Notes: generated from the letters alone by a model not told the origin. A stretch of 64,000 bases of DNA from Bilabrum cf. latius (GCA_965178125.1 OZ237745.1:186001-250000); one strand, 5' to 3'; positions 1 through 64,000 are shown, numbered from the stretch's first letter. A program made the numbers and translations.

Positions 1-201
1 AGACCGAACAAGCCCTCGGCCGCCCGGTCCCCCCCCAAGTCGCTCTCTGAGGTCCAACCGAAGCGGCTTCGGCGGACTGCTGTGGTCGCTCGAGCGGTGT
101 CTGCCGGCCAGAGATGAAGACTGGCGCAGCTTAGGGGCGGCACCAGACTCTGATGATGTAGATTGGCTAGAACCACTTGCTAATCTGCTTGGAACACTCA
201 T
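1..201 (-). CDS. 5' end of a hypothetical protein running off the left edge
   Basis: ATG at 201-199 opens 67 stop-free codons (MSVPSRLASGSSQSTSSESGAAPKLRQ...) to the window edge. It lies divergent from the next gene across an AT-richer spacer. No homology recognised. Confidence 0.5.
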   Translation of the reverse strand, partial: MSVPSRLASGSSQSTSSESGAAPKLRQSSSLAGRHRSSDHSSPPKPLRLDLRERLGGGPGGRGLVRS

Positions 202-461
202 GGTAGCAGTATTTCTGGACGATTGCTTGGCGAAGACATTTAGTAACGTGTAAAAATAGAGAATATCATACTTCGTCCATTGGTGCAACTACGCCTACGA
301 ACGAATTTCCTGCTTTCGCTACGGTGGAAGTGTCGATTTAAGACTTATAAATCAGCAAAATCTTTGGTTCTGCTACGGTATCCAGTTCTCTGTACGACTG
401 ATAACCACTTTTCGCTCAATCGTCGAATCGAACAGGTGCCTAGGCCGCCGTATACGCGACT

Positions 462-3400
462 ATGCTTCGAAAACGTGATATTATCGGAAGCTCCAAACGA
501 GGTTTATCACTATCCAAAAGCAGTGGGGGGTCGGGTATCCTGCGCAAGAGGGGACCATCAAGACTGGTCGCTGCAAAGAGCCACGGCGTGGCCTCAAACG
601 CCCCGCTTGTTCGTGCTAGAGTAAAGCCCGCCCGCCAAGCTTCAAGCGTAGAGTCATCAACAACCAGTGCCAGCGTGGGGAGCGCCGTTCGTGAAACAGC
701 AGACGGACGTGGGCGTCATGGTCGGGGTTTTGGCTCTCGCAAACGGCAAAGAACTCCTGCAGCCAGCGCGGTCGAGCCTGACGAAGTACAAGCCCTGGTT
801 GATTCGCTATAGTCATCTATATCTGGGGCCTCCCTGCAACGAGAGGCTTCTTCTGTCGCGGTGAGGCCAAACGAGCCATCGACGGATGGGTTGCAGTTGC
901 GCTGCCATCATTGCGCCCAGTATCAGCTCGACTGTCTCTGACTCAACCCCGATTAAATCCAATGCCACCGCAGTTATAGCTCATTCAAAGGCTACCAAGC
1001 GCCGCTAAGTCTGCGTCCGGCCTGTCATCCGCCAATCCGTCGGAGCAGGACTCGCGGCACGTGGCGACTGCAGCGGCTCAGGCTCTCGCACTCATGCGGC
1101 GCAGCTTGCTAGGGCCGGTGAGGCGCGCTGCCGCCTCTTTTCACGCGCTGCAGGCCGCTTCGCACGAAGCACAGAAGCTCAAGTCGGCTTGGGACGCGGC
1201 TAAATCAGCCGCCGAGGCCAGCCACGGTCACGGTGGTGGAGCAGATTCTGGCGCTGCTGCCGCGGACCAGTCGGGAGGACGCACCGCAGCACTCGGCAGT
1301 ACCGGAGTTGATTCATCCGATGCAGCGCTCATACAGAAGAAGATCGCAGCAGATCCCACAGTCAGTGCGGCCCGCGCCCGCGCAATCGAGGCTCGCCGAA
1401 GGGCGAGGAGGCACCACGGCATGCTGCAGCAGGCGCTGGCCGCGCGCCGGTCGGCAGCCTTCGCCGTCGAACCAGTCGTGGAAGCCATCCTTCGAGCGGC
1501 TGCCTGGCTGCTTCCCGCGGCACTGAGGGCTGGGCACGACTGCATGGACCAGACCGCAGCTGCTGCAGGTCAGAGTGCGGTTAGAGCGAGCTGGCTGCAG
1601 ATCGCGCTGTCGCTGCTGCTGGCGTGCTACCACCTGGCCATCAGCTGCGCCCCGCTAGTTTGCCTGCAGAAGCGCCGGGGCCTCCGTGTGTTGGCAGGGC
1701 TGCTGCCTCTGATTGGTCCTGCTGTAGGGGCCCTCGAGGAGCGGCGCTGCAGCGTGACCCGGACAGTTGGTGCGGCAGTGCGGGGCGGTGGCAAGAGACG
1801 AAGGGTAGAAGATGCACCCACTGGTGCCGCCGATGATTCGAGGCTAGCCAGCACCTAGACCAGCAGCACCAGTAGCACCGGCAGCGGTGGTAAGGCAGCT
1901 GCGATAGACTGCACGGAGCAAGACTCCCCGGAAGCCTACTCCCGCAGTGCCGCAAGGCTGCTCGCACCTGCTGCAGCCTCGCTCTCTCGTGCAATGGGCG
2001 GTAGTCTGCCCCCTCCCTCGCTGATGGCGCTGCTGGTCCTGCGCCGAGCCACGGCCGGTGCGGTGCCGGGGGCGGACGACGACGACGAGGCATGCCACGT
2101 GCTGGCCGCGGGTGCCGGCAGTGGCTGCGCGGATGATGGAACCCAAGGATCGCCGCCCTAGCAGCAGCAGGTGCCTCCCGCCCCGCCCAGACACGCTCCC
2201 GATCGAGTGCTTGTATCAGAAACGAGCGTTGCCCAGTGGTCGAGCCTTTCTCTGCAGCTGCAGCGCGGATTGAGGGCTCAGGTGCTCGGCGCCAGCGCTG
2301 GTGGAGGTGGCGCAGTGCAAGGGGGAGGAGCGTCCAATGCCCTCCAGCTCGCTGCTGGGCTGGTGCGAGAGCTGGAGGCCTCGCTGGGAGAGTCAGCCGA
2401 GCGGGATGCGCTGGATTAGTCAGGGCGCGAATCAAGCACCGGCTCTGCAGAGCAAAGCTTCGACGCATTGGCTCGGCTCCGGTGCCTCAGGGGTGTGCTC
2501 GCGCTCCGGTTGCTGGAGGCGGCCACCTATGGGGAACAGGCTCGGGGGAACAGTCTTGCAGTGGCCGCTACAGTGCTCGTGGGACGATCTGGGCCGGTAG
2601 GGTCGGTGCAGTCTTGTTCAGGTGCACCAGTGCGCATGGAGTCGGATAGGGCGCGATCGCTGATTTCCGTGCTGCTCGGTGTGACTTGCCTCGCCGGGAG
2701 GGCGCAGCGGTCTAGCTCGTGGTCCGGCTGGAAAACTCTCCCTATCGAGGCAGAGCTCCTTGCTCTCAGGGTTCTGTCCAATGCGACGCATCACTGCCCC
2801 GCTGCGGCTGCAGCTGTGCCCATGGCCCGGCCAGAAGCAGGCTCGGCGGGTCGCGCTGCAGCGGCTGTTCTAGTGCCAACCTGGGGCAGCAGCAGGAACG
2901 GCAGTGGTGATACCGGGGATGCGGTTCCGATTGACATGAGGGAGTGGCCGGTGGGTACGCGGCAGCTAGCTGCAGCCGAGCGCGAGCTGAGAGAGGCGGT
3001 GCAGAAGGAGAGTGGCAGGGACGATCTGCTTGCACCCGTGATGTGGCTAGACGACGGGCCGAGGGATGCAACGGAGGCTAAGCTCGGACTGTCAGGAAAG
3101 AAAGGATCAATGGGGGCTATCTCAAGTGCCGGCGCCACTAGTTCTGGCTTCACAATACAGCGCGCCGAGAACCAAGATGGGTCTAGTTCAGGCTCAGGCC
3201 ACAGGCTCGCGTGGAGCCCTGCCTCCCGTCGTCGGCTCTGCGGGTGGGGCATCCGTGTGCTGCTGGCATCCGCGCTGAGGCACGCCAGCGAGGTAGTGGG
3301 CGGTGGAGTTCAAGACGAAGAAGGCGAAAGCACCGAGAGCACAGCAGCTAGCAGCGGTGTTGCCGAGAAAAAACGCCTGACAGCGCACGACCTGGCCGCC

Positions 3401-6400
3401 TATGACACGCTCGTGCTAGCACTGTCAGTACTAGCCAATACCGCAGAGGGCTCCCTAGCGGCACGCGCAGCCATCGCAGCCGCGGGCGTGCCGTCTGTGG
3501 CTGCTCCGTGGATGCGAGCAGCCGCGCTGAAGGCACAGATCATGGTCGATCCTTCGGCATACAGCGGCCTGCAAGAGGCACTGGATGGCAGTGGAGGAGC
3601 AAGCCGTAGCTCGTAGACGGGCTTGGGTCCCGGGTACAGGGCCGTGCCGCCTATCCGCGACCCACCATACGATAGCCCACACGGACACGGCGATCAGGGT
3701 GTAAGCAAGAGCAGCGGCAAAGGTGGGTTGCAAGTGGCTAAAGAGGAGCAGTCCGCGGTCGATGTCACCGTCCCGTGCCTGCTGCCCTTACCGTACACAG
3801 AGACGGTTCCAGCACCCGCGGCAATCGTTTGCATGCTGCTAGCAGCAGCAGTTCGGGTCGGTCCAGCCGCGCTGGCAGTCTCCCAGGAGTCCAGCGGGAG
3901 CGCCATAGCCGCTGTCGAGAAACCAGCCGAATCTGATGACACATCAAGTCGTCAGGCCGTGAGGTCTAGAGGGGACCAACAGCCGGCAATGGATGGAGAC
4001 TAGGGCAGCGGTGGCCTGCCCTGGGAGAACTCAGATGAAAGCAAGCAGCAACCGCGGGGTGCGGCCACCAATAGCAGCAGCAGCAGCAGCAGCAGTGGAA
4101 ATGGAAATGGAAATGAGACTGCCCCTGCAGCAGGGGTACGTATTTCAAGCCAGCCAGTCGCCACTGGAGCCAAACCAACGAGCGGGACCATCGATAGCGT
4201 GGATCTCAGCTCGCAATCCACGGAGCAGTCCCTCATCGTAGGCGGATATTGCGCCATGCTGCTCCTGCTGCTCTGCAGGGGCAACGGAGCGGCGTGGTCG
4301 GTGGCTCGTGCGGCCCTCCCTAAGCAATCGCACGAGGTTCTCACGAGGCTGGGTAGCCTGCGCCCGCTCGCCGGTAGCTTGCTCCTGTGGCGCGTGTGGC
4401 AAGGCCAGGTAGGTGTGCTCACGACCGAGGCAGACGATCTGATCAGGAAAGGGCTAGCCGAGGTGGCAGCACTAGAGCGCGGGCTTGGAAGCCGCTCCAT
4501 GAGCCAGGCCAGATCCAGGGTGCTTCTGACAGAGGGGCGGGCCGCGATGGATGACGCCGAGGAAAGCTGCGGCAATGATTCTGGGAGTGGCTCGTCCTCG
4601 TCCAAGGCAGAATCGTCGTTGGCCTGGTGCGACCCGGACTACGCGTCAGACGGGGAAGATGCTGTGCAAAAACGTGTCCGCCTCGGCCGAAACCACAGGC
4701 CAGCAGCCGCACTACGACCTGCAGGCCATGATAATGCGGCCAGCGGGGGCACGGGCAGCGAGGCCCCCGGGCTGGCTCGGTCGGCCACGGCAGGCGGGAG
4801 AATAGAGAGTCCCCAGCGCAGGCGACCGTCCTCCCCATCCACGCCGTCCTCCTCCTCAAGGAAGAACGCACGCGGCAGCCCCGCATCCACTCCGCGGTCC
4901 AAGAGCCCAGGGAACAAGCGCAGTCCTCGGAAGAGTCCCAGCGGCAGACCCTCCCCATTGGCCCGCAAGAAGGTGTCCCCTGCCCGTAGGCGACTCATAC
5001 TGGGCGCTGAGGGCGGCGGCTCGCCGCGTCCCACGAGCCCACTCGAGGCCGCTGCAGGGGCAGAAGTGATCGAGCCGCCCAGGGTGCGCGCTCCGACGTC
5101 TGCCGGTGTGGCTGCTTTGGTCCGGAGCAGCTCCACGGGGTCTCCTTCCAAGCACGGTGGCAGGGGCGGGGGCCGGGGAGGCGTCGGGAGTCCCATGGCT
5201 GGGTCTAGGCTACGGAGGAGCAGTCCCTTGAGCGCAGCACGGCTGCGTGCCTCTGCCTCTGCCTCTGCGTCTGCGGTGGAAAAGAAGCGAGCGCAGCAAA
5301 ATAGAGTAAGCCGGCAGAAGGCAGGAGATGGGACTGTCCTGGGTGGCAACTCGCAGCCGTCAGCTTTGGACGATGTTGATGACAGCGACGATGACAGCGA
5401 CGAGGACAGCGACGAAGGAGCGGGTGGCGCAGCTGCTGGAGATGACTGGGGTGATGCAGCCAGCGGGGACGGATCGCCCAGGGGGGAAGTGAGGGGGTCG
5501 CCAGGCGCGCGAGGCGCCGGTCTCGGCACCGAGTCCGCACCTGCTGGCCTGGCAGGTGACGCTGGCGGGCTAGACGACGATGACCACGACGCGCTGGGCG
5601 TCCGTGGCAGCTCTCGCGGTCGCGTTAACGGACGTGGTGCACCCGGCGGCGTGTTCCGTCGAGACCACTCGCCGCGCCGCTCCAGCCCGCTGCGCCGACA
5701 GGTCTCTGCACCTGCCAATGGCAGTGCTAGTGCGACAGGTCCTGTGAGCAGCAGCAGCGGCGGCATAAGCAAGGACGGCACCGCAGGCAGCGGCCTCTAG
5801 CCGCAAGGCATGGACCTATCACTGACCTCCTCGTCCTCTTCGCGGTCGTCGTCGATGGGCTTGGATCTGCGGCAGGAGGGCACTGCCGAGGAACAGGAGC
5901 AGAGCCAGTCTGTGAGCAGGAGTAGCAGCAGGAGCAGGAGCAGGAGTAGGGGCAGGTGGGATACGTCTAGGAGAAGGAGGCCGCGGGAGCCGCAGAGCAA
6001 GGGCAGGCAAAGCAGCGTGGGGCGGGATTCTGTCGGGAGCGTCGGGAGCACGGCAGGCGCCGGTGCGAATGAAGAACTTGCCTTACGAGGTGAAGATGAG
6101 AAGAATGCCGGTGAGGATGCCGATGAGGATGATGACGATGGCGAGGACGATGTATTTGCCCTCGTGGATCGCGACATCGACCGGCTGGTTGGCGGAGCAT
6201 CTTCGCGCCGCGGATCGGGCGTTCGGGGGATGCTGCAGAGCCCCATAGGTTGGGGAGGTGGCGGCAGTGCAGTGCAGGCAGTGCGTGCAATGTAGTCCGG
6301 TGTCAGGCTGATGGGGGTGCAATCTGGAGGTAATAGTGGTGCGTCGGGTCCTGCAGCGGGGTCTGCTGGACTGACGAGGACCGGGAGAGGAGGCAGCGGA

Positions 6401-6478
6401 TCGGGTGGGCGAGGGCGATCCGGGAAGGCGCCTAGTAGGGGCCGCAGTGCGGGCGCACTTGATTGGCTGGACGGCTGA
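462..6478 (+). CDS. WAPL: WAPL (wings-apart-like, cohesin release factor) domain protein, ~1967 aa with TAG=Gln
   Basis: Exons 462-860 and 974-6478 (phase-0 intron). One frame with 9 in-frame TAG, ending TGA at 6476-6478. WAPL-type helical motifs occur in the expected order: LALRLLEAATY, LRVLSNATHH, DTLVLALSVLANTAE, QSLIVGGYCAMLLLLL. They are separated by low-complexity inserts. Confidence 0.7.
861..973 (+). other. spliceosomal intron (113 nt)
   Basis: GTGAGG...ACCGCAG. Removal joins the frame of 462 to the frame of 1061 and removes an in-frame TGA. Confidence 0.8.
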
Positions 6479-6600
6479 AATGACACGGGGTGCAGTAGAT
6501 GCTGTGCACGAAGAGTTTCAGGTGTTCCAAATTTCATGATTTCGTGAGAAGACATGCGTAGATGGTCTACCTTTGCCACCGTTGCTACTGCCACTCGCCA

Positions 6601-6836
6601 TAGTCCAAACTGCAGCCGCTCTTCGCTACATGCTGTAGTCCAAACTGCAGCCGCTCTTCGCTATATGCTGTAGTCCAAACTGCAGCCGCTCTTCGCTATA
6701 TGCTGTAGTCCAAACTGCAGCCGCTCTTTGCTACATGCTGTAGTCCAAACTGCAGCCGCTCTTCGCTATATGCTGTAGTCCAAACTGCAGCCGCTCTTCG
6801 CTATATGCTGTAGTCCAAACTGCAGCCGCTCTTCGC
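6601..6836. repeat. 35-bp minisatellite, 6 full copies plus one partial
   Basis: Unit tagtccaaactgcagccgctcttcgcta(t/c)atgctg starts at 6601, 6636, 6671, 6706, 6741, 6776 and 6811 (partial). Head-to-tail with no spacers. Confidence 0.97.
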
Positions 6837-6849
6837 AGCTACAGGCGCG

Positions 6850-8076
6850 TCAGCCCGGGTCCATGGCAGCCTATCCCGATGACGCAGACGACGCGGCACT
6901 GGATGAAGATGAGGACGAAGACGAGGATGCGGCCCCTGCCCCTGTCCCTCCTCCTGCTCCCCCGTATCTCTCGTTCCTGGCCCTCTCCTCCGCCGCTGCC
7001 CTCGCCTGTTCCTCCACCTCCGGCTTGGCCGTCGCCGCGGTGCGGTGTTCCGGTTTGAGCACCCAGTGCCCCCTCCACGGCCCCATCCTGACGTGGGAAG
7101 CTATGGTCCTCAGCTGCTGCCCCACCTCTTTCTCTGCCATGGCAGGCAGCGCGTCCTGCAGCTGCCTCTGCGTCCAGTGGGCCCGAAACTCGTACAGACC
7201 GGCCACGGTGACTCGCCCGTGCCTGCTTCTGGCCCGCTGGGCCGCCTGCTGGGGCGTGCACAGGCCGGCCATGGCGCCTGCAGCGGCGGCAGCGTCCTGC
7301 TTGCTGGGGCCGGCAGCAGCCCCATCGCTGTGGCCCAGGGAGGAGACTGCCAGGCTACGGCCTGCATCGGAGATGGCTGGCTGGCGCAGGTCGGCCCTAA
7401 GGTTGCTAGTACGTGCCTTCTTGGCGGCTTCTTCTCTTTCCGTCACGATGACCTGGTGCATGCGCTTGAAGGCGGGGTCGCCGGGGCTTGGCACGGCGGC
7501 CTCGTGCTCCTCCACGATGCCCTCGAAGGATGCTCGGTTGGACGGGCGATTGCGGACCATTGCCCGCGCGGCGAGCGGAGCGGCGCTCTTCATGTCGTAC
7601 TATCTGGGAATCTGTGCAGGGTCTCCGGCGCGCTCGACGGCGGCCTTTGAAATCACCAGTTTTCGCTTGATTCCGCGCCTGTGCTGCATAGCAGCGGCTG
7701 TCCTGGGCCCTGCACTGGTTGCAATGGCATCTGATGGGCGAGATCTGGCAGGCGCTGGCATTTCGTGCATCACTGCCCAAGGGCCGTCTGGCGATTTGCG
7801 GAGTGATTCCATCGCAGCTTTCTGCGCAAGAGAAAATACGGCGCAGCGGGAGCTGGTACAGGCAGGCTGGCAAGCTAATACTGCATCTAATTGAATGCCT
7901 AGTCTTACCGGAAGTTTGACAAGCATGACGTCTCGCTGGGCTCCTTTTGTGCCGAGCTGGAACTGGGCCAATACGCGGGTCTCTATCCTAGGTCCTGGCG
8001 CCCGGTCCTAGTTTTGTGCTTGCTACCGCGTACCTGCAGATCTTCCTGATACTCCCGCGCCACCGCTTGCTTCCAT
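6850..8076 (-). CDS. GTF2F2: Transcription initiation factor TFIIF beta subunit (RAP30/Tfg2), ~379 aa
   Basis: ATG 8076, TGA 6852-6850, 4 in-frame TAG, in-frame intron 7908-7822. N-terminal motif LGTKGAQRDVMLVKLP. C-terminal winged-helix motif LYEFRAHWTQRQLQ...GPWRGHWVLKPEHR resembles the family's YELKPEY. Confidence 0.85.
7822..7908 (-). other. spliceosomal intron (87 nt, stop-free, length multiple of 3)
   Basis: GTAAGA...TTTTCTCTTGCGCAG directly after the conserved VKLP motif. Confidence 0.75.
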
Positions 8077-8228
8077 TGAATCTTTCCTACTCTGTGCTAG
8101 TCAAAAAGAAAAAACTGCAGTTGCATCGGGATCGTGTGACGAGTATAATGTTGCGTGCACTTCATCAACACACCTTCGAGTTTGTCGTTGAGCTGTGCGC
8201 CCAGCATTGGCAGCGCAAATTGGACAGT
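8077..8228. promoter_or_regulatory. putative bidirectional promoter between TFIIF-beta and SSNA1
   Basis: 152-nt AT-richer spacer between two divergent start codons. Function inferred from geometry only. Confidence 0.5.
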
Positions 8229-8949
8229 ATGTCAAGGCAAGGAGCGTCACTTTAGAGTTACAACAATGAACTAGTAAAGTGTGAGCCTGGTATTCCGCAC
8301 AATACGTGTGATTTTCCCGCTGGTAGGCCAGAGGTTGGACTCTATACCTGCCACCACTGCAACACAGTCTTCTAATGCTCCCATGCCCATATCCTTTTCG
8401 TCCAGGCATTGAGGACCTTCGTGAAAAGCGAGAGGAAGTCAACCGAACCATTTTGCGAATTGAGGAGGAGAAAGCTAGGCTGACCAAGGTAAGCAATGCG
8501 ATCGAGCCTATTGCACATTTCATGCCATGAAGCGGCAGGATATACCTAGACTTCTTTGGGTGGAATTCAGTTGTGGTAGTTGTTCTTTCATTACGTGTTG
8601 AGATGTTTGATGAGTATCGAGTGTAGCTAGGTGCAAGCTTATGGGATTTCGCTTCGATGACTCCAACATGCAAATTACCATCTCGCAGGAGCAAAGCCGC
8701 ATTGCCGAAAAGCTCGCCAAAATGCAAGAAGAACTGTCCAGAAAGATTGTTGCGCGAAACGAGTACGATACTACCATTTAGGAGACCGAGGCTGCGTACA
8801 TGAAGATTCTGGAGAGCTCGCAGACGCTGCTGAACGTGCTCAAGCGGGAAGCAACCAACCTCACGAAGAGGCGACAGGCATCTGGACCTGGTGGTGGATC
8901 CAGTGGTGCAGCTGCAGGCGGAGCAGCGGCATCACCCGGCGGATACTGA
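8229..8949 (+). CDS. SSNA1: SSNA1/DIP13/NA14 centriole and axoneme microtubule-binding coiled-coil protein, 131 aa
   Basis: Exons 8229-8280, 8406-8488, 8689-8949 give MSRQGASL[TAG][22 protein letters not shown]...RNEYDTTI[TAG][27 protein letters not shown], ending TGA. This closely matches the family ([22 protein letters not shown]...[17 protein letters not shown]). The gene is absent from the supplied ORF track. Confidence 0.96.
8281..8405 (+). other. spliceosomal intron (125 nt, phase 1)
   Basis: GTGAGC...TCCAG. Splicing rebuilds the conserved Cys of ELVKCIEDL. Confidence 0.93.
8489..8688 (+). other. spliceosomal intron (200 nt, phase 0)
   Basis: GTAAGC...TCGCAG. Splicing restores the SSNA1 frame and length. 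Confidence 0.9.
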
Positions 8950-9635
8950 CAAATGTGGTCGGGTGGCTGGCAGTCGCGGGTTCTGAAGCGAGCATCGCTG
9001 CCTGGACCAGTCCAAGCACGTTCATTGCGTGGGCTGCCGCAGCCAGCGGGGATGGCTCGTCGCGTGTATTAGTCTCTGTCTGCCCCTGAATATATGATTG
9101 GATGTTGACACCCTACTTACTAGTGACATCACATGCTTGCTCACAGTATACTTGGGGCCTGGCGGGCATGTACCGCCCAGCAAGCAAAGCAAGGGAGCTC
9201 CGAAACTGTGCAGTGATGCGCAACCGAGCCGCAGATGCACCGTGCTCGCATTAGAATCGCACGCAAGTGTGCTGCCGTTCTTGGTGGTTGCAACCGCCGG
9301 GCTTCGCACCGTTGCAGTTGTGCCGTTTCGACCTCACAGTCGCGATACAAGCAGCCAATACCGCACATTGTAACTTCATGTAGTTAAATAGTGGCGGGCG
9401 GGCGCATGCCGGCCATGCTGTTGGGCAGTCTGCTAAAGAGCGCCGGCAGCGGTTGCTCCGATTGGATGCACAAGAGTCTGCTCCATCGTCACTGGGCCCT
9501 AGAAGACGGTCAAGGCTCGCGATGGTGGGTTAGAGATCTGTTCAAGAAAGTCAATCGCAGGATGTTGGTCACTTGAGACAGCATTCTTTGGGACTTGCAC
9601 TAAATCCAAGGTCTGCTGCAGCATTCGCACTCCCA

Positions 9636-12600
9636 ATGGCAGATCACGTTCCTATCGGAGGGAATGTGGGAAAGGGTGGTGCGACTAGCTCTCTTGCCGA
9701 CAAATTAAAAGGGTAGCGCAGCTTGAGGGGTGTTGATGCAGCTCTACACCCGCAATCGAAGAGAGTTTCGCCTGGCAGGCGGTTATATTCAAACCCCACC
9801 AGCACTGCCGTATCTCCCGATAGAGCGTATCCGAGGTCTACATCTCCTTTGCGCTCCCCGAATCGCCCGCCGTAGCTCCCTACGGCGAGCAAAGCCAGCC
9901 CCGAGGCAGCAGGATTCGGTGCCGATCGGCGTCGGAGGCAAAGCAGGGCAGCTGATTGGCGAGCCGTTGGGACGGACAGAGGCGGTGATGCGCCACCACC
10001 GCCCCGTCGTGCCGTCTCTCCCATATCAATCGCATCACCGCAACGAAGCAGGGCTGCTGGACATGAGGGCCATGGCGGTCGAATGGATCACCCACCGAGC
10101 CGGAGCGGCGCAGGTGGTAGACCAAGTGGTGGTAGTGGCAGTGGCAGAGTTGGAGAACGACGAGGCTCTCGCCCAATGGACTCCGAATCGGGAGCGAGGA
10201 GATAGAGCACCCTCCGCTTAGCTGCGGCGGGTCACAGGCGAGGCAGCGGCAATATAAGGCAGGAGGACGAGGACGAGGACGGTGGTCGGAAGCGCAACCA
10301 GGACCGGAGTATTCACCCCATCGGCTCGTAGCATGCACATGCCCAGGATCCAACACTCAGGGAGCGGGCCCTAAGCAGAGAAGCGAGATCCATCAGGGAG
10401 CGCAATCGGGCGGCTGAGGAAGCGACACAGCGGGCACAGGAGGAGAAGGCGTCTCGGCGATAGGCGTACGCAGACGACTTGGAGCGGCAGCAGCAGGAGC
10501 AGCAGCGGCGGCGGGCGCATGAGAAGCGGGAGGTGGCGCGGGGCCCGCCGGGCGGTGGCGGGCTGTCCCTGGGGTCGGCGGATCCATTGGCAGCTCGGGC
10601 GCAGGCGCGGGCCAAGGCAGCGGAGCATGTGGCTGCGGCGTCATCCGCAGCAGGGGCCGGGGCCATAGATAGGGACAGGGACAGGGACAGGGACAGGCGG
10701 CATCGGTCTGATAGGGACAGGGGCAGGGATGGCGGTGGTGGTGATGTTGGTGATATAGGCAGGGGTGCAGGGTCGCACGGTGGGTTTGGCAGCCTGGCTG
10801 TGGAGCCCGATGAGAAGGCGTCTCGGCGATAGGCGTACGCAGACGACTTGGAGCGGCAGCAGCAGGAGCAGCAGCGGCGGCGGGCGCATGAGAAGCGGGA
10901 GGTGGCGCGGGGCCCGCCGGGCGGTGGCGGGCTGTCCCTGGGGTCGGCGGATCCATTGGCAGCTCGGGCGCAGGCGCGGGCCAAGGCAGCGGAGCATGCG
11001 GCTAGCAAACTAGTTCGTGCAGATCGTGGCGGTGGCATTGATCATGCAAGGGTTGGAGCTCCTAGGAGAGCTCGATCGCCTGTGCTTCCTGATGGTGAAG
11101 ATCGGCGGGGGTTAAGTGCTTCGGGGACTCTGCCAGGTGCTGTGCCGGCTGTGTCACCTCCAGCACCCCCAGCAGGTTCAGGAGCTTAGGGTTGGGGCGA
11201 AAGAGACAGCAAGTAGGCTTGGCAGCATGTGCCCGATCGCGTTGGATCGGACGGCATTCGGCACATTCGTGTAGGGAAGCGGATCAACCCGTCGGTCGAT
11301 GCCGATCAAGGTGACGGCGAGCATCGAGGGCTTCGTGAAGCCCGCCAAGATGGGCGAGCCAGACAGGACTGGCGCAGACGCGACGGTCTTTACGACGCAG
11401 TAGGTGAGGTGGATGGCGGAAGTATCAGCCCAAGCCGCGTGCAGCGGAACCGCAAAGATCGAGAGCGAGAGCGGGGTAGTGGCCGCGGGGCCCGCGCACC
11501 TGCCACGTCACCTACCCGCAGCCCAGCCCGTGGGCCCCCTATTCCTGAGGAATACAAAGATGACCTATAGAGGCAGATCGAGGAGCGCAAGCGCAGGGAA
11601 CGGGACGAGAAGGCGGCTCACATCCGCGCGGAGCAGCGCGCCATCCAGGAGAGCGATGCCATGGAGAGGGAGAGGCAAGAGGCCAGCGAGCGAGCAGCGA
11701 GGGAGCGGGCCAGGCAGCAGGCAGAGGCCACGAGGAAGGCGGCCGAGGCGGTGGAAGAAGCGGCTCGCAGGGCCAGGGAGGACAGGGAGAGAAAGGCCAG
11801 GGAACAACGGGAGGCAACCAGGCAGCGGCAGCGACAGCGAGTGGGGTCTGAGCTGTCACCGCCTCGAGGATCCATCGGGGGCGGTGGACACGGCCGGGAT
11901 ATGCACGGGTCCCCCAAGCGCGGCTCGTTCCGGGGCCCTCCTTCAGCGCTGGAGGGATCGGGCTGGGAGGCGCTGTCCCCAAACAGCAGGACCAACAGGA
12001 TGCGAGAGGGGGAGCATGGGCCTGTGCAGGGAGAGGGTTTCTATCCTCGAAGGGACGCGGACTATGCCTCGTTGGATGGTGCCCAGTCCAAGGGCGGTCG
12101 ATCGAGCGGCATGAGTGAACCGGTTCTTGTAGCACCAGGCTCGCTCGCATCGGCTCCAAGGGGTTCTCTTGCAGGTCTGCACGGCGGCATGACGGCCTCG
12201 CAGGCTATGCACAAGCGCGCAATGCAGGAGGAGGCAGCTCGCGTACTGCAGGAGTAGATGGATCTAAAGAAGCAGAAAGAGAAGGACGCGAAGCGCAGGC
12301 AAGAGGAAGAAGACGCGAGGGAAGAGGCAAAGATGCAGCGGGAGAGAGAGATGCTAAAGCAAAAGCACGAGGAGCAGGTCAAGCAGGAGAAAGCCAAGGA
12401 GCAAGCCGAGAGGAAGCGGGCGCTTGACGCGCAGGCAGCCGACATCGCCAGGCGCAAGGCAGCAGAGCTGGCGAGACAGAAGGCGGAGGAAGAGAAAGAA
12501 GAGGCCAGGATCCGTAAAGACCAGGAAGAGATGGCAAAAAAGGCGGAGGCTGAGCGGGAGCGGGAAGCGACAGATAGGAGGATGGCCATTGGGGGCGAGG

Positions 12601-15600
12601 CGAGTGTGAGGGTTGCCGGTCAACCGCCCCCACAAGGCGACCAGCAGCAGCAGCAGCAGCAGAGAGACGAGCAGCACAAGCCGCAGCTAGATAGTCATGA
12701 TACCGAAACCGACAGCCCTGAGAAGCAGCCGTAGCTGAGACGTGGCCTTTTTGACGACGGAAGCCCGATTGAGCGCAGCAATGGCGACGACGGTGGCCGC
12801 AATGGTCCCAGTCCTGCCCCCCTCGCAGTGTCTCGCGGGCCTTCGATTGGCCGCAAACTGGTGGCCGCTGCAGCTCCTCGGGATGACCGAAGCTTGGAAG
12901 ATGGCTCGGGTGAGAGCCAGCTCCGCGGTCCCCGGGAGCAGCACGGCGGCGGCTCCAGCTCCCTTGCCGACCGCCTTCGGGGCAACGCGGGTGCAGCGCC
13001 AGTTGGCATTCATGCGGAACGGCGCGGCACGCCGGAAGGTGCTCCAAGTGATCGACGCTAGACTGGGCGGGGCTTGCAAGGCAACGATGGCACCAAGCCG
13101 GTGGGGCGTGGCCGGGGCGCACTATCGTCTTCTATCGATGGGCCCATTCGGCAGCAGTTCGAAAGGGCTTTCCACGAGGCCCTGGACAAGATGGAAGGAA
13201 CCAGGGTGGGCGCTGCGGACAGAAGGGGTTTCAACGGACGTGATCCATCCCACGGTGGCGCCATGCAGCAGAGGTAGAGGGGGGAATCCGCTGATCGCGC
13301 GGGCAGAGGGCAGCATGAAGCAGAGGAGTCGACGGGAGGCGGGTGGGAGGGTGAGTCCTACGGTAAGCGGATCAGGGAGCTTCTTCGCGACAGCCTGGAA
13401 GGCACGAGTGCCGGAATGGAGCTTGGGCTGCTTGGGGCAGCAGAACGGCGCGGCGCTGGTACCACTGGGACCCACCAACAGACAAGACAGAAGACAGACC
13501 CCCTTGAGCGTTCTATTTTCGGCCGGAGCGACATGGTGCCCGAGGATGAAGACGATCTTGGCAAGCTCGTGGGATATGAGCCTTTCTCCCCTGATGAGCG
13601 CTCCAACGACGGGGCTGACAGCCTGCCTGGGAGGAGCAAGCGTGATCGTGCGACAGAGGGATTCTCTCCGGCGAGACAGGCACCATCGCCGCAGCGGGGA
13701 TCATCCAGTCCTCTCCGCGAATCCCAGGTAGGCCCCCATGGTTCGCCCGCCCTGCAAGCACCTCACACCATCAGCAAAGTAGGAATCGATGCCCGTATGG
13801 ATGGCGCAGATGCAGATGAGTAGACAGTGAGGACCCCAGTGGCGGGACGACTCGATCTGACCGTGTTGCAGGCACCAAGCTTAGAGGGTGAGCACCCTCA
13901 AGGCGGAGAAGTCCTGGATGTCGCCCAGGGCCCGATACGGATGTCACTGGCAGGGTCCTCGAGAATGGTCCTGCCAAAGCAAGGCCTGCAGCACGGCCCG
14001 GAGAGTGCTCGCACATTCTCCTCCTAGCCTACGCAGGGCAGTGGCACCGCTCGATCGAACCAACCTATCAGTAGAGAAGGTATGCGAGCAGACAGGGACG
14101 GCCCTGGTCCAGTCACACGCATGAGAAGGCTCGAAGAGGAGCATAATGAGGGCGAGAGCGCTGACCGTGACACGAAAGCAGTAATGAAACTAAGCCGTGC
14201 TGCGGATGGCTCGAGACGGGACGGCGTGCGCGGTGACGAGGACAATGATGACGACGACATCGAGGAGGAGTCCACGGTGTGGGTGAGTCAGGATGCCGCT
14301 GGGCAGCTAGCCAAAGCAGCGGGTGTGCCTCGGGAGCACCTGATCGTTGGAATCAACCGCGGCGCCGCCTCGCAGGCAATGGACGCGGCCGCCGCCAGCT
14401 AGGCCGAGTATGGTGACATCGACTTTGGAGACTCCCCGACCGCGCAAGCTACCCAGCCAAAGGGCTCCAGAGAGCGTGTGGCTAGCCTCAGCAGTGACAG
14501 CACATCTGAAGGAGATGATCAGAGCTTGGGTGGCCATGATTCCGATGGGCCAATGCAGCTTGACAACAGCATCCAAAGCACTGCGAGCCGTTTGGATGGT
14601 CCCATCTCACCGCCTCCTGGGTCTCCCTCGAAGACGATCAAGCCTGAGGCAGGGCGTGAGCAGAGCAGCCCCTCTGAAGAAGGCCCCGCTGCTGCGAGCT
14701 CGAGTTCTCCAGCCTATTACACGGGGGCAGATCTCGCCGCAGCTGGCAGTCGGCAGGTGGCGGACGACCTGAGCGCCTCTATGCTGTCCATCCTGCGGTC
14801 CATTGAGCGACCCACGAGGGGCGCGAGAACCAACGCAGGCACTGCAGCAGCCCAGAGGAGTCAGGCAGTCGGGTTTGACGGACACCGTGCGAACGCCGAC
14901 CCTATCCTCTCGTCGGACTCAAATGCTGTAGGTATCCTCGAGAAGGAGCCCGGCACCAGCCCGACAGAACCAAGCCAGAGGGACCACCAGTGGCCAGGGC
15001 TCGACGCCGAGTCCCCCAACGCCGCGGCAGAGCGGGCCGCCGATGAGGGGCTCGCCGAGCTTCTCCGGAGAAGCACGCAGCGCCTGCGAGATCTCAAGGA
15101 GGCTGGAGCGTTCGATAGCAGTGAATCAGCAATTGTGGAAGACGATGCATCTGCGGCGGAGGACGACGCTTTGCGGGATGCCAGCAAACGCCTTGGAAAC
15201 GCAAACCGACGTGATGGTGGAGTTGCATCTCGCACGAATGTTGGCACGGATGTGGGGTAGCATGTAGACGAGGACCAGTCTCGAAGGCAGCAGGCAGGCC
15301 ATCCCCACCACCGCCGAGGAGGAGGCGCAGGCACCGCATCTGCTGGCTAGTCCTTCCAGAGCGTGGGATCTTTCGGCACGATTCCAATGGACGTGTCCGC
15401 GTCCAGGTCGGCGATGGACTCCGAGCTGGACTTCGCACCTTGGGCGCAATCCGCGAGGGAGCTAGCAGCCGAGCTGGCAGGGCTTTCTTCTTCGGGCAAG
15501 AATGCACGAAGCATCGGCAGTGGTGCTGCGGCGGCGGGTCACCGTGGAGTTGGCACTGGCTCCAGCCAGGTCTGGGACCAGTCCGGTGCAAGCGATTCCT

Positions 15601-16580
15601 AGGGCGGGAATCCGGTGCATGCACCGAGCGCGCATGATCATCGCTCGGCTCCTACTGGGCGTGTAAGCACGGGAGGAGCTCCTTATTCAAGCTCACTGGA
15701 ACAGCAAGCATCCACGCCTCCCAGAAGGAAGGAGGAGGGTCATGATGTGGAAGTCCATGGGACACCGCAAAATGCAACCTCCAGCCGTGCAATGGGACGC
15801 AGGTCCGCAGAGCTCAAGAGGCCGTTGGAAGGGTCCGACGAGCAAGTGACTTCTTCATGGATGAACCGGCACCGAGCAAGTGCTTCAGAATCGCCCCCTT
15901 CCAGGCCGGCGCACGCCATCCAGCCATCCGTACTGGCTGCTGCATCGCCCCAAAAGGCAACCAACTTGGAGCCTCTCGAATAGTACCACCTTGCGAGCGC
16001 TCGACAGAGCGTGGGGTATAAATACGCCAGCAGTGTAGCAGCCATGGTGGAACGGCCTACGCCCCGGGAGCAGGGGAATCTAACTGCCGTGCTCGGGTCT
16101 TCAGGCGGCCAGCACTGGCTCAAGGGGGGGTTGTCGAGTCCCGTGGCATCGCCATCTCGGCAGAGAGGAGGCAACGCTCCATCTTCTACAGGTTAGCCAA
16201 GTGGCCATGTTACTGATCGCGAAGCGGGCTTTGCTGTGTCGGCGAGTCCAGCGCGTGCAGCCGCAAGCGCAGCTCCGCAGACTCAGTCGCTGAGCAGGGC
16301 TAGCCGAGAAGCCGCGAGAGGTGCCGCCCCATCGACCACTGGTGCAGGTGGTGGTCCGTATCAGCAGGAGCAATCACTGGTCGCTGACAAAAGCACAGGA
16401 CATGGCATCGCTGCAGGCAGGCAGCCCTAGGGTAGGACCAGTGGCCCTTCCCGGCAGCATCCTTCGCGCGCGCTGGAGGGGGTTGTTGGCGGCATCCCTG
16501 CCATGGAGAGGCGGCCGCAGAAGGACCAGCAGCAGGGGCAGCTCAGCTCCAGCAGCAGGATGCTAGTTCCGATCAGCTGA
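9636..16580 (+). CDS. Large low-complexity coiled-coil protein, CCDC66/CSPP1-like segment, ~2314 aa
   Basis: Single frame from ATG 9636 to TGA 16578-16580, interrupted only by ~22 TAG. Charged coiled coils EEYKDDL[TAG]RQIEERKRRE and ARVLQE[TAG]MDLKKQKEKDAKRRQEEEDAREEAKMQREREML resemble CSPP1/CCDC66 repeats. The frame is well supported; the family call is tentative. Confidence 0.7.
10443..10998 (+). repeat. 187-bp intragenic direct duplication
   Basis: 10443-10629 and 10812-10998 appear identical. Offset is 369 nt (in frame) and each copy carries an in-frame TAG. Confidence 0.95.
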
Positions 16581-16740
16581 GCCGCACTTAATGCCTTGCT
16601 GTGACCCTCCGTGGGCAGGTTGGCAGGCACCCCGAAGCCTGCAGCTTGAGTGGCTCATCACATCCGGTCCGCATGCGACTGACGTCGCCCGGCGGATGGG
16701 TTTCAGGCGGCATTCCTGTGGCTGGCAGGGAAACGTTGCA

Positions 16741-19700
16741 ATGAGCTCGCCTGCTTGCTCAACATTTTTGCCTCAATTCTATCGAAAATTCCTCTGTGCA
16801 AACTGTTTTAATGATATTGCCGCGCACTTTCCGGAATCTTGGCAGAAACAGCAGGGTCCCGACGGCGTCGTTTACGTGAACCCAACAAGCGGCCAAAGTA
16901 TCACAGCGAAGGCGTCTTTAGGCACTGGATCTTCAGGGGGGGCATCGCGGGGCTCCAAGGGGAAATGGTAGGCGTTTGGGCGTGCTCACCCAACACCAGG
17001 ATCGGCTCCGCCCCCTTCAGTGGGACCGTCCAGTGGAGCGGGTGTCGATATGCCCTAGCTTCCACCCGGGCAAAGTAATGAAATAGATACCCCGGTTGAA
17101 GTCCCTTCTGTGCCTACGCAGCCTGCGGGGGGCTCAGCAGGAGATGCGCCCAAGGCGGTGCACCGCGAAGCAAGTTCCATGTCGGCAGGCGCAGCAACCG
17201 TAGACGAATAGCTGGATACCGTCCCCGATGAGTTGAATGGAATAACTTCGGGTCCACACATGGGTCCTACGGCTGATCTGGGCGGAGAAATGCCGGTAGA
17301 ACCCGTGTCAGACAAATCAGCCACGCCTGGTGTCGCTCACGACAGCAGCGGATAGCAGGCAATGCCCAACACCCAGCCGGTAGTACCACACCTACATGCG
17401 CTAGATACGGGAGTTTCCGCTGCAATGTCACCCGATGCGCCACTGACGCCCTCTAGGGCGCCCACAACGGGACCGTCGCCGGCAAGCCCGCTACCCGCCG
17501 TCGTCGCGACATCAAACGACATGGAAATTGATCATGACGGCGCGGCAGCTGCCACTAGTGCATTAGCTATCGAGCAACCACCTCCAAAGCCGCGATAGCT
17601 GACTGCCGCGGACCTGCGCGTGCGCTTCTACAACGCCACGGCAGCCATCTACGGCGAGAGGCTGGCTCGCAGACACCTCCGTAGCAGCAACGTAGCGGCA
17701 TCGTTTGCAAGACCCAGTGCGACTAACGCGGGCCCTTTCGCGTTCAGAGTTGGGGCGGATGCTGGTGGGCTGTGGACCGTGGGAAGAGCATGGGCGGGTG
17801 GGTTCAAGTACGGCGGTTTCGTGAAAGGGGAGCTCGACGAGCGACTTGCCAGCGGGCTGGAGTCGGCCGGGGGCGTGGATGGGTCTGGCTGTGGGACGGC
17901 GTACGCCTAGCAGCTGCTGGAGGTGTGCCCTGGATTGCCCCGCCAGATTGCAGACGGGAAGCGAAAGGGGCAGAAGCAGGTGCCCCGGCTTCTTGTGCTC
18001 ACTCCGCACAGCCTGGTGGCTTTGCACCCCCTCGAATCGGAAGGGGGAGCTGGAGGAGGCAGCGCGAGTCCTCGTCCTGATCGCAGCAATGGAATCAAGG
18101 CTGCAAGGGCAGTATTTGCAGGTGGAGCGAGGAGCAAGTCGCCGGCGCGAAGCAAGTCACCAATTCGAGCGTCGGTCGCCGGCCAGGACGACACGTCCAC
18201 AAACGACGCGTGGAGCGAGGGCGACCTGGACGATGAGGAACAGGAGGATGATGAGGAGGGCATGCTGTGCCTTGTGCAGTGGGAGAGATCGCTCTCGTCT
18301 CTCTTCACCACAGAGCAGCTGCCTCCCGCTGGCCTGCACTCGGTTGACCTAGACCCGGTGACTGGTCGCAAGCCCCGCACTGACGTCATCTTGCGGTTCA
18401 GGGCGGAAGGCTGGGACGAACCATACGGGGGTAGGAGATGTCTACGGGCGTGGAGGAGACGGCTCGCCGTGGAGCACGACTTCGACCGGAAGCTCCAGGC
18501 GGCACTATCGGGTGATTCGGGTGACAGGCGTGGGAGCCAGGGCGGCGCTGCAGCAGCCTGCGCTGCGGGGGCTGGCGGTGAAGATCCACCGTCGCCGGCC
18601 GATCAGGCCGCTGCAATCGAAGAGCTGCTAAAGGGCGAACCAGTACAGTAGGAATCCGAAGAGGTTGGGCGGATGGTGGAGGTGGCGGAATGCTCCCAGC
18701 GCGGTTGGCTGCAGAAGAGGCCTTCCAAAGGCGGCTATTTCTCCCGATGGCTGCGAAGATACACTCGTCTGTGCGGGCCGCAGCAGCATCAGGAAGATGG
18801 CCATTCCACCGCGGCAGCAGACGACTACGGCGCGTCGTTCTGCATAGCGTACTCCACTACCGACGTAGTGCCGAAGACCGACGCGGGGACGGGCTTCAAC
18901 CCAGATGCGGAAATTGTCCGTAAGGCGGTGCACGCCGGGAAGGCGCTCTTCCTCACCCCGGGTGGGGTCTCTCGAGTGAGAGGCCAGTGCAGCCACGCGA
19001 GGGTGCGGCCCTACCTGAGCACGAGAGACCCCGAGCCGCTCATCGAGAGGACGCTCAGCCCTGCCGACGAGCTGTCGGCAAGGAAACCAGCCAGGTCCGG
19101 AGGCACAAAGGCTGCCCCTACCCTGCCGCCTCTCAACCCGGACAACATTCGAGTCATCACCTAGGACATGGACAGAGAGTTCCAGCCGGATGGCAACTCC
19201 ACCAGTGGTGGATCAGCAGGACAGGGGTCAGCCGCCACAGCAATGGCCACCTGGCTTGAGGCACTGTGCGCCGTGTAGCAGGCCGGGGCGGAGCGGGTGC
19301 ATGCCCCCATCCGGCTCCACTTTCCGAGCGAGAAAGCAGCCACGTCGTTTCATGACAGGCTGCGTGCCGCGGTCCAGTCGTCAAAGGACGTGCATGCCGC
19401 GGTGCAAGCGATGGCGCAGTCTGCCAGTACACAACCGGCAGCGGCTGCGGCAGGAATTGCTTTGGGTAATGACCCAACCGCGGCGGCATCGTCCTCGATG
19501 CTTGCGGGTCATGCTGCCTCCGTCGGTGCTGCAAGCGGGCAAGACAGGCTCTGGAGATACATTGACGACTTTGGCAGGCAGCAGGGGCCCTTCCCCGAGC
19601 GCAGCATGAAGGCATGGACCCAGGGAGGCTATTTCCACGCAGAGACGCTGGTGCGCTGCGTGACTCCGCCGCAAGGTGTGGACCTGCAGGCTGGCCTCAT

Positions 19701-20565
19701 GCCGGACCAGACGTGCATGCTGCTGCCTCTGCGGGTTCTCTTCCCGGACCCAGAGGCTGCCTTCAACGGGCTTGCTGCGTGGGTTCCCGCCTACAACAAC
19801 GCGGCGCAGTACCAGCTGATGGTAAAGATGGCCACGGAGCTCGGCGGCGATCCGACCCTCGCTGTAGAGAAGGCAATGTACATGCAAGACAACAGCCTGC
19901 CACCAGAGCTCCCCATTCTGTTGGACATTCTGGGCATGCGAGAAGTTGGATCTACGACTGGATCCACCGGCGCGAGCCCGGCTGCCCAGGCTAGCACTGG
20001 CACGAGCAAGTCACCGGCAGGCTCCCCTGGATAGCCGCCCGGAGCAGCGTCTCACGTCCACACCCACAGCGGGCTGCCGCACAGCAGCCCGCTGCTGGGT
20101 CCCGGCGGTCCTGATGCCGCGAGTGCAGCTGCCATCGCTGCCCTTTAGGCAGAGGACGAGCGACTTGCCGGCGGCGTACACGGCCATGGCGGTGGGCATG
20201 CGCCTGCGGACGGCGGTTCGTTTGCGCTTGGGCCCCCGGCCGTCCCTGGGTCCGGCCTGACGCCAGGAGAGACCGCACAGCTACAGGAGGCACTGCGGCT
20301 GTCCAGGATAGAGGCAGGAGCGGGAAACTCGCAGCCCGCCGACAGCGAGACTGGGCAGCTTGCGCAGTCGCAGGACCCGGCACTGTTGGCCGCCATCGCT
20401 GCGTCGACGAGGGGTGAGACCGGTGGTACGGGAGGCACGGGCGGTACCGTGGGCAGCGGCAGCGCTAGTGGTTCACCGGACAAAGGGATGCAGATGACCG
20501 GTGACCCCGACATTGATGCTGCGCTCCGATTGTCCATGACACAAGCTAGTGGGTCGAGCACCTAA
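16741..20565 (+). CDS. Multidomain adaptor: Cys/His zinc-ribbon, WW-like, PH-like, GYF and three UIM-like motifs, ~1274 aa
   Basis: One frame with 11 TAG, ending TAA at 20563-20565. Motifs: CSTFLPQFYRKFLCANCFNDIAAH; PESWQKQQGPDGVVYVNPTSGQS; RGWLQKRPSKGGYFSRWLRRY; LWRYIDDFGRQQGPFPERSMKAWTQGGYF; LQEALRLS, DPALLAAIAAS, DPDIDAALRLS. Confidence 0.8.
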
Positions 20566-20813
20566 ATCGCCAGTATCGGCCAGGGAGAACTGGAACAACA
20601 GTAACATGGGGTAAACATCGCTGACCCGGCTTTCGGGTGCTGTGTGTGCCAGGTGAAACTGTGCCCTGGGACGGGCAAGATGATTGATTCTGCATGCTTT
20701 GCTAGCGCTGTACTTCACGACCATCTTTTTGAGCAAATACCAGTACTACACGAGGCGAAATGGGCGCCAGCACAGCCTAGCTCTGTGCTCTGCGTCCAAA
20801 ACCCCAATCCCAG

Positions 20814-23146
20814 TCAGTCTGTCTTGGACTCATCGAGTCCGCCGAACCCCGCGTCAATCCGCACGCGCCGCCCGCTCTCTGCTAGCTTAGCTGCCTCTGC
20901 CGGCATCTCGCCGTATGGGTCTGCGGCGCGAATCGGCTCGGCAGCTGCTGCGGAGCCCAAAGCAGCGGCCGCACCAGCCCCAGCCCCCCCGGCTGCCGCC
21001 CCGGCCGCGGACTCCGACACGACCTCCCCGATGCCCCTGGGCCTGGGAAACATGTTCACCTTGCCCTCCTCCGGCACGGGCACGTCCGCGTGCGGGCACC
21101 TCCTCCGCGTGAACACGTCGGCATCGTCGATGATGAATCGACGGCCCATGACCGTCGTGACCTGGCCAGGGGTGAAGTCAGCCGCCTCGTAGAAGGACGA
21201 GTCTTCCTTGCGGTACCGGCTGCGCACCAGGAACTTGCCACCACCCATGCCCGAGTTGCGCACCACCGGCTCGAAGATGGCCAGAGTGTCGTCCTCGGGG
21301 TAGAGGGAGATCGTGAAGCGGCGGATCGAGTCTTCCCTGGAGCTGTCTGCGAACCTTCCCTTGAACTTAAACACCACGCCCGTATTGTCGGCCCACTTGT
21401 CGTACTTCTTCTTGGGCTTCTGCGGCTTGAAGGACAGCACACTCTGCATCGAGTCCTGCTCGTCGCCGAAGCCCGTGTGCGGGGGGATCTTCAGAGGGAC
21501 CCTCCTAGTGGGTGCCTCTGCCTTGTACTGCGCGGCGGGCTGCTCGAAGGGTCCTTGTTCCCTGTACCACGTCCGCGTGGCCCGGTCGCAGGCTCGCAGC
21601 TTCAGGTCGCGGCCGTACACGTTCACGGTCCCGCCGATCCTGAGATCAGAGGGGCGGACGCACTCTGCGTCGGTGTTCTCGTCTGCGTCCATCCCGGGGA
21701 TCTGGCGAGAGCGCTGCCAGTTGCGCGGCAGCGGACCGCGTTTGACCAGCCATGGGGTGCGGTCCCTGCCGTCGTTCTGGGGGTGCACCTCTGCGACATC
21801 TACGGTGTCGTCTTCCAGGTGGTACTGCAGCACGTACTGCATGGTGTCGCCGTGAAGCCGCCTGTCTTCCCACACGGCGTCGAAGCGCAGCAGCTGGCCA
21901 TGGAATGCCTGCCACTTGCCCCTGTGCGCCGGGTCCCTGGTAAACTTGCCCAGCTTTGCCTCCATGTACGTCTTCTCCGCGTACCTCTGCTTCTTGTGAC
22001 CTCCCGGCCTCGTTGTCTTTGGGTTGAGGGTCGTGGCCCTCTCCACGTCCAGCCGGTGCTGGTAGTCGTCCACGGGCACCTCCTCCGCGGGGTCCTGCTC
22101 GATCCCCTGCAGGGCGTACCACCTGCGCGTGTAGGGGTCGGCGTCGTAGATCCTGTACGTCCTGCCGTAGAGCTGCAGGTCGCAGCCAACGAGCATGTCC
22201 CTCCAGTCGAAGAACTCCCTCGTGCCGTCCTCGTTCGTCCGCTTCACGATCTTGTGCCGCTTCAAGAAGAGGCCCTGCGGCAGTCCCGAGTTGTCGATCT
22301 TGGGTTCTTTGATCTCCATCGTGCTGTCGGTGGTGTACAGCAGGATCTCCACCTTTCGGACCCTGGTGGCCTCGATGGGCGACTCTGGCACGTTCTCTTT
22401 GGTGTACGCCATCACGCGGATCACCTCCTTCTCCGTTAGGATGTCATGGGGCACCTGCGGTGGAATGCTCGCCATTTTGGAGCGCAGCGTGGCCCCGATC
22501 TCCTCCGCTTCCGTGGCAGGGGGCCGCGTGCCGGCGGTGGTGCCGAGGGCCGCGGCGCCGGCACTGGCTAGGGGAGAATCGCGCCCCCTGCGCGTGGTTG
22601 TCCGGCCGAACCTGCGAGATGCTACTTCAAGAGCGGCTGAATCCCCACCGGAGCCCGTCATTGGCTCGACGCCGGCTGCTCGCATGGCTTTGGTGCGATA
22701 AATCTCCTCCCGGTCCGCCGCAGTCATCTTGTGGTGGGCAGTGGCGCGCTTTACCATCTGCGAAGGCAAATGAGAGCAAACCTCCAAAACGATGGCAGAT
22801 ATAATTCGTAATCCGGGCAAACGTTGATGTACAGAGGGCGAACTGATTTGCCCGCGCGAGTGCAGTTCAATTCTCAACAATGCCCAACTCTACCATGTTC
22901 TGATACGCCCCTCACGTTCTATAAGTATTCATCCTCTTGATCTTTTGCAAACCCTCCTCCTTTCTCCCGGATGACGCCAAATGTGTCTCTCGAGAAGGTC
23001 TGAGGTCTAGGCTTCGCTGTGAACACATTCTGCACGTACCCAGGGAGGTTTGGAACGGCTCCACCCAGTGGCGAGGGGGAGATAATTCCTGCAGGCACCT
23101 GTGGTACCCGAGTCGTGGTAGTGCTCCGTCCCAAATCAACTGCCAT
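20814..23146 (-). CDS. EFHC1/EFHC2/Rib72-family axonemal protein with three DM10 domains, ~724 aa
   Basis: Exons 23146-22916 and 22757-20814, one TAG (22921-22919), TGA end. N-terminal VPNLPGY motif. DM10 repeats: ILLYTTDSTMEIKEPKIDNSGLPQGLFLKRHKI, LQYHLEDDTVDVAEVHPQNDGRD, ISLYPEDDTLAIFEPVVRNSGMGGGKFL. No EF-hand seen. Confidence 0.92.
22758..22915 (-). other. spliceosomal intron (158 nt, phase 0)
   Basis: GTGAGG...CCTTCGCAG. Joins the LPGY-motif exon to the DM10 exon. Confidence 0.75.
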
Positions 23147-23332
23147 GGAACACAATCGTGCAGTCGATCTGCTCGGCCAGTTCGCGAACGGACACAATCC
23201 GCGGTCGCAACCATTTTTGCGACCAACCATCGGTGCTGAGGTCGCATACTGCTGCAGACTCCAACCGTGCACACATTGCGTATTTGTGTCCGCATGCCGA
23301 TCTCTGTAACTTGATCTGGAATATTATAGGAC
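23147..23332. promoter_or_regulatory. putative bidirectional promoter between the EFHC gene and the channel gene
   Basis: 186-nt spacer between divergent ATGs. Inferred from geometry. Confidence 0.45.
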
Positions 23333-26300
23333 ATGTCGGCAACAGTAGCCCCAGCAAGTGGGTCTGAGGCGATCGATGCCATGCGCCAGTAGAAGCAATC
23401 TGAAGATGCCGTCCAGAAGGAAGCTGAACACGTCAAGCTGCTGAAGCGCCTTGGATTATCGCTATGGAATGTTGATTAGGCAGTTAAATCGCGGCGCGAG
23501 GCGAATGGCCACGCAGAAGCAGGTTTCTTGCTGGATGGAACGGTGCCACCGGAACTGGGTGCGGCAGCTAGGCCATACTAGTAGAAGCCTGTGGCCCCCC
23601 ATCACCGTCGAGCCAGTGTCGGAACATAGGCTTTATAGAATGGACCTGCTTCAGCTCCGCACGATGACGGCAGTGTAATAGCTCCGAGACAGACGAGGGA
23701 TGGCAGAGATGCGGATTGTCTCGACGACTGCTTGCTTCACACCTGCTCGTGCGCCTTACAGAGCTCCACAATGTGCTGCTGCTGCTGCAGTCCGTGCTGT
23801 GGCAATCTTTGGAAGAGGGAGTGGGTGATTCACCCCGAACGCCGACGAACGTGGGACGTGCTAACGCTACTGCTCGTGGTGTATACCGCGCTGTGGATTC
23901 CGTTCGTGGTAGCGTTTGCGCCTCGCGTACCGAGCGGTACCATCCTCCTTGATATTGCCGTAGATCTGCTATTCATGAGCGACATTGTGCTGAACATGTT
24001 CACCGCGTTCCAGGACAAGCGCACTCGAGCGCTGGTTACAGATCGAAGGCTGATTGCTCGGCAGTACCTGCTCGGCTGGTTCGTCGTGGATTTTGTGAGT
24101 GCCATTCCTCTAGATCTTATCTTGTTGGCAATATCGCCCATCGATACCGCGACCGCGCTGTCCCAGGGTGAGGCGGACTCGTCGGACGCAGCGAGCGAGC
24201 AGCTGCAGCTCTTCTAGCTGCTTAAGGTGGTCCGACTGGCAAGGCTGCATCGCATCGTCTCGGCGGTGTCTGGCGTACGATTTATCAACGTTGTATCCAT
24301 CGTACGGCTGTACGGCGCGATTTTGCTGATCGCCCACTGGGGTGCGTGCGTGTGGTACGCCATCGCCGTGGCTCAGAAACCATCGAGGCAGGGCGTCACC
24401 TGGGCCAGGACCGCGCACATAGACGGGTGGCAAGGACTTTCTGAGGCCAGTCTGGGCAAGCAAGCCGGCGCTTGGCTCGCCACTGGCGAGGGCTGGGCAG
24501 ACGTGACGCAGACGAACCGAGCATCGCTCGGGCTGCAGGCTTGGCGGGCCAACGACCAGTTCATGCGAGCGAGGTATCCTGAGCAGTACAACTCACCCAC
24601 TGGGGAAAATGAAGACCGGCGAAGACTGGAACGAGAGGTAAGGCAGGGGTTTTCGGGGCGAGGACCGGCAGTCCCCGAGGTTTAGGGATTGCCCCGCTAG
24701 CCCGCATCCCTCCATCCGGCGCGTGGGCACAGCCGTGGCTCGTCAGTTCGTGTGGCTCAAACTGAGCTCAAGGATGCAAAGGACGCGTTATATGGCCGTA
24801 CCATGGACAGCAGTGTTGCACGGGCAGATTGGTCGCGAAGGCTGCAGACTAGCGGGGCGGAGCTTCCACCCGATGCTCTCGCGATCGCGGACGACGCCCT
24901 GCCTGACCTGGGGCTGCCCTCATCCATCAGTGAGGCGGCAGCAGCTGCGCCCAACCGCACCACGGGCCCTTTCTTTTTCCTGCCCAGGAGAATGCAGTTC
25001 GTGCGCGAGGGTGTCGGCCCCGAGGGCAGGTCCTCGGAGAGAAGCGTGTGGCACGACTACTCCGCCTCGATGCTGTCCGTGCTTCTAATGCTGTTCAGGA
25101 CACAGAGATTTCCATCCACCACTCTGGCTGAAATGTGGTTCTTGTACGTGATGGTGCTGCTGGGTGCCGCCATGCAGGCCACGTTCGTGGGTCAGCTTGC
25201 CTTCCTGATCAGCAGCTTCAACGAACGGCAGAGCCAGTTCGAGCGTGGCCACCAGCAGGTGAGACAGAGGATGCTGGACCACGGACTCCCAGAGTCTCTG
25301 CAGCAGCGCATCTCCGAGTATCTAGAGACGCAGTGGGACAAGAACGGCCTGGTGGTGGGCGAGAAGGACCCGGTGGCCTGGTCGCACACCCTGTCCGAGC
25401 CTCTCCGACAGGAGGTGCTCCTGTTCCTGTACAGGGATCTCATCACGTCGGTGCAGATGTTCAGGAACACGAGGGGTGACGTCATCTTGCAGATCCTCAA
25501 CGCGCTGTCCACCGAATCCTTCTTGCCCGGCGAGTACATTAGTAAGGCGAACACCGTGGCAACCAGCATGTTCTTTATTCGGGACGGGACCGCCAACGTG
25601 GTGCTGGATCTGCCAGAGGAGGAGGAGAGGGCGCTCAAGGAACTGTGGCGGCAGAAGAAAAGGGCCAACCGTAGAAGGTGGCGAAGAAGCATCACGATCA
25701 CCGGCAAAATCGCGAGCTTGTCCACACACACGCGGGATGGTAGCAATGCTACCGCTGGTGGGAGGCGAAGAAACAGTTTCGGGATGCTGCCGTCCCCGGT
25801 GGCGGCTAGTCATTCTAGCAGGGCAGCATCCGGTTCCTCAGCTGCATCCCGAGCTGTGAATCTTCTCCGCTCCCTGAGCAAAGATTCGACCGGCTCCAAC
25901 GAGGGAAGCAACGCCGCCACTTCGAGCGCTAGAGATGAGGTCACGATGAGCGAGATGATGGGTGGCGGGGCAGATTCATCATCTCGGCAATCGCACGGCT
26001 CACCAAGGTCCAGCTCACAGCCATCACGAGGACGTTCTTCCTCGAAAATACAGGCTGCTCCAACAAGCAGGGTTCCGTTCGCTCTCCGGCAGGGCTCAGA
26101 CGGTGAAGGCAAGGGGTCGCCCAGCATGGGCTCTTCGTCTCGGTCCAAATCTGAGGGAGCGTTCAGGCAAAACTCCGAGGCAGACGGTCAATCTGCACGT
26201 TTGCTGCAGGTAGACCCGTCAGGCAGGGAATCCAAGGTGGCCAGCTTCGATGAGCGCTGGAACACGAGCGCAGACAGCCAGCTTGGGTCCGGCACAGCCA

Positions 26301-29300
26301 CCAGCGAGGGCATACTGAGGAGCAATGCAGAGCCCAAGAAATTGATCAGTCCCGTCGGGGCAATTTCGGGCGACCGGCGGTTCATGGATGGTCGCAAGAG
26401 TGTGGAGTCACTCCGGGCTGCTGGCATAGTGGCAGTCGATGTTAGTGGGGCTGGGCGTGCTAGTGGAGATAGAAAGCCACTTGCTGCGGAGTCTGCAGAG
26501 AGAGCGAGCGGTGGGTGGCTGGCCAACTTCTTCGGCGGGTGGGGAGCTGCATCATCTGCAGGGACCGGTACCCTTGAAGCCGGTGCGTCGGGCAGCGACC
26601 ACAAGCAACCTCCACGCGCGCGCAGGCACAACTCCAAGGACAGCACAGGTTCGAAAGACAGCTACCGCTCGGACGAGTCGGACTGGGAAGCAGACATGGG
26701 CTACTAGTGGATGCAGGGGCACGACAATCTGCTGCGGGCGTAGAATGGCAAGGTGTAGAAGATTGTCAAGACCATGCACCCAGGCGACCACGCAGGCGAG
26801 CTCTCTCTTCTCTTTCAGATGAAGCGCACTGCCACCATTGTTGCCTCAACCTACACCACGGTTTCGACATTGCTTGCTGAGGACTTCATCGACATCGTGG
26901 ACAGCAACGCGGATTTTGCCGCATCGCTGGTGCAGGAGTTTGGCACGTACTTGCAGAAGATTATCAAGCAAGCAGGCGCAGACGTGGACGGTACCGGCAG
27001 CGAAGCCACGGGGTCTGACTCCGAGCTGGACGAGGAGGGGCGGGCGGATACGACTGGCACAGGTGTGGCGTCATTACGGGCATCCGGGAGGAAGAATCGC
27101 CGTGCCAGTGCGTCGAACCATGCCATTGTGGCTGGAGAAGACATGGCTGCAGTGATTGCGGCCGCCACAAACCGCATGAATGGAGGCGGCTCCGATGGCG
27201 GCAGCTCCTTTGACTCCTAGGAGGAGAGTTCAGAGTACACGGATGACACAGGGTCCGGAAGCGAGTACTACGATGAGTTCGATGGGGAAGAAAGGGGCTA
27301 GGGCAAGCGCAGTGGTGGCAGCGGCGAGATGCACCCGCCCCCGCCGCCGCCACCGTCCATGGGAGCATGGGGTGCTCTGCTGCAGGGGATGGGCTCCAGG
27401 CAGGCCCTGGCGGAGAGCTCGGACCAGATATCTGGGGGTTCGGGCATGATTGGAATTGCAGATGATGACGCTGAGGTGGTGCATGAGTCCGGCGGAAGCT
27501 CTTCGGGCAGCGCAAGGGACGCTGCGCACTCCCCGTCTCCTGACGCGCGCGGAGTGCCGGCCCGTCCCGGCAAGGGCAAGCCTTCTTCGTCCTCTGGCAG
27601 CAGGAAGCACGGGTCGAGCGGCTCGCGCCGATTATCTGAAATGCTAGCAGGTGGGAGCGAAGGGAATGCAGGCATCGGGATGGGCAAGGGGGGCGTGCAC
27701 AGGGCAACCTCGCTGTGGAGCAGACTGAGGAAGAAGGTCATCGAGGAGCCCAGCGGCATCTCAGCTCGAGGACCGTCCACGATGATGCCGGGGTTCGCGG
27801 ATGTGGCCGCATCGGTGGTCAAGTCGCAGCGGGTTGCCAAAAAATCCAACTCGGCAGCGTCCATCATGAGGCGGCTTAGCATGCCCGGCGTGGGTGCGCA
27901 TGGTGGCGGTGTGGCACGGTACATGGGCATGCTGCAGGTTGTGGCCTCCGAGGTTGGCAAGAACCAGCTGAGGGCCAGCAGGGCGGCGGGTCATAAGGGC
28001 AGGCGAGGTTAGTCCTCCTCTGGAAACCTCAAGAAGGTTATGACGGCCAGTGGCGATCTGCAAGGTAGTGGCACACACAGGCATCACAGCGACGGCTCTC
28101 ATAATGCTTCCACAAAGCATCGATCCGTTGGCTTGGTGCGCGCCCCCACGTCGCCAACACGGCTGGTGAGCCCGTCATCGGCCACTGGGATCGACGAGGC
28201 GGCATCGGGCGCGGGGACTGGCGCCGACCTAGGTTCCTACGGTGAGATGCCGTATCGTCGCGGAGACGGATCCGACGCGCTGTACGACGGAAGCGCGGGC
28301 GCTTTATCTCTGTGGAACAGAAAGAATGGCCGCAGGACCTCGACGGTGGACGACAAGCAGGCCAGGCGAGCGCTGGAGGCCGAGGCACGCAAGGCCGAGA
28401 GGAGGTCAAGCTTCGCGGCTGCCACAGATTCGGCCCTGAAATTCGCTGGAAGCAACGGGATTCGAGCCATGCTGGGGCAGGAAGCCGCGGCGGGGAGCGG
28501 CGCAGAGTCGGCAGACCCAGAGAGGAGGCGTCGCCCGCCTCGTCGCAAGAAGCGCCGCAAGAGCCGGAGACAGTCCAAGGCGCAAGTAGCCAAGGCGCTC
28601 ATCCGCAGTCTCTCAAGGGACGTGAGTCGCGAGGATCCGACGAGTACCAGGAGCAGGAGGTCGAGCAAGACGCCCCGGGGGCACGACAGGGTCGCTTCCT
28701 TCTTTCATGACGACGAGGATCGCAAATCGGGGTCGGAGGTCGAGGAGAGCTCGGATGATCACACCGGGAGCGAGCGTGGGGGCGGCGGCCGGCGACGAAA
28801 GAGGTCTTCCAGTCGAGGCAGCGGCGTGTTTGTTCCTCAAGATCGGGTCATCCCCGTTGCCGGTCGCTCGCGATAGCGCCGTGCAAGCCGAGCGGCACCG
28901 CAAGGAGCAGTCCTGGGCCACACTGGGGCCCTGGGTGCACTCGGTGGGACAGATAGCGCCAGCATTTCCGGGCAGTCGTAGGGCGCCCGGGGAAGGGAGA
29001 GAAGAAGGTCCGGGTACGGCGGGAGGCATCGCCGCAGCAGCTCGGCGGGCGGGCGGGAGCCCGGCGGCATGAGTGGCAACGGTAGAGCGAGTCGCCAGCG
29101 GCGTCCGTCACGCGCGATGCCCGCAACCACCAAATCTGGCAAGGACGCGTTTGCAGGGCAGCTGAGCCTGGTGGAGAAGTTTGGATTCCGTGTGAGGCAG
29201 GATCTGCTCAGCAAAGTACTCAAGGGTGCAGATGCAGGAGGACAGCAGCAGCACGGTGGTGCCAGCAGGGGCGGGGACGGCAGGGCGAACGGAGCTGGGC

Positions 29301-32290
29301 ACAAGTCCGGCTTCTCTCTCGAGCCCGGTGCTGCCGTGCGCCGCGCCCGTCGCGCCAGCATCGACATGTCGTCGCCCAGCAGGGGAGGCGGAGGGCCTTT
29401 GGGCTTGAAATCCGGTGCCGGGAGCTTCGCCCGGACCCAGCGCCGCAACTCCGTAGGCTCTGTCGGCAGCGTAGGAGGGGGTGCGGGGCAGTCAGTTCGC
29501 CAGCGCCGCAACTCGGTCGGCTCTGTAGGCAGCACCGGCCGGGGGCATCTGCACCCATTCAGCCCGAGCGCTGCAACAGCTCCGCGGGCCAACAGCGACG
29601 ACATGGACGGCGAGCGTGCAGATGCCCACTCGAGGCACCGCCATCACTAGCAGCACGGAGGTCACGGAGGTCGGCGGCGCAGGCATCGGCGGGGCTCGAG
29701 CATCGGGGAGCAAATCCTGGAAAAGATGGGCGAGGGCCTGCAGCGAGGCGGCTCTAAGGCAGGGATGGGGCGCAGGGACTCGAGACACTCGACGAAATCG
29801 ACTGGCAGCTCCAGGCGAGATTCAGGGGAAAGGGAAAGGGAAAGAGACAGAGGTAGAGGCAGGACGAGGTCCTCGTCCCCGTCCAGCAACGGCACAAGTT
29901 CTGAAGCAGACCACGGTCGCAACCACAGCACCCGCGAGGGACACTCGAATGCTCGCCAGAGAGCCGCCGAGCTTCGAGTGCAGACAGAGCATCTGAGCTC
30001 CCCTCCCGCGCAGTCCCGAGTGCCCACATTCGTGGATGGAGGCAGCAGCCGACAGGACGAGGACGAGCATCGGAGCGACACGGATGGGGGAGGCAGGCAT
30101 GCCCCTGCTAGACCCAAGGCCAGGCCGGCCGTCCCTCCTCGGCCCAAGCGGCCCGACAAGCGCCGGCGAGACTCGTCCACCGTGCGAAGCCGCGCCCCGC
30201 GCACTCCATTCGCTGACGGGACCGGTGGTCCTAGCTTGGTGGAGTTGAACGATGACGGACTGGAAGTCGAGAGGCAGGGATCTTCATCTTCGTTTGCCCC
30301 CGGATCGGGCAATGACTATGGCGACGGCGGCAGCGCGGCAGCACGTGGCTCTCAGAGAAAGAGTCTGATCGGCGTGAAGCAGGAAGTGCGCGCGGTCTCT
30401 CTGTCGCAATCGCGGTGCGGTGCGCCCATCGGCACCCCGATGCAGGATGGCAGGTAGGGAGGGCTCGACGAGACCGCGCGTGCCGAAGAAACAACGGCAC
30501 GCGAGGTGCTGCTCAGTGACGGGTCCTCGGACGAAGCTGAAGGAGGCCTAGGGAACCAAGTCAACGGAGATGTCATCATGGATCGGAACCCAGCGAGACA
30601 GCGAGGGCTGGCCGCGGGAAGCAGTGCTGGTGCCGATGAAGCGGGCGGTGCCGTGCGCGTGGTGGACAATTCGGCTGATCTGGCGCTCGAATCATTCGGA
30701 GCCAGGGATCGGGCAGGGAGCAAGGGGCGCGGGAGGGATGGGGCCAGCTAGGACGGGAGCAACTCGGTGCACAGCAGCTCCATGGGCAGCCAGCTACGGC
30801 GAGTGGGCACCGGCGCCTCGTTGCGATCGGCAACCGGGCAATCCAGCAGGACTCTTCTGGCTACTCCCCGAGGTGCAACTGGGGGTGGTCACGGAAACAG
30901 TGGCGGCAGGAGCGACGGCCAGCTGGGTGCCATCGACGAGGACCGTGCTGCTGACGGGTCGCTGCCGCGGGCGCGCACCTCGTCGTCAAAGGACCGTAGC
31001 TATGGGACGGGGAGCAGCGGCGACAGCCGGAGCCCCCGGCACCTGCGGACGAAGCCATCCGATCAATCGATCCGCACGAACGGAAGCGGCAAGAGCAGGA
31101 GTCCCCGCGCCAGGGCCAGGGCAGGGAGCAAGGACGGGCAAATGCGGGCCGAATCGGTCCAATCTAGGAGCAGCGGCGGCAAGCGGCGCAGGCATGGGGA
31201 AAAGGACTCCGTGTTTGCGCTTGAGAGCGACCCGGTGGCTATCCAGCGCAGCTCGTCCGCCCCACGGAAGCGGCTGGTGATCCAAGGAGGACTTGTCGAC
31301 GAGCCCGGTGGCAAGCGCGGGCTCCGACGGACCTCCTCTGGCAGACAGGTGACGGAGCAGGCAAGCGCCGTCCGCTCTATCCGCTTTTCAGGGCGAGTGA
31401 GGGGGAGCACAGGCAACCGCGGTGCTGGAGGGGGGGTCGGAAGTGGGGGAGGCGGGGGTCGGTCTACGAGCAGTCCGCCGAAGCGGGCCAGCACGGGCGG
31501 GATCGGAGTCTCTGGGTCGTCGGTAGCGGCCTCTCCTGAGCGGCTCAGCGGCAAGGGTGTGGGCGGGATCGCCCAGCTGCTGAGCATGGTTGCAAATAGG
31601 CAGAGGGCGAGGAGGGGTAGGAGACGGGCCAGTGCCCAGCGAGAGGAAGACGAGCTGGACGAGGAGGTCGAGCAGGGTGCAGGCGGGGGCGCCTAGGGTG
31701 GCCTGCACCGCACCGCTAGCCTGGACAGGATGGTTATGGGGGGTTCAGGGAACAAGCGTAAAGCAGGAAAGGCGGGGTCTAGGTTTCGGGACAAGAGCGT
31801 TGCACTCGGCTCGATGCTCAAGGGCAGCAGCAGCAAGCGCCGCTCGCAGGGCGGCAACCCGGCAGCAGCAGGGGCTCTGCGGTCAGCGGCCAGCGCACTC
31901 CTTACCGTGAGAGCGATGAAGCGAGGGGCACAGAGCGCGCTACCGGTCGCAACCAAGCAGCCGTTCTTCCCTTTGGAAGAGGATGGTGTTTCTAGCTCGC
32001 CTGGGCCTGCGGACGGGGCGTTGGGGGGAGAAAGGGAAGTGGCTGCGGTGGTCCGTGCCGCGGTGCGCGATGCCATGCAGTCCGCAGTGCGAGGGCCTCT
32101 TGCCGCGCTTGTTAGGGAGGTGGTTAGGGAGGAAGTCAGGGCGGCTCTGGCAGGTGCGCTCAGGCGGCCCTCCGCCGGCAAGACCAGCACCGTGACGGTC
32201 GGGTCCGCGGGGTCGGCCGTCGGTGGTCCGGGCACCTCTGGCAGCAGCTGTCCTGCTGGTGGCGAGGGCAAGTCAGCGAGCCCGGGCTGA
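23333..32290 (+). CDS. Giant cyclic-nucleotide-binding-domain (KCNH/CNG/HCN-type) six-TM channel-like protein, ~2985 aa
   Basis: Single frame from ATG 23333 to TGA 32288-32290 with ~21 TAG. S1 WDVLTLLLVVYTALWIPF, S2 DLLFMSDIVLNMFTAF, IARQYLLGWFVVDFVSAIPLD, S4 LLKVVRLARLHRI, S5 LLIAHWGACVWY, C-linker LPESLQQRISEYL. CNBD halves: FLPGEYISKANTVATSMFFIRDG and PGDHAGELSLLFQMKRTATIVA. Confidence 0.9.
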
Positions 32291-32497
32291 CGCGGGGCTG
32301 CTGCTCCAACGGCACGATTAATTGTGGGATTATTCACGGCAAGTGACCCCTGATTTTGTGTTTTCTCGCCTCCTGCTTGGAGTCTGACCGAGTCACGAAC
32401 GCGCGAGGTCCGGAGGTCCAGCAAAACCGGGACTCCGAATTGATTCAGCTTTTGGGCGCCAATTGCATCATTCTCACGCGTATAGGCGAGAGCAGCG

Positions 32498-34633
32498 ATG
32501 GCAGCAGTTGCAGGATCAGGAGAATAGGCTGGTGAAGCAGCAGGAGGCGGCTCTATGGGCTTAGCAGGTATGTTTTGTCAACTGAACGGTATACACAGAG
32601 CTGGCCCCACGCACGTCTTTCGTGACCCCCAACGGCGGCATTAGCGCACCACTCCTTGAAATCGAAATGCGCAGGTGGTATTTTAGTCCCATCCCCGTCG
32701 ACGGAACGCGGTGTGCCCCTTCGTATGGCAGTCTCGCCCGATGGAGCATTCGTGGCGTACCCAGCGCGACGGCTCGTTGTGCTTCGCTCCATCGAGGACC
32801 CCACAAAAGCGACAATTTTTAGAGGCCATACAGAGCTTGTTCGTTGCGTTGCCATTTCTCGCGATGGTCAATGGATTGCGTCGGGCGACAAGGCCGGAGT
32901 GGTTCAGGTCTGGAAGGCAAGCAATCCGGGAGAGGTCCGCTCGAAGGGCGCCGTCACAGTCGATATGCGAGACATTGCGTTTGATCCAAGTGGCAATCAT
33001 ATTGTCGTGTGCGGCGACGACAAACAGTGAGCCAGCCTCTTGGATCTGTACCTGCACTGTACAATGGGCTCCTCGCACTTGAGCAGCTGCGCAACGTAGC
33101 AAAGCCGCTCTATTCAACCTCTCGTTCGATCGCAGGAAGGCCAACATTCTAAATGTGGACAAACTGATGACAGTGTGCCCTTCCATCATGCCCATGGACA
33201 AGGTTGCCCTTTCCTGCGACTGGTCACCGAGCGCATCCGATGCCGATCCCGTGGCGTGGGGCGGCGAGGACCAGAGAGTCTTCGTGTACGCCAAGGCGAC
33301 GGGTAAAGGATTCTCGCAGGCCAAGATCCTGAGCGAGGCGGACAACTTCGTAAACTGCGTCCGCTTCAGTCCCGCGGGAGACAAGCTCGCAACCGTATCT
33401 TCGGACAAGGGCGTGAGGCTGTACGAAGTAGGCAGCGGAGACAAGGAGGGATACACGTTCGTCAAGCAGCTCGGCACTTCCAAGGGGAGGCACAAGGGGA
33501 GCGTGTACACGTGCAGCTGGAGCCCCGATGGGAAGGACCTGCTGACCGCATCGGCGGACAAGACGTGCAAAGTCTGGAATATGGAAGACGTCAAGATCCG
33601 CAGGACCATACCTTTCGGAAACGACAGGCAGAGCATGGTCAGCGGTGCGGCGTTTGCAGGCGGAGACAAGTACATGGCGGTCACGCTATCGGGCGCGGTC
33701 CACATCGGCGACCCCTCGGTCAAGGAGGCCCCGGAGCCGGTGGAGGGCCACGCAGCCCCGGTGGTCGCAACTGCGTTCGACCAGGCCTCCGGCAAGATGC
33801 TCACCGTGGACTCGGCCGGCAAGGTGCTGCTGTGGTCCTCCACCAGCGACAGGGAACAGTCTGACTGGAGCCCCGCCCCTGTGAGAGGGCTGCCTTAGCA
33901 CGAGAAGTTCGTCACCTGCGGCGATGCGGCTGGGGGCACCTGGGCGACTGGATCCAACGACAACGAGCTGCACGTCGGGTCCACTGGCGCCTGCGAGCGA
34001 GAGACCAAGGTGGAGCTGGGCCGGCTGCCCCCCCGCAAAGTCGCGGTGCATCCCGGGGGCAAGGGCGTCGCGGCCTGCATCACGATGGACGAGGTGCTCC
34101 TGGTGCGTGGGGGTGAGGTGGTGGCAAGGGAGGGGGCCGAGGAATCTGTCAGCTTGGCCTTCTCCGAAGATGGTGCCCTGCTGTTCGTGGGGCAGAAGAA
34201 CGGGCACGTGCTGCGCTTCGAGTGCGGCGGCGATGGCTCGCTCAAGAAGACCCACGAGGAGGCCGTGGTGGGCAAGGGCGACAGCGCCGATTCCATGCTC
34301 GCGCTCCCCGGTGGTGTCCTGGCGGTGGGTACGTCTGGGCGGGACGTGATGCTGCTGTCCAGCGATGACCTGTCGGTGCAGATGGCGCGGAAGTGGATGT
34401 ACCACAGCGGGTCCATCAAGGCGCTGGGGTACCTCGAGGAGGAGGAGCTGATCGTGTCTGCGTGCGGCGCCGGAATGCTGTGCGCGTGGAAGCGGGGCAG
34501 TGACAAGCCCGTCAAGGTGCTCCGCCGGCCTCTCGGCTCATCGATGGAGGCCATGGCAGTGGTGGGTGGGGAGACGCCCTGGCTGCTGTCCAATGGCGTA
34601 GTACAGAGCGTGAGCGTCGAGGTGGACGAGTGA
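32498..34633 (+). CDS. WDR1: WD40-repeat protein, WDR1/AIP1 (actin-interacting protein 1)-like, ~639 aa
   Basis: Exons 32498-32567, 32675-33026, 33136-34633; 2 TAG; TGA end. AIP1-type N-terminal PSTERG, IASGDKAGVVQVW, FVNCVRFSPAGD, HKGSVYTCSWSPDGKDLLTASADKTCKVW, C-terminal WMYHSGSI. Length fits a double beta-propeller. Confidence 0.85.
32568..32674 (+). other. spliceosomal intron (107 nt, phase 1)
   Basis: GTATGT...GCGCAG with matching phase. Confidence 0.75.
33027..33135 (+). other. spliceosomal intron (109 nt, phase 2)
   Basis: GTGAGC...TCGCAG. Joins two WD40-coding frames. Confidence 0.85.
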
Positions 34634-34801
34634 GGCGACTTGGAGGCTCACTGGGCCAAGCGCGCCCGCGGCGCAAGTCCATGTTGCCACCAGCTCCAGG
34701 GTTGAAATAACCTATTCAACTAATCACACACAACAAAACCGAAGTCCGCAGCGCACTGTTCGCTCGCCTAATATTCCAACCAAACTCTACCAAAGTTTTG
34801 G

Positions 34802-37800
34802 ATGAGGCTTTATAGCTTGACTTTACTCGTGTATGTCAACCTATCGTCTGCGCTACGAGGAGACCTCGCAAAATACATGTCAGAGGCCCAGGTAGCAATC
34901 CCTTGGGCGCCGCATCAACGATGCAGTGAGCAAGATCCGCTGTGCATCAGCGTCCATGTGTGCTTTGGAACATATGGCGGTATGCAGCATTTGAACACAA
35001 ATTCTCGCAGACTCCTCCTGGAGAGCCTCGCCGACAGCCTCTGCTCTTGGGTTCATTCATCAGTCCATTGGTGGTCGCCGGCGGTCGGCTCGAGTGATCT
35101 CGGCGAAGGACGCAACCGACCGAGAGCTCGGCAGAGGTTGCTCTGTTATACAAGAACCTTGGCGTGGAGATTCGTAGTATTATGATGCTTAGCGATGGAC
35201 TTGGCCCTTTGGACCGCTTGGACCGACAAGTAGGAGAAATGGATCGAGCGTTTCCGCGCATGTCACACAATCGCAGAATCCTGGCTTCAATGAGGCCCCA
35301 AGCTTGATGGACGCAGATTGTGGGTACACCCCAGCTGCTTCAACTGCCTAGGCCGCTCCTGCCTTGCTAGTTGGGCGAAGCGGTGGTCCTGTTGAGCCTG
35401 AATCCGCTTTGTACCCACCAACGAGAAGTGTCGAGCCATGGACGGAGGAGCAGTGGTTCTACTAGTTTTCCCAGGTTGGAAACCCTTTCGACTTTGTTAC
35501 TGGTGGTCTGGTTTTGGCCGGGTACTGGCAATGGGTGAATTCAAGCGATTTCTGGCCGCCTGCTTCGAGCCGAAGGTCGGTGCCCAACTGGGCCCCAATG
35601 AGCTTTGTAGCGGATCCCGGGTGGCATTACGCAGTGTACCCGTTATCCACGGGAGTGCAGGTATACTACACGTAGGCCTTCACCATGCGTCACGCCCGGT
35701 ACATCATGCACCACGTCACATGCCGCCGGGAGATCTACTCCGAGGCGTGCACCCCGATGGACCAGCCCATCGCGCCCAACGACACGTGCAGGCAGGCCAC
35801 GCTGTGGCCGGACCTGAGCTACAGTGGATAGATGAAAGGTGATATTCTTGCACCACCTGGCCGTGAGCCCAACTGCAGCGGGGCTCCACCCGTGGGCACC
35901 GAGCTTGCCAACCACACGAGCTTCCTGCTGAACAAGAGCTACATTGATACCATTGCAACGTCATCGAATGTTGAAGTCGTGGAGTGGTAGGGGGCTCCTG
36001 CGTCAGGCATACCGGAGCACGGGGCAGGCATGTACAATCGGTGGCACCAGGTCGTCACGGTGACGTACCCTCCCGGCACTGTGGCCATTCTGCCTGTGGA
36101 TGGGGAGGACCTGGTCAATCACGGGCTGCCGAGTCACGAGTACCCCTGGAGGCTGAATCACGTACATGTAACGCAGGCGATTGTGGATTCAGTCTCAGTG
36201 GAAACAAAGCCAATCGATGCTCCTGCTTTAGTGTGCTCTGCCGACGGCGTCAAACCGGTCGGTCGCTAGCCCGTGCGTGTCCTGACTGACGATTCGTCAT
36301 GCGTCTCCACACGATCCTGCTCGCCTGTCGCTACCACTAGTAGCGGCAGGCACTCGCATTGGTCTGCCGAGGGAGTCACAAATGTCACCATGCGCTGGCA
36401 GCGGCATCAAGCTGCCCTGCCGCCCTGGCGAAGAGAAGCCCGCCTGGCATGTGCTCCGCAGTACTATGTCAACACGACCGAGTTCAACGTAGATCTGATG
36501 CACTTTGACTATCCCGCGGCGTCCATGGAGAGGGCCGTGACGGTGGGTGGGGAGTTCAGACGGAGCTATTCCCCCTCAAAGGGGCTGTGGAACCGCAGCT
36601 CGGTGGAATCGTAGGGGCCGAAGAGGCCGGGTCAAGCACAGATCAAGGGAGCTGCCGATTCTAGCGGCCCAACCCTGTTGAAATCCGAGTACGAACCTTG
36701 GCAGCTGAATCCGCAGCAAGCCCCCCTGCAGGGTCCGTTTGCCCGGTACCGCGGTGCTCGGCTCGACAGAATCGTGCCTCCGGACCCCGAGTCCTCACTG
36801 CCTCGCGTGTTGGGTGGCCGGTGGGAGTGCGGGGACACTTCGCCGGTGGGTGCGTACAGGTACAGGCCCACGTGCAGGGCCGTGTGCGATGACGTGAATC
36901 GCATTGCAATCGATGCGGATCTGGAACAGCAAGGTAACTCAGACGATCGGCAAGGCTGGAGTATGATCGCTTCGATCGGTCGCGTGTGGATATCGTATTG
37001 GACAGGGTATCCATCCCTACTGGCCCCAAGTGTGGTTTCACGAGGTCTATTTGGACTGGACACGGAAAATGAAACGTAGCATTAGCTTTCATGCGAGCCC
37101 GACAAAGGGTCGTGGCTGGGGTCTGACGTGTTCCAATCCCGCTGGGTACAGCGAGAGCCTGCTTCTCTTGCCACCGTATCCTTCACGCTGGCATTCGACC
37201 AGAATATGTGGCCGAGGGTACAGCTTGTGTCACCCGGCTACCGGGGCGACGGAATGTACTACCCCGCCCCGTCCGCAGGGCAGCTATCCATCATGCAGGC
37301 AGAGCTGGAGATGGACATCAGGGACGTCCTGGCAGAGTGGACGCAGCAGACAGGCACCTTGCAAGGTGGTCAATCGTCACCAGTGGGGGGTGGTCACTTT
37401 GATCTGTAGCACGGGCGAAGGCGTACCTTAAGCAATACCAGTGAGTCTCGTATCATTCATGTGAATACATTAGAGCACAGGTTGCTGCCTACAAGGAAAC
37501 GCATTTGTAGCAGTGATGATATCAGTACATCGCCTGATATCACCCCGCCAGTATCGTGCCCGCGCATTCTGCCCGTAGAGATTGACATTAAAGTTAAGTT
37601 TTATCCCCTACCAGACACGTGGACGAGCGGCGAGCTCACGCAACGCGGCCGGAGCGCAGGCAGCGTGGCCCAGCGTCTTATTCATATTCTGTAGGGCGAG
37701 TCCGAGGGCGGTATTTGGCTGCCTGTGGTGGATCCACGGAGCGTTCGATTCAATGTAGAGCTGCCATGTCTGCGGGGAGGGCGGGCGTCGCAGGTTCAAG

Positions 37801-39653
37801 ACTGCCCTGACAGGATGGGTGTTCTTGCACTGTGGCTGTGGGGCACTCTCGGTATGTCGGTCGTGATCGTGCTGCTAGCAGTCCTGGAGCGCTGCGGTGT
37901 TCAGATCATATGCGACTTGCAGTCACGAGGTCCTATGATGCGCTACCCTCGGCTTGGTGTGTCGGAGGACCTAGGCCTGAACTTGGGCCTGCTGGCCCCT
38001 GCCCAAACGGACGGCAAGCACCCAGGCTCCGATGAATCGGGTGGCATCAGCCTCCCAGTGGTTTCGCAGGACGAGTTCTTCAGGTCTGGATAGGCTGCTG
38101 ATCGCTCGTCACCGGAAAATGTGTCGGGCGCTATCGGCAGTAGGGACGGTCTGAGCCCCGCGGATGTGTCTATCCGACATGACATGCTTGGGGTGTAGAT
38201 GCCCTAGCACAGCAGGGAGAGGACAGGAGCTGGTACGGATGTGTCTATCCGACATGACATGCTTGGGGTGTAGATGCCCTAGCACAGCAGGGAGAGGACA
38301 GGAGCTGGTACAACCACCCAATCCCGTGGTACGAAGAATGACATCTCGGCGGATTTGCCTATTCGCCCGGGCTTCCATGGCGCTGTGCGCATGCACGGCA
38401 GATCTGCAGTCTTACTCAGCTCTGAGGACCACGGAGAACAAGGAAGCGAAGCGGAGCAGAGCAGCCACGAGTCGAGCCTTGGTATTGGACCCGGAGCCAT
38501 TGTACTCAACCAACAGGACTCAATGGATGCCCCTCCTCTCGCGGATCCCGTGTAGTCTATAAGCTGGTTAGGGCTTGAGAGAGCAGGCGTGGCAGTATAT
38601 TCTGAGCAGAGCCCTAGGCACGGTACTCATGACGATGTCCCGAGTGCAGCAGAACTAACGATAGACCCAAGTGAGATATCTGTCAGTGCCTATCGCTGTA
38701 TGATACTGCTCTCAACATGGCGTTTTCTCTCGTACGTTTTGCTTGCTGGAGCACTGGCGTCTGCAAGGCTAGGCACGAGTGGACTGACGCTGGGAGTCTG
38801 CATTGTGGTAGCAATGCTGGTAAAAGGCGTCATGTTGTGGCAGTACTATGCATCCAAGAACGGTCTGATGTCCGGCTCAGGTCAGAGCAGGGGTAGCATC
38901 GCAGCGGAAGGCACGCTTGTAACGAAGATTGATTCGCCATCCCAGCCGCAAGTGCTTCCCACAAGTAACACAACAAGCGTCCAAGGCAGAAACGTTACGG
39001 GGCATTCGACCAGCGTCCATCGGTTGCGACAAGACAGCAGCATTGATAACAGCAGGATTCAAGAGTCGGATTCGGTGCGTCTGTCAAAGCAAGTGGCCGA
39101 GCTGGGACGTGACTCCTTCGTGGATGAGGTGCCCGAATGGTCGGATGGTAAGCGTTTCAATAGGCAGCGGGGCCTACCACAACGACCGTATGAATCTGCC
39201 TCGATTGGTTTTCCACAGCCAAGTGCGGCACCTCCGTCCAGCACCACGTGCCACCACGTGCTCGCCGTCATGGCATGGGAGTGGATGGGGCTAGCATCTG
39301 TTGGGCGGCTGGACACTTGGACGAAGGGAGAAGGCGGAACTAGGGACTAGGCTGCTATAAATGATGCTCTTTGGCTACGCATGGTACAGCAGCATGCCGC
39401 TTTGGTGCGGCTGGTGGAGGACCTGGGTCTCGTGGCTGCTGTGTGCCTGGGTGGATGGTGCACAGCGCAGGCTGCTCCCGGCTCGATGTGCGATTTTGCG
39501 GCACTCAGTCCACTGCAAATAGCCATGGATGGCCGATTGTGGTGGCAATAGCGACTAGAAACCTTAGCAGTCCCGCTGGTCTGTAGCTTGTTTGGATTAT
39601 TGCTTTCGTTGTGGCGCAGCGGATCACTGGGGGTTTCCCAGCTGCATACTTGA
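34802..39653 (+). CDS. Hypothetical signal-peptide-bearing membrane protein, ~1588 aa
   Basis: Exons 34802-34925 and 35011-39653; ~21 TAG; TGA end. Hydrophobic N-terminus (MRLYSLTLLVYVNLSSA), Trp/Cys/Pro-rich ectodomain with N-x-S/T sites, and hydrophobic segments near 37820-37890, 38700-38850 and 39560-39615. No family recognised. Confidence 0.7.
34926..35010 (+). other. spliceosomal intron (85 nt, phase 1)
   Basis: GTGAGC...TCTCGCAG. Links the signal-peptide exon to the long TAG-only frame. Confidence 0.7.
38161..38310 (+). repeat. 75-bp perfect tandem duplication within coding sequence
   Basis: 38161-38235 equals 38236-38310. 25 codons per copy, each with two in-frame TAG. Confidence 0.95.
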
Positions 39654-39899
39654 TGACATGGGCGGGCCTGGGTCTAGAAGCTGCCCCTGTTGGACTTATT
39701 CAGAACGACACATTTATACTCAGTCGAGATCTTTTTACCCTCCAAAGTAAAGATCGGACCAATACTCAATAATAAATCCGTATGTGTAGACTATTGCCTT
39801 CAAGTTGTAAGCAATGTAAGATCTTGTCACAATCAGCCGACCAACATCCTTCTTGGAGATCACGACATGGTTGAAGCATCCTAAGGATCGTGTCGGGCT

Positions 39900-42800
39900 T
39901 CAGGTTCTGGCTTGCTACATCTTCTCGGCTCCAGACTCATCTGCTGCGCCCAAAGTTGCCTCTACCGCACGCATGATTGCGTGGTCCACAGCAGCAGCAG
40001 TGCTCTACACCCGAGATGCTGCAGCGTGCGCGGCAGAGGTTTCAAAATGTATCGAGGTTGGCTGAGCGTGTGCATCTCCCTGTCCCGAAACCTGCGTCAT
40101 GAAGCGCCCGCCACTTGCCTGCGGCACGAGACCACTCGACTCAATCCTAAACGACTGCCTCCTCTGGTTCTCGTGCCCAACTGGCAGAGGCTCCGCCAGC
40201 ATCCTCTAGCTTCGCGCCAACAATCGCTCCAGCGCTCTCTGTGCCGAGGGCTTCCTGCGGTCCAAGTCCACTTTGCCCATTTGCCACGAGTCCGGGTCCA
40301 CTTTGCCAACTTGCTACGGATCCATGTCCACTTTGCCTACTTGCCACGAGTCTGATCGGCTTGATTCGCGTTCCTGCTCGCCAACCACGGGGGCCTCCTG
40401 GCTGGCAGCCTGCGCCTATCCGCTGGATGCAGGAGGCTTTGAAGCCAGGTGATTAACTGCAGCAGGTGACCTAGCGATGGCCTCGCCTGAGTAAACGACA
40501 TCAGTGGTGGACGTATATGCGTCTATACCGGGCGAGGGAGGAGTCTACGGCACGGCGGTAGAGCCTGCACGGGGTCGTAGAGGTCCAGCGGCATACATGG
40601 GCGGGGCAAACAGGGGCGCTCGCCCTATATCATTGGTACTGCTCAGGGAGGCAATTGAAGAAGACCTGGCGCGCGTCTGACTGGCACCCGAGGACGTCCT
40701 CTTTCGCTAGCGATTGCCATCATATTGAGCCATGGTCCCAAACTCCGGGCTCGAAGGAGGTGACACGCTGGCAGCTGCAGCGAGATACTTTTCCCTTGCA
40801 GACACCTGGGGCTCTCCTTTCGTCTCGTTCCCATCCGTGCCAGGCAACGAGCGGAGATACTCGCTCGACGGAGATGCTTCGCCCACGGCTGCATGAACCT
40901 TTGCGGCCTTTCGCACATACCTGAAGCCTCTTGCGACCTATCCGCGCTCCCGAGGCGGAACGGGCGGAAACTTGCTGCTGATTAAGCCACGCCCGCTAGC
41001 CCGAGACGAGGCCCTTGCCAGACCCTCGCCGCGCCAACGAGGTCGTGCACCGAGCCGTTGTAGCGCATCTGGACTCACAGATCCGCTGGTTGGCCTCGTG
41101 GTTGCTGTGCCTGACTGCGGAGACCTCGTGCTCCTTATGGATGCTGAACCTGATTGCGGAGACCTCGTGCTCGCGCCTTCTCTCCGTGACAGCTGCTCGC
41201 ACTGGTCCTAAATATCTTTGAAGTCGCCTAGCTGGTGCACCGCTTGGCTTACTCCTGACTCCTTGGGCTTCACACTGTCAGCATCAGAGCCTGCACGCAG
41301 GCGGGCTTGGCTTGCTCCTGACTCCTTGGGCTTCGCACTGTCAGCATCAGAACCTGCACGCAGGCGGGATTGCGGCTCCACAGTCAAAGACAAGTTGGCA
41401 GCTTGTGCAGGCACTGGTTCAGCTGGAGAGCACGGCGCTGCAGTCAGTGCGCTCGTCGGGACAGCGCTGGTTTGCGCGGGTTCAGCTGGTACAGCGGGGC
41501 TTTTCGGGTTCACCAACGGAATGGCAGCCGGTGACGCGACTGTAGGGTGCTCTACAGATGGCGTGCTTGCAGTGACTACTATATCACGGTTCTCAGCGGC
41601 TTCTGCGATATTCCCACCATCCTTTGGCGTATCCTGCTAACCAGCAGCATCAAAGTCTGCAAATGCCTGCGCCACGACGGCTGGTACCGCTTGTAGTTCA
41701 TGCGGTTGTAACTGTGAAGCTAGCAACTGAGGTGGACTATCGTCCAGACGCGCGGCAACCAGGCACTGGACTGCATTGCTTTGCACAACGCTCTCGTGTG
41801 GTTGATTTGACTGTGTCGCATGCATTGGGGAGACGTTTGCTGCGTCGCTTTGACTGTGCGTCTACTGCACCACAGACTCCCCTGTTTCGGCTGACGTGGG
41901 CGTTTCACCTCCGCTTGCCTACTGTGGTCGAGGCCCAGGAGAGAGCGAGAGCGGATCCGTGGGATCATCATCGTGGGTCGTACGGCCTTTGCCTCGATCA
42001 AGCAGACCAGGTGAGCCTGCCACGGGATCCCCATCACGGTTCGACAGTTGGTTTTGCGGAGTTTGCTGCTGCGAGCCGCCTGCTGCGAGGGTAGCTTCAA
42101 AGGAAGCACCGAGTGGGAGAGCCACCGCACCGGGCTGTTCCTCAGGGGTCGCATCGTGTGCCTGCGGCTAGGCGTGGAGTGCTTCTGCAGCTTGGGCAAG
42201 CCGATCGGCCGGATCAAGCATTGACGCAGACGGAGTTGAGGCGTCGTGCAAGTCCGACCCGACAGTCATACTACCTATCACGCTCGGTGATGCGGTTGCA
42301 TCGGTTCGCAAGGAGTCTCGGTTGAGCCTGCTAGACACCATCCTTCCTAGCGAATGCTCGCCTTCATCATCTTCGCTGTCGCTAGAGGTAACTGAGTCCT
42401 CGTCCTCGCTCGGAACTGACTCCATGTCCGCTGACTCAATGTTCGCCTCTTGAGATTTATCCATTGCCTTCTCCAGGGCTTCGTCGCTAGTATCCTCTTT
42501 GGGTGGCTATTCTTCTGCTGGCATTTCTGGCAGCAGTGCATCGACTGCTCTGCCACCAGCCCGGATGGCACGAGCTATACTGTCAGAGGGTGCGAGCGAC
42601 GACTCTGCTGACGCAAGGCTCGAGACTTTGGCGAGCTTGAGGGCTGCTCGCAGTCCAATCGATGCACCAAGCGAGACAAATTCGCTAACGCTAGCATCTT
42701 TATCGTGCTGCGAACTTGACCTAGCTGCCAATCGTAGAGCATGCCTGCATGCCACACGAAGGGCTAGGGCCTCGCGCATGGCTTGCTGTGCTTCTGACCG

Positions 42801-45800
42801 CAGCTGGCACAGCGCTGCGACTGCATCGGCTGATGGCATTCTTTCCGTTGATGCGCCGCCCTGTGACATGCCATCACGATCGGTAGTGCCCCAGCTTCCC
42901 GTTGGACCCAGCAAGCCCTCGAACCCTTCCGCCAGCTTTGAAAGGTAACCGTCGCTGAAACCTTCCTGGCTGTCGCCCCGGACGGTCATGCGCCCGTTCC
43001 CCAAGAGAACGTCTGCCCACTTGAGCTCTTGCGAGGTAAACTTAGACTGCCCTGTAGTGTCCTTGCCCGCTAGGCCGACCGACTGAACCGAGCTAGTATC
43101 GCTGTCATAGTCCTCGTCGGAGTCCATGCCCAGGTCCTGCCGTACCACGAACAATGAAGGGCCCAGAGCTCCCGAAGCGAAGGGCGCGCCCTGCAGAGCG
43201 GGTAGCACTTGCAGCAGCTCAAAGAAACGAGGAAGAGGCACCCTTCCCATCGCAGCTGCGACCTACTTCGCAACTTCACCGCCCCTATCTGCTTGCAGCA
43301 CAGCGCCGATCAGTTGCTGGTGCCATGACTGCTGGGTCGCCGCATCGGACAGGCCAGCCGGGGCAGCTTCCACCGGAAGATACCGGCGATCATCCAGCCT
43401 AGCATCGACAGAGGTTTTGAGACTCTTGCCTGCCGTCTGAAACATGTCAGAATAGCCCAACTAGCCCAACATATCACCTAGCTCCAGAACAGGACTGCCA
43501 GGCTGAGCAAAGCTGCGGCAATACTGCCGCAGTGAAGCTGCCAGGGCATCCACCTTGCTCCAATCTTTCGTTTCAGAAGCGCGATGCTGGAGCCGCATGC
43601 CAACCTCGCTGGCCCACTGCAGCAAGCCGGCGCCTGGGTACGCCGTGCGAGTTCTAGCTAGCAACCTCCATCGATGCGCTTGAGATGCAGGCAGCAGAAG
43701 TGGCCTCCGTGCCGCAGAGAACAGGCTGGCGCTGATCTATCCAGCAGCCTTTCCTCCTGGGGCTGTAGAGCCGCTGCCAGTTGGCACGCCGCGCATCCCT
43801 GTCCTTGGTGGCAAAGCAAGCTGGGACGCAGCCAGTGCGTTTGACAGGTCCTCGTCACGAACACCTGGCATCGGTGCCCGGGCACTCGGAGGTGGTCCAG
43901 ATCGAAGGCGACCCACCGTGTCGAAGTCGTCACCCCATGGCGCGTCTGCGCCATCGACGCACCATTCTAGTAGTCCCTGGATGCAGCGCGCAGACTACTC
44001 GGCGTAAACTGCGCTACTTGATTGCGTGGGATTGCCGTGCGTCACTGCCACCACCCGCCGACCTACTGCTAGCTCACCAGCAGCAGTGGATTTTGGCTCG
44101 TGCACAGATGGTGTGCCCGCAACGAGATCAAATTCCCCTTGTCCTACTGCATCTGGCTCTGTCATCAAACCGCATGGCTGTAGCTCTGGTGGCATGCCCG
44201 TGCCCTCGAGGCTGATCCGTTCCTGGTACTCGCTGGGCTCCATCTGCGCGTCATCGCCCAACGCATCATCATTCGGAGGCCGAACACGCTCGGAGAGGTC
44301 TGCTTTGAAGTCCTCACGACGCGCATACTCGATTGTTCTCGCGGTTCCGTTCGACCGCAATACGTCCGTGACTCCAACAAGCCACGGGCGACCAGTCTCC
44401 TCGAACACAAAGGTGAACTCGAGCAAGGATACCTGCACAATCGGCCTCTGGAACCGAGAAAGTGGACTGCGTGCAGTCTTGGAGCGCGCAGATGCTTCAC
44501 TATCGGGAGATACACCACCTTCCTCTTCTTCGCCCTCCTAGTCTCCATCGATAAAAAGCGCCCCCCCGGTCCAAGGCTGCTCCGACACGCCCTCCTTGCT
44601 TCTCGCCCTCTCTCTCCCGCCGCCCATCAAGCATGTCTGCACCGTGGCCTCAGCGGCTGCCTCCTGCCGCACGCCCCGTGGCAGTGCCCATCTGCCCCGT
44701 GCTGGAGACGACTCATCTGACTCAGGGTCGAGAGCCATGCGCCCTGGCACATCGGTATCAGAGGCTGGAATGTGCTCCCCCCAGCATCCCAGCGCAGCCG
44801 CGGCTGATCCGCAGGCCCCTACTGCCAACGCAGCCGGAGACCCGAGGTATCCAAGGCTCCTTTCCTCTTGCGCGTCCATCACGTCATTGCGAACAAGCGT
44901 AGCAGTCTCCAATCCCTGTGCTTCTGTGGTCTCATGGTCCACACCTGCTGTCTCGCCGTGTGCAGCAGATGCCGCCATCAGACCAGCAGCTGCTCCATCC
45001 ACGGGGGCACGGCCCACTCGCCTGGATCTCTTTCTCTAAATCTGCGGCTTAGTGTGTTGAATGCCGTCTGCACTCTCGGGCGTGCTGTTGCTAGCTTGAG
45101 CTCCAGCAACCTGATCGGTCTACGTTGTAGACTCAACGCTTCCTGGGCTCTTGTTGGACGTGCTCTATGCACCGGAGCCTAATCTGGCGGTGGCAGATTT
45201 GCCATGGAGTGAAGCAGAGCGCTGCCAGTGTCGAAGAGTACGCAGGCTCGTCAGCCTGGCTCGCTGCACGGCAAGCACGCGAGCACTCCTGGCAGCGGCA
45301 TCGATCGCAGCTGTGGCCATGGCGAGGCACCTGGGCACAAGGACCGATTGCACGTACTCTGGGGGAGGCGCCGGGTGCAGGGAGAAAGCAAGCGCCTACT
45401 GGATCCCGAATAACGTCATGGCATTGTGTGCCTCTCGCTTGCCGAACAGCTTGGACGCGGCTTGCAGTCGGGTAGAAAGGACCATCGTGGCGTCGTGGGC
45501 TATGTTTCTACGCTGCTCAGGCTGTGGACCCAGCACGATTGAAGTCTCTGGGCTGCCTGTCTTTGCCTGCGCTGTCAGATCCAATGGCCTGCTTGCGAGC
45601 CGAGCCAGCCCAGACACGCCCGCGCACTGCGCGAGAGCTGTGTCGACTGGTTCCGGCTCTTTCCCCCCAGCGGGCTGTCCAGCCATCGCGTCGTGATCAA
45701 TGCCGCCCCATACGGCCCTTGCCTCTACCACCCCTGCCGGCGATTCACGAACGGCAACTCTCAGCTTGAAGTCGATCTTCCGGTTGAGCAGGCTGAGCGG

Positions 45801-48503
45801 CCTCTCAATGGCCTTCTGGACGATGAGGTCACGGCCCTCCACGGCCCCCCATGCCACACACGTAGCACGCAGCTTGCTGATACTTGAGAAAAACCGCACC
45901 TTTTCTCCCTGGCGCAAGGGAAACAGCGGCTTGACGCACCAGAGCCCAGCCATGCACTGCTCATGGCCCATCGTCTCGCCGGCAGCGCCGCCCAGGCCAG
46001 CGCGGACCCTCTTTGCGTGCTTCTCGAAGCGGTTCCAGTCCCTGGAGGTATATTCTAGGCCTTTGGTGGCATTGAAACGCTGCGATGGGCGGGGTTCGTA
46101 CGCATCCGGCAGAGCGGGTCTGGACGGAATCGAAGCTTCTGCGACGCTACTCGGATCTGTCTTGTCAGGCTCCGCTGGGCGTTTCTCAGACTTGCGCTTT
46201 TTCTTCTTTTCAGACTTGCTTTCCCTCTTCTTGTCCTTGCCTGTTTTGACCGACTTTCTCTTCTTGTCGCCTTTGCTGCCTTCGCTCTTGTCCTTATCCT
46301 TGTCCTTCTTGGCGCTCTTTGACTTCTTTGAAGAGCTCTTTCTTCTGCTCTTGTCCTCGTCATCCGGGTCACCGCCACCTTTTCCTCCATCTTTGGATCC
46401 TCGTTTGGCCTTCTTAGACTTCTTTGATTTCTTAGACTTTGATGCCTCAAGCACGTCGCCATCGCCGTCGCCGTCCTGGCCACTGGCCGGTCCTGCACTA
46501 GGCGTATGGTCGCCGTCGGGTCCATCTGTCCCCGGCTCGTCATTTCCGGCAACTGCATCCATCGCAGCGGCCAGCGGGGCCAGTGCATCCCCAGAGTCTT
46601 CGTTTAGCTCCCCAATGGGATCCAAAGAACCGCGGTGCGGTCTGGGCGGATCTAGCCCTTCCATCTCGAGGCTGTGGCTGCTAACCGAAACTGTACTCAT
46701 GCGGTGCATTGCCGAGCGATCTTTCTGCACGTCGTTTTCCCTCTCCACCTCTTTCTCGCGCTCATCCTCTTCATCTTCCTGCGCCGCGGCAGACACGGTC
46801 CACTGGCTCCTGCGCAGCAGGAAAGTGGTTGGCATGAAGTGAAAGGCAGACGCAAGATGCACCCCCATGCACTCTGCAGACCGCACGGATGCCAGAGGAC
46901 CTTGGTCGCTCTCGCGAAGGCCGTCAGGGTGAAACGTGTTGTGCAAGGCGCGTACCAGCCTGTCAGTCCGCGTGGCCTGCATCGCCGCAGACTCGGGCGG
47001 GGCAGAGCCCACGACCACCAGTGGCGGTGCATCTGGTCTGGGGCCCTCCTCGCTCCACCCGTGTTGTGTGGCACCTGATACGCTCGCAGAAGCGGGGTGC
47101 CAGCCGCCTAGCCGGGCTCGAAGTGACCTGCTTGCAAACATCTCGCTAGGAATAGAGTGGCCAGCACCCGCTGCAGACCCGGACTCTTGCGGTCCGTCCG
47201 AAGCGGCAGAAGCACCCCTTGCCGATGACCCACCAATCGTGCCTCTCTCGACACCGCGACAACCACTGTTATTCAGGCTACCCCACGGCAACGTCCCAGC
47301 GCACGCCCCTACCACGCGCCCACACGCAGCTGCCTGCCTTCTCTCTGCCCTTCCAACTGCTGCACCCTCGTCCTCTGTCCACGGCCGCATGCCCGCCAGT
47401 TGCCCCCTAGCTGCTCGCCGGGCTTCCTTGAGCTGGAGCTTGCCCGCTGCCATAAAGGTCCTGCGCGGCTGCCCCCTCCACCACCGTAGGGGCGGGGGCA
47501 CAGCGTACAGAAGTGAGATGGGCCCGAGAGCGGGTGCCAGCACACCTGCTGGTGCTACTCGCTTTCCAGCGGCGACCCGCGCCAGTTCTCGGTCGAAAGC
47601 CGACAAATCGCCCTAACGTGCCACTGGCAGCTGATCGCTTTCCCTGCTGAGCAGCATGGACGGAGGAAACTGCATGCTGGCGCGACCTCCGGTGCTATCC
47701 CGAGTGGTGCCACCAGACCCGGCGCCTGAGCTAGGCTAGGCTTCCGCGGCTACGCTCGAAATGCCTGTCTACCCTTGGTCCGGCTACTTGTATCCAGATT
47801 GAACCATAAGCCGCCCTTCTGCGGCAACAAACCATGGCCTCCCCTTGCACAACAGCGTCAGTACATCACACGGCTCCGGCCCGCTGCCAGCTGGCTCATC
47901 CTGCGCCTTTGAACTAGACCGACCAGCTGCACTGGATCCATGCAATACTAAACTGCCCCCAATGGGACCACTATAGGAGAGACTGTCCTGTTCAATGTCT
48001 TCTACAACGACGACATGTCTATTCTATCGTCGCCGTGAGGGGTCTTGATCTCGAATTTCAACCACTAGAGCTGAATGCACCAAGCTCGAATTATAACTAA
48101 CAGGAGCTGTCGTCAATCCCAAGTTGGATACATTCTGGCCCGATATGGAGAGGGCAAAACATGTGCTGCGGACCTCGGCGTGGGACCCTTCTTGATCTAC
48201 TGAATGGTCGCAGGCTTCTTCAGGCACCGCCTTGGTGTCTACAAGAGCACTAGATTGGTCCAATCTGCCTCTTTCTGATTCCATTGAAGCTTCCGTGGAA
48301 GTCTGTGTCGCTTGCTCGAGACTATCCAAGGTCGCGTATTCAGACGCAGCAGCAGACTCATCAACGACGTCCGCATCCGAACTAACAGATGAATCGGCCT
48401 CGTCAAGATTTCTACCCAACGTGTCATCACCTCCTTCACTCTGCTCCTCGATGGTTCCAAGCCCAAGTGGCTGCGATCCTTCGTCTGCCGCTCTCGTCGC
48501 CAT
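39900..48503 (-). CDS. Giant protein with a dispersed, degenerate tubulin-tyrosine-ligase (TTL/TTLL) ATP-grasp domain, ~2867 aa
   Basis: Single frame from ATG 48503 to TGA 39902-39900 with ~28 TAG. TTL-like motifs in order: HFMPTTFLL, LWCVKP...RQGEKVRFF, LIVQKAIERPLSLLNRKIDFKLRVAV, VSLLEFTFVFEETGRPWLVGVT. Confidence 0.75.
40261..40352 (-). repeat. three imperfect 30-bp coding repeats
   Basis: Encodes DSWQVGKVDM / DP[TAG]QVGKVDP / DSWQMGKVDL. Confidence 0.85.
41242..41368 (-). repeat. 63-bp coding tandem duplication
   Basis: Two near-identical copies encoding RLRAGSDADS(A/V)KPKESG(A/V)SQA. Confidence 0.9.
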
Positions 48504-48739
48504 GATTCTGCTAAGTCTTGCCTTGCTGGTGGTGATCCTGCCAAGAGGTTCGACAGCAGTGAGTAATACGTATTGGGATGGCCTCTGCTGAATGTTTGAC
48601 TGACAAGAAGCACGATAGGAGAATCTGCTTGTGGGTCAATGGTGGAGGCGCGGCGCCGCGCAATCCTTCGCTGTGTGTGGTTTGGCTGTGGTCGCAAAGG
48701 CATGCACAGTCGCAGAAATAGCCAACCCTGGGGAAAATA

Positions 48740-51700
48740 TTAGCGATTCCCTTTAGAGGCAGCAGCAACTCCATCGAACGCAGCCTCAAGCACGGCCGAT
48801 TCGGCCTATCTTCCACTAGTGCTAAGTCCAGCCCGGGCGATGAGCCGTGCAGCCTCTACACCCCCGTGCGCGCGCAGCAGAGCGTCAAACTCCGACATGC
48901 CACTCGCAGCGTGAGCCAGTGGCGCGATTATGGCCGATGCTTTTTCACTGCGGGGTACGCTCGCCCACCTCAGCGCCTGCCTTGCCCCGCTGTGCCCGTG
49001 TAGCCGCATGGCAGCCGCGAAGGTGGGCGTGCATGCAGGCGGCGCCATCAAACCTGCCGTGCCACTTGCCCGCTCTGCCGCCTTGGCAGCCGGCATGGGA
49101 GGGATTCCGATTGCTTGGTCCATGATTCCTTCGGGGCGGAGACCACCGGCAGATGACTTGCCCCCCTTACCCCGAACACGTCCTCGTCCTCGCCCCAAGC
49201 CTCGCTTCTGGCCCAGCAGCTCCTCGTCCTCGTCCTCGTCATCGTCCTTGTCTTCGTTTTCGTCTTGCTCCGAGCCGGATTCCGACTCCGAATCCGAGCT
49301 CGAGCTCGAGTCACCGTCGTCGATAGAGCCATCCGCACCCTTCCGCTTGCTGTGGCCCTTGCCAACGCCCTTGCCCGTGCCCTTGCTCCCTTGCTTTGAG
49401 CTACCATCGACATCCGCACCGCTAGCCCCCCCATGCCCATCAGCAGGACCGGCAGACATGCCTGCCATGATTCCATCTAGCGCGAGGCTCTGCTCCAGCT
49501 GGCCATCCTCGCCATCATCGCTGAGCCCCCCTCCATCACCCTCCCCGCCCGTGCCTTCAGGCGCAGGCAGACCCTTCCTCCGCCTCGTCTGCCTGCGCCT
49601 GGAGCGACGGTACGGATTCCCGAACAGCACGGCGCCGGCCTGGCCCCCACCTTCTTCCTGCAGCGTGGGTCGCGGATCCCGCAGAAGCCCTGGGCCGCTA
49701 GCCAGGGCTAAGAAGTCACCCATGAGAGCCGCGGGACGGTGGAACGCATCGTCATCGCCCCTTGTCACTGCGGAGGAGGCAGAGCTCCACACGGAGCCAG
49801 CATCCGACATCGAGTCGGCAGCGGCAGTCTGCTCCCCTTCCGCTAGCCCCCCCGTCCCCGTGCCGGTGCCATCCACGTCGTCGTGAGGGTGCAGCTCCAG
49901 GGGCGGCTCAACGGATATGTCGACGGACCCCCCGCGCACTCGCCTGTCGGCCGCCAAGTCACTCACGAAGCTCGGCGCCTCGCTCAGCACGCTCTCAAGG
50001 TCGTCTACTTCCAGGGCACTGTCTGTAACGCTCCTGCTTGCACTGGCCAGAGCTACTGCGCTGGCACTGCTGGCATCGTCGGGATCTGTTGCTGTTGCTT
50101 GCGCGTCAATGTCGTCTACCGTAGCGAACGCATGGGCAGCTGTGTCCTTGGCCTCGCCGCCACCGCTCTCCTGTGGCTCCAGCGGCCGCAGTTGACCCGT
50201 GGTGGCAGCAGGACCAGAGCCTGCCTTCGCTCGCATCCTCTGAAGGGCTGTTTCTCGCGTGTGCTCCTCCTCAATGGCCCTCTTGCGCTCGTTGCTCAAC
50301 CCAACAACCAGCCTAAGGCGGTCCAGCACCAGTTTCGGGACGTACTTGGGCCCGGCCTCCTGAACCTGCCTCGTCATGCGCTGCAGGGCGTACCTCTTTA
50401 GCCCGTGACCCAGCGGCGTCATGTGCTCCGATGGCAACGATCTTACATACCTGCGGAACCGCTCCTGCCACCCGGGCAGTCTCGAGACAGCAGAGCGGAG
50501 ATGCCGCATCCCTCCACCCGGCCTCGCGAGCTCCTTCCTGCTCGAGGTGGTCTCGTATTCCTGTCGAATGGACGGATCGTCTTCCGTGGCACGATACAGC
50601 TCCAACACCAATCGGAATGCAGTGCGATAGTCGGCAGGCAAGAGCACCAGCACGCACGAGGCTTTGCGACCGGCGGGGTTGGACGCAGACGCCGACGAAG
50701 CAGCGCCACCGCCTAATCCATAGCCAACCACGCCGATCTAGGCAGACTCATGCGCCGCACTCACGCCGGCGTGCTGTCCTCTGAGTCTGAACTCGATCGA
50801 TGGGTCCGTGCTCATGCACATGAAGCCCACGGGGCCCACCAGGCGAGATCCCTTGGGCACCTAGCCGACAGGTGCTATGAATTTGTTCCCTGGCGTAGAA
50901 GCACCGTGAGATCCAGCTCCAGCTGCAGACCCGGACCCAAGTCCCTCGCTAGCAGAGCCAGGCTCCTCCTGTGGCGCTCCAGCGCCGCTGTATTCGTTGG
51001 ATGCAGCTGGCTTGACCATGGATCCCAGCTCATGCGGCGTCCTCGCTTTCCTCACGAACACCGGCCAGACAAGTGACTGTTGCACGCCCTCGTTCTGCTC
51101 GGCCCTCCTGCTGGCTTGCTCATAGAGCGCCTCGGTCAGCGGGCACCGACCGATGTCGTAGACATCGCAAGGGAAGCCGCAGTCTCGCAGGGCGGTGATA
51201 GCTGTCTCAGGGTGGTGTGCCTGCCTCTAAGGATCGACCACCAACTAAGGCCGGGCCAGCCTAGGGGGCAGTGGTACCTGAGGAACCCACGTGAGTGATT
51301 TGCTGGCTGTTTTAGAGCCCCCGCCCGCCTGATGACCTCCCACGGATCCTACCGCTTGCAGCAGAGGAGGCACGTCTTGCTTAAACACAGAGGTGTGCTG
51401 CAGCTTGCGAGGCTCGTAAGACTCGGGAAGCGGCCACCACGCCTGGCCGCTGCTGCTGTCGAGCCATTTGTTCCCTGACGGTGACCCACCGAACATAGAC
51501 CTCTGCGTGCCCGTTCCCTTGGGGAACAAGGGCACGGCCTGCGACCTGGCGGCCTGGGACAGCAATGCACTGCCTGCCGCGGCTCGCCACTCGGTTGAGT
51601 TGGGCGCGTGCTGTTCCCTGGACCCGGGGCCTCCTGCGTGCGATGACGACGTGCTGCCGCCGTATTTTTCGCCCGCCTGCCGTGGCACCGCCTTGGCCAC

Positions 51701-53272
51701 GGCAAAGTCCACGAGGACACCAACACGCCTCGCTTCCTGCTCAGCACTGGCGGCTCCAATTGGCCGCAGTGGCGGCAAGCCGGGGAGCTGACCTGGTCTA
51801 TAGACGGTATCTCGGTCATATCCGTCACGTCCGGCACCTAATTCAGCACGGTCTTCTATTTGCATCGGTTCAGCGGCGTAGAGCGACCTATCGTGCAGCG
51901 CCGATGCTGCATCGGCTCCTGCGCATGCAAGCAGCCTTCTCATGCGGATGAGGTCCTGCGCGGCAGTGAGTCCTCCCGCATGGGACGACATGATGGGTGG
52001 TTTGCCTGACACGCATGAGGGCACGAACCGCACATGGCCTCCCGTGGCAGCGCACAGATGCGCCCAGTCTGTCCAGTCGCGCCGTGCCTTCCGCCTGCGG
52101 GCCTCTTTACCAGCATCACGGTCAGCATCTGACGCGTCCGCACGCGCAGAGCAAGCTTGCTGTTCGTCGCCGAGCAGTTGCTCCACCAGGTCGGTCGCAA
52201 CGAGGCACAGACGGTGCCTCGGTCCTGGCAGGTAGGCGCACAGCTCGATCCCTGGAGACTCCGGCGGGTCCGATGCCAACGAGGTGGCGAGTGCGAGGGG
52301 AAGCCTGCTGCCGCCTGCAAGACGCGATGAGTGACCGTGATGCGAAGATGACGAGTGCGAGGAGCCGCTTCCTTCGGTTCCGCTGCTGTCTCCGCGCGCG
52401 GCGCCGTCAGACCCGGACCCGTCCATGGGCGCCTGTCCTTTCGCTTTGGCGAAGGAACGGCTTCGCGCATCTGCAGGGCCTCGATGATCGCTGCCGTCTC
52501 GCATGCAGCCCAACAGAGCGAGAGCGGCAGCATGCTTTGCTCTCCTTGACGGAACAAAGCCGCTGCGTTGAATGCGCCCGTCTGTCACTTCAGTGGTAGA
52601 TTTTTCGTGTAACAATACATGCAGCATGGACTGGGTGTGCCAGCTTGATGTCAGGGGTGGGGGCGGAGCGACAGCCGCAGGCTTTCCGGCGGTGAACGCC
52701 AGCACCAGTCCAGGGCGATAGAAGCGCATGTCGTATCCGCGACCGGCCAGGTCTGCAGACGACAGAGCATTCAGCTGCATAGAGGAGATATTGTATCAAT
52801 GAAACTAGTTGGTGCTGGGATGCTTGGCGTCTAGCTAGCTATTTGAGAACCCAGACCGAATGCGTAGTCTTCTTACGCTGTTGAGTTCGAGAAAAGCCAT
52901 CCGGACCGCCTCCAGCAGGCCACAAGCACAATACTTTGTCTGCACCCCGCTGAATGCCTCGATCATGCGGATTGAGGTCGCTACAGCTGCATTGCTGTCC
53001 ATGGCTGCATGCCTGACAAGGGGAGACCTCATCGCGACACCGCTTGCCAGCGTGGATGAAAACTGCTGTCTTCCACTAGGGTGAGTCGTTATAATTATGG
53101 TTTTAATCGGATCTTCAGCCGCATCTTGCTGTACTCGCTTCCGCTAGTATTGCTGCAACCTACCCGCGATGGCATCCTCTGCAGCTCCTTTCAACAAATC
53201 TAGAACGCGCGTGCCGGACGGAAGCTGCCGCTAACTCGTCGGACCGTTATCAATTACAATTGCAACGTCCAT
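48740..53272 (-). CDS. INTS6: Integrator complex subunit 6 (INTS6/DDX26)-like VWA protein, ~1476 aa
   Basis: Exons 53272-52877 and 52774-48740; 7 TAG; ends TAA at 48742-48740. Motifs colinear with INTS6: IVIDNGPTS..GTRVLDLLKGAAE, AVRMAFLELN, DLAGRGYDMRFYRPGLVLAFTAG, LCAATGG, WWPLPESY, PCDVYDIGRCPLT, LVLLPADY, WQERFRRYVRSLP, FGNPYR. Confidence 0.85.
52775..52876 (-). other. spliceosomal intron (102 nt, phase 0)
   Basis: GTAAGA...ATGCAG. Removes an in-frame TGA and restores INTS6 motif spacing. Confidence 0.85.
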
Positions 53273-53918
53273 TTCGGGATTGACGCTGCCACAAATGCCC
53301 CCTGCACGTGACGTGCATGTGTGATGAGTGCGAATGGGCGCACAAAAAGTTGTTGTGCCAAGACAAGCCCAACCCCTGCACTTGCCTGCAGCGCTTCCGA
53401 CCCGGCGAGAAGCAACCTTGGTGTACCACCTTTGGCCCCGCCGTAGGCAAGCTCGGAGGCACACTTCGCGAAGAGCACGCCATGCGCACCCGCTGGCCTG
53501 GCATTGCTCCCTGCAAACGGCCTGGTCGTGCCAAAGCAGGAGCATGTGAAGGTGCAAGCAGTTCTGATGAGGCAATGATTGGTGAGCACAGGGATGTGTG
53601 CGCGGCGTCATGTGGAGGCTAGGCCAGGCCAGGGGCCGAGAGCAACTTCAACTTGAAGCCTGAGGCACACTGGCAGTGGCACTGCTTTGTGTCACGCCGC
53701 GACTTGCTAGTGGGCCGGTCGCATCCCGCCCTTGTGGCCAGCATTGGCATCGCACACATACATATTGTCGGACGGGCGCTAGCTGACGGTAAAACACAAC
53801 CATCATGATCGCCTCCACTGCCAGGAATTCCCGAGACTGCCAAAGCTGGTGACGAGTGTGCGGCGGAATTACCAACCCAAGCAACCACAGCGCTGGCAAG
53901 CTAGCCTCACTTATTCTC

Positions 53919-56900
53919 ATGATGAATCGACGCTACAGGGGAACCAACGTAGCAAAAGCGAAGAATTCTATCTGTGAGAAGACACTTAGCTTGGAAGAGG
54001 TGCTGTTCCCTTGTTTTGGGCTTCACAATCCATGCGGTGCCCGTGATTCGGTGAAGCGCCATTTCACGTTTTACCAAACTTCATTAGCTTAATTCACCGC
54101 AGTGGTTGCCGCCGCTACTGCACTAGTATGTTTTACTTCAGTGGAAGCATCAACTTCGTCCCGCCAGCCATTAAGGCGCAGTACATCCAGGCCTGGGCTG
54201 GGAGTTGCACTCGAGGTTTCACAGCTAAGCAGCATTCCGGCAAGCGTCTCCATGCGTAGATCGATCGCCACTCAATCAGGAGTGTTTTTATTTGCTGATA
54301 CGTAGGACGGATACGGGATGGTACCTCGCTTCTAGACGCACGAGGACTTCAGTAGCAACGTGACTGCCCTACCACCACCCGTGGATTCGGGCGTGGCCGA
54401 CCAGGTTTCGCAAGCTGACGCAGACACAGCTGCCATCAACCCAAGCAGGTCGGCTATTGTATTTGCATCAGATTTGGCAGGTGGTGGCCGCAGCTGGATG
54501 CTGTTTAACGATACGACAGGCGGAATTTCAAGCCTCGCCGACGGCCCAGTCTAGTTTCCCGGACAGGGTACCGCCGCGCCGATCCGGATCACGAGCCTGT
54601 CAGAGAAGTCGAGCTGGCTCGGAGATGCCGCAGCTTGTGTCGTGGCGACTGTTGAGTTTGCGTCCAACGGGACAGAGATTGGAACGGTCGTGCTGTGCCA
54701 CGACGCGTAGCGGCCCGTCGGTTCACGAACCTTCGTCGTCGATGGGTCCAGCAACTCTCTCTCGAGCCGCCCCGTGGCTGCCGTGAATGGCTCTGTGGGC
54801 TGCATCTACGCCACCTCCGATGCAGCTCATGGCCATGAACCCCACTGCTTCGACATTGAGGATCACCAGCCTACAGCCCGGATGCTTGCGGATGTGAACC
54901 CAGGGCCGCAGGGAAGCCACGCGTCTTTCACCCATGCAAGGCGTGCCCTTGAGTCTTGTGGTGGCTGGGTCTGTGACTACTTTGCAGTTGGCGAGCAGTG
55001 GCGCGTAGGCTGCGTGCGCTATGGGGACGGTGCCGTGCAGCTGTCAAACTCGGAGTTCCAGTTAGAGCTAAACGACTACAACCCGTTCTGCGTATCACCT
55101 ACAGAGGAGAAGTACATGTACACAACCCACCGTAAGAGCGTACCGCAGGTGATGCACCTGGGCAGCGGCAGTGAGTCCTCTCTCCAAGTCCGAACGAGCG
55201 GCGGGCAGCTCATCCAAGAGAGCAGCATCAGCAACGGCCTCATCCGGGCCAAGGACCCTGTCAGCCGGATCGTGATTGGGTACTACATTTACTCGGGCCA
55301 GTCCTGCAATTACATCTGGGATGCGTCAGCTAGCTTGGAGGCCAGCTGCTACAGAAGCCCACCGACGTCTCTTATGAGCCAGCTGGTGCCTGTGTCTGCC
55401 ACCAAGATCATCGCCTTTGATCGCAGCGGCCTCAACTTCAACCCTGTCATCGTGGAAAGGAGTGCAACAGGAGCGGCGCTGCACACCACGAGGCTTACGA
55501 CCCCGGACGTTGGGGAGTTCTTCAATGAGGTGGTTCATCTTCCTGGCAGCGGCAAGGGTGGCGAGACCGCGCTGATCTTGCTATTCACGTCGGGCTCTGA
55601 AACGAAAATGTGGTTCTGGGACGGGGGCAGTGACTCAGCCATTGAGCGCTTAGACGTCGACACGCCGCTTGGTGAAGGGGCCAGCCATGTGATCGCAGCG
55701 AGCCTTTCAGCGAAGAGCGGGCCCGGTAGCATAGTGCTGCCTCTGTCCAGCTCGACTGGGACAGTGGGTCTTGGGCAGGTAAGGCTTCCCGACTTCAGCA
55801 ACAGCAGCAGCAGCAGCAGCAGCGATGGTAGTACCTCTGGGGTGAGCATCCACATCAAGACTGCATCGGAAGCAACACAGACAGTGATCAGCTGGTAGGA
55901 CACCACGTGGCATGAGGTCGAAGCGACCGGGTTGATGTGTGCGATCAACCTCGGCATGCAATAGCTTGCTGGACCCTTCGCGTGCTACAACAGATCGTCC
56001 GCGCTTCCCATGGACATCGATAGTCTGCCCCTGCACCCGAACGAGACTAGCCGTCCAGCCTACGAGTACAACTCGAGAACCTCCGGTTTGGCAGAAAAAG
56101 CCGTGCACGTCCTGAATGGCGGTATCGTGTTCCACGACTACGACGAAGTTGTTCTTAGGTATTTTGACGGTTCGTATCGTCCTAGAGCTACCGACCTGTC
56201 GGTTTCCATTCGATCGGACCGCCCGTTTGCCGCGGTCGGAGGCAGGAGGCTCTTCATGCAGACCTAGAGCGTGCGCACGGACGGGATCGGGAGGGAGCCG
56301 TACGAGTTCAATCTAGATACTGGGGTGATGCGGCTGGACGAGATTTAGGAGGGTTGGAGGCCGTCGTAGCCGAGAGTTATCGGTGTTATGCGAAAGAGGC
56401 ACGTAATTTTTGACGCCATATGGAACGACCACTACTACCTGTACTCATGGGATCTGTCAGTGCCCAGTGCTCCCGTGCGTAGGCTGCTTGATGACGAGTT
56501 TGGCATCGGACCCGCTGCTGTGAACTCGTGGGATCAGGGCGGCTTGAACGAGCTGATCTTCTCTGATACCGTGATGCGCCGGTGGAGGCTAGGCGAGCCG
56601 ACCAACTTCTTCCACCTGGAAGAGACGGCCGCGGGAGAAGTGCGCATCCAGCGCCGGTCCAACTTCACCTCGGAGCTGGACGCGCCCCTGACCGCGGACC
56701 ACTTGTGTTCCAGAGCGCAGGAAAGCGTATTTGCGGTTCGAAATGGCTCTTCCATGCTTGTGCGGGTCGTTGACGGAGGTTTTCGAACGAAGAGCACCGT
56801 GCAAGTACCTTGGCCAGAGAAGGTGTCGCACATTGAGAGCGTGCAGGAGTTGCACACCGGCCGCGGCTCGCTCGAGATTCTGGTGGTGCTGTCCTCGGTA

Positions 56901-59435
56901 AACGACCGTAAAGCAGAGCGGTACGTTCATCAGATGGTGCTTGATCCGTACACGGGCAACGTGACCTCCTACAGGAGCTATCACACCGACGGGCCGTCGG
57001 CTAGTGTGCTGTCTAACGGGTGGATCTGCTGGTCTGAGGAAGAAGTCTCGAGCGGCGCTATCCCTGTGTGCGACGTGTGGACGGGTCCCGTCAAGGGAAT
57101 TGTCGGGTTTAATGACATCGATCAACGGCCGCCGAGAGATAGAAAGGTTCACTCGATCGTGGGTAGCCAGGTCAGTTCCCACAGCCTCATGGCCGTCGTT
57201 TTCTGGCCCGGGATGGGTCTCACGCCCGTACACATGAGCCTTGAACTGCCGCTGTCCTTCAGTTTCAGCGACCAAAGGTACGTGGTGCTTGAGGACGACC
57301 CTACTGGCGCTGCTCCCTTCCGTGGGTTCCAGCTCTCCGTTGGGCATGGAGTCCGGCACTGTTTCGTGAGACTGCTGGATGGCCAAGCCGGCACCGACGA
57401 GTTCATCTCTCTTGGTGCGCCGGAAAGCTTGCTGTCCATCAGCGAAAATGGCACCATCGCTGAGGCTGAATCTCTTACGGAAGGCACACTTCATGCCGAG
57501 CTGCAACACCTACGGGTGCGCAGCATGGGGAGGCCGGAAGCAGGTAATCGTACCCTCGAGATCCAGCTGATTCTGGCAAATGGCCGGCAGCAATCCGCTA
57601 CTGCGACGGTGTTCGTGGCTGCCGCAGATGACCCGCCCGTTGTGGTGCTGCGACGAGGCGACACCATCGCTCACCATGCCGAAGACGGCGGACCAACGCT
57701 GGTCTTCCCGAACGCCAGCGTCACCGACGAAGAAGGCGACCACGTGCGGCTGATGGTGGAGATCGCAGACCGCCAGTCTGGTGACGGGCTCGTTCTGCTG
57801 CCCGCGCGAGGTAGTGGGCAAGGTGATCGGCTGAGCGAATTTTTGGAGGTGGGTGGCAGAAATTACACCGCAACAGAAAATGCCACGTCATTTCTGCGCC
57901 GTGTTGCCTTCGTGGCTGGTGAGAGTGCTCCAGCATCTCGCACTTTGACAGTGTTGGTCTGGTCTGCGGCGCAGCCATCTGCAGCTCCAGTCGTACACAG
58001 CATCACCGTGCAGATTGTCCCACGGAACGATGCACCGATCGTATCGGGGCCGACCAGCGCGGTGCAGTATACTGAACAGCAGGCGAGCCCAGCAGAGCTG
58101 TTTGATGGGATGGCTGTAGCAGATCCAGACGACACAATGATTTCGGCACAGGTCCTGCTGCGTTCTGCGTTCGCTGGCGACAGCCTCGTTCTCTCCAACG
58201 GCGCCTCTGTGTCCGGGTCTTCGCCCAGCACTGATCCAGTGCTTAGCTCTGACGGCCTATCTGCCGATATTCAGCTCGAAAATATCGATGAAGTGCTTCG
58301 ACAGCTGGCCCTGGTTGGCTTTCGGGGCGCTACTGACGGCACCCTACCTGCCGGTGTGCGATCCGTCACCGTCACCATCACGGACAATGGCAGCGCAGGG
58401 CAGACGCCCTCAAACGCATTGAGCGCAAACTACTCCCGACAGATTGAGGTGCAGCTGCTGCCTAGCCCTAGCCCCAGCCCCAGTCCAGCAAACGAACCGG
58501 TGAGTGCGTGTGCAAATGTACGTTCCCTTGCGCTGCAACTTGCTGGTACACACCTCCTAATTTACTCCTTATGCCCACACAAATACGCGCAGGGGGCTCC
58601 AAGCTCGCCATCGCCATCGCCGTCGTCCTCGCCACTGCTGCCACCGGCCACGGCTCCCCTGCTAAACGACACTGGCTCCAAGGTGTGCCAAGCTCCCAGC
58701 ACTCAGCTGTTGGCGAGCGATCTGGCCGTTGAGATCCAGCTACAGGTGGTCGGTGTCACTCTTGACAACGTGTCCTGCAGCGGGATGCAGCTCCTCGCGG
58801 GCAACATCACAGACGGCACCGGCGTGCTCCCTGAAGACGCGGCTACGTGGGCCTCCGAGGCAGCGACGAATCCAGCTGCTGACAGGCGGGTGCTGCATAC
58901 GCTGGAGGCACGCAGACTGCAAGGAGCATCAAACTTAGGCGACGGCAACCCAACTGTGGATGTTTACGTACAAGTCCCGGCGGACTCGCCCGAGGCCGCC
59001 GCACGTGTGCGAAGTGCGGCAAGTGCGGCCCTGCAGCGGCCTGAGATCTTGGCCCAGGTAGTAGCACCAGAGGCCAGGGACTCGGCCGTCGTGCAGGTGC
59101 CCACAGGCAGCGAAGGTGTCCGGATTGCGTCCAGGAGTGCCGCTGGCGGTGGGGACACGGACACAGGTGGCGAGTCGTCCGATGTGGAAGGCGCCACCAT
59201 CGCCATCATCGTGCTGTGCGTGGTCGTTGTGGCGGGCATCGGCGTCGTTGCCGCGTGCTACTGCAGGAGACCTAGACGAGCTGGCAGGCCAGCTGGCGGC
59301 CAGGGCAAACAAGCTTCATCGTCGGGTAGCGCCGAGGATAGGCGGGGGTCAACTGGGAGACAGGGGCGTGCTGCGGACGGCGACGTGGACTATGCACAGG
59401 TTCAGACTGGTTCGAATCCTGCAGAACAGGTGTGA
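53919..59435 (+). CDS. Type-I surface protein: ELWxxDGT-like propeller repeats, cadherin/Ig-like NDAP repeats, Ser-Pro stalk, TM helix; ~1765-1795 aa
   Basis: Exon 53919-53973 spliced to 54103-59435 (probable further in-frame intron 58500-58592); 9 TAG; TGA end. Signal peptide ILVAAATALVCFTSVEA; HGHEPHCFD...LADVNPGPQGS; DGIGREPYEF; AADDPPVV; PRNDAPIVSGPTSAVQYTE; PSPSPSP; TM IAIIVLCVVVVAGIGVVAACYC. Confidence 0.8.
53974..54102 (+). other. spliceosomal intron (129 nt, phase 1)
   Basis: GTGAGA...ACCGCAG. Removes the in-frame TAA at 54090-54092 and creates a signal peptide. Confidence 0.75.
58500..58592 (+). other. probable in-frame, stop-free intron (93 nt)
   Basis: GTGAGT...ACGCGCAG with lower GC, interrupting the Ser-Pro stalk. 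Confidence 0.65.
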
Positions 59436-60057
59436 CGATCCGGTCGAGTGAAGCGCAAACGCGACGATGAACAGCGGTGGTGCGACAGGCACCTGCTCCG
59501 TCATCAATCTGAATCCTCGCTGAAGACTGGTAGATGAATCAATTTGCAATCGATCAAAGTTCCAGGGTGTCCCAGTTTAGTCCGTGGTGCTGTGAGCCGA
59601 GCCTCTAGCTCCGCAATGCGAGCATTCGAAATCACCACCTGACCCCGCCTGTGTTCCACTTCTGAACCAGCTTCCCCGAGGCCCCCTCGGAAGCAACTCA
59701 ACCAGTCCAGCTCGGCATCATCCAGCAAGCCTCCAAGGACTTGAGCACCTTCACGCACTCGTGATGCACACCCTCCAGAGCTGGCCGCTCGACGATCGAC
59801 CCTTCCTTACTAGTCCCCCGCCAGCTTGCCAACTCGAAGCAGCTCTCTCAGCTCTAGAGGCCTGCCCTCGCTCGTGCATGCTACTAGATTTAATCCTGCT
59901 GGGGCGGATGTAGCGGAGTTTGTGTCCCTTTCTGCTCCATCCGCCCCAGCATGGGCAGCGATCAGCTCGGACCTGCGTGGCTCGGAAGCCTCGATGAGCG
60001 GCACAAATTGACGAGTGCTGGACATGGACTAGCCTTGGGGTTCCAAAACGATCTCAG

Positions 60058-61152
60058 TCACGACTCAGGCGGGAACAAAATTCGAGCGAATTCCTTGCTG
60101 CTCAGCAAGGCTGCACTGCTGGCATCTTCCAGCATGAACTCGAACTGCATGGGCCTGCGAGTGAGATCCGCTGACTAGACCCTCAGCCGTCCGCAGAATA
60201 CGTAGGGCTCGCCAGGAAGTCGACAGAAGAGGCAAACGGGGCACGCGGGCACTGGATCAGCACCTGAGTCATCTCGCTGGGCTTCTTGCTCGCTGCTGCC
60301 TTTGCCGCTGCCTCTCAGGCTGCTGCTGGGTGTTGCATCGGGGCTGCCAGCGCCAGCTTTGCCTGAAGCAGCTGCTCCGGCGGCTGTAGCCAGCTCGCAT
60401 CCAGCCAATATGCGCAGGATCACGGCAGATTTGGGGTGCTGCGTTCGCTGAGCAAACCAGCGCACGGAAATGTGCTCGCCTTCCCTGGGCACTTGCTCAT
60501 TTGCAGAACTAGAGCTGCTGCTACTGCTGGAGCTGCTGCTGCTGGCTGCGACCCCTTTGGCGTGTTCCTGTGCGACCCGCGCATACGATTTCATGAGGTC
60601 CCCAGAGAACGCATTTTCGTAGTATTCTTCCCCTCCCACGTTCACGAAGAGAAAAACAGCGTTTTTCCACTGCTGAATACCTGACATGCGGCTGAACCGG
60701 ACTCGCTGCGAACTGGCGCAGGCTGTTTGCATCACTGCCCGCTTGGCCTGCTTGCCTGAGCCGCCTAGGTGGTATGGAATGTGTTTACCTAGCCAGCTTT
60801 TGATCATCTCTTCGACATCGGCATCTAAATCTCGGCTTGAGCCTTCCTGCCGTGCGGCCGCATTCGATACCGCCAAAATATGGGCAGCCTCTGCTGCTGA
60901 TGGAAGCGTGCCGTCTCCAGAGGAAACAGGAGCTGGCTCAATGCGCCTTCGTTTCGATACCACCATCTCGGCTGTATCTTCTGCACCACCTTCATCTGAT
61001 ACGTCAGTCTCCGCGTAGCTGCGTCGGGCCGTGGCGCTCAAGCGGGTACTTCGTCGCCTTGGACCAGCGGGAATGTACTCCTCATCGTCCTCGTTCGATT
61101 TGATGCGCCGACGCTTTCTGTTTGACTTCTTATGGCTTTTCACCTCTGCCAT
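60058..61152 (-). CDS. Conserved hypothetical protein, DUF3427-like C-terminal domain, 364 aa
   Basis: ATG 61152, one TAG (60177-60175), TGA at 60060-60058. Basic NLS-like N-terminus. SGIQQWKNAVFLFVNV..YENAF, VRWFAQ, CLFCRLPGEPYVFCGRL[V-TAG]...PMQFEFMLED. The domain name is tentative. Confidence 0.7.
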
Positions 61153-61393
61153 GGATTGCAGCCGCCGAGCTACCCCGTCACCTCCAGCGCCCAGGCCTGA
61201 TTCCTACAAGATGCTTTGTTTGGCGCTAATAGCCTACCTGCGCATTTCGTCATAGTCCATTGCGCTACAAACGTAACCAGGGAGTTTCCGATCAGATTTG
61301 GGTAGGGCTACTTGCGTTCGTCATCACGCCAGTTGCACTTGCGAGCCGTTACAGTTTGTAGAACGCTAGCATCAACGAGAAATATCCACATAG

Positions 61394-64000
61394 ATGGAAA
61401 GCTCCATAAATCTTAGTTTAAATACGACTGGCCCGACCGGAGCTAGCTCGATTCTGGATGCGAGCTCTGTCGCGGCTGCTGCAAGCCAGGCCAGGGCATC
61501 AGCTCGTTTAGCTAGGCACCTAAGCACAGCGGCTACTAGACCTTCCACCACGGGACCTGTTCGGGCTGTGCATATAATGCAAACAGATAACTCTGGATCA
61601 CTGTCAGCAGTTGAACCCAAGGCGGCCGACCCGCTAAATGACTCGATCCATAGCAGCACTGCTCGAGGCAAGCCCAGGCGGCCTAAGCCAGGACAACGAC
61701 CTTAGAAATCCGAGCAAGTAGAAAACGCAGCGCCAAGCACATCCTCTGTTGACATTGTAGGTGTGCCGGTTGCCATCTCCTGCCCTGCACAGCAGCCGCA
61801 GCTGCCGAGAAAGCTGAAGGAATCCACCTCAGACGAGAACCATGCTGCCAGCCGCCGAAGTGTCAGGCACCGGCAGTCGCAGCCATAGGATCGATCGTCT
61901 AGCTTTCTTGTAGAATCGCAGCACGAAGCCCCTAATCCGTCTTCGGCTCTACCAGGCAAAAGAGAATCCGCCACACTAGCAGCGGACGATGGACACGAGA
62001 CAGCGAGACGGGGCGGGGGTAGTCGTGCTGGCGGTGGGCAGCTCACGCAGCACGGGTACGATACCAGCTAGAAAGAGAAGGGGCAAACTCAAAAACTTCA
62101 TGACATCCACGGCCAGCCCGCTTCCTTCTCGTCCTACCTCGACCGGACCGACGAGGACGAGGACAGGGACATGGACAGCCGGACTGGTGTGAGGCCTCCG
62201 ACCCTCCCCCCTCGTCAAGGCCTTCTTCCAGGCTACCTGCACTAGCGCTCGGGTACCGCTGCTGCTGATATTGGTGTGACTAGTGCGGTTTCTGGCACGG
62301 ATGTACCATCGAATTCTAGCAGTGCCAGTGCTATTGCAACTAGCAGAGCTGCGACCTTGCGTGACCCCATGCGAGGCAGCCTGCACGGGCACGGTCGGCT
62401 TGCCCAGCAGGCATGGGGTGCTGCAGCTCGAGCTATAGGCCCAGTGCACGCGGCAGGCGGATTCTCGTTGTCGATCTAGCCTGCTGTGGACAGCAGTGAG
62501 GCACGACAGCAGCCGCCAGTGCCTTAGTTTAGTTCTTTCCTCGGAGGCCGTGGAGCACTGCGGCAGAGCCATGACGGAGGTCGTGGTCTCGCCATTCTCA
62601 GAGGCGGGTCCAAATTGCATCCACACGGCAAGAATGTGCCAGCGAGTGCGCGCCACTCCGGTCGTGAGCGAAACGCTGTCCCAGTGCCGAAGCCAGACAG
62701 CGATCACGATCGGTCGGCCAGGCGGCGAAGGTCGATGCCACAGGCAGCCGAGCTTGCCGCCCTGCTCCGACAAGCCGAGGAGCAGGACCTCATCCAGTCC
62801 ATGATCGAGGGCGAAATGCCATCGTTTGCTGCAAGCGACGCCAGCGGTCGCATCGCAACCAGTAGGCATGGTAAGCAGCGAAAGTCTCTCGGGGGTACTC
62901 ATGGTCGTGCTGGACATGGGCCAAGCATGGTCGTGCTGGATGAGGCACTGCTGTCAGTATCCATGCAAGCCCCAGCTTTGCCCGATGAGATGCAAAACGA
63001 GGCCAACAGTGAAAACCATGATCAATAGGCTGATAGCTAGAACACGACAAGAGGCCAACGCGTTGTGCCCGGTGGATCGCGCTCCCGCAAGAAGCCAGCT
63101 CAATCAACGCAGCCCATCGGCAGGCAGCTGCCTTGGGAGGGGCAACAAGTACGACCGCAAGCAAGACCCAGCAGAAGCTCATCTGTCGATTCTAGCCAAA
63201 GACGATAGTCTGGACGATCGCTGGCAGCACCGGAGTATCACCCCGCGAAGAAGCGCAAGGAGCTGTAGCGCATTAGCTTTCTGGACACATCTCGACTCAC
63301 CGTTGGCTCGTATAGCCGGCAGTAGCCCGCTGGTGACTAGAATGGAAGCCGTTTCCTTGATGTTCAGAGTCACGCTCATGCAGAAACAGCTGAGCTTCGC
63401 AATACTTCTGGCGGACTAATTCATGATCGTGGGAGCACGGTCGGTTTAGGCCAGTAGCTTCGATCTGACCCCAGCAGCGCAGACTAGGCACCAAACGAAG
63501 CTGTATCGCAGGCAAAAGAGGGGGCAAGGCAAAGAAAACTACCATCAAGTGATGTATCACCTCCCAGTGACGAATCGGCGGCTTTGACGGACTCTGCAGG
63601 CCCTGCTCATCCGAGTGAGCCGGGGCGTGCGAGCCATGCACAGCCCGGGCCGCAACCGACGCGACCATCCGCGACCAATAGGCATACATTTGCAAGAGCC
63701 AGCCCCGCAGCTGCCATCCAGGCCCTTGCTACCATGCAGCCTCGAGCAGCTGATATGCCTCGTGGGACCATTGACCTGCAAGAGTGGTGGCGGGTGGGCT
63801 TAGATGGCACAGGCAGGCTGGCCATGCCGCCGGTGGAGCAAAGGTTTGACGAGCCGACGGCCGAGGCCATTGAAGTAGCAATAGAGGAAGCGCACGAATC
63901 GAATTCTAGCATCGGCAACCATTCCGGTGGCAGGAGCAGCAGTCGAGAAGACCATCGCCAGCTTTCGGCGGCCAGGCGGATGGGCGCACATCTCCAACGC
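61394..64000 (+). CDS. Low-complexity hypothetical protein, 3'-truncated by the window edge (869+ codons)
   Basis: One frame from ATG 61394 to the window end with ~14 TAG and no TAA or TGA. No domain recognised. Confidence 0.75.

Follow-up and report, generated by a model that had tools for sequence, protein, structure and literature searches.

Which codons end translation is the question raised by this stretch of DNA, which was analysed over its whole length of 64 kb (hereafter, the window). The preliminary description assigned UAG a sense meaning, most likely Gln, and kept UAA and UGA as stops. That proposal is borne out by (i) the fusion of open reading frames that occurs with TAG and not with the other stop codons, (ii) the residues found opposite TAG in alignments, (iii) exchanges of TAA and TGA at orthologous gene ends, (iv) the persistence of TAG in spliced contigs, (v) TAG codons in the genes of a syntenic relative, and (vi) the lack of in-frame TAA. 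The window is very probably nuclear DNA from a compact, GC-rich, intron-bearing, and cilium-building eukaryote, in which UAG serves as an ordinary Gln codon and only UAA and UGA terminate, UGA being the commoner of the two. Such a code, with UAG read as Gln beside UAA and UGA stops, is a rare variant for which few other lineages are known.

Reading frames and codon counts

Read with the standard code, the 64-kb window yields 1021, 738, and 691 codons for its longest uninterrupted frames, and a single frame attains 1000 codons. When TAG is read as sense, coding frames on both strands are fused into 1351–2991 codons, the longest frames become 2991, 2911, 2496, 1891, and 1780 codons, and eight frames reach at least 1000. 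Reading TAA as sense leaves the three longest frames exactly as they are, and reading TGA as sense gives a longest frame of 1147 codons. In 50 dinucleotide-preserving shuffles used as controls, the longest TAG-sense frame is at most 591 codons (mean 425). The fusion of reading frames is specific to TAG. The three long frames that had been singled out as interrupted by TAG alone (9636–16580, 23333–32290, and 48503–39900) are as described.

Nine long frames together hold 17,302 in-frame codons, among which TAG occurs 146 times and neither TAA nor TGA occurs at all. The two alternative frames of the same DNA contain 9.65 TAG, 3.18 TAA, and 17.1 TGA per 1000; judged against these rates, the 146 codons show no in-frame avoidance of TAG; TAA and TGA never occur in frame. 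The standard Gln codons of the nine frames number 538 CAG and 207 CAA (CAA being 28% of CAA and CAG), and TAG accounts for approximately 14.5% of TAG, CAG, and CAA combined. Across all gene models, the recounted TAG total is about 140–152, varying with the placement of start codons and with 2 further TAGs contributed by an upstream exon of the 48740 gene; the figure given previously was about 150. The earlier statement that no exon contains an in-frame TAA or TGA also holds: UGA is not a sense codon, and the sole in-frame TGA lies within a predicted intron.

A rival is the usual UAR=Gln code (NCBI table 6), in which TAA would likewise encode Gln and would be scarce merely through high GC. Codes of this type have been reported for Amoeboaphelidium protococcarum, hexamitid diplomonads, some ulvophytes, and many ciliates. 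The 61% GC of the genome and the presence of TAA at the ends of just two genes are in its favor, as is the observation that UAA and UAG are almost always reassigned jointly (PMC5304391, PMC11687900). However, CAA, the A-ending counterpart, is not rare; in proportion to CAA and CAG, the 146 TAG should be accompanied by approximately 50 TAA, where none is found, and no real frame is lengthened by the TAA-sense reading. These counts leave UAR=Gln with a very slight probability, and gene ends weigh further against it.

Gene content and gene ends

Table 1. Genes and reading frames of the 64-kb window, with strand, number of in-frame TAG codons, and terminating codon.
Feature	Coordinates	Strand	In-frame TAG	Stop
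Long frame, 1891 codons	803..6478	+	8	TGA
Frame, 448 codons	6548..7894	+	2	TGA
Small coiled-coil gene, three predicted exons (8229-8280, 8406-8488, 8689-8949)	8229..8949	+	2	TGA
Low-complexity protein, 2314 codons	9636..16580	+	22	TGA
GYF-domain protein frame	16294..20565	+	12	TAA
EFHC1/Rib72-like gene, 647 codons; three DM10 domains (Pfam E = 2.8e-75)	20814..22757	-	0	TGA
Cyclic-nucleotide-binding cation channel, 2985 codons; Ion_trans and cNMP_binding	23333..32290	+	21	TGA
WD40 beta-propeller gene; short upstream exon, then exons 32671-33026 and 33136-34633	32671..34633	+	1	TGA
Membrane protein, 1552 codons; lineage-specific family	34995..39653	+	21	TGA
Protein, 2867 codons; weak TTL-family match (E = 1.1e-4)	39900..48503	-	28	TGA
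Large gene	48740..53260	-	7 (after removal of predicted intron)	TAA
Frame, 1780 codons; C-terminal membrane span	54093..59435	+	9	TGA
Frame, 420 codons	60058..61320	-	3	TGA
Frame running past the window end, 907 codons	61277..64000	+	16	

TAG codons had been reported inside recognizable domains, which is correct for the channel and the WD40 gene. The Ion_trans domain of the channel (residues 178–353) contains a TAG at residue 301, and its cNMP_binding domain (residues 1143–1198) contains TAGs at residues 1143 and 1148. The WD40 gene, which we take to be AIP1/WDR1-like, has a single-TAG frame that is spanned by WD40 and beta-propeller profiles. The SSNA1 label of the small coiled-coil gene corresponds to a weak match (chain 9dsm_A, E = 0.83), and the INTS6 label of the 48740 gene was not upheld, as no Pfam or PDB sequence match was found for it. 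The EFHC1/Rib72-like and WD40 genes have GC3 values of 0.84 and 0.83, respectively.

GT..AG introns accompany several of these genes. One of 158 nt (22758–22915) lies directly upstream of the EFHC1 ATG, those of 107 and 109 nt in the WD40 gene are confirmed by a contig of run X5 (see below), and the 34995 gene has one of 85 nt (34926–35010). Predicted introns include two of 125 and 200 nt in the coiled-coil gene and one of 102 nt (52775–52876) in the 48740 gene. The last of these houses the in-frame TGA mentioned above (52796–52798, minus strand), which is situated between collinear frames, and once this predicted intron is removed, neither TAA nor TGA precedes the TAA stop.

Pfam searches of the 803..6478 and 54093..59435 frames returned no match; the first exon of the former may lie near 462–900. 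Both TAGs of the 6548..7894 frame fall in a 35-residue tandem duplication. The count for the 9636..16580 gene rises to 25 TAGs if the stop-to-stop frame from 9090 is considered, and the frame that runs past the window end is the densest in TAG, at 17.6 per 1000.

A syntenic relative from a metagenome (L001) allows gene ends to be compared between species. It shares with the window the gene order GYF–EFHC1–channel, and its EFHC1 has 77% protein identity to that of the window. The GYF gene ends in TAA in the window, with a second TAA 13 codons past the first, and its L001 orthologue ends in TGA within a few residues of that point. Conversely, EFHC1 ends in TGA in the window and in TAA in L001. 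Because TAA and TGA are swapped at orthologous gene ends, TAA is a true stop, and the UAR=Gln code is close to refuted.

The same ends bear on an ambiguous, context-dependent code of the type known from Condylostoma and the karyorelict ciliates, in which UAG would be Gln internally and a stop near some 3′ ends. The 13 gene ends sampled are few, and the final TAG lies 5 codons ahead of the TGA in the 39900..48503 gene and 22 codons ahead of the TAA in the 48740 gene, in C-termini that no homologue fixes. Nevertheless, all closed frames reach TGA or TAA (11 and 2, the numbers given in the preliminary description), and none of the 13, a small sample that includes the TAG close to a TGA, needs TAG as a stop. 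Moreover, both genes with an orthologous end for comparison (EFHC1 and GYF) use TAA or TGA in each species, and single frames carry up to 28 TAGs with thousands of codons continuing beyond them. A dual use of UAG is therefore improbable, and termination by UAA and UGA alone remains the preferred reading.

Conservation of TAG and the residue it encodes

The EFHC1 gene of the window is free of TAG; the L001 frame has five, four of them within the coding sequence. Elsewhere, one TAG column is TAG in both the window and L001. Since TAG is conserved between the two and the trait is common to a diverged relative, the change of code predates their split.

A search for UAG in RNA had been suggested in the preliminary description, and assembled contigs from runs X5 and X6, which belong to two studies, bear on it. 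These contigs skip GT..AG introns at four junctions in all, of which 22757>22916 (just upstream of the EFHC1/Rib72-like ATG) is present in both runs and 32563>32671, 33026>33136, and 34925>35011 are present in X5. They also end at gene borders. Intron skipping and such ends indicate that the contigs are RNA-derived, a status that is read from the spliced joints, run X5 being labelled ‘probably DNA’ and neither run being recorded as RNA. A check of the channel, the third WD40 exon, and the 34995 gene covered 43 TAG codons, of which 30 fall within the listed pieces of these contigs, all unchanged (0 differences); the contigs are assemblies and not raw reads. One X5 contig spans 23268–31384 in the channel region, also with 0 differences. 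The unchanged TAGs are evidence against editing or assembly error.

The possibility that the TAGs are artefacts, whether of assembly or sequencing error, of pseudogenes, or of mRNA editing to CAG, has next to no probability, and no point supporting it was found. In addition to the spliced contigs, seven runs from three studies each contain at least half of the sampled words from the stretch searched. The relative at 77% identity has TAGs of its own, including the one in common, and the strict exclusion of TAA and TGA from the very frames that carry TAG is not expected from decay.

The residues aligned to TAG columns, whose tabulation had likewise been proposed, point to Gln. In comparisons with close relatives, 17 distinct TAG codons in well-aligned columns (flanks at least 0.5 identical, with any gap more than 2 residues away) are informative, and the partner is Gln in 14 and Arg, Ala, and Leu in one each. 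For comparison, genuine Gln columns are matched by Gln in 48 of 65 cases; columns of other residues have a Gln partner in 0–5%. At the DNA level, the partners of TAG between the window and L001 are CAG (7), CAA (3), TAG (1), and others (9). Between close relatives, TAG thus swaps with either standard Gln codon, CAG or CAA, as often as a codon for Gln would be expected to. Ten poorly aligned columns have Gln, Lys, and Gly twice each and Ala, Val, Ser, and Pro once each.

For the 34995 gene, 64 representatives of its distant family give Gln the top log-likelihood, with His 3.5 nats behind and Leu at rank 14 of 20; the self-test of this likelihood uses identical columns for training and testing and is hence circular. 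One TAG column of this gene has Gln in eight of eight homologues. At column 900, distant homologues have Arg in 8 of 14 and Gln in 2 of 14. Outside this family, one internal repeat carries TAG at a position occupied by Trp in two sister repeats, and the four EFHC1 TAG columns of L001 are all variable in distant homologues and uninformative either way.

Column 900, the repeat with Trp, and the lone columns with Leu, Lys, Arg, or Ala partners are the observations that would favor a different residue for UAG, such as the Leu of the rhizarian exLh, the Ser of Scotinosphaera, or else Lys, Glu, Tyr, or Trp. Such an assignment is highly improbable. No alternative exceeds a single well-aligned column, Gln seldom partners with residues other than itself, as that comparison shows, and Gln leads both in the likelihood of the distant family and among the partner codons. 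The reading of UAG as Gln is retained.

Known codes and a candidate mechanism

With UAG as Gln and UAA and UGA as stops, the code is of the Iotanema or table 15 type. The fornicate Iotanema spirale has the same codon table, with UAG frequent in genes, matching Gln, and unseen there as a terminator (PMC5304391, PMC9161772). Its stops divide into 104 UAA and 15 UGA (PMC5304391), whereas the window has 11 TGA and 2 TAA. Among ciliates, PMC11687900 gives UAG alone as Gln, with UAA still a stop, for Protocruzia tuzeti and two phyllopharyngean lineages. The window differs from those ciliates in its 61% GC, its genes of 4–9 kb, and its RNA-confirmed GT..AG introns of 85–158 nt. Ciliate genomes are typically AT-rich and have very short introns. 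The earlier remark that the organism does not resemble a ciliate is consistent with these features, which do not amount to a phylogenetic placement; nor is the organism Iotanema-like.

Other codes share one or more of these traits. The rhizarian exLh reads UAG as Leu (PMC5304391) and Scotinosphaera is mentioned as reading it as Ser (PMC11687900); both are non-ciliate eukaryotes with UAG as sense and UAA as a stop. In contrast, Leu occurs once and Ser not at all at the 17 well-aligned TAG columns of the window. The algal parasite Amoeboaphelidium protococcarum, which has a UAR=Gln code (NCBI table 6) according to PMC6299283 and PMC5304391, resembles the window in a stop codon turned Gln, and relatives of the window's organism occur in runs labelled algae or protist metagenome. 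Unlike in that organism, TAA in the window is not sense (0 of 17,302 codons) and ends genes. Recoded phages with TAG as Gln, for example crAss-like phages, have the formally identical table 15 (TAG as Gln, TAA and TGA as stops; PMC9523058, abstract). Theirs are phage genomes; the window comes from the nuclear genome of a eukaryote and has spliceosomal introns. Table 15 was originally assigned to Blepharisma in error, as stated in PMC5304391.

UAG would be decoded by a dedicated tRNA-Gln with the anticodon CUA. This anticodon is a single-base change from the standard CUG and pairs with UAG and not with UAA. Recognition of UAG by eRF1 would be lost or weakened through a change in its N-domain (GTS, NIKS, YxCxxxF), with recognition of UAA and UGA kept. 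The same mechanism has been proposed for Iotanema spirale, for which an eRF1 change in the GTS motif is reported (PMC5304391). The 64-kb window contains no tRNA genes, no eRF1 gene, and no Rfam matches, and L001 contains no tRNA genes.

Further relatives are represented by DNA of approximately 92% identity in runs X8 and X10 and by the P0005 organism at 84% protein identity. There is an even chance that these, together with L001 and the window, form an undescribed clade of GC-rich, cilium-bearing eukaryotes in which the change of UAG to Gln arose independently of ciliates and Iotanema. If so, a genome from outside the ciliates could directly reveal both the predicted tRNA-Gln(CUA) and the alteration of eRF1 that sets UAG apart from UAA, because genomic DNA of the organism exists.

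Reading frames and terminators

The window has a GC content of 57-67% all along its length. Read with the standard code, it contains no stop-free frame longer than 1021 codons. With TAG read as sense, the longest frames reach 2991, 2911, 2496, 1891, and 1780 codons and lie on both strands, and those of at least 1000 codons number eight as opposed to one. Reading TAA as sense leaves the list of frame lengths the same as under the standard code, while reading TGA as sense yields a longest frame of 1147 codons, the added long frames being mostly overlapping and out of frame. The maximum attained with TAG as sense in 50 dinucleotide-preserving shuffles is 591 codons.

Nine long frames together contain 17,302 in-frame codons, including 146 TAG and no TAA or TGA. 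In the two other frames, these triplets occur at rates of 9.65 (TAG), 3.18 (TAA), and 17.1 (TGA) per 1000. TAG is thus equally common in frame, whereas TAA and TGA are strictly excluded; TAA is absent yet CAA represents 28% of CAA+CAG in the same frames. Overall, TAG accounts for 14.5% of TAG+CAG+CAA. Eleven of the 13 closed frames terminate in TGA and the other two in TAA, and in this small sample no gene end requires UAG. The recount agrees with the preliminary description in the frame coordinates, in the approximate number of TAG codons (150), in the lack of in-frame TAA and TGA within exons, and in the 11:2 division of stops.

Retention of UAA and UGA as terminators, also claimed in that description, is borne out by comparison with L001, a JGI metagenome contig of a diverged relative (4291 bp, 57% GC). 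The GYF gene of the window stops at a TAA, with another TAA 13 codons downstream, and in the alignment its L001 orthologue stops at a TGA within a few residues of this position. Conversely, the EFHC1 gene of L001 has a TAA stop at the exact position of the TGA in the window. The sole in-frame TGA between collinear frames falls inside a predicted 102-nt intron of the 48740-53260 gene. A code in which UAA and UAG both specify Gln is therefore rejected on the basis of the missing in-frame TAA and the exchange of TAA and TGA at orthologous gene ends.

The frequency of TAG differs among genes. EFHC1 has none in 648 codons (stop included) at a GC3 of 0.84, and the WD40 gene has one at a GC3 of 0.83; the remaining genes carry 4-18 TAG per 1000 codons, with a GC3 of 0.54-0.70 in the long low-complexity genes. 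This pattern suggests that TAG is avoided under strong codon bias, and it resembles that of the rhizarian exLh, which reportedly avoids UAG in highly expressed genes (PMC5304391). Antisense to the WD40 gene is a TAG-free 403-codon ORF with a GC3 of 0.74, lower than that of the sense frame, which is most likely not a real gene but the shadow of a GC3-rich one.

Genes, introns, and repeats of the window discussed in the text
Feature	Window position	Strand	Detail
GYF gene	16294-20565	+	
EFHC1 gene	20814-22757	-	
Channel gene	23333-32290	+	
WD40 gene	32671-34633	+	
34995 gene	34995-39653	+	membrane protein
Skipped intron	22757>22916	-	158 nt, GT..AG; X5 and X6
Skipped intron	32563>32671		107 nt; X5
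Skipped intron	33026>33136		109 nt; X5
Skipped intron	34925>35011		85 nt; X5
Antisense ORF	32683-33894	-	403 codons
Tandem block	6548-6800 (at 6548)		35 residues
Tandem block, 9636 gene	9090-16580	+	~120 residues
Tandem block, 34995 gene	~38180-38330	+	25 residues, two TAGs
Triple repeat, gene 39900-48503	P0003 residues ~2760-2790	-	SWQVGKVD / xQVGKVD / SWQMGKVD

The residue specified by UAG

Window and relative proteins were aligned with X at TAG, each TAG codon being counted once, and a column was considered informative if the 7 residues to either side had a flank identity of at least 0.5 and no gap lay within 2 residues. The partner residue is Gln in 14 of the 17 informative columns and Arg, Ala, and Leu in one each. 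The Gln-paired columns include a position in the S4 helix of the channel, three in or adjoining its cyclic-nucleotide-binding domain, and three of the four TAG columns of L001 EFHC1; one additional column has TAG in both the window and L001. Ten poorly aligned columns, mostly of low complexity, give Gln, Lys, and Gly (two each) and Ala, Val, Ser, and Pro (one each). As a baseline, real Gln columns of the same alignments, taken without the duplicate proteins P0004 and P0023, are paired with Gln in 48 of 65 cases as compared to 9 of 11 for the TAG columns of the window. Columns of Arg, Lys, Glu, Leu, Ala, Ser, His, Trp, and Tyr pair with Gln at only 0-5%. At the DNA level, TAG is matched between the window and L001 by CAG (7), CAA (3), TAG (1), and other codons (9).

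Additional evidence is provided by the 34995 gene, for which a shorter search returned one relative. An exhaustive profile-free search of a 1.84-billion-protein library with the first 1200 residues of its product recovered 64 representative homologues at 32-69% identity. Over the 17 covered TAG columns, Gln has the highest column-weighted log-likelihood (-46.9), followed by His (-50.4), and the Gln share of partners is 24% at TAG columns vs 29% at real Gln columns. The likelihood self-test reuses its training columns and hence shows that the method is non-degenerate, nothing more. One TAG column has Gln in 8 of 8 homologues; at column 900, most of the 14 homologues have Arg and two have Gln, the locally closest being one of these two. 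Distant EFHC1 homologues are variable at all four L001 TAG columns and therefore uninformative.

The preliminary description had read UAG as a sense codon, most likely Gln, and had proposed tabulating the residues at TAG columns; both the tabulation and the first rank in likelihood favor Gln. UAG is shown to be translated and to be equivalent to a Gln codon. The observation, together with the assignment of UAG to Gln and of UAA and UGA to termination, is sound. Pyrrolysine is rejected on two grounds, namely a eukaryotic source with spliceosomal introns and Gln as the partner residue.

Spliced contigs and relatives that share the trait

Visual inspection led to the prediction of introns with GT..AG borders in three genes: the WD40 gene, the 48740-53260 gene, and a small coiled-coil gene. 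Contigs of four public sequencing runs were mapped onto positions 20600-40599 of the window, and those of X5 and X6, runs from two separate studies, skip introns (Table). Their ends coincide with gene borders, the EFHC1 contig ending at 23155 and the channel contig starting at 23268, and X5 depth varies by gene (133 vs 28). The intron-skipping contigs are therefore taken to be RNA-derived, a call based on the spliced joints, although neither run is recorded as RNA and X5 is labelled "probably DNA". EFHC1 and the channel gene are divergent neighbours, with transcript-like contig ends ~113 nt apart, and the 158-nt intron lies immediately upstream of the EFHC1 ATG.

The channel gene is covered from 23268 to 31384 by a single 8117-nt X5 contig with no differences. 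Editing or assembly error at the TAG sites is very unlikely because, across the channel gene, WD40 exon 3, and the 34995 gene, at least 30 of 43 TAG codons are unchanged in X5 and X6 pieces with zero differences, a lower bound that omits one X6 piece carrying one difference and that concerns assembled contigs, in which rare variants drop out. The replacement of TAG by CAG or UGG in transcripts, named beforehand as evidence against a sense UAG, is thus not seen at these codons in the spliced contigs.

Close relatives of the window EFHC1 (98, 84, and 78% identity) occur only in assembled public runs and metagenomes. The best named matches, from Salpingoeca rosetta, Raphidocelis, and Cafeteria, are 29-35% identical (top 35%), and those of the channel are fish KCNH4 and a green-algal channel. 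The ESM Atlas holds only generic EFHC1 clusters, all with scores below 0.9, and a scan of prokaryotic genome contigs with EFHC1 as the query yielded no relative. L001 carries an EFHC1 orthologue 77% identical to that of the window and keeps the gene order GYF-EFHC1-channel, its EFHC1 being flanked by the end of GYF and by the start of the channel gene. Its EFHC1 frame contains five TAG, four of them inside the coding sequence, and its channel and GYF pieces contain four and six, respectively. The UAG trait is consequently older than the split of the window organism from that of L001.

Runs X8 and X10, labelled algae metagenome and another organism, contain a relative with ~90-93% nucleotide identity over 20600-40599, whose intergenic and intron regions show small indels and segments that have been replaced. 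Together with L001 and the database protein P0005, it points to a minimum of three or four related lineages, and these diverged relatives would allow the UAG change to be dated within the clade. In public gene calls, proteins of the relatives begin or end at TAG: P0006, which begins past the last TAG of L001 EFHC1, and P0020-P0024 are TAG-cut protein fragments. Standard gene callers truncate proteins at every TAG, so public protein sets misrepresent these genes; NCBI table 15 is the appropriate code for re-predicting them.

Known codes, decoding, and individual genes

UAA and UAG are nearly always reassigned jointly, and the few nuclear codes that split them are those of Iotanema, exLh, Scotinosphaera, and a few ciliates (PMC5304391 and PMC11687900). 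The code of the window is table 15, that of Iotanema spirale, Protocruzia tuzeti, and two phyllopharyngean ciliate lineages (same sources), and it differs from that of the algal parasite Amoeboaphelidium, in which TAG and TAA both reportedly encode Gln (PMC6299283), in that TAA is a stop. Iotanema itself is unlikely to be the source, since its stop usage (104 UAA vs 15 UGA; PMC5304391) is the reverse of the 2 vs 11 found here and the window is GC-rich. A ciliate origin is rejected, in line with the initial impression, as neither the GC content nor the sizes of genes and introns match those typical of ciliates. A search of main texts, mainly of open-access papers, turned up no UAG=Gln code in a GC-rich eukaryote outside the ciliates. 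Codes of this kind are already known, and the lineage appears new to this literature.

The one anticodon that reads UAG but not UAA is CUA (PMC5304391), and a tRNA-Gln(CUA), one mutation from tRNA-Gln(CUG), would therefore be expected to decode UAG. The eRF1 is predicted to have lost affinity for UAG; in the GTS motif of Iotanema eRF1, Thr is replaced by Gly (PMC5304391). Near-cognate readthrough of low efficiency would presumably fail to produce full-length protein from genes that contain as many as 28 UAG. The tRNA scans found no tRNA gene in the 64-kb window or in L001, and the window has no Rfam matches. Genomic DNA permits a direct test of whether a tRNA(CUA) is encoded in genomes of this kind, as PMC5304391 predicts. 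As an apparently unrelated UAG=Gln lineage, the organism is a natural replicate for recurring eRF1 and tRNA changes and serves the question of how eRF1 sheds UAG yet keeps UAA.

Two gene labels of the preliminary description were not confirmed. The putative INTS6 gene (48740-53260) has no Pfam or PDB sequence match in either exon, and for SSNA1, the label of the small coiled-coil gene, the only match is chain 9dsm_A at E = 0.83. Exons 1 and 3 of the latter presumably resemble human SSNA1, which we treat as a lead only. The membrane protein of the 34995 gene has no Pfam match, and its 64 homologues are all short (65-546 aa). This points to a sizeable lineage-specific family, and its public gene calls are probably broken up, either at TAG or because contigs are short.

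Some coding frames contain internal tandem duplications, exact or nearly so, in which every copy retains its TAG (Table). In the triple repeat of the 39900-48503 protein (P0003), one unit has TAG where both sister repeats have TGG (Trp), which looks like a recent, tolerated one-base change.
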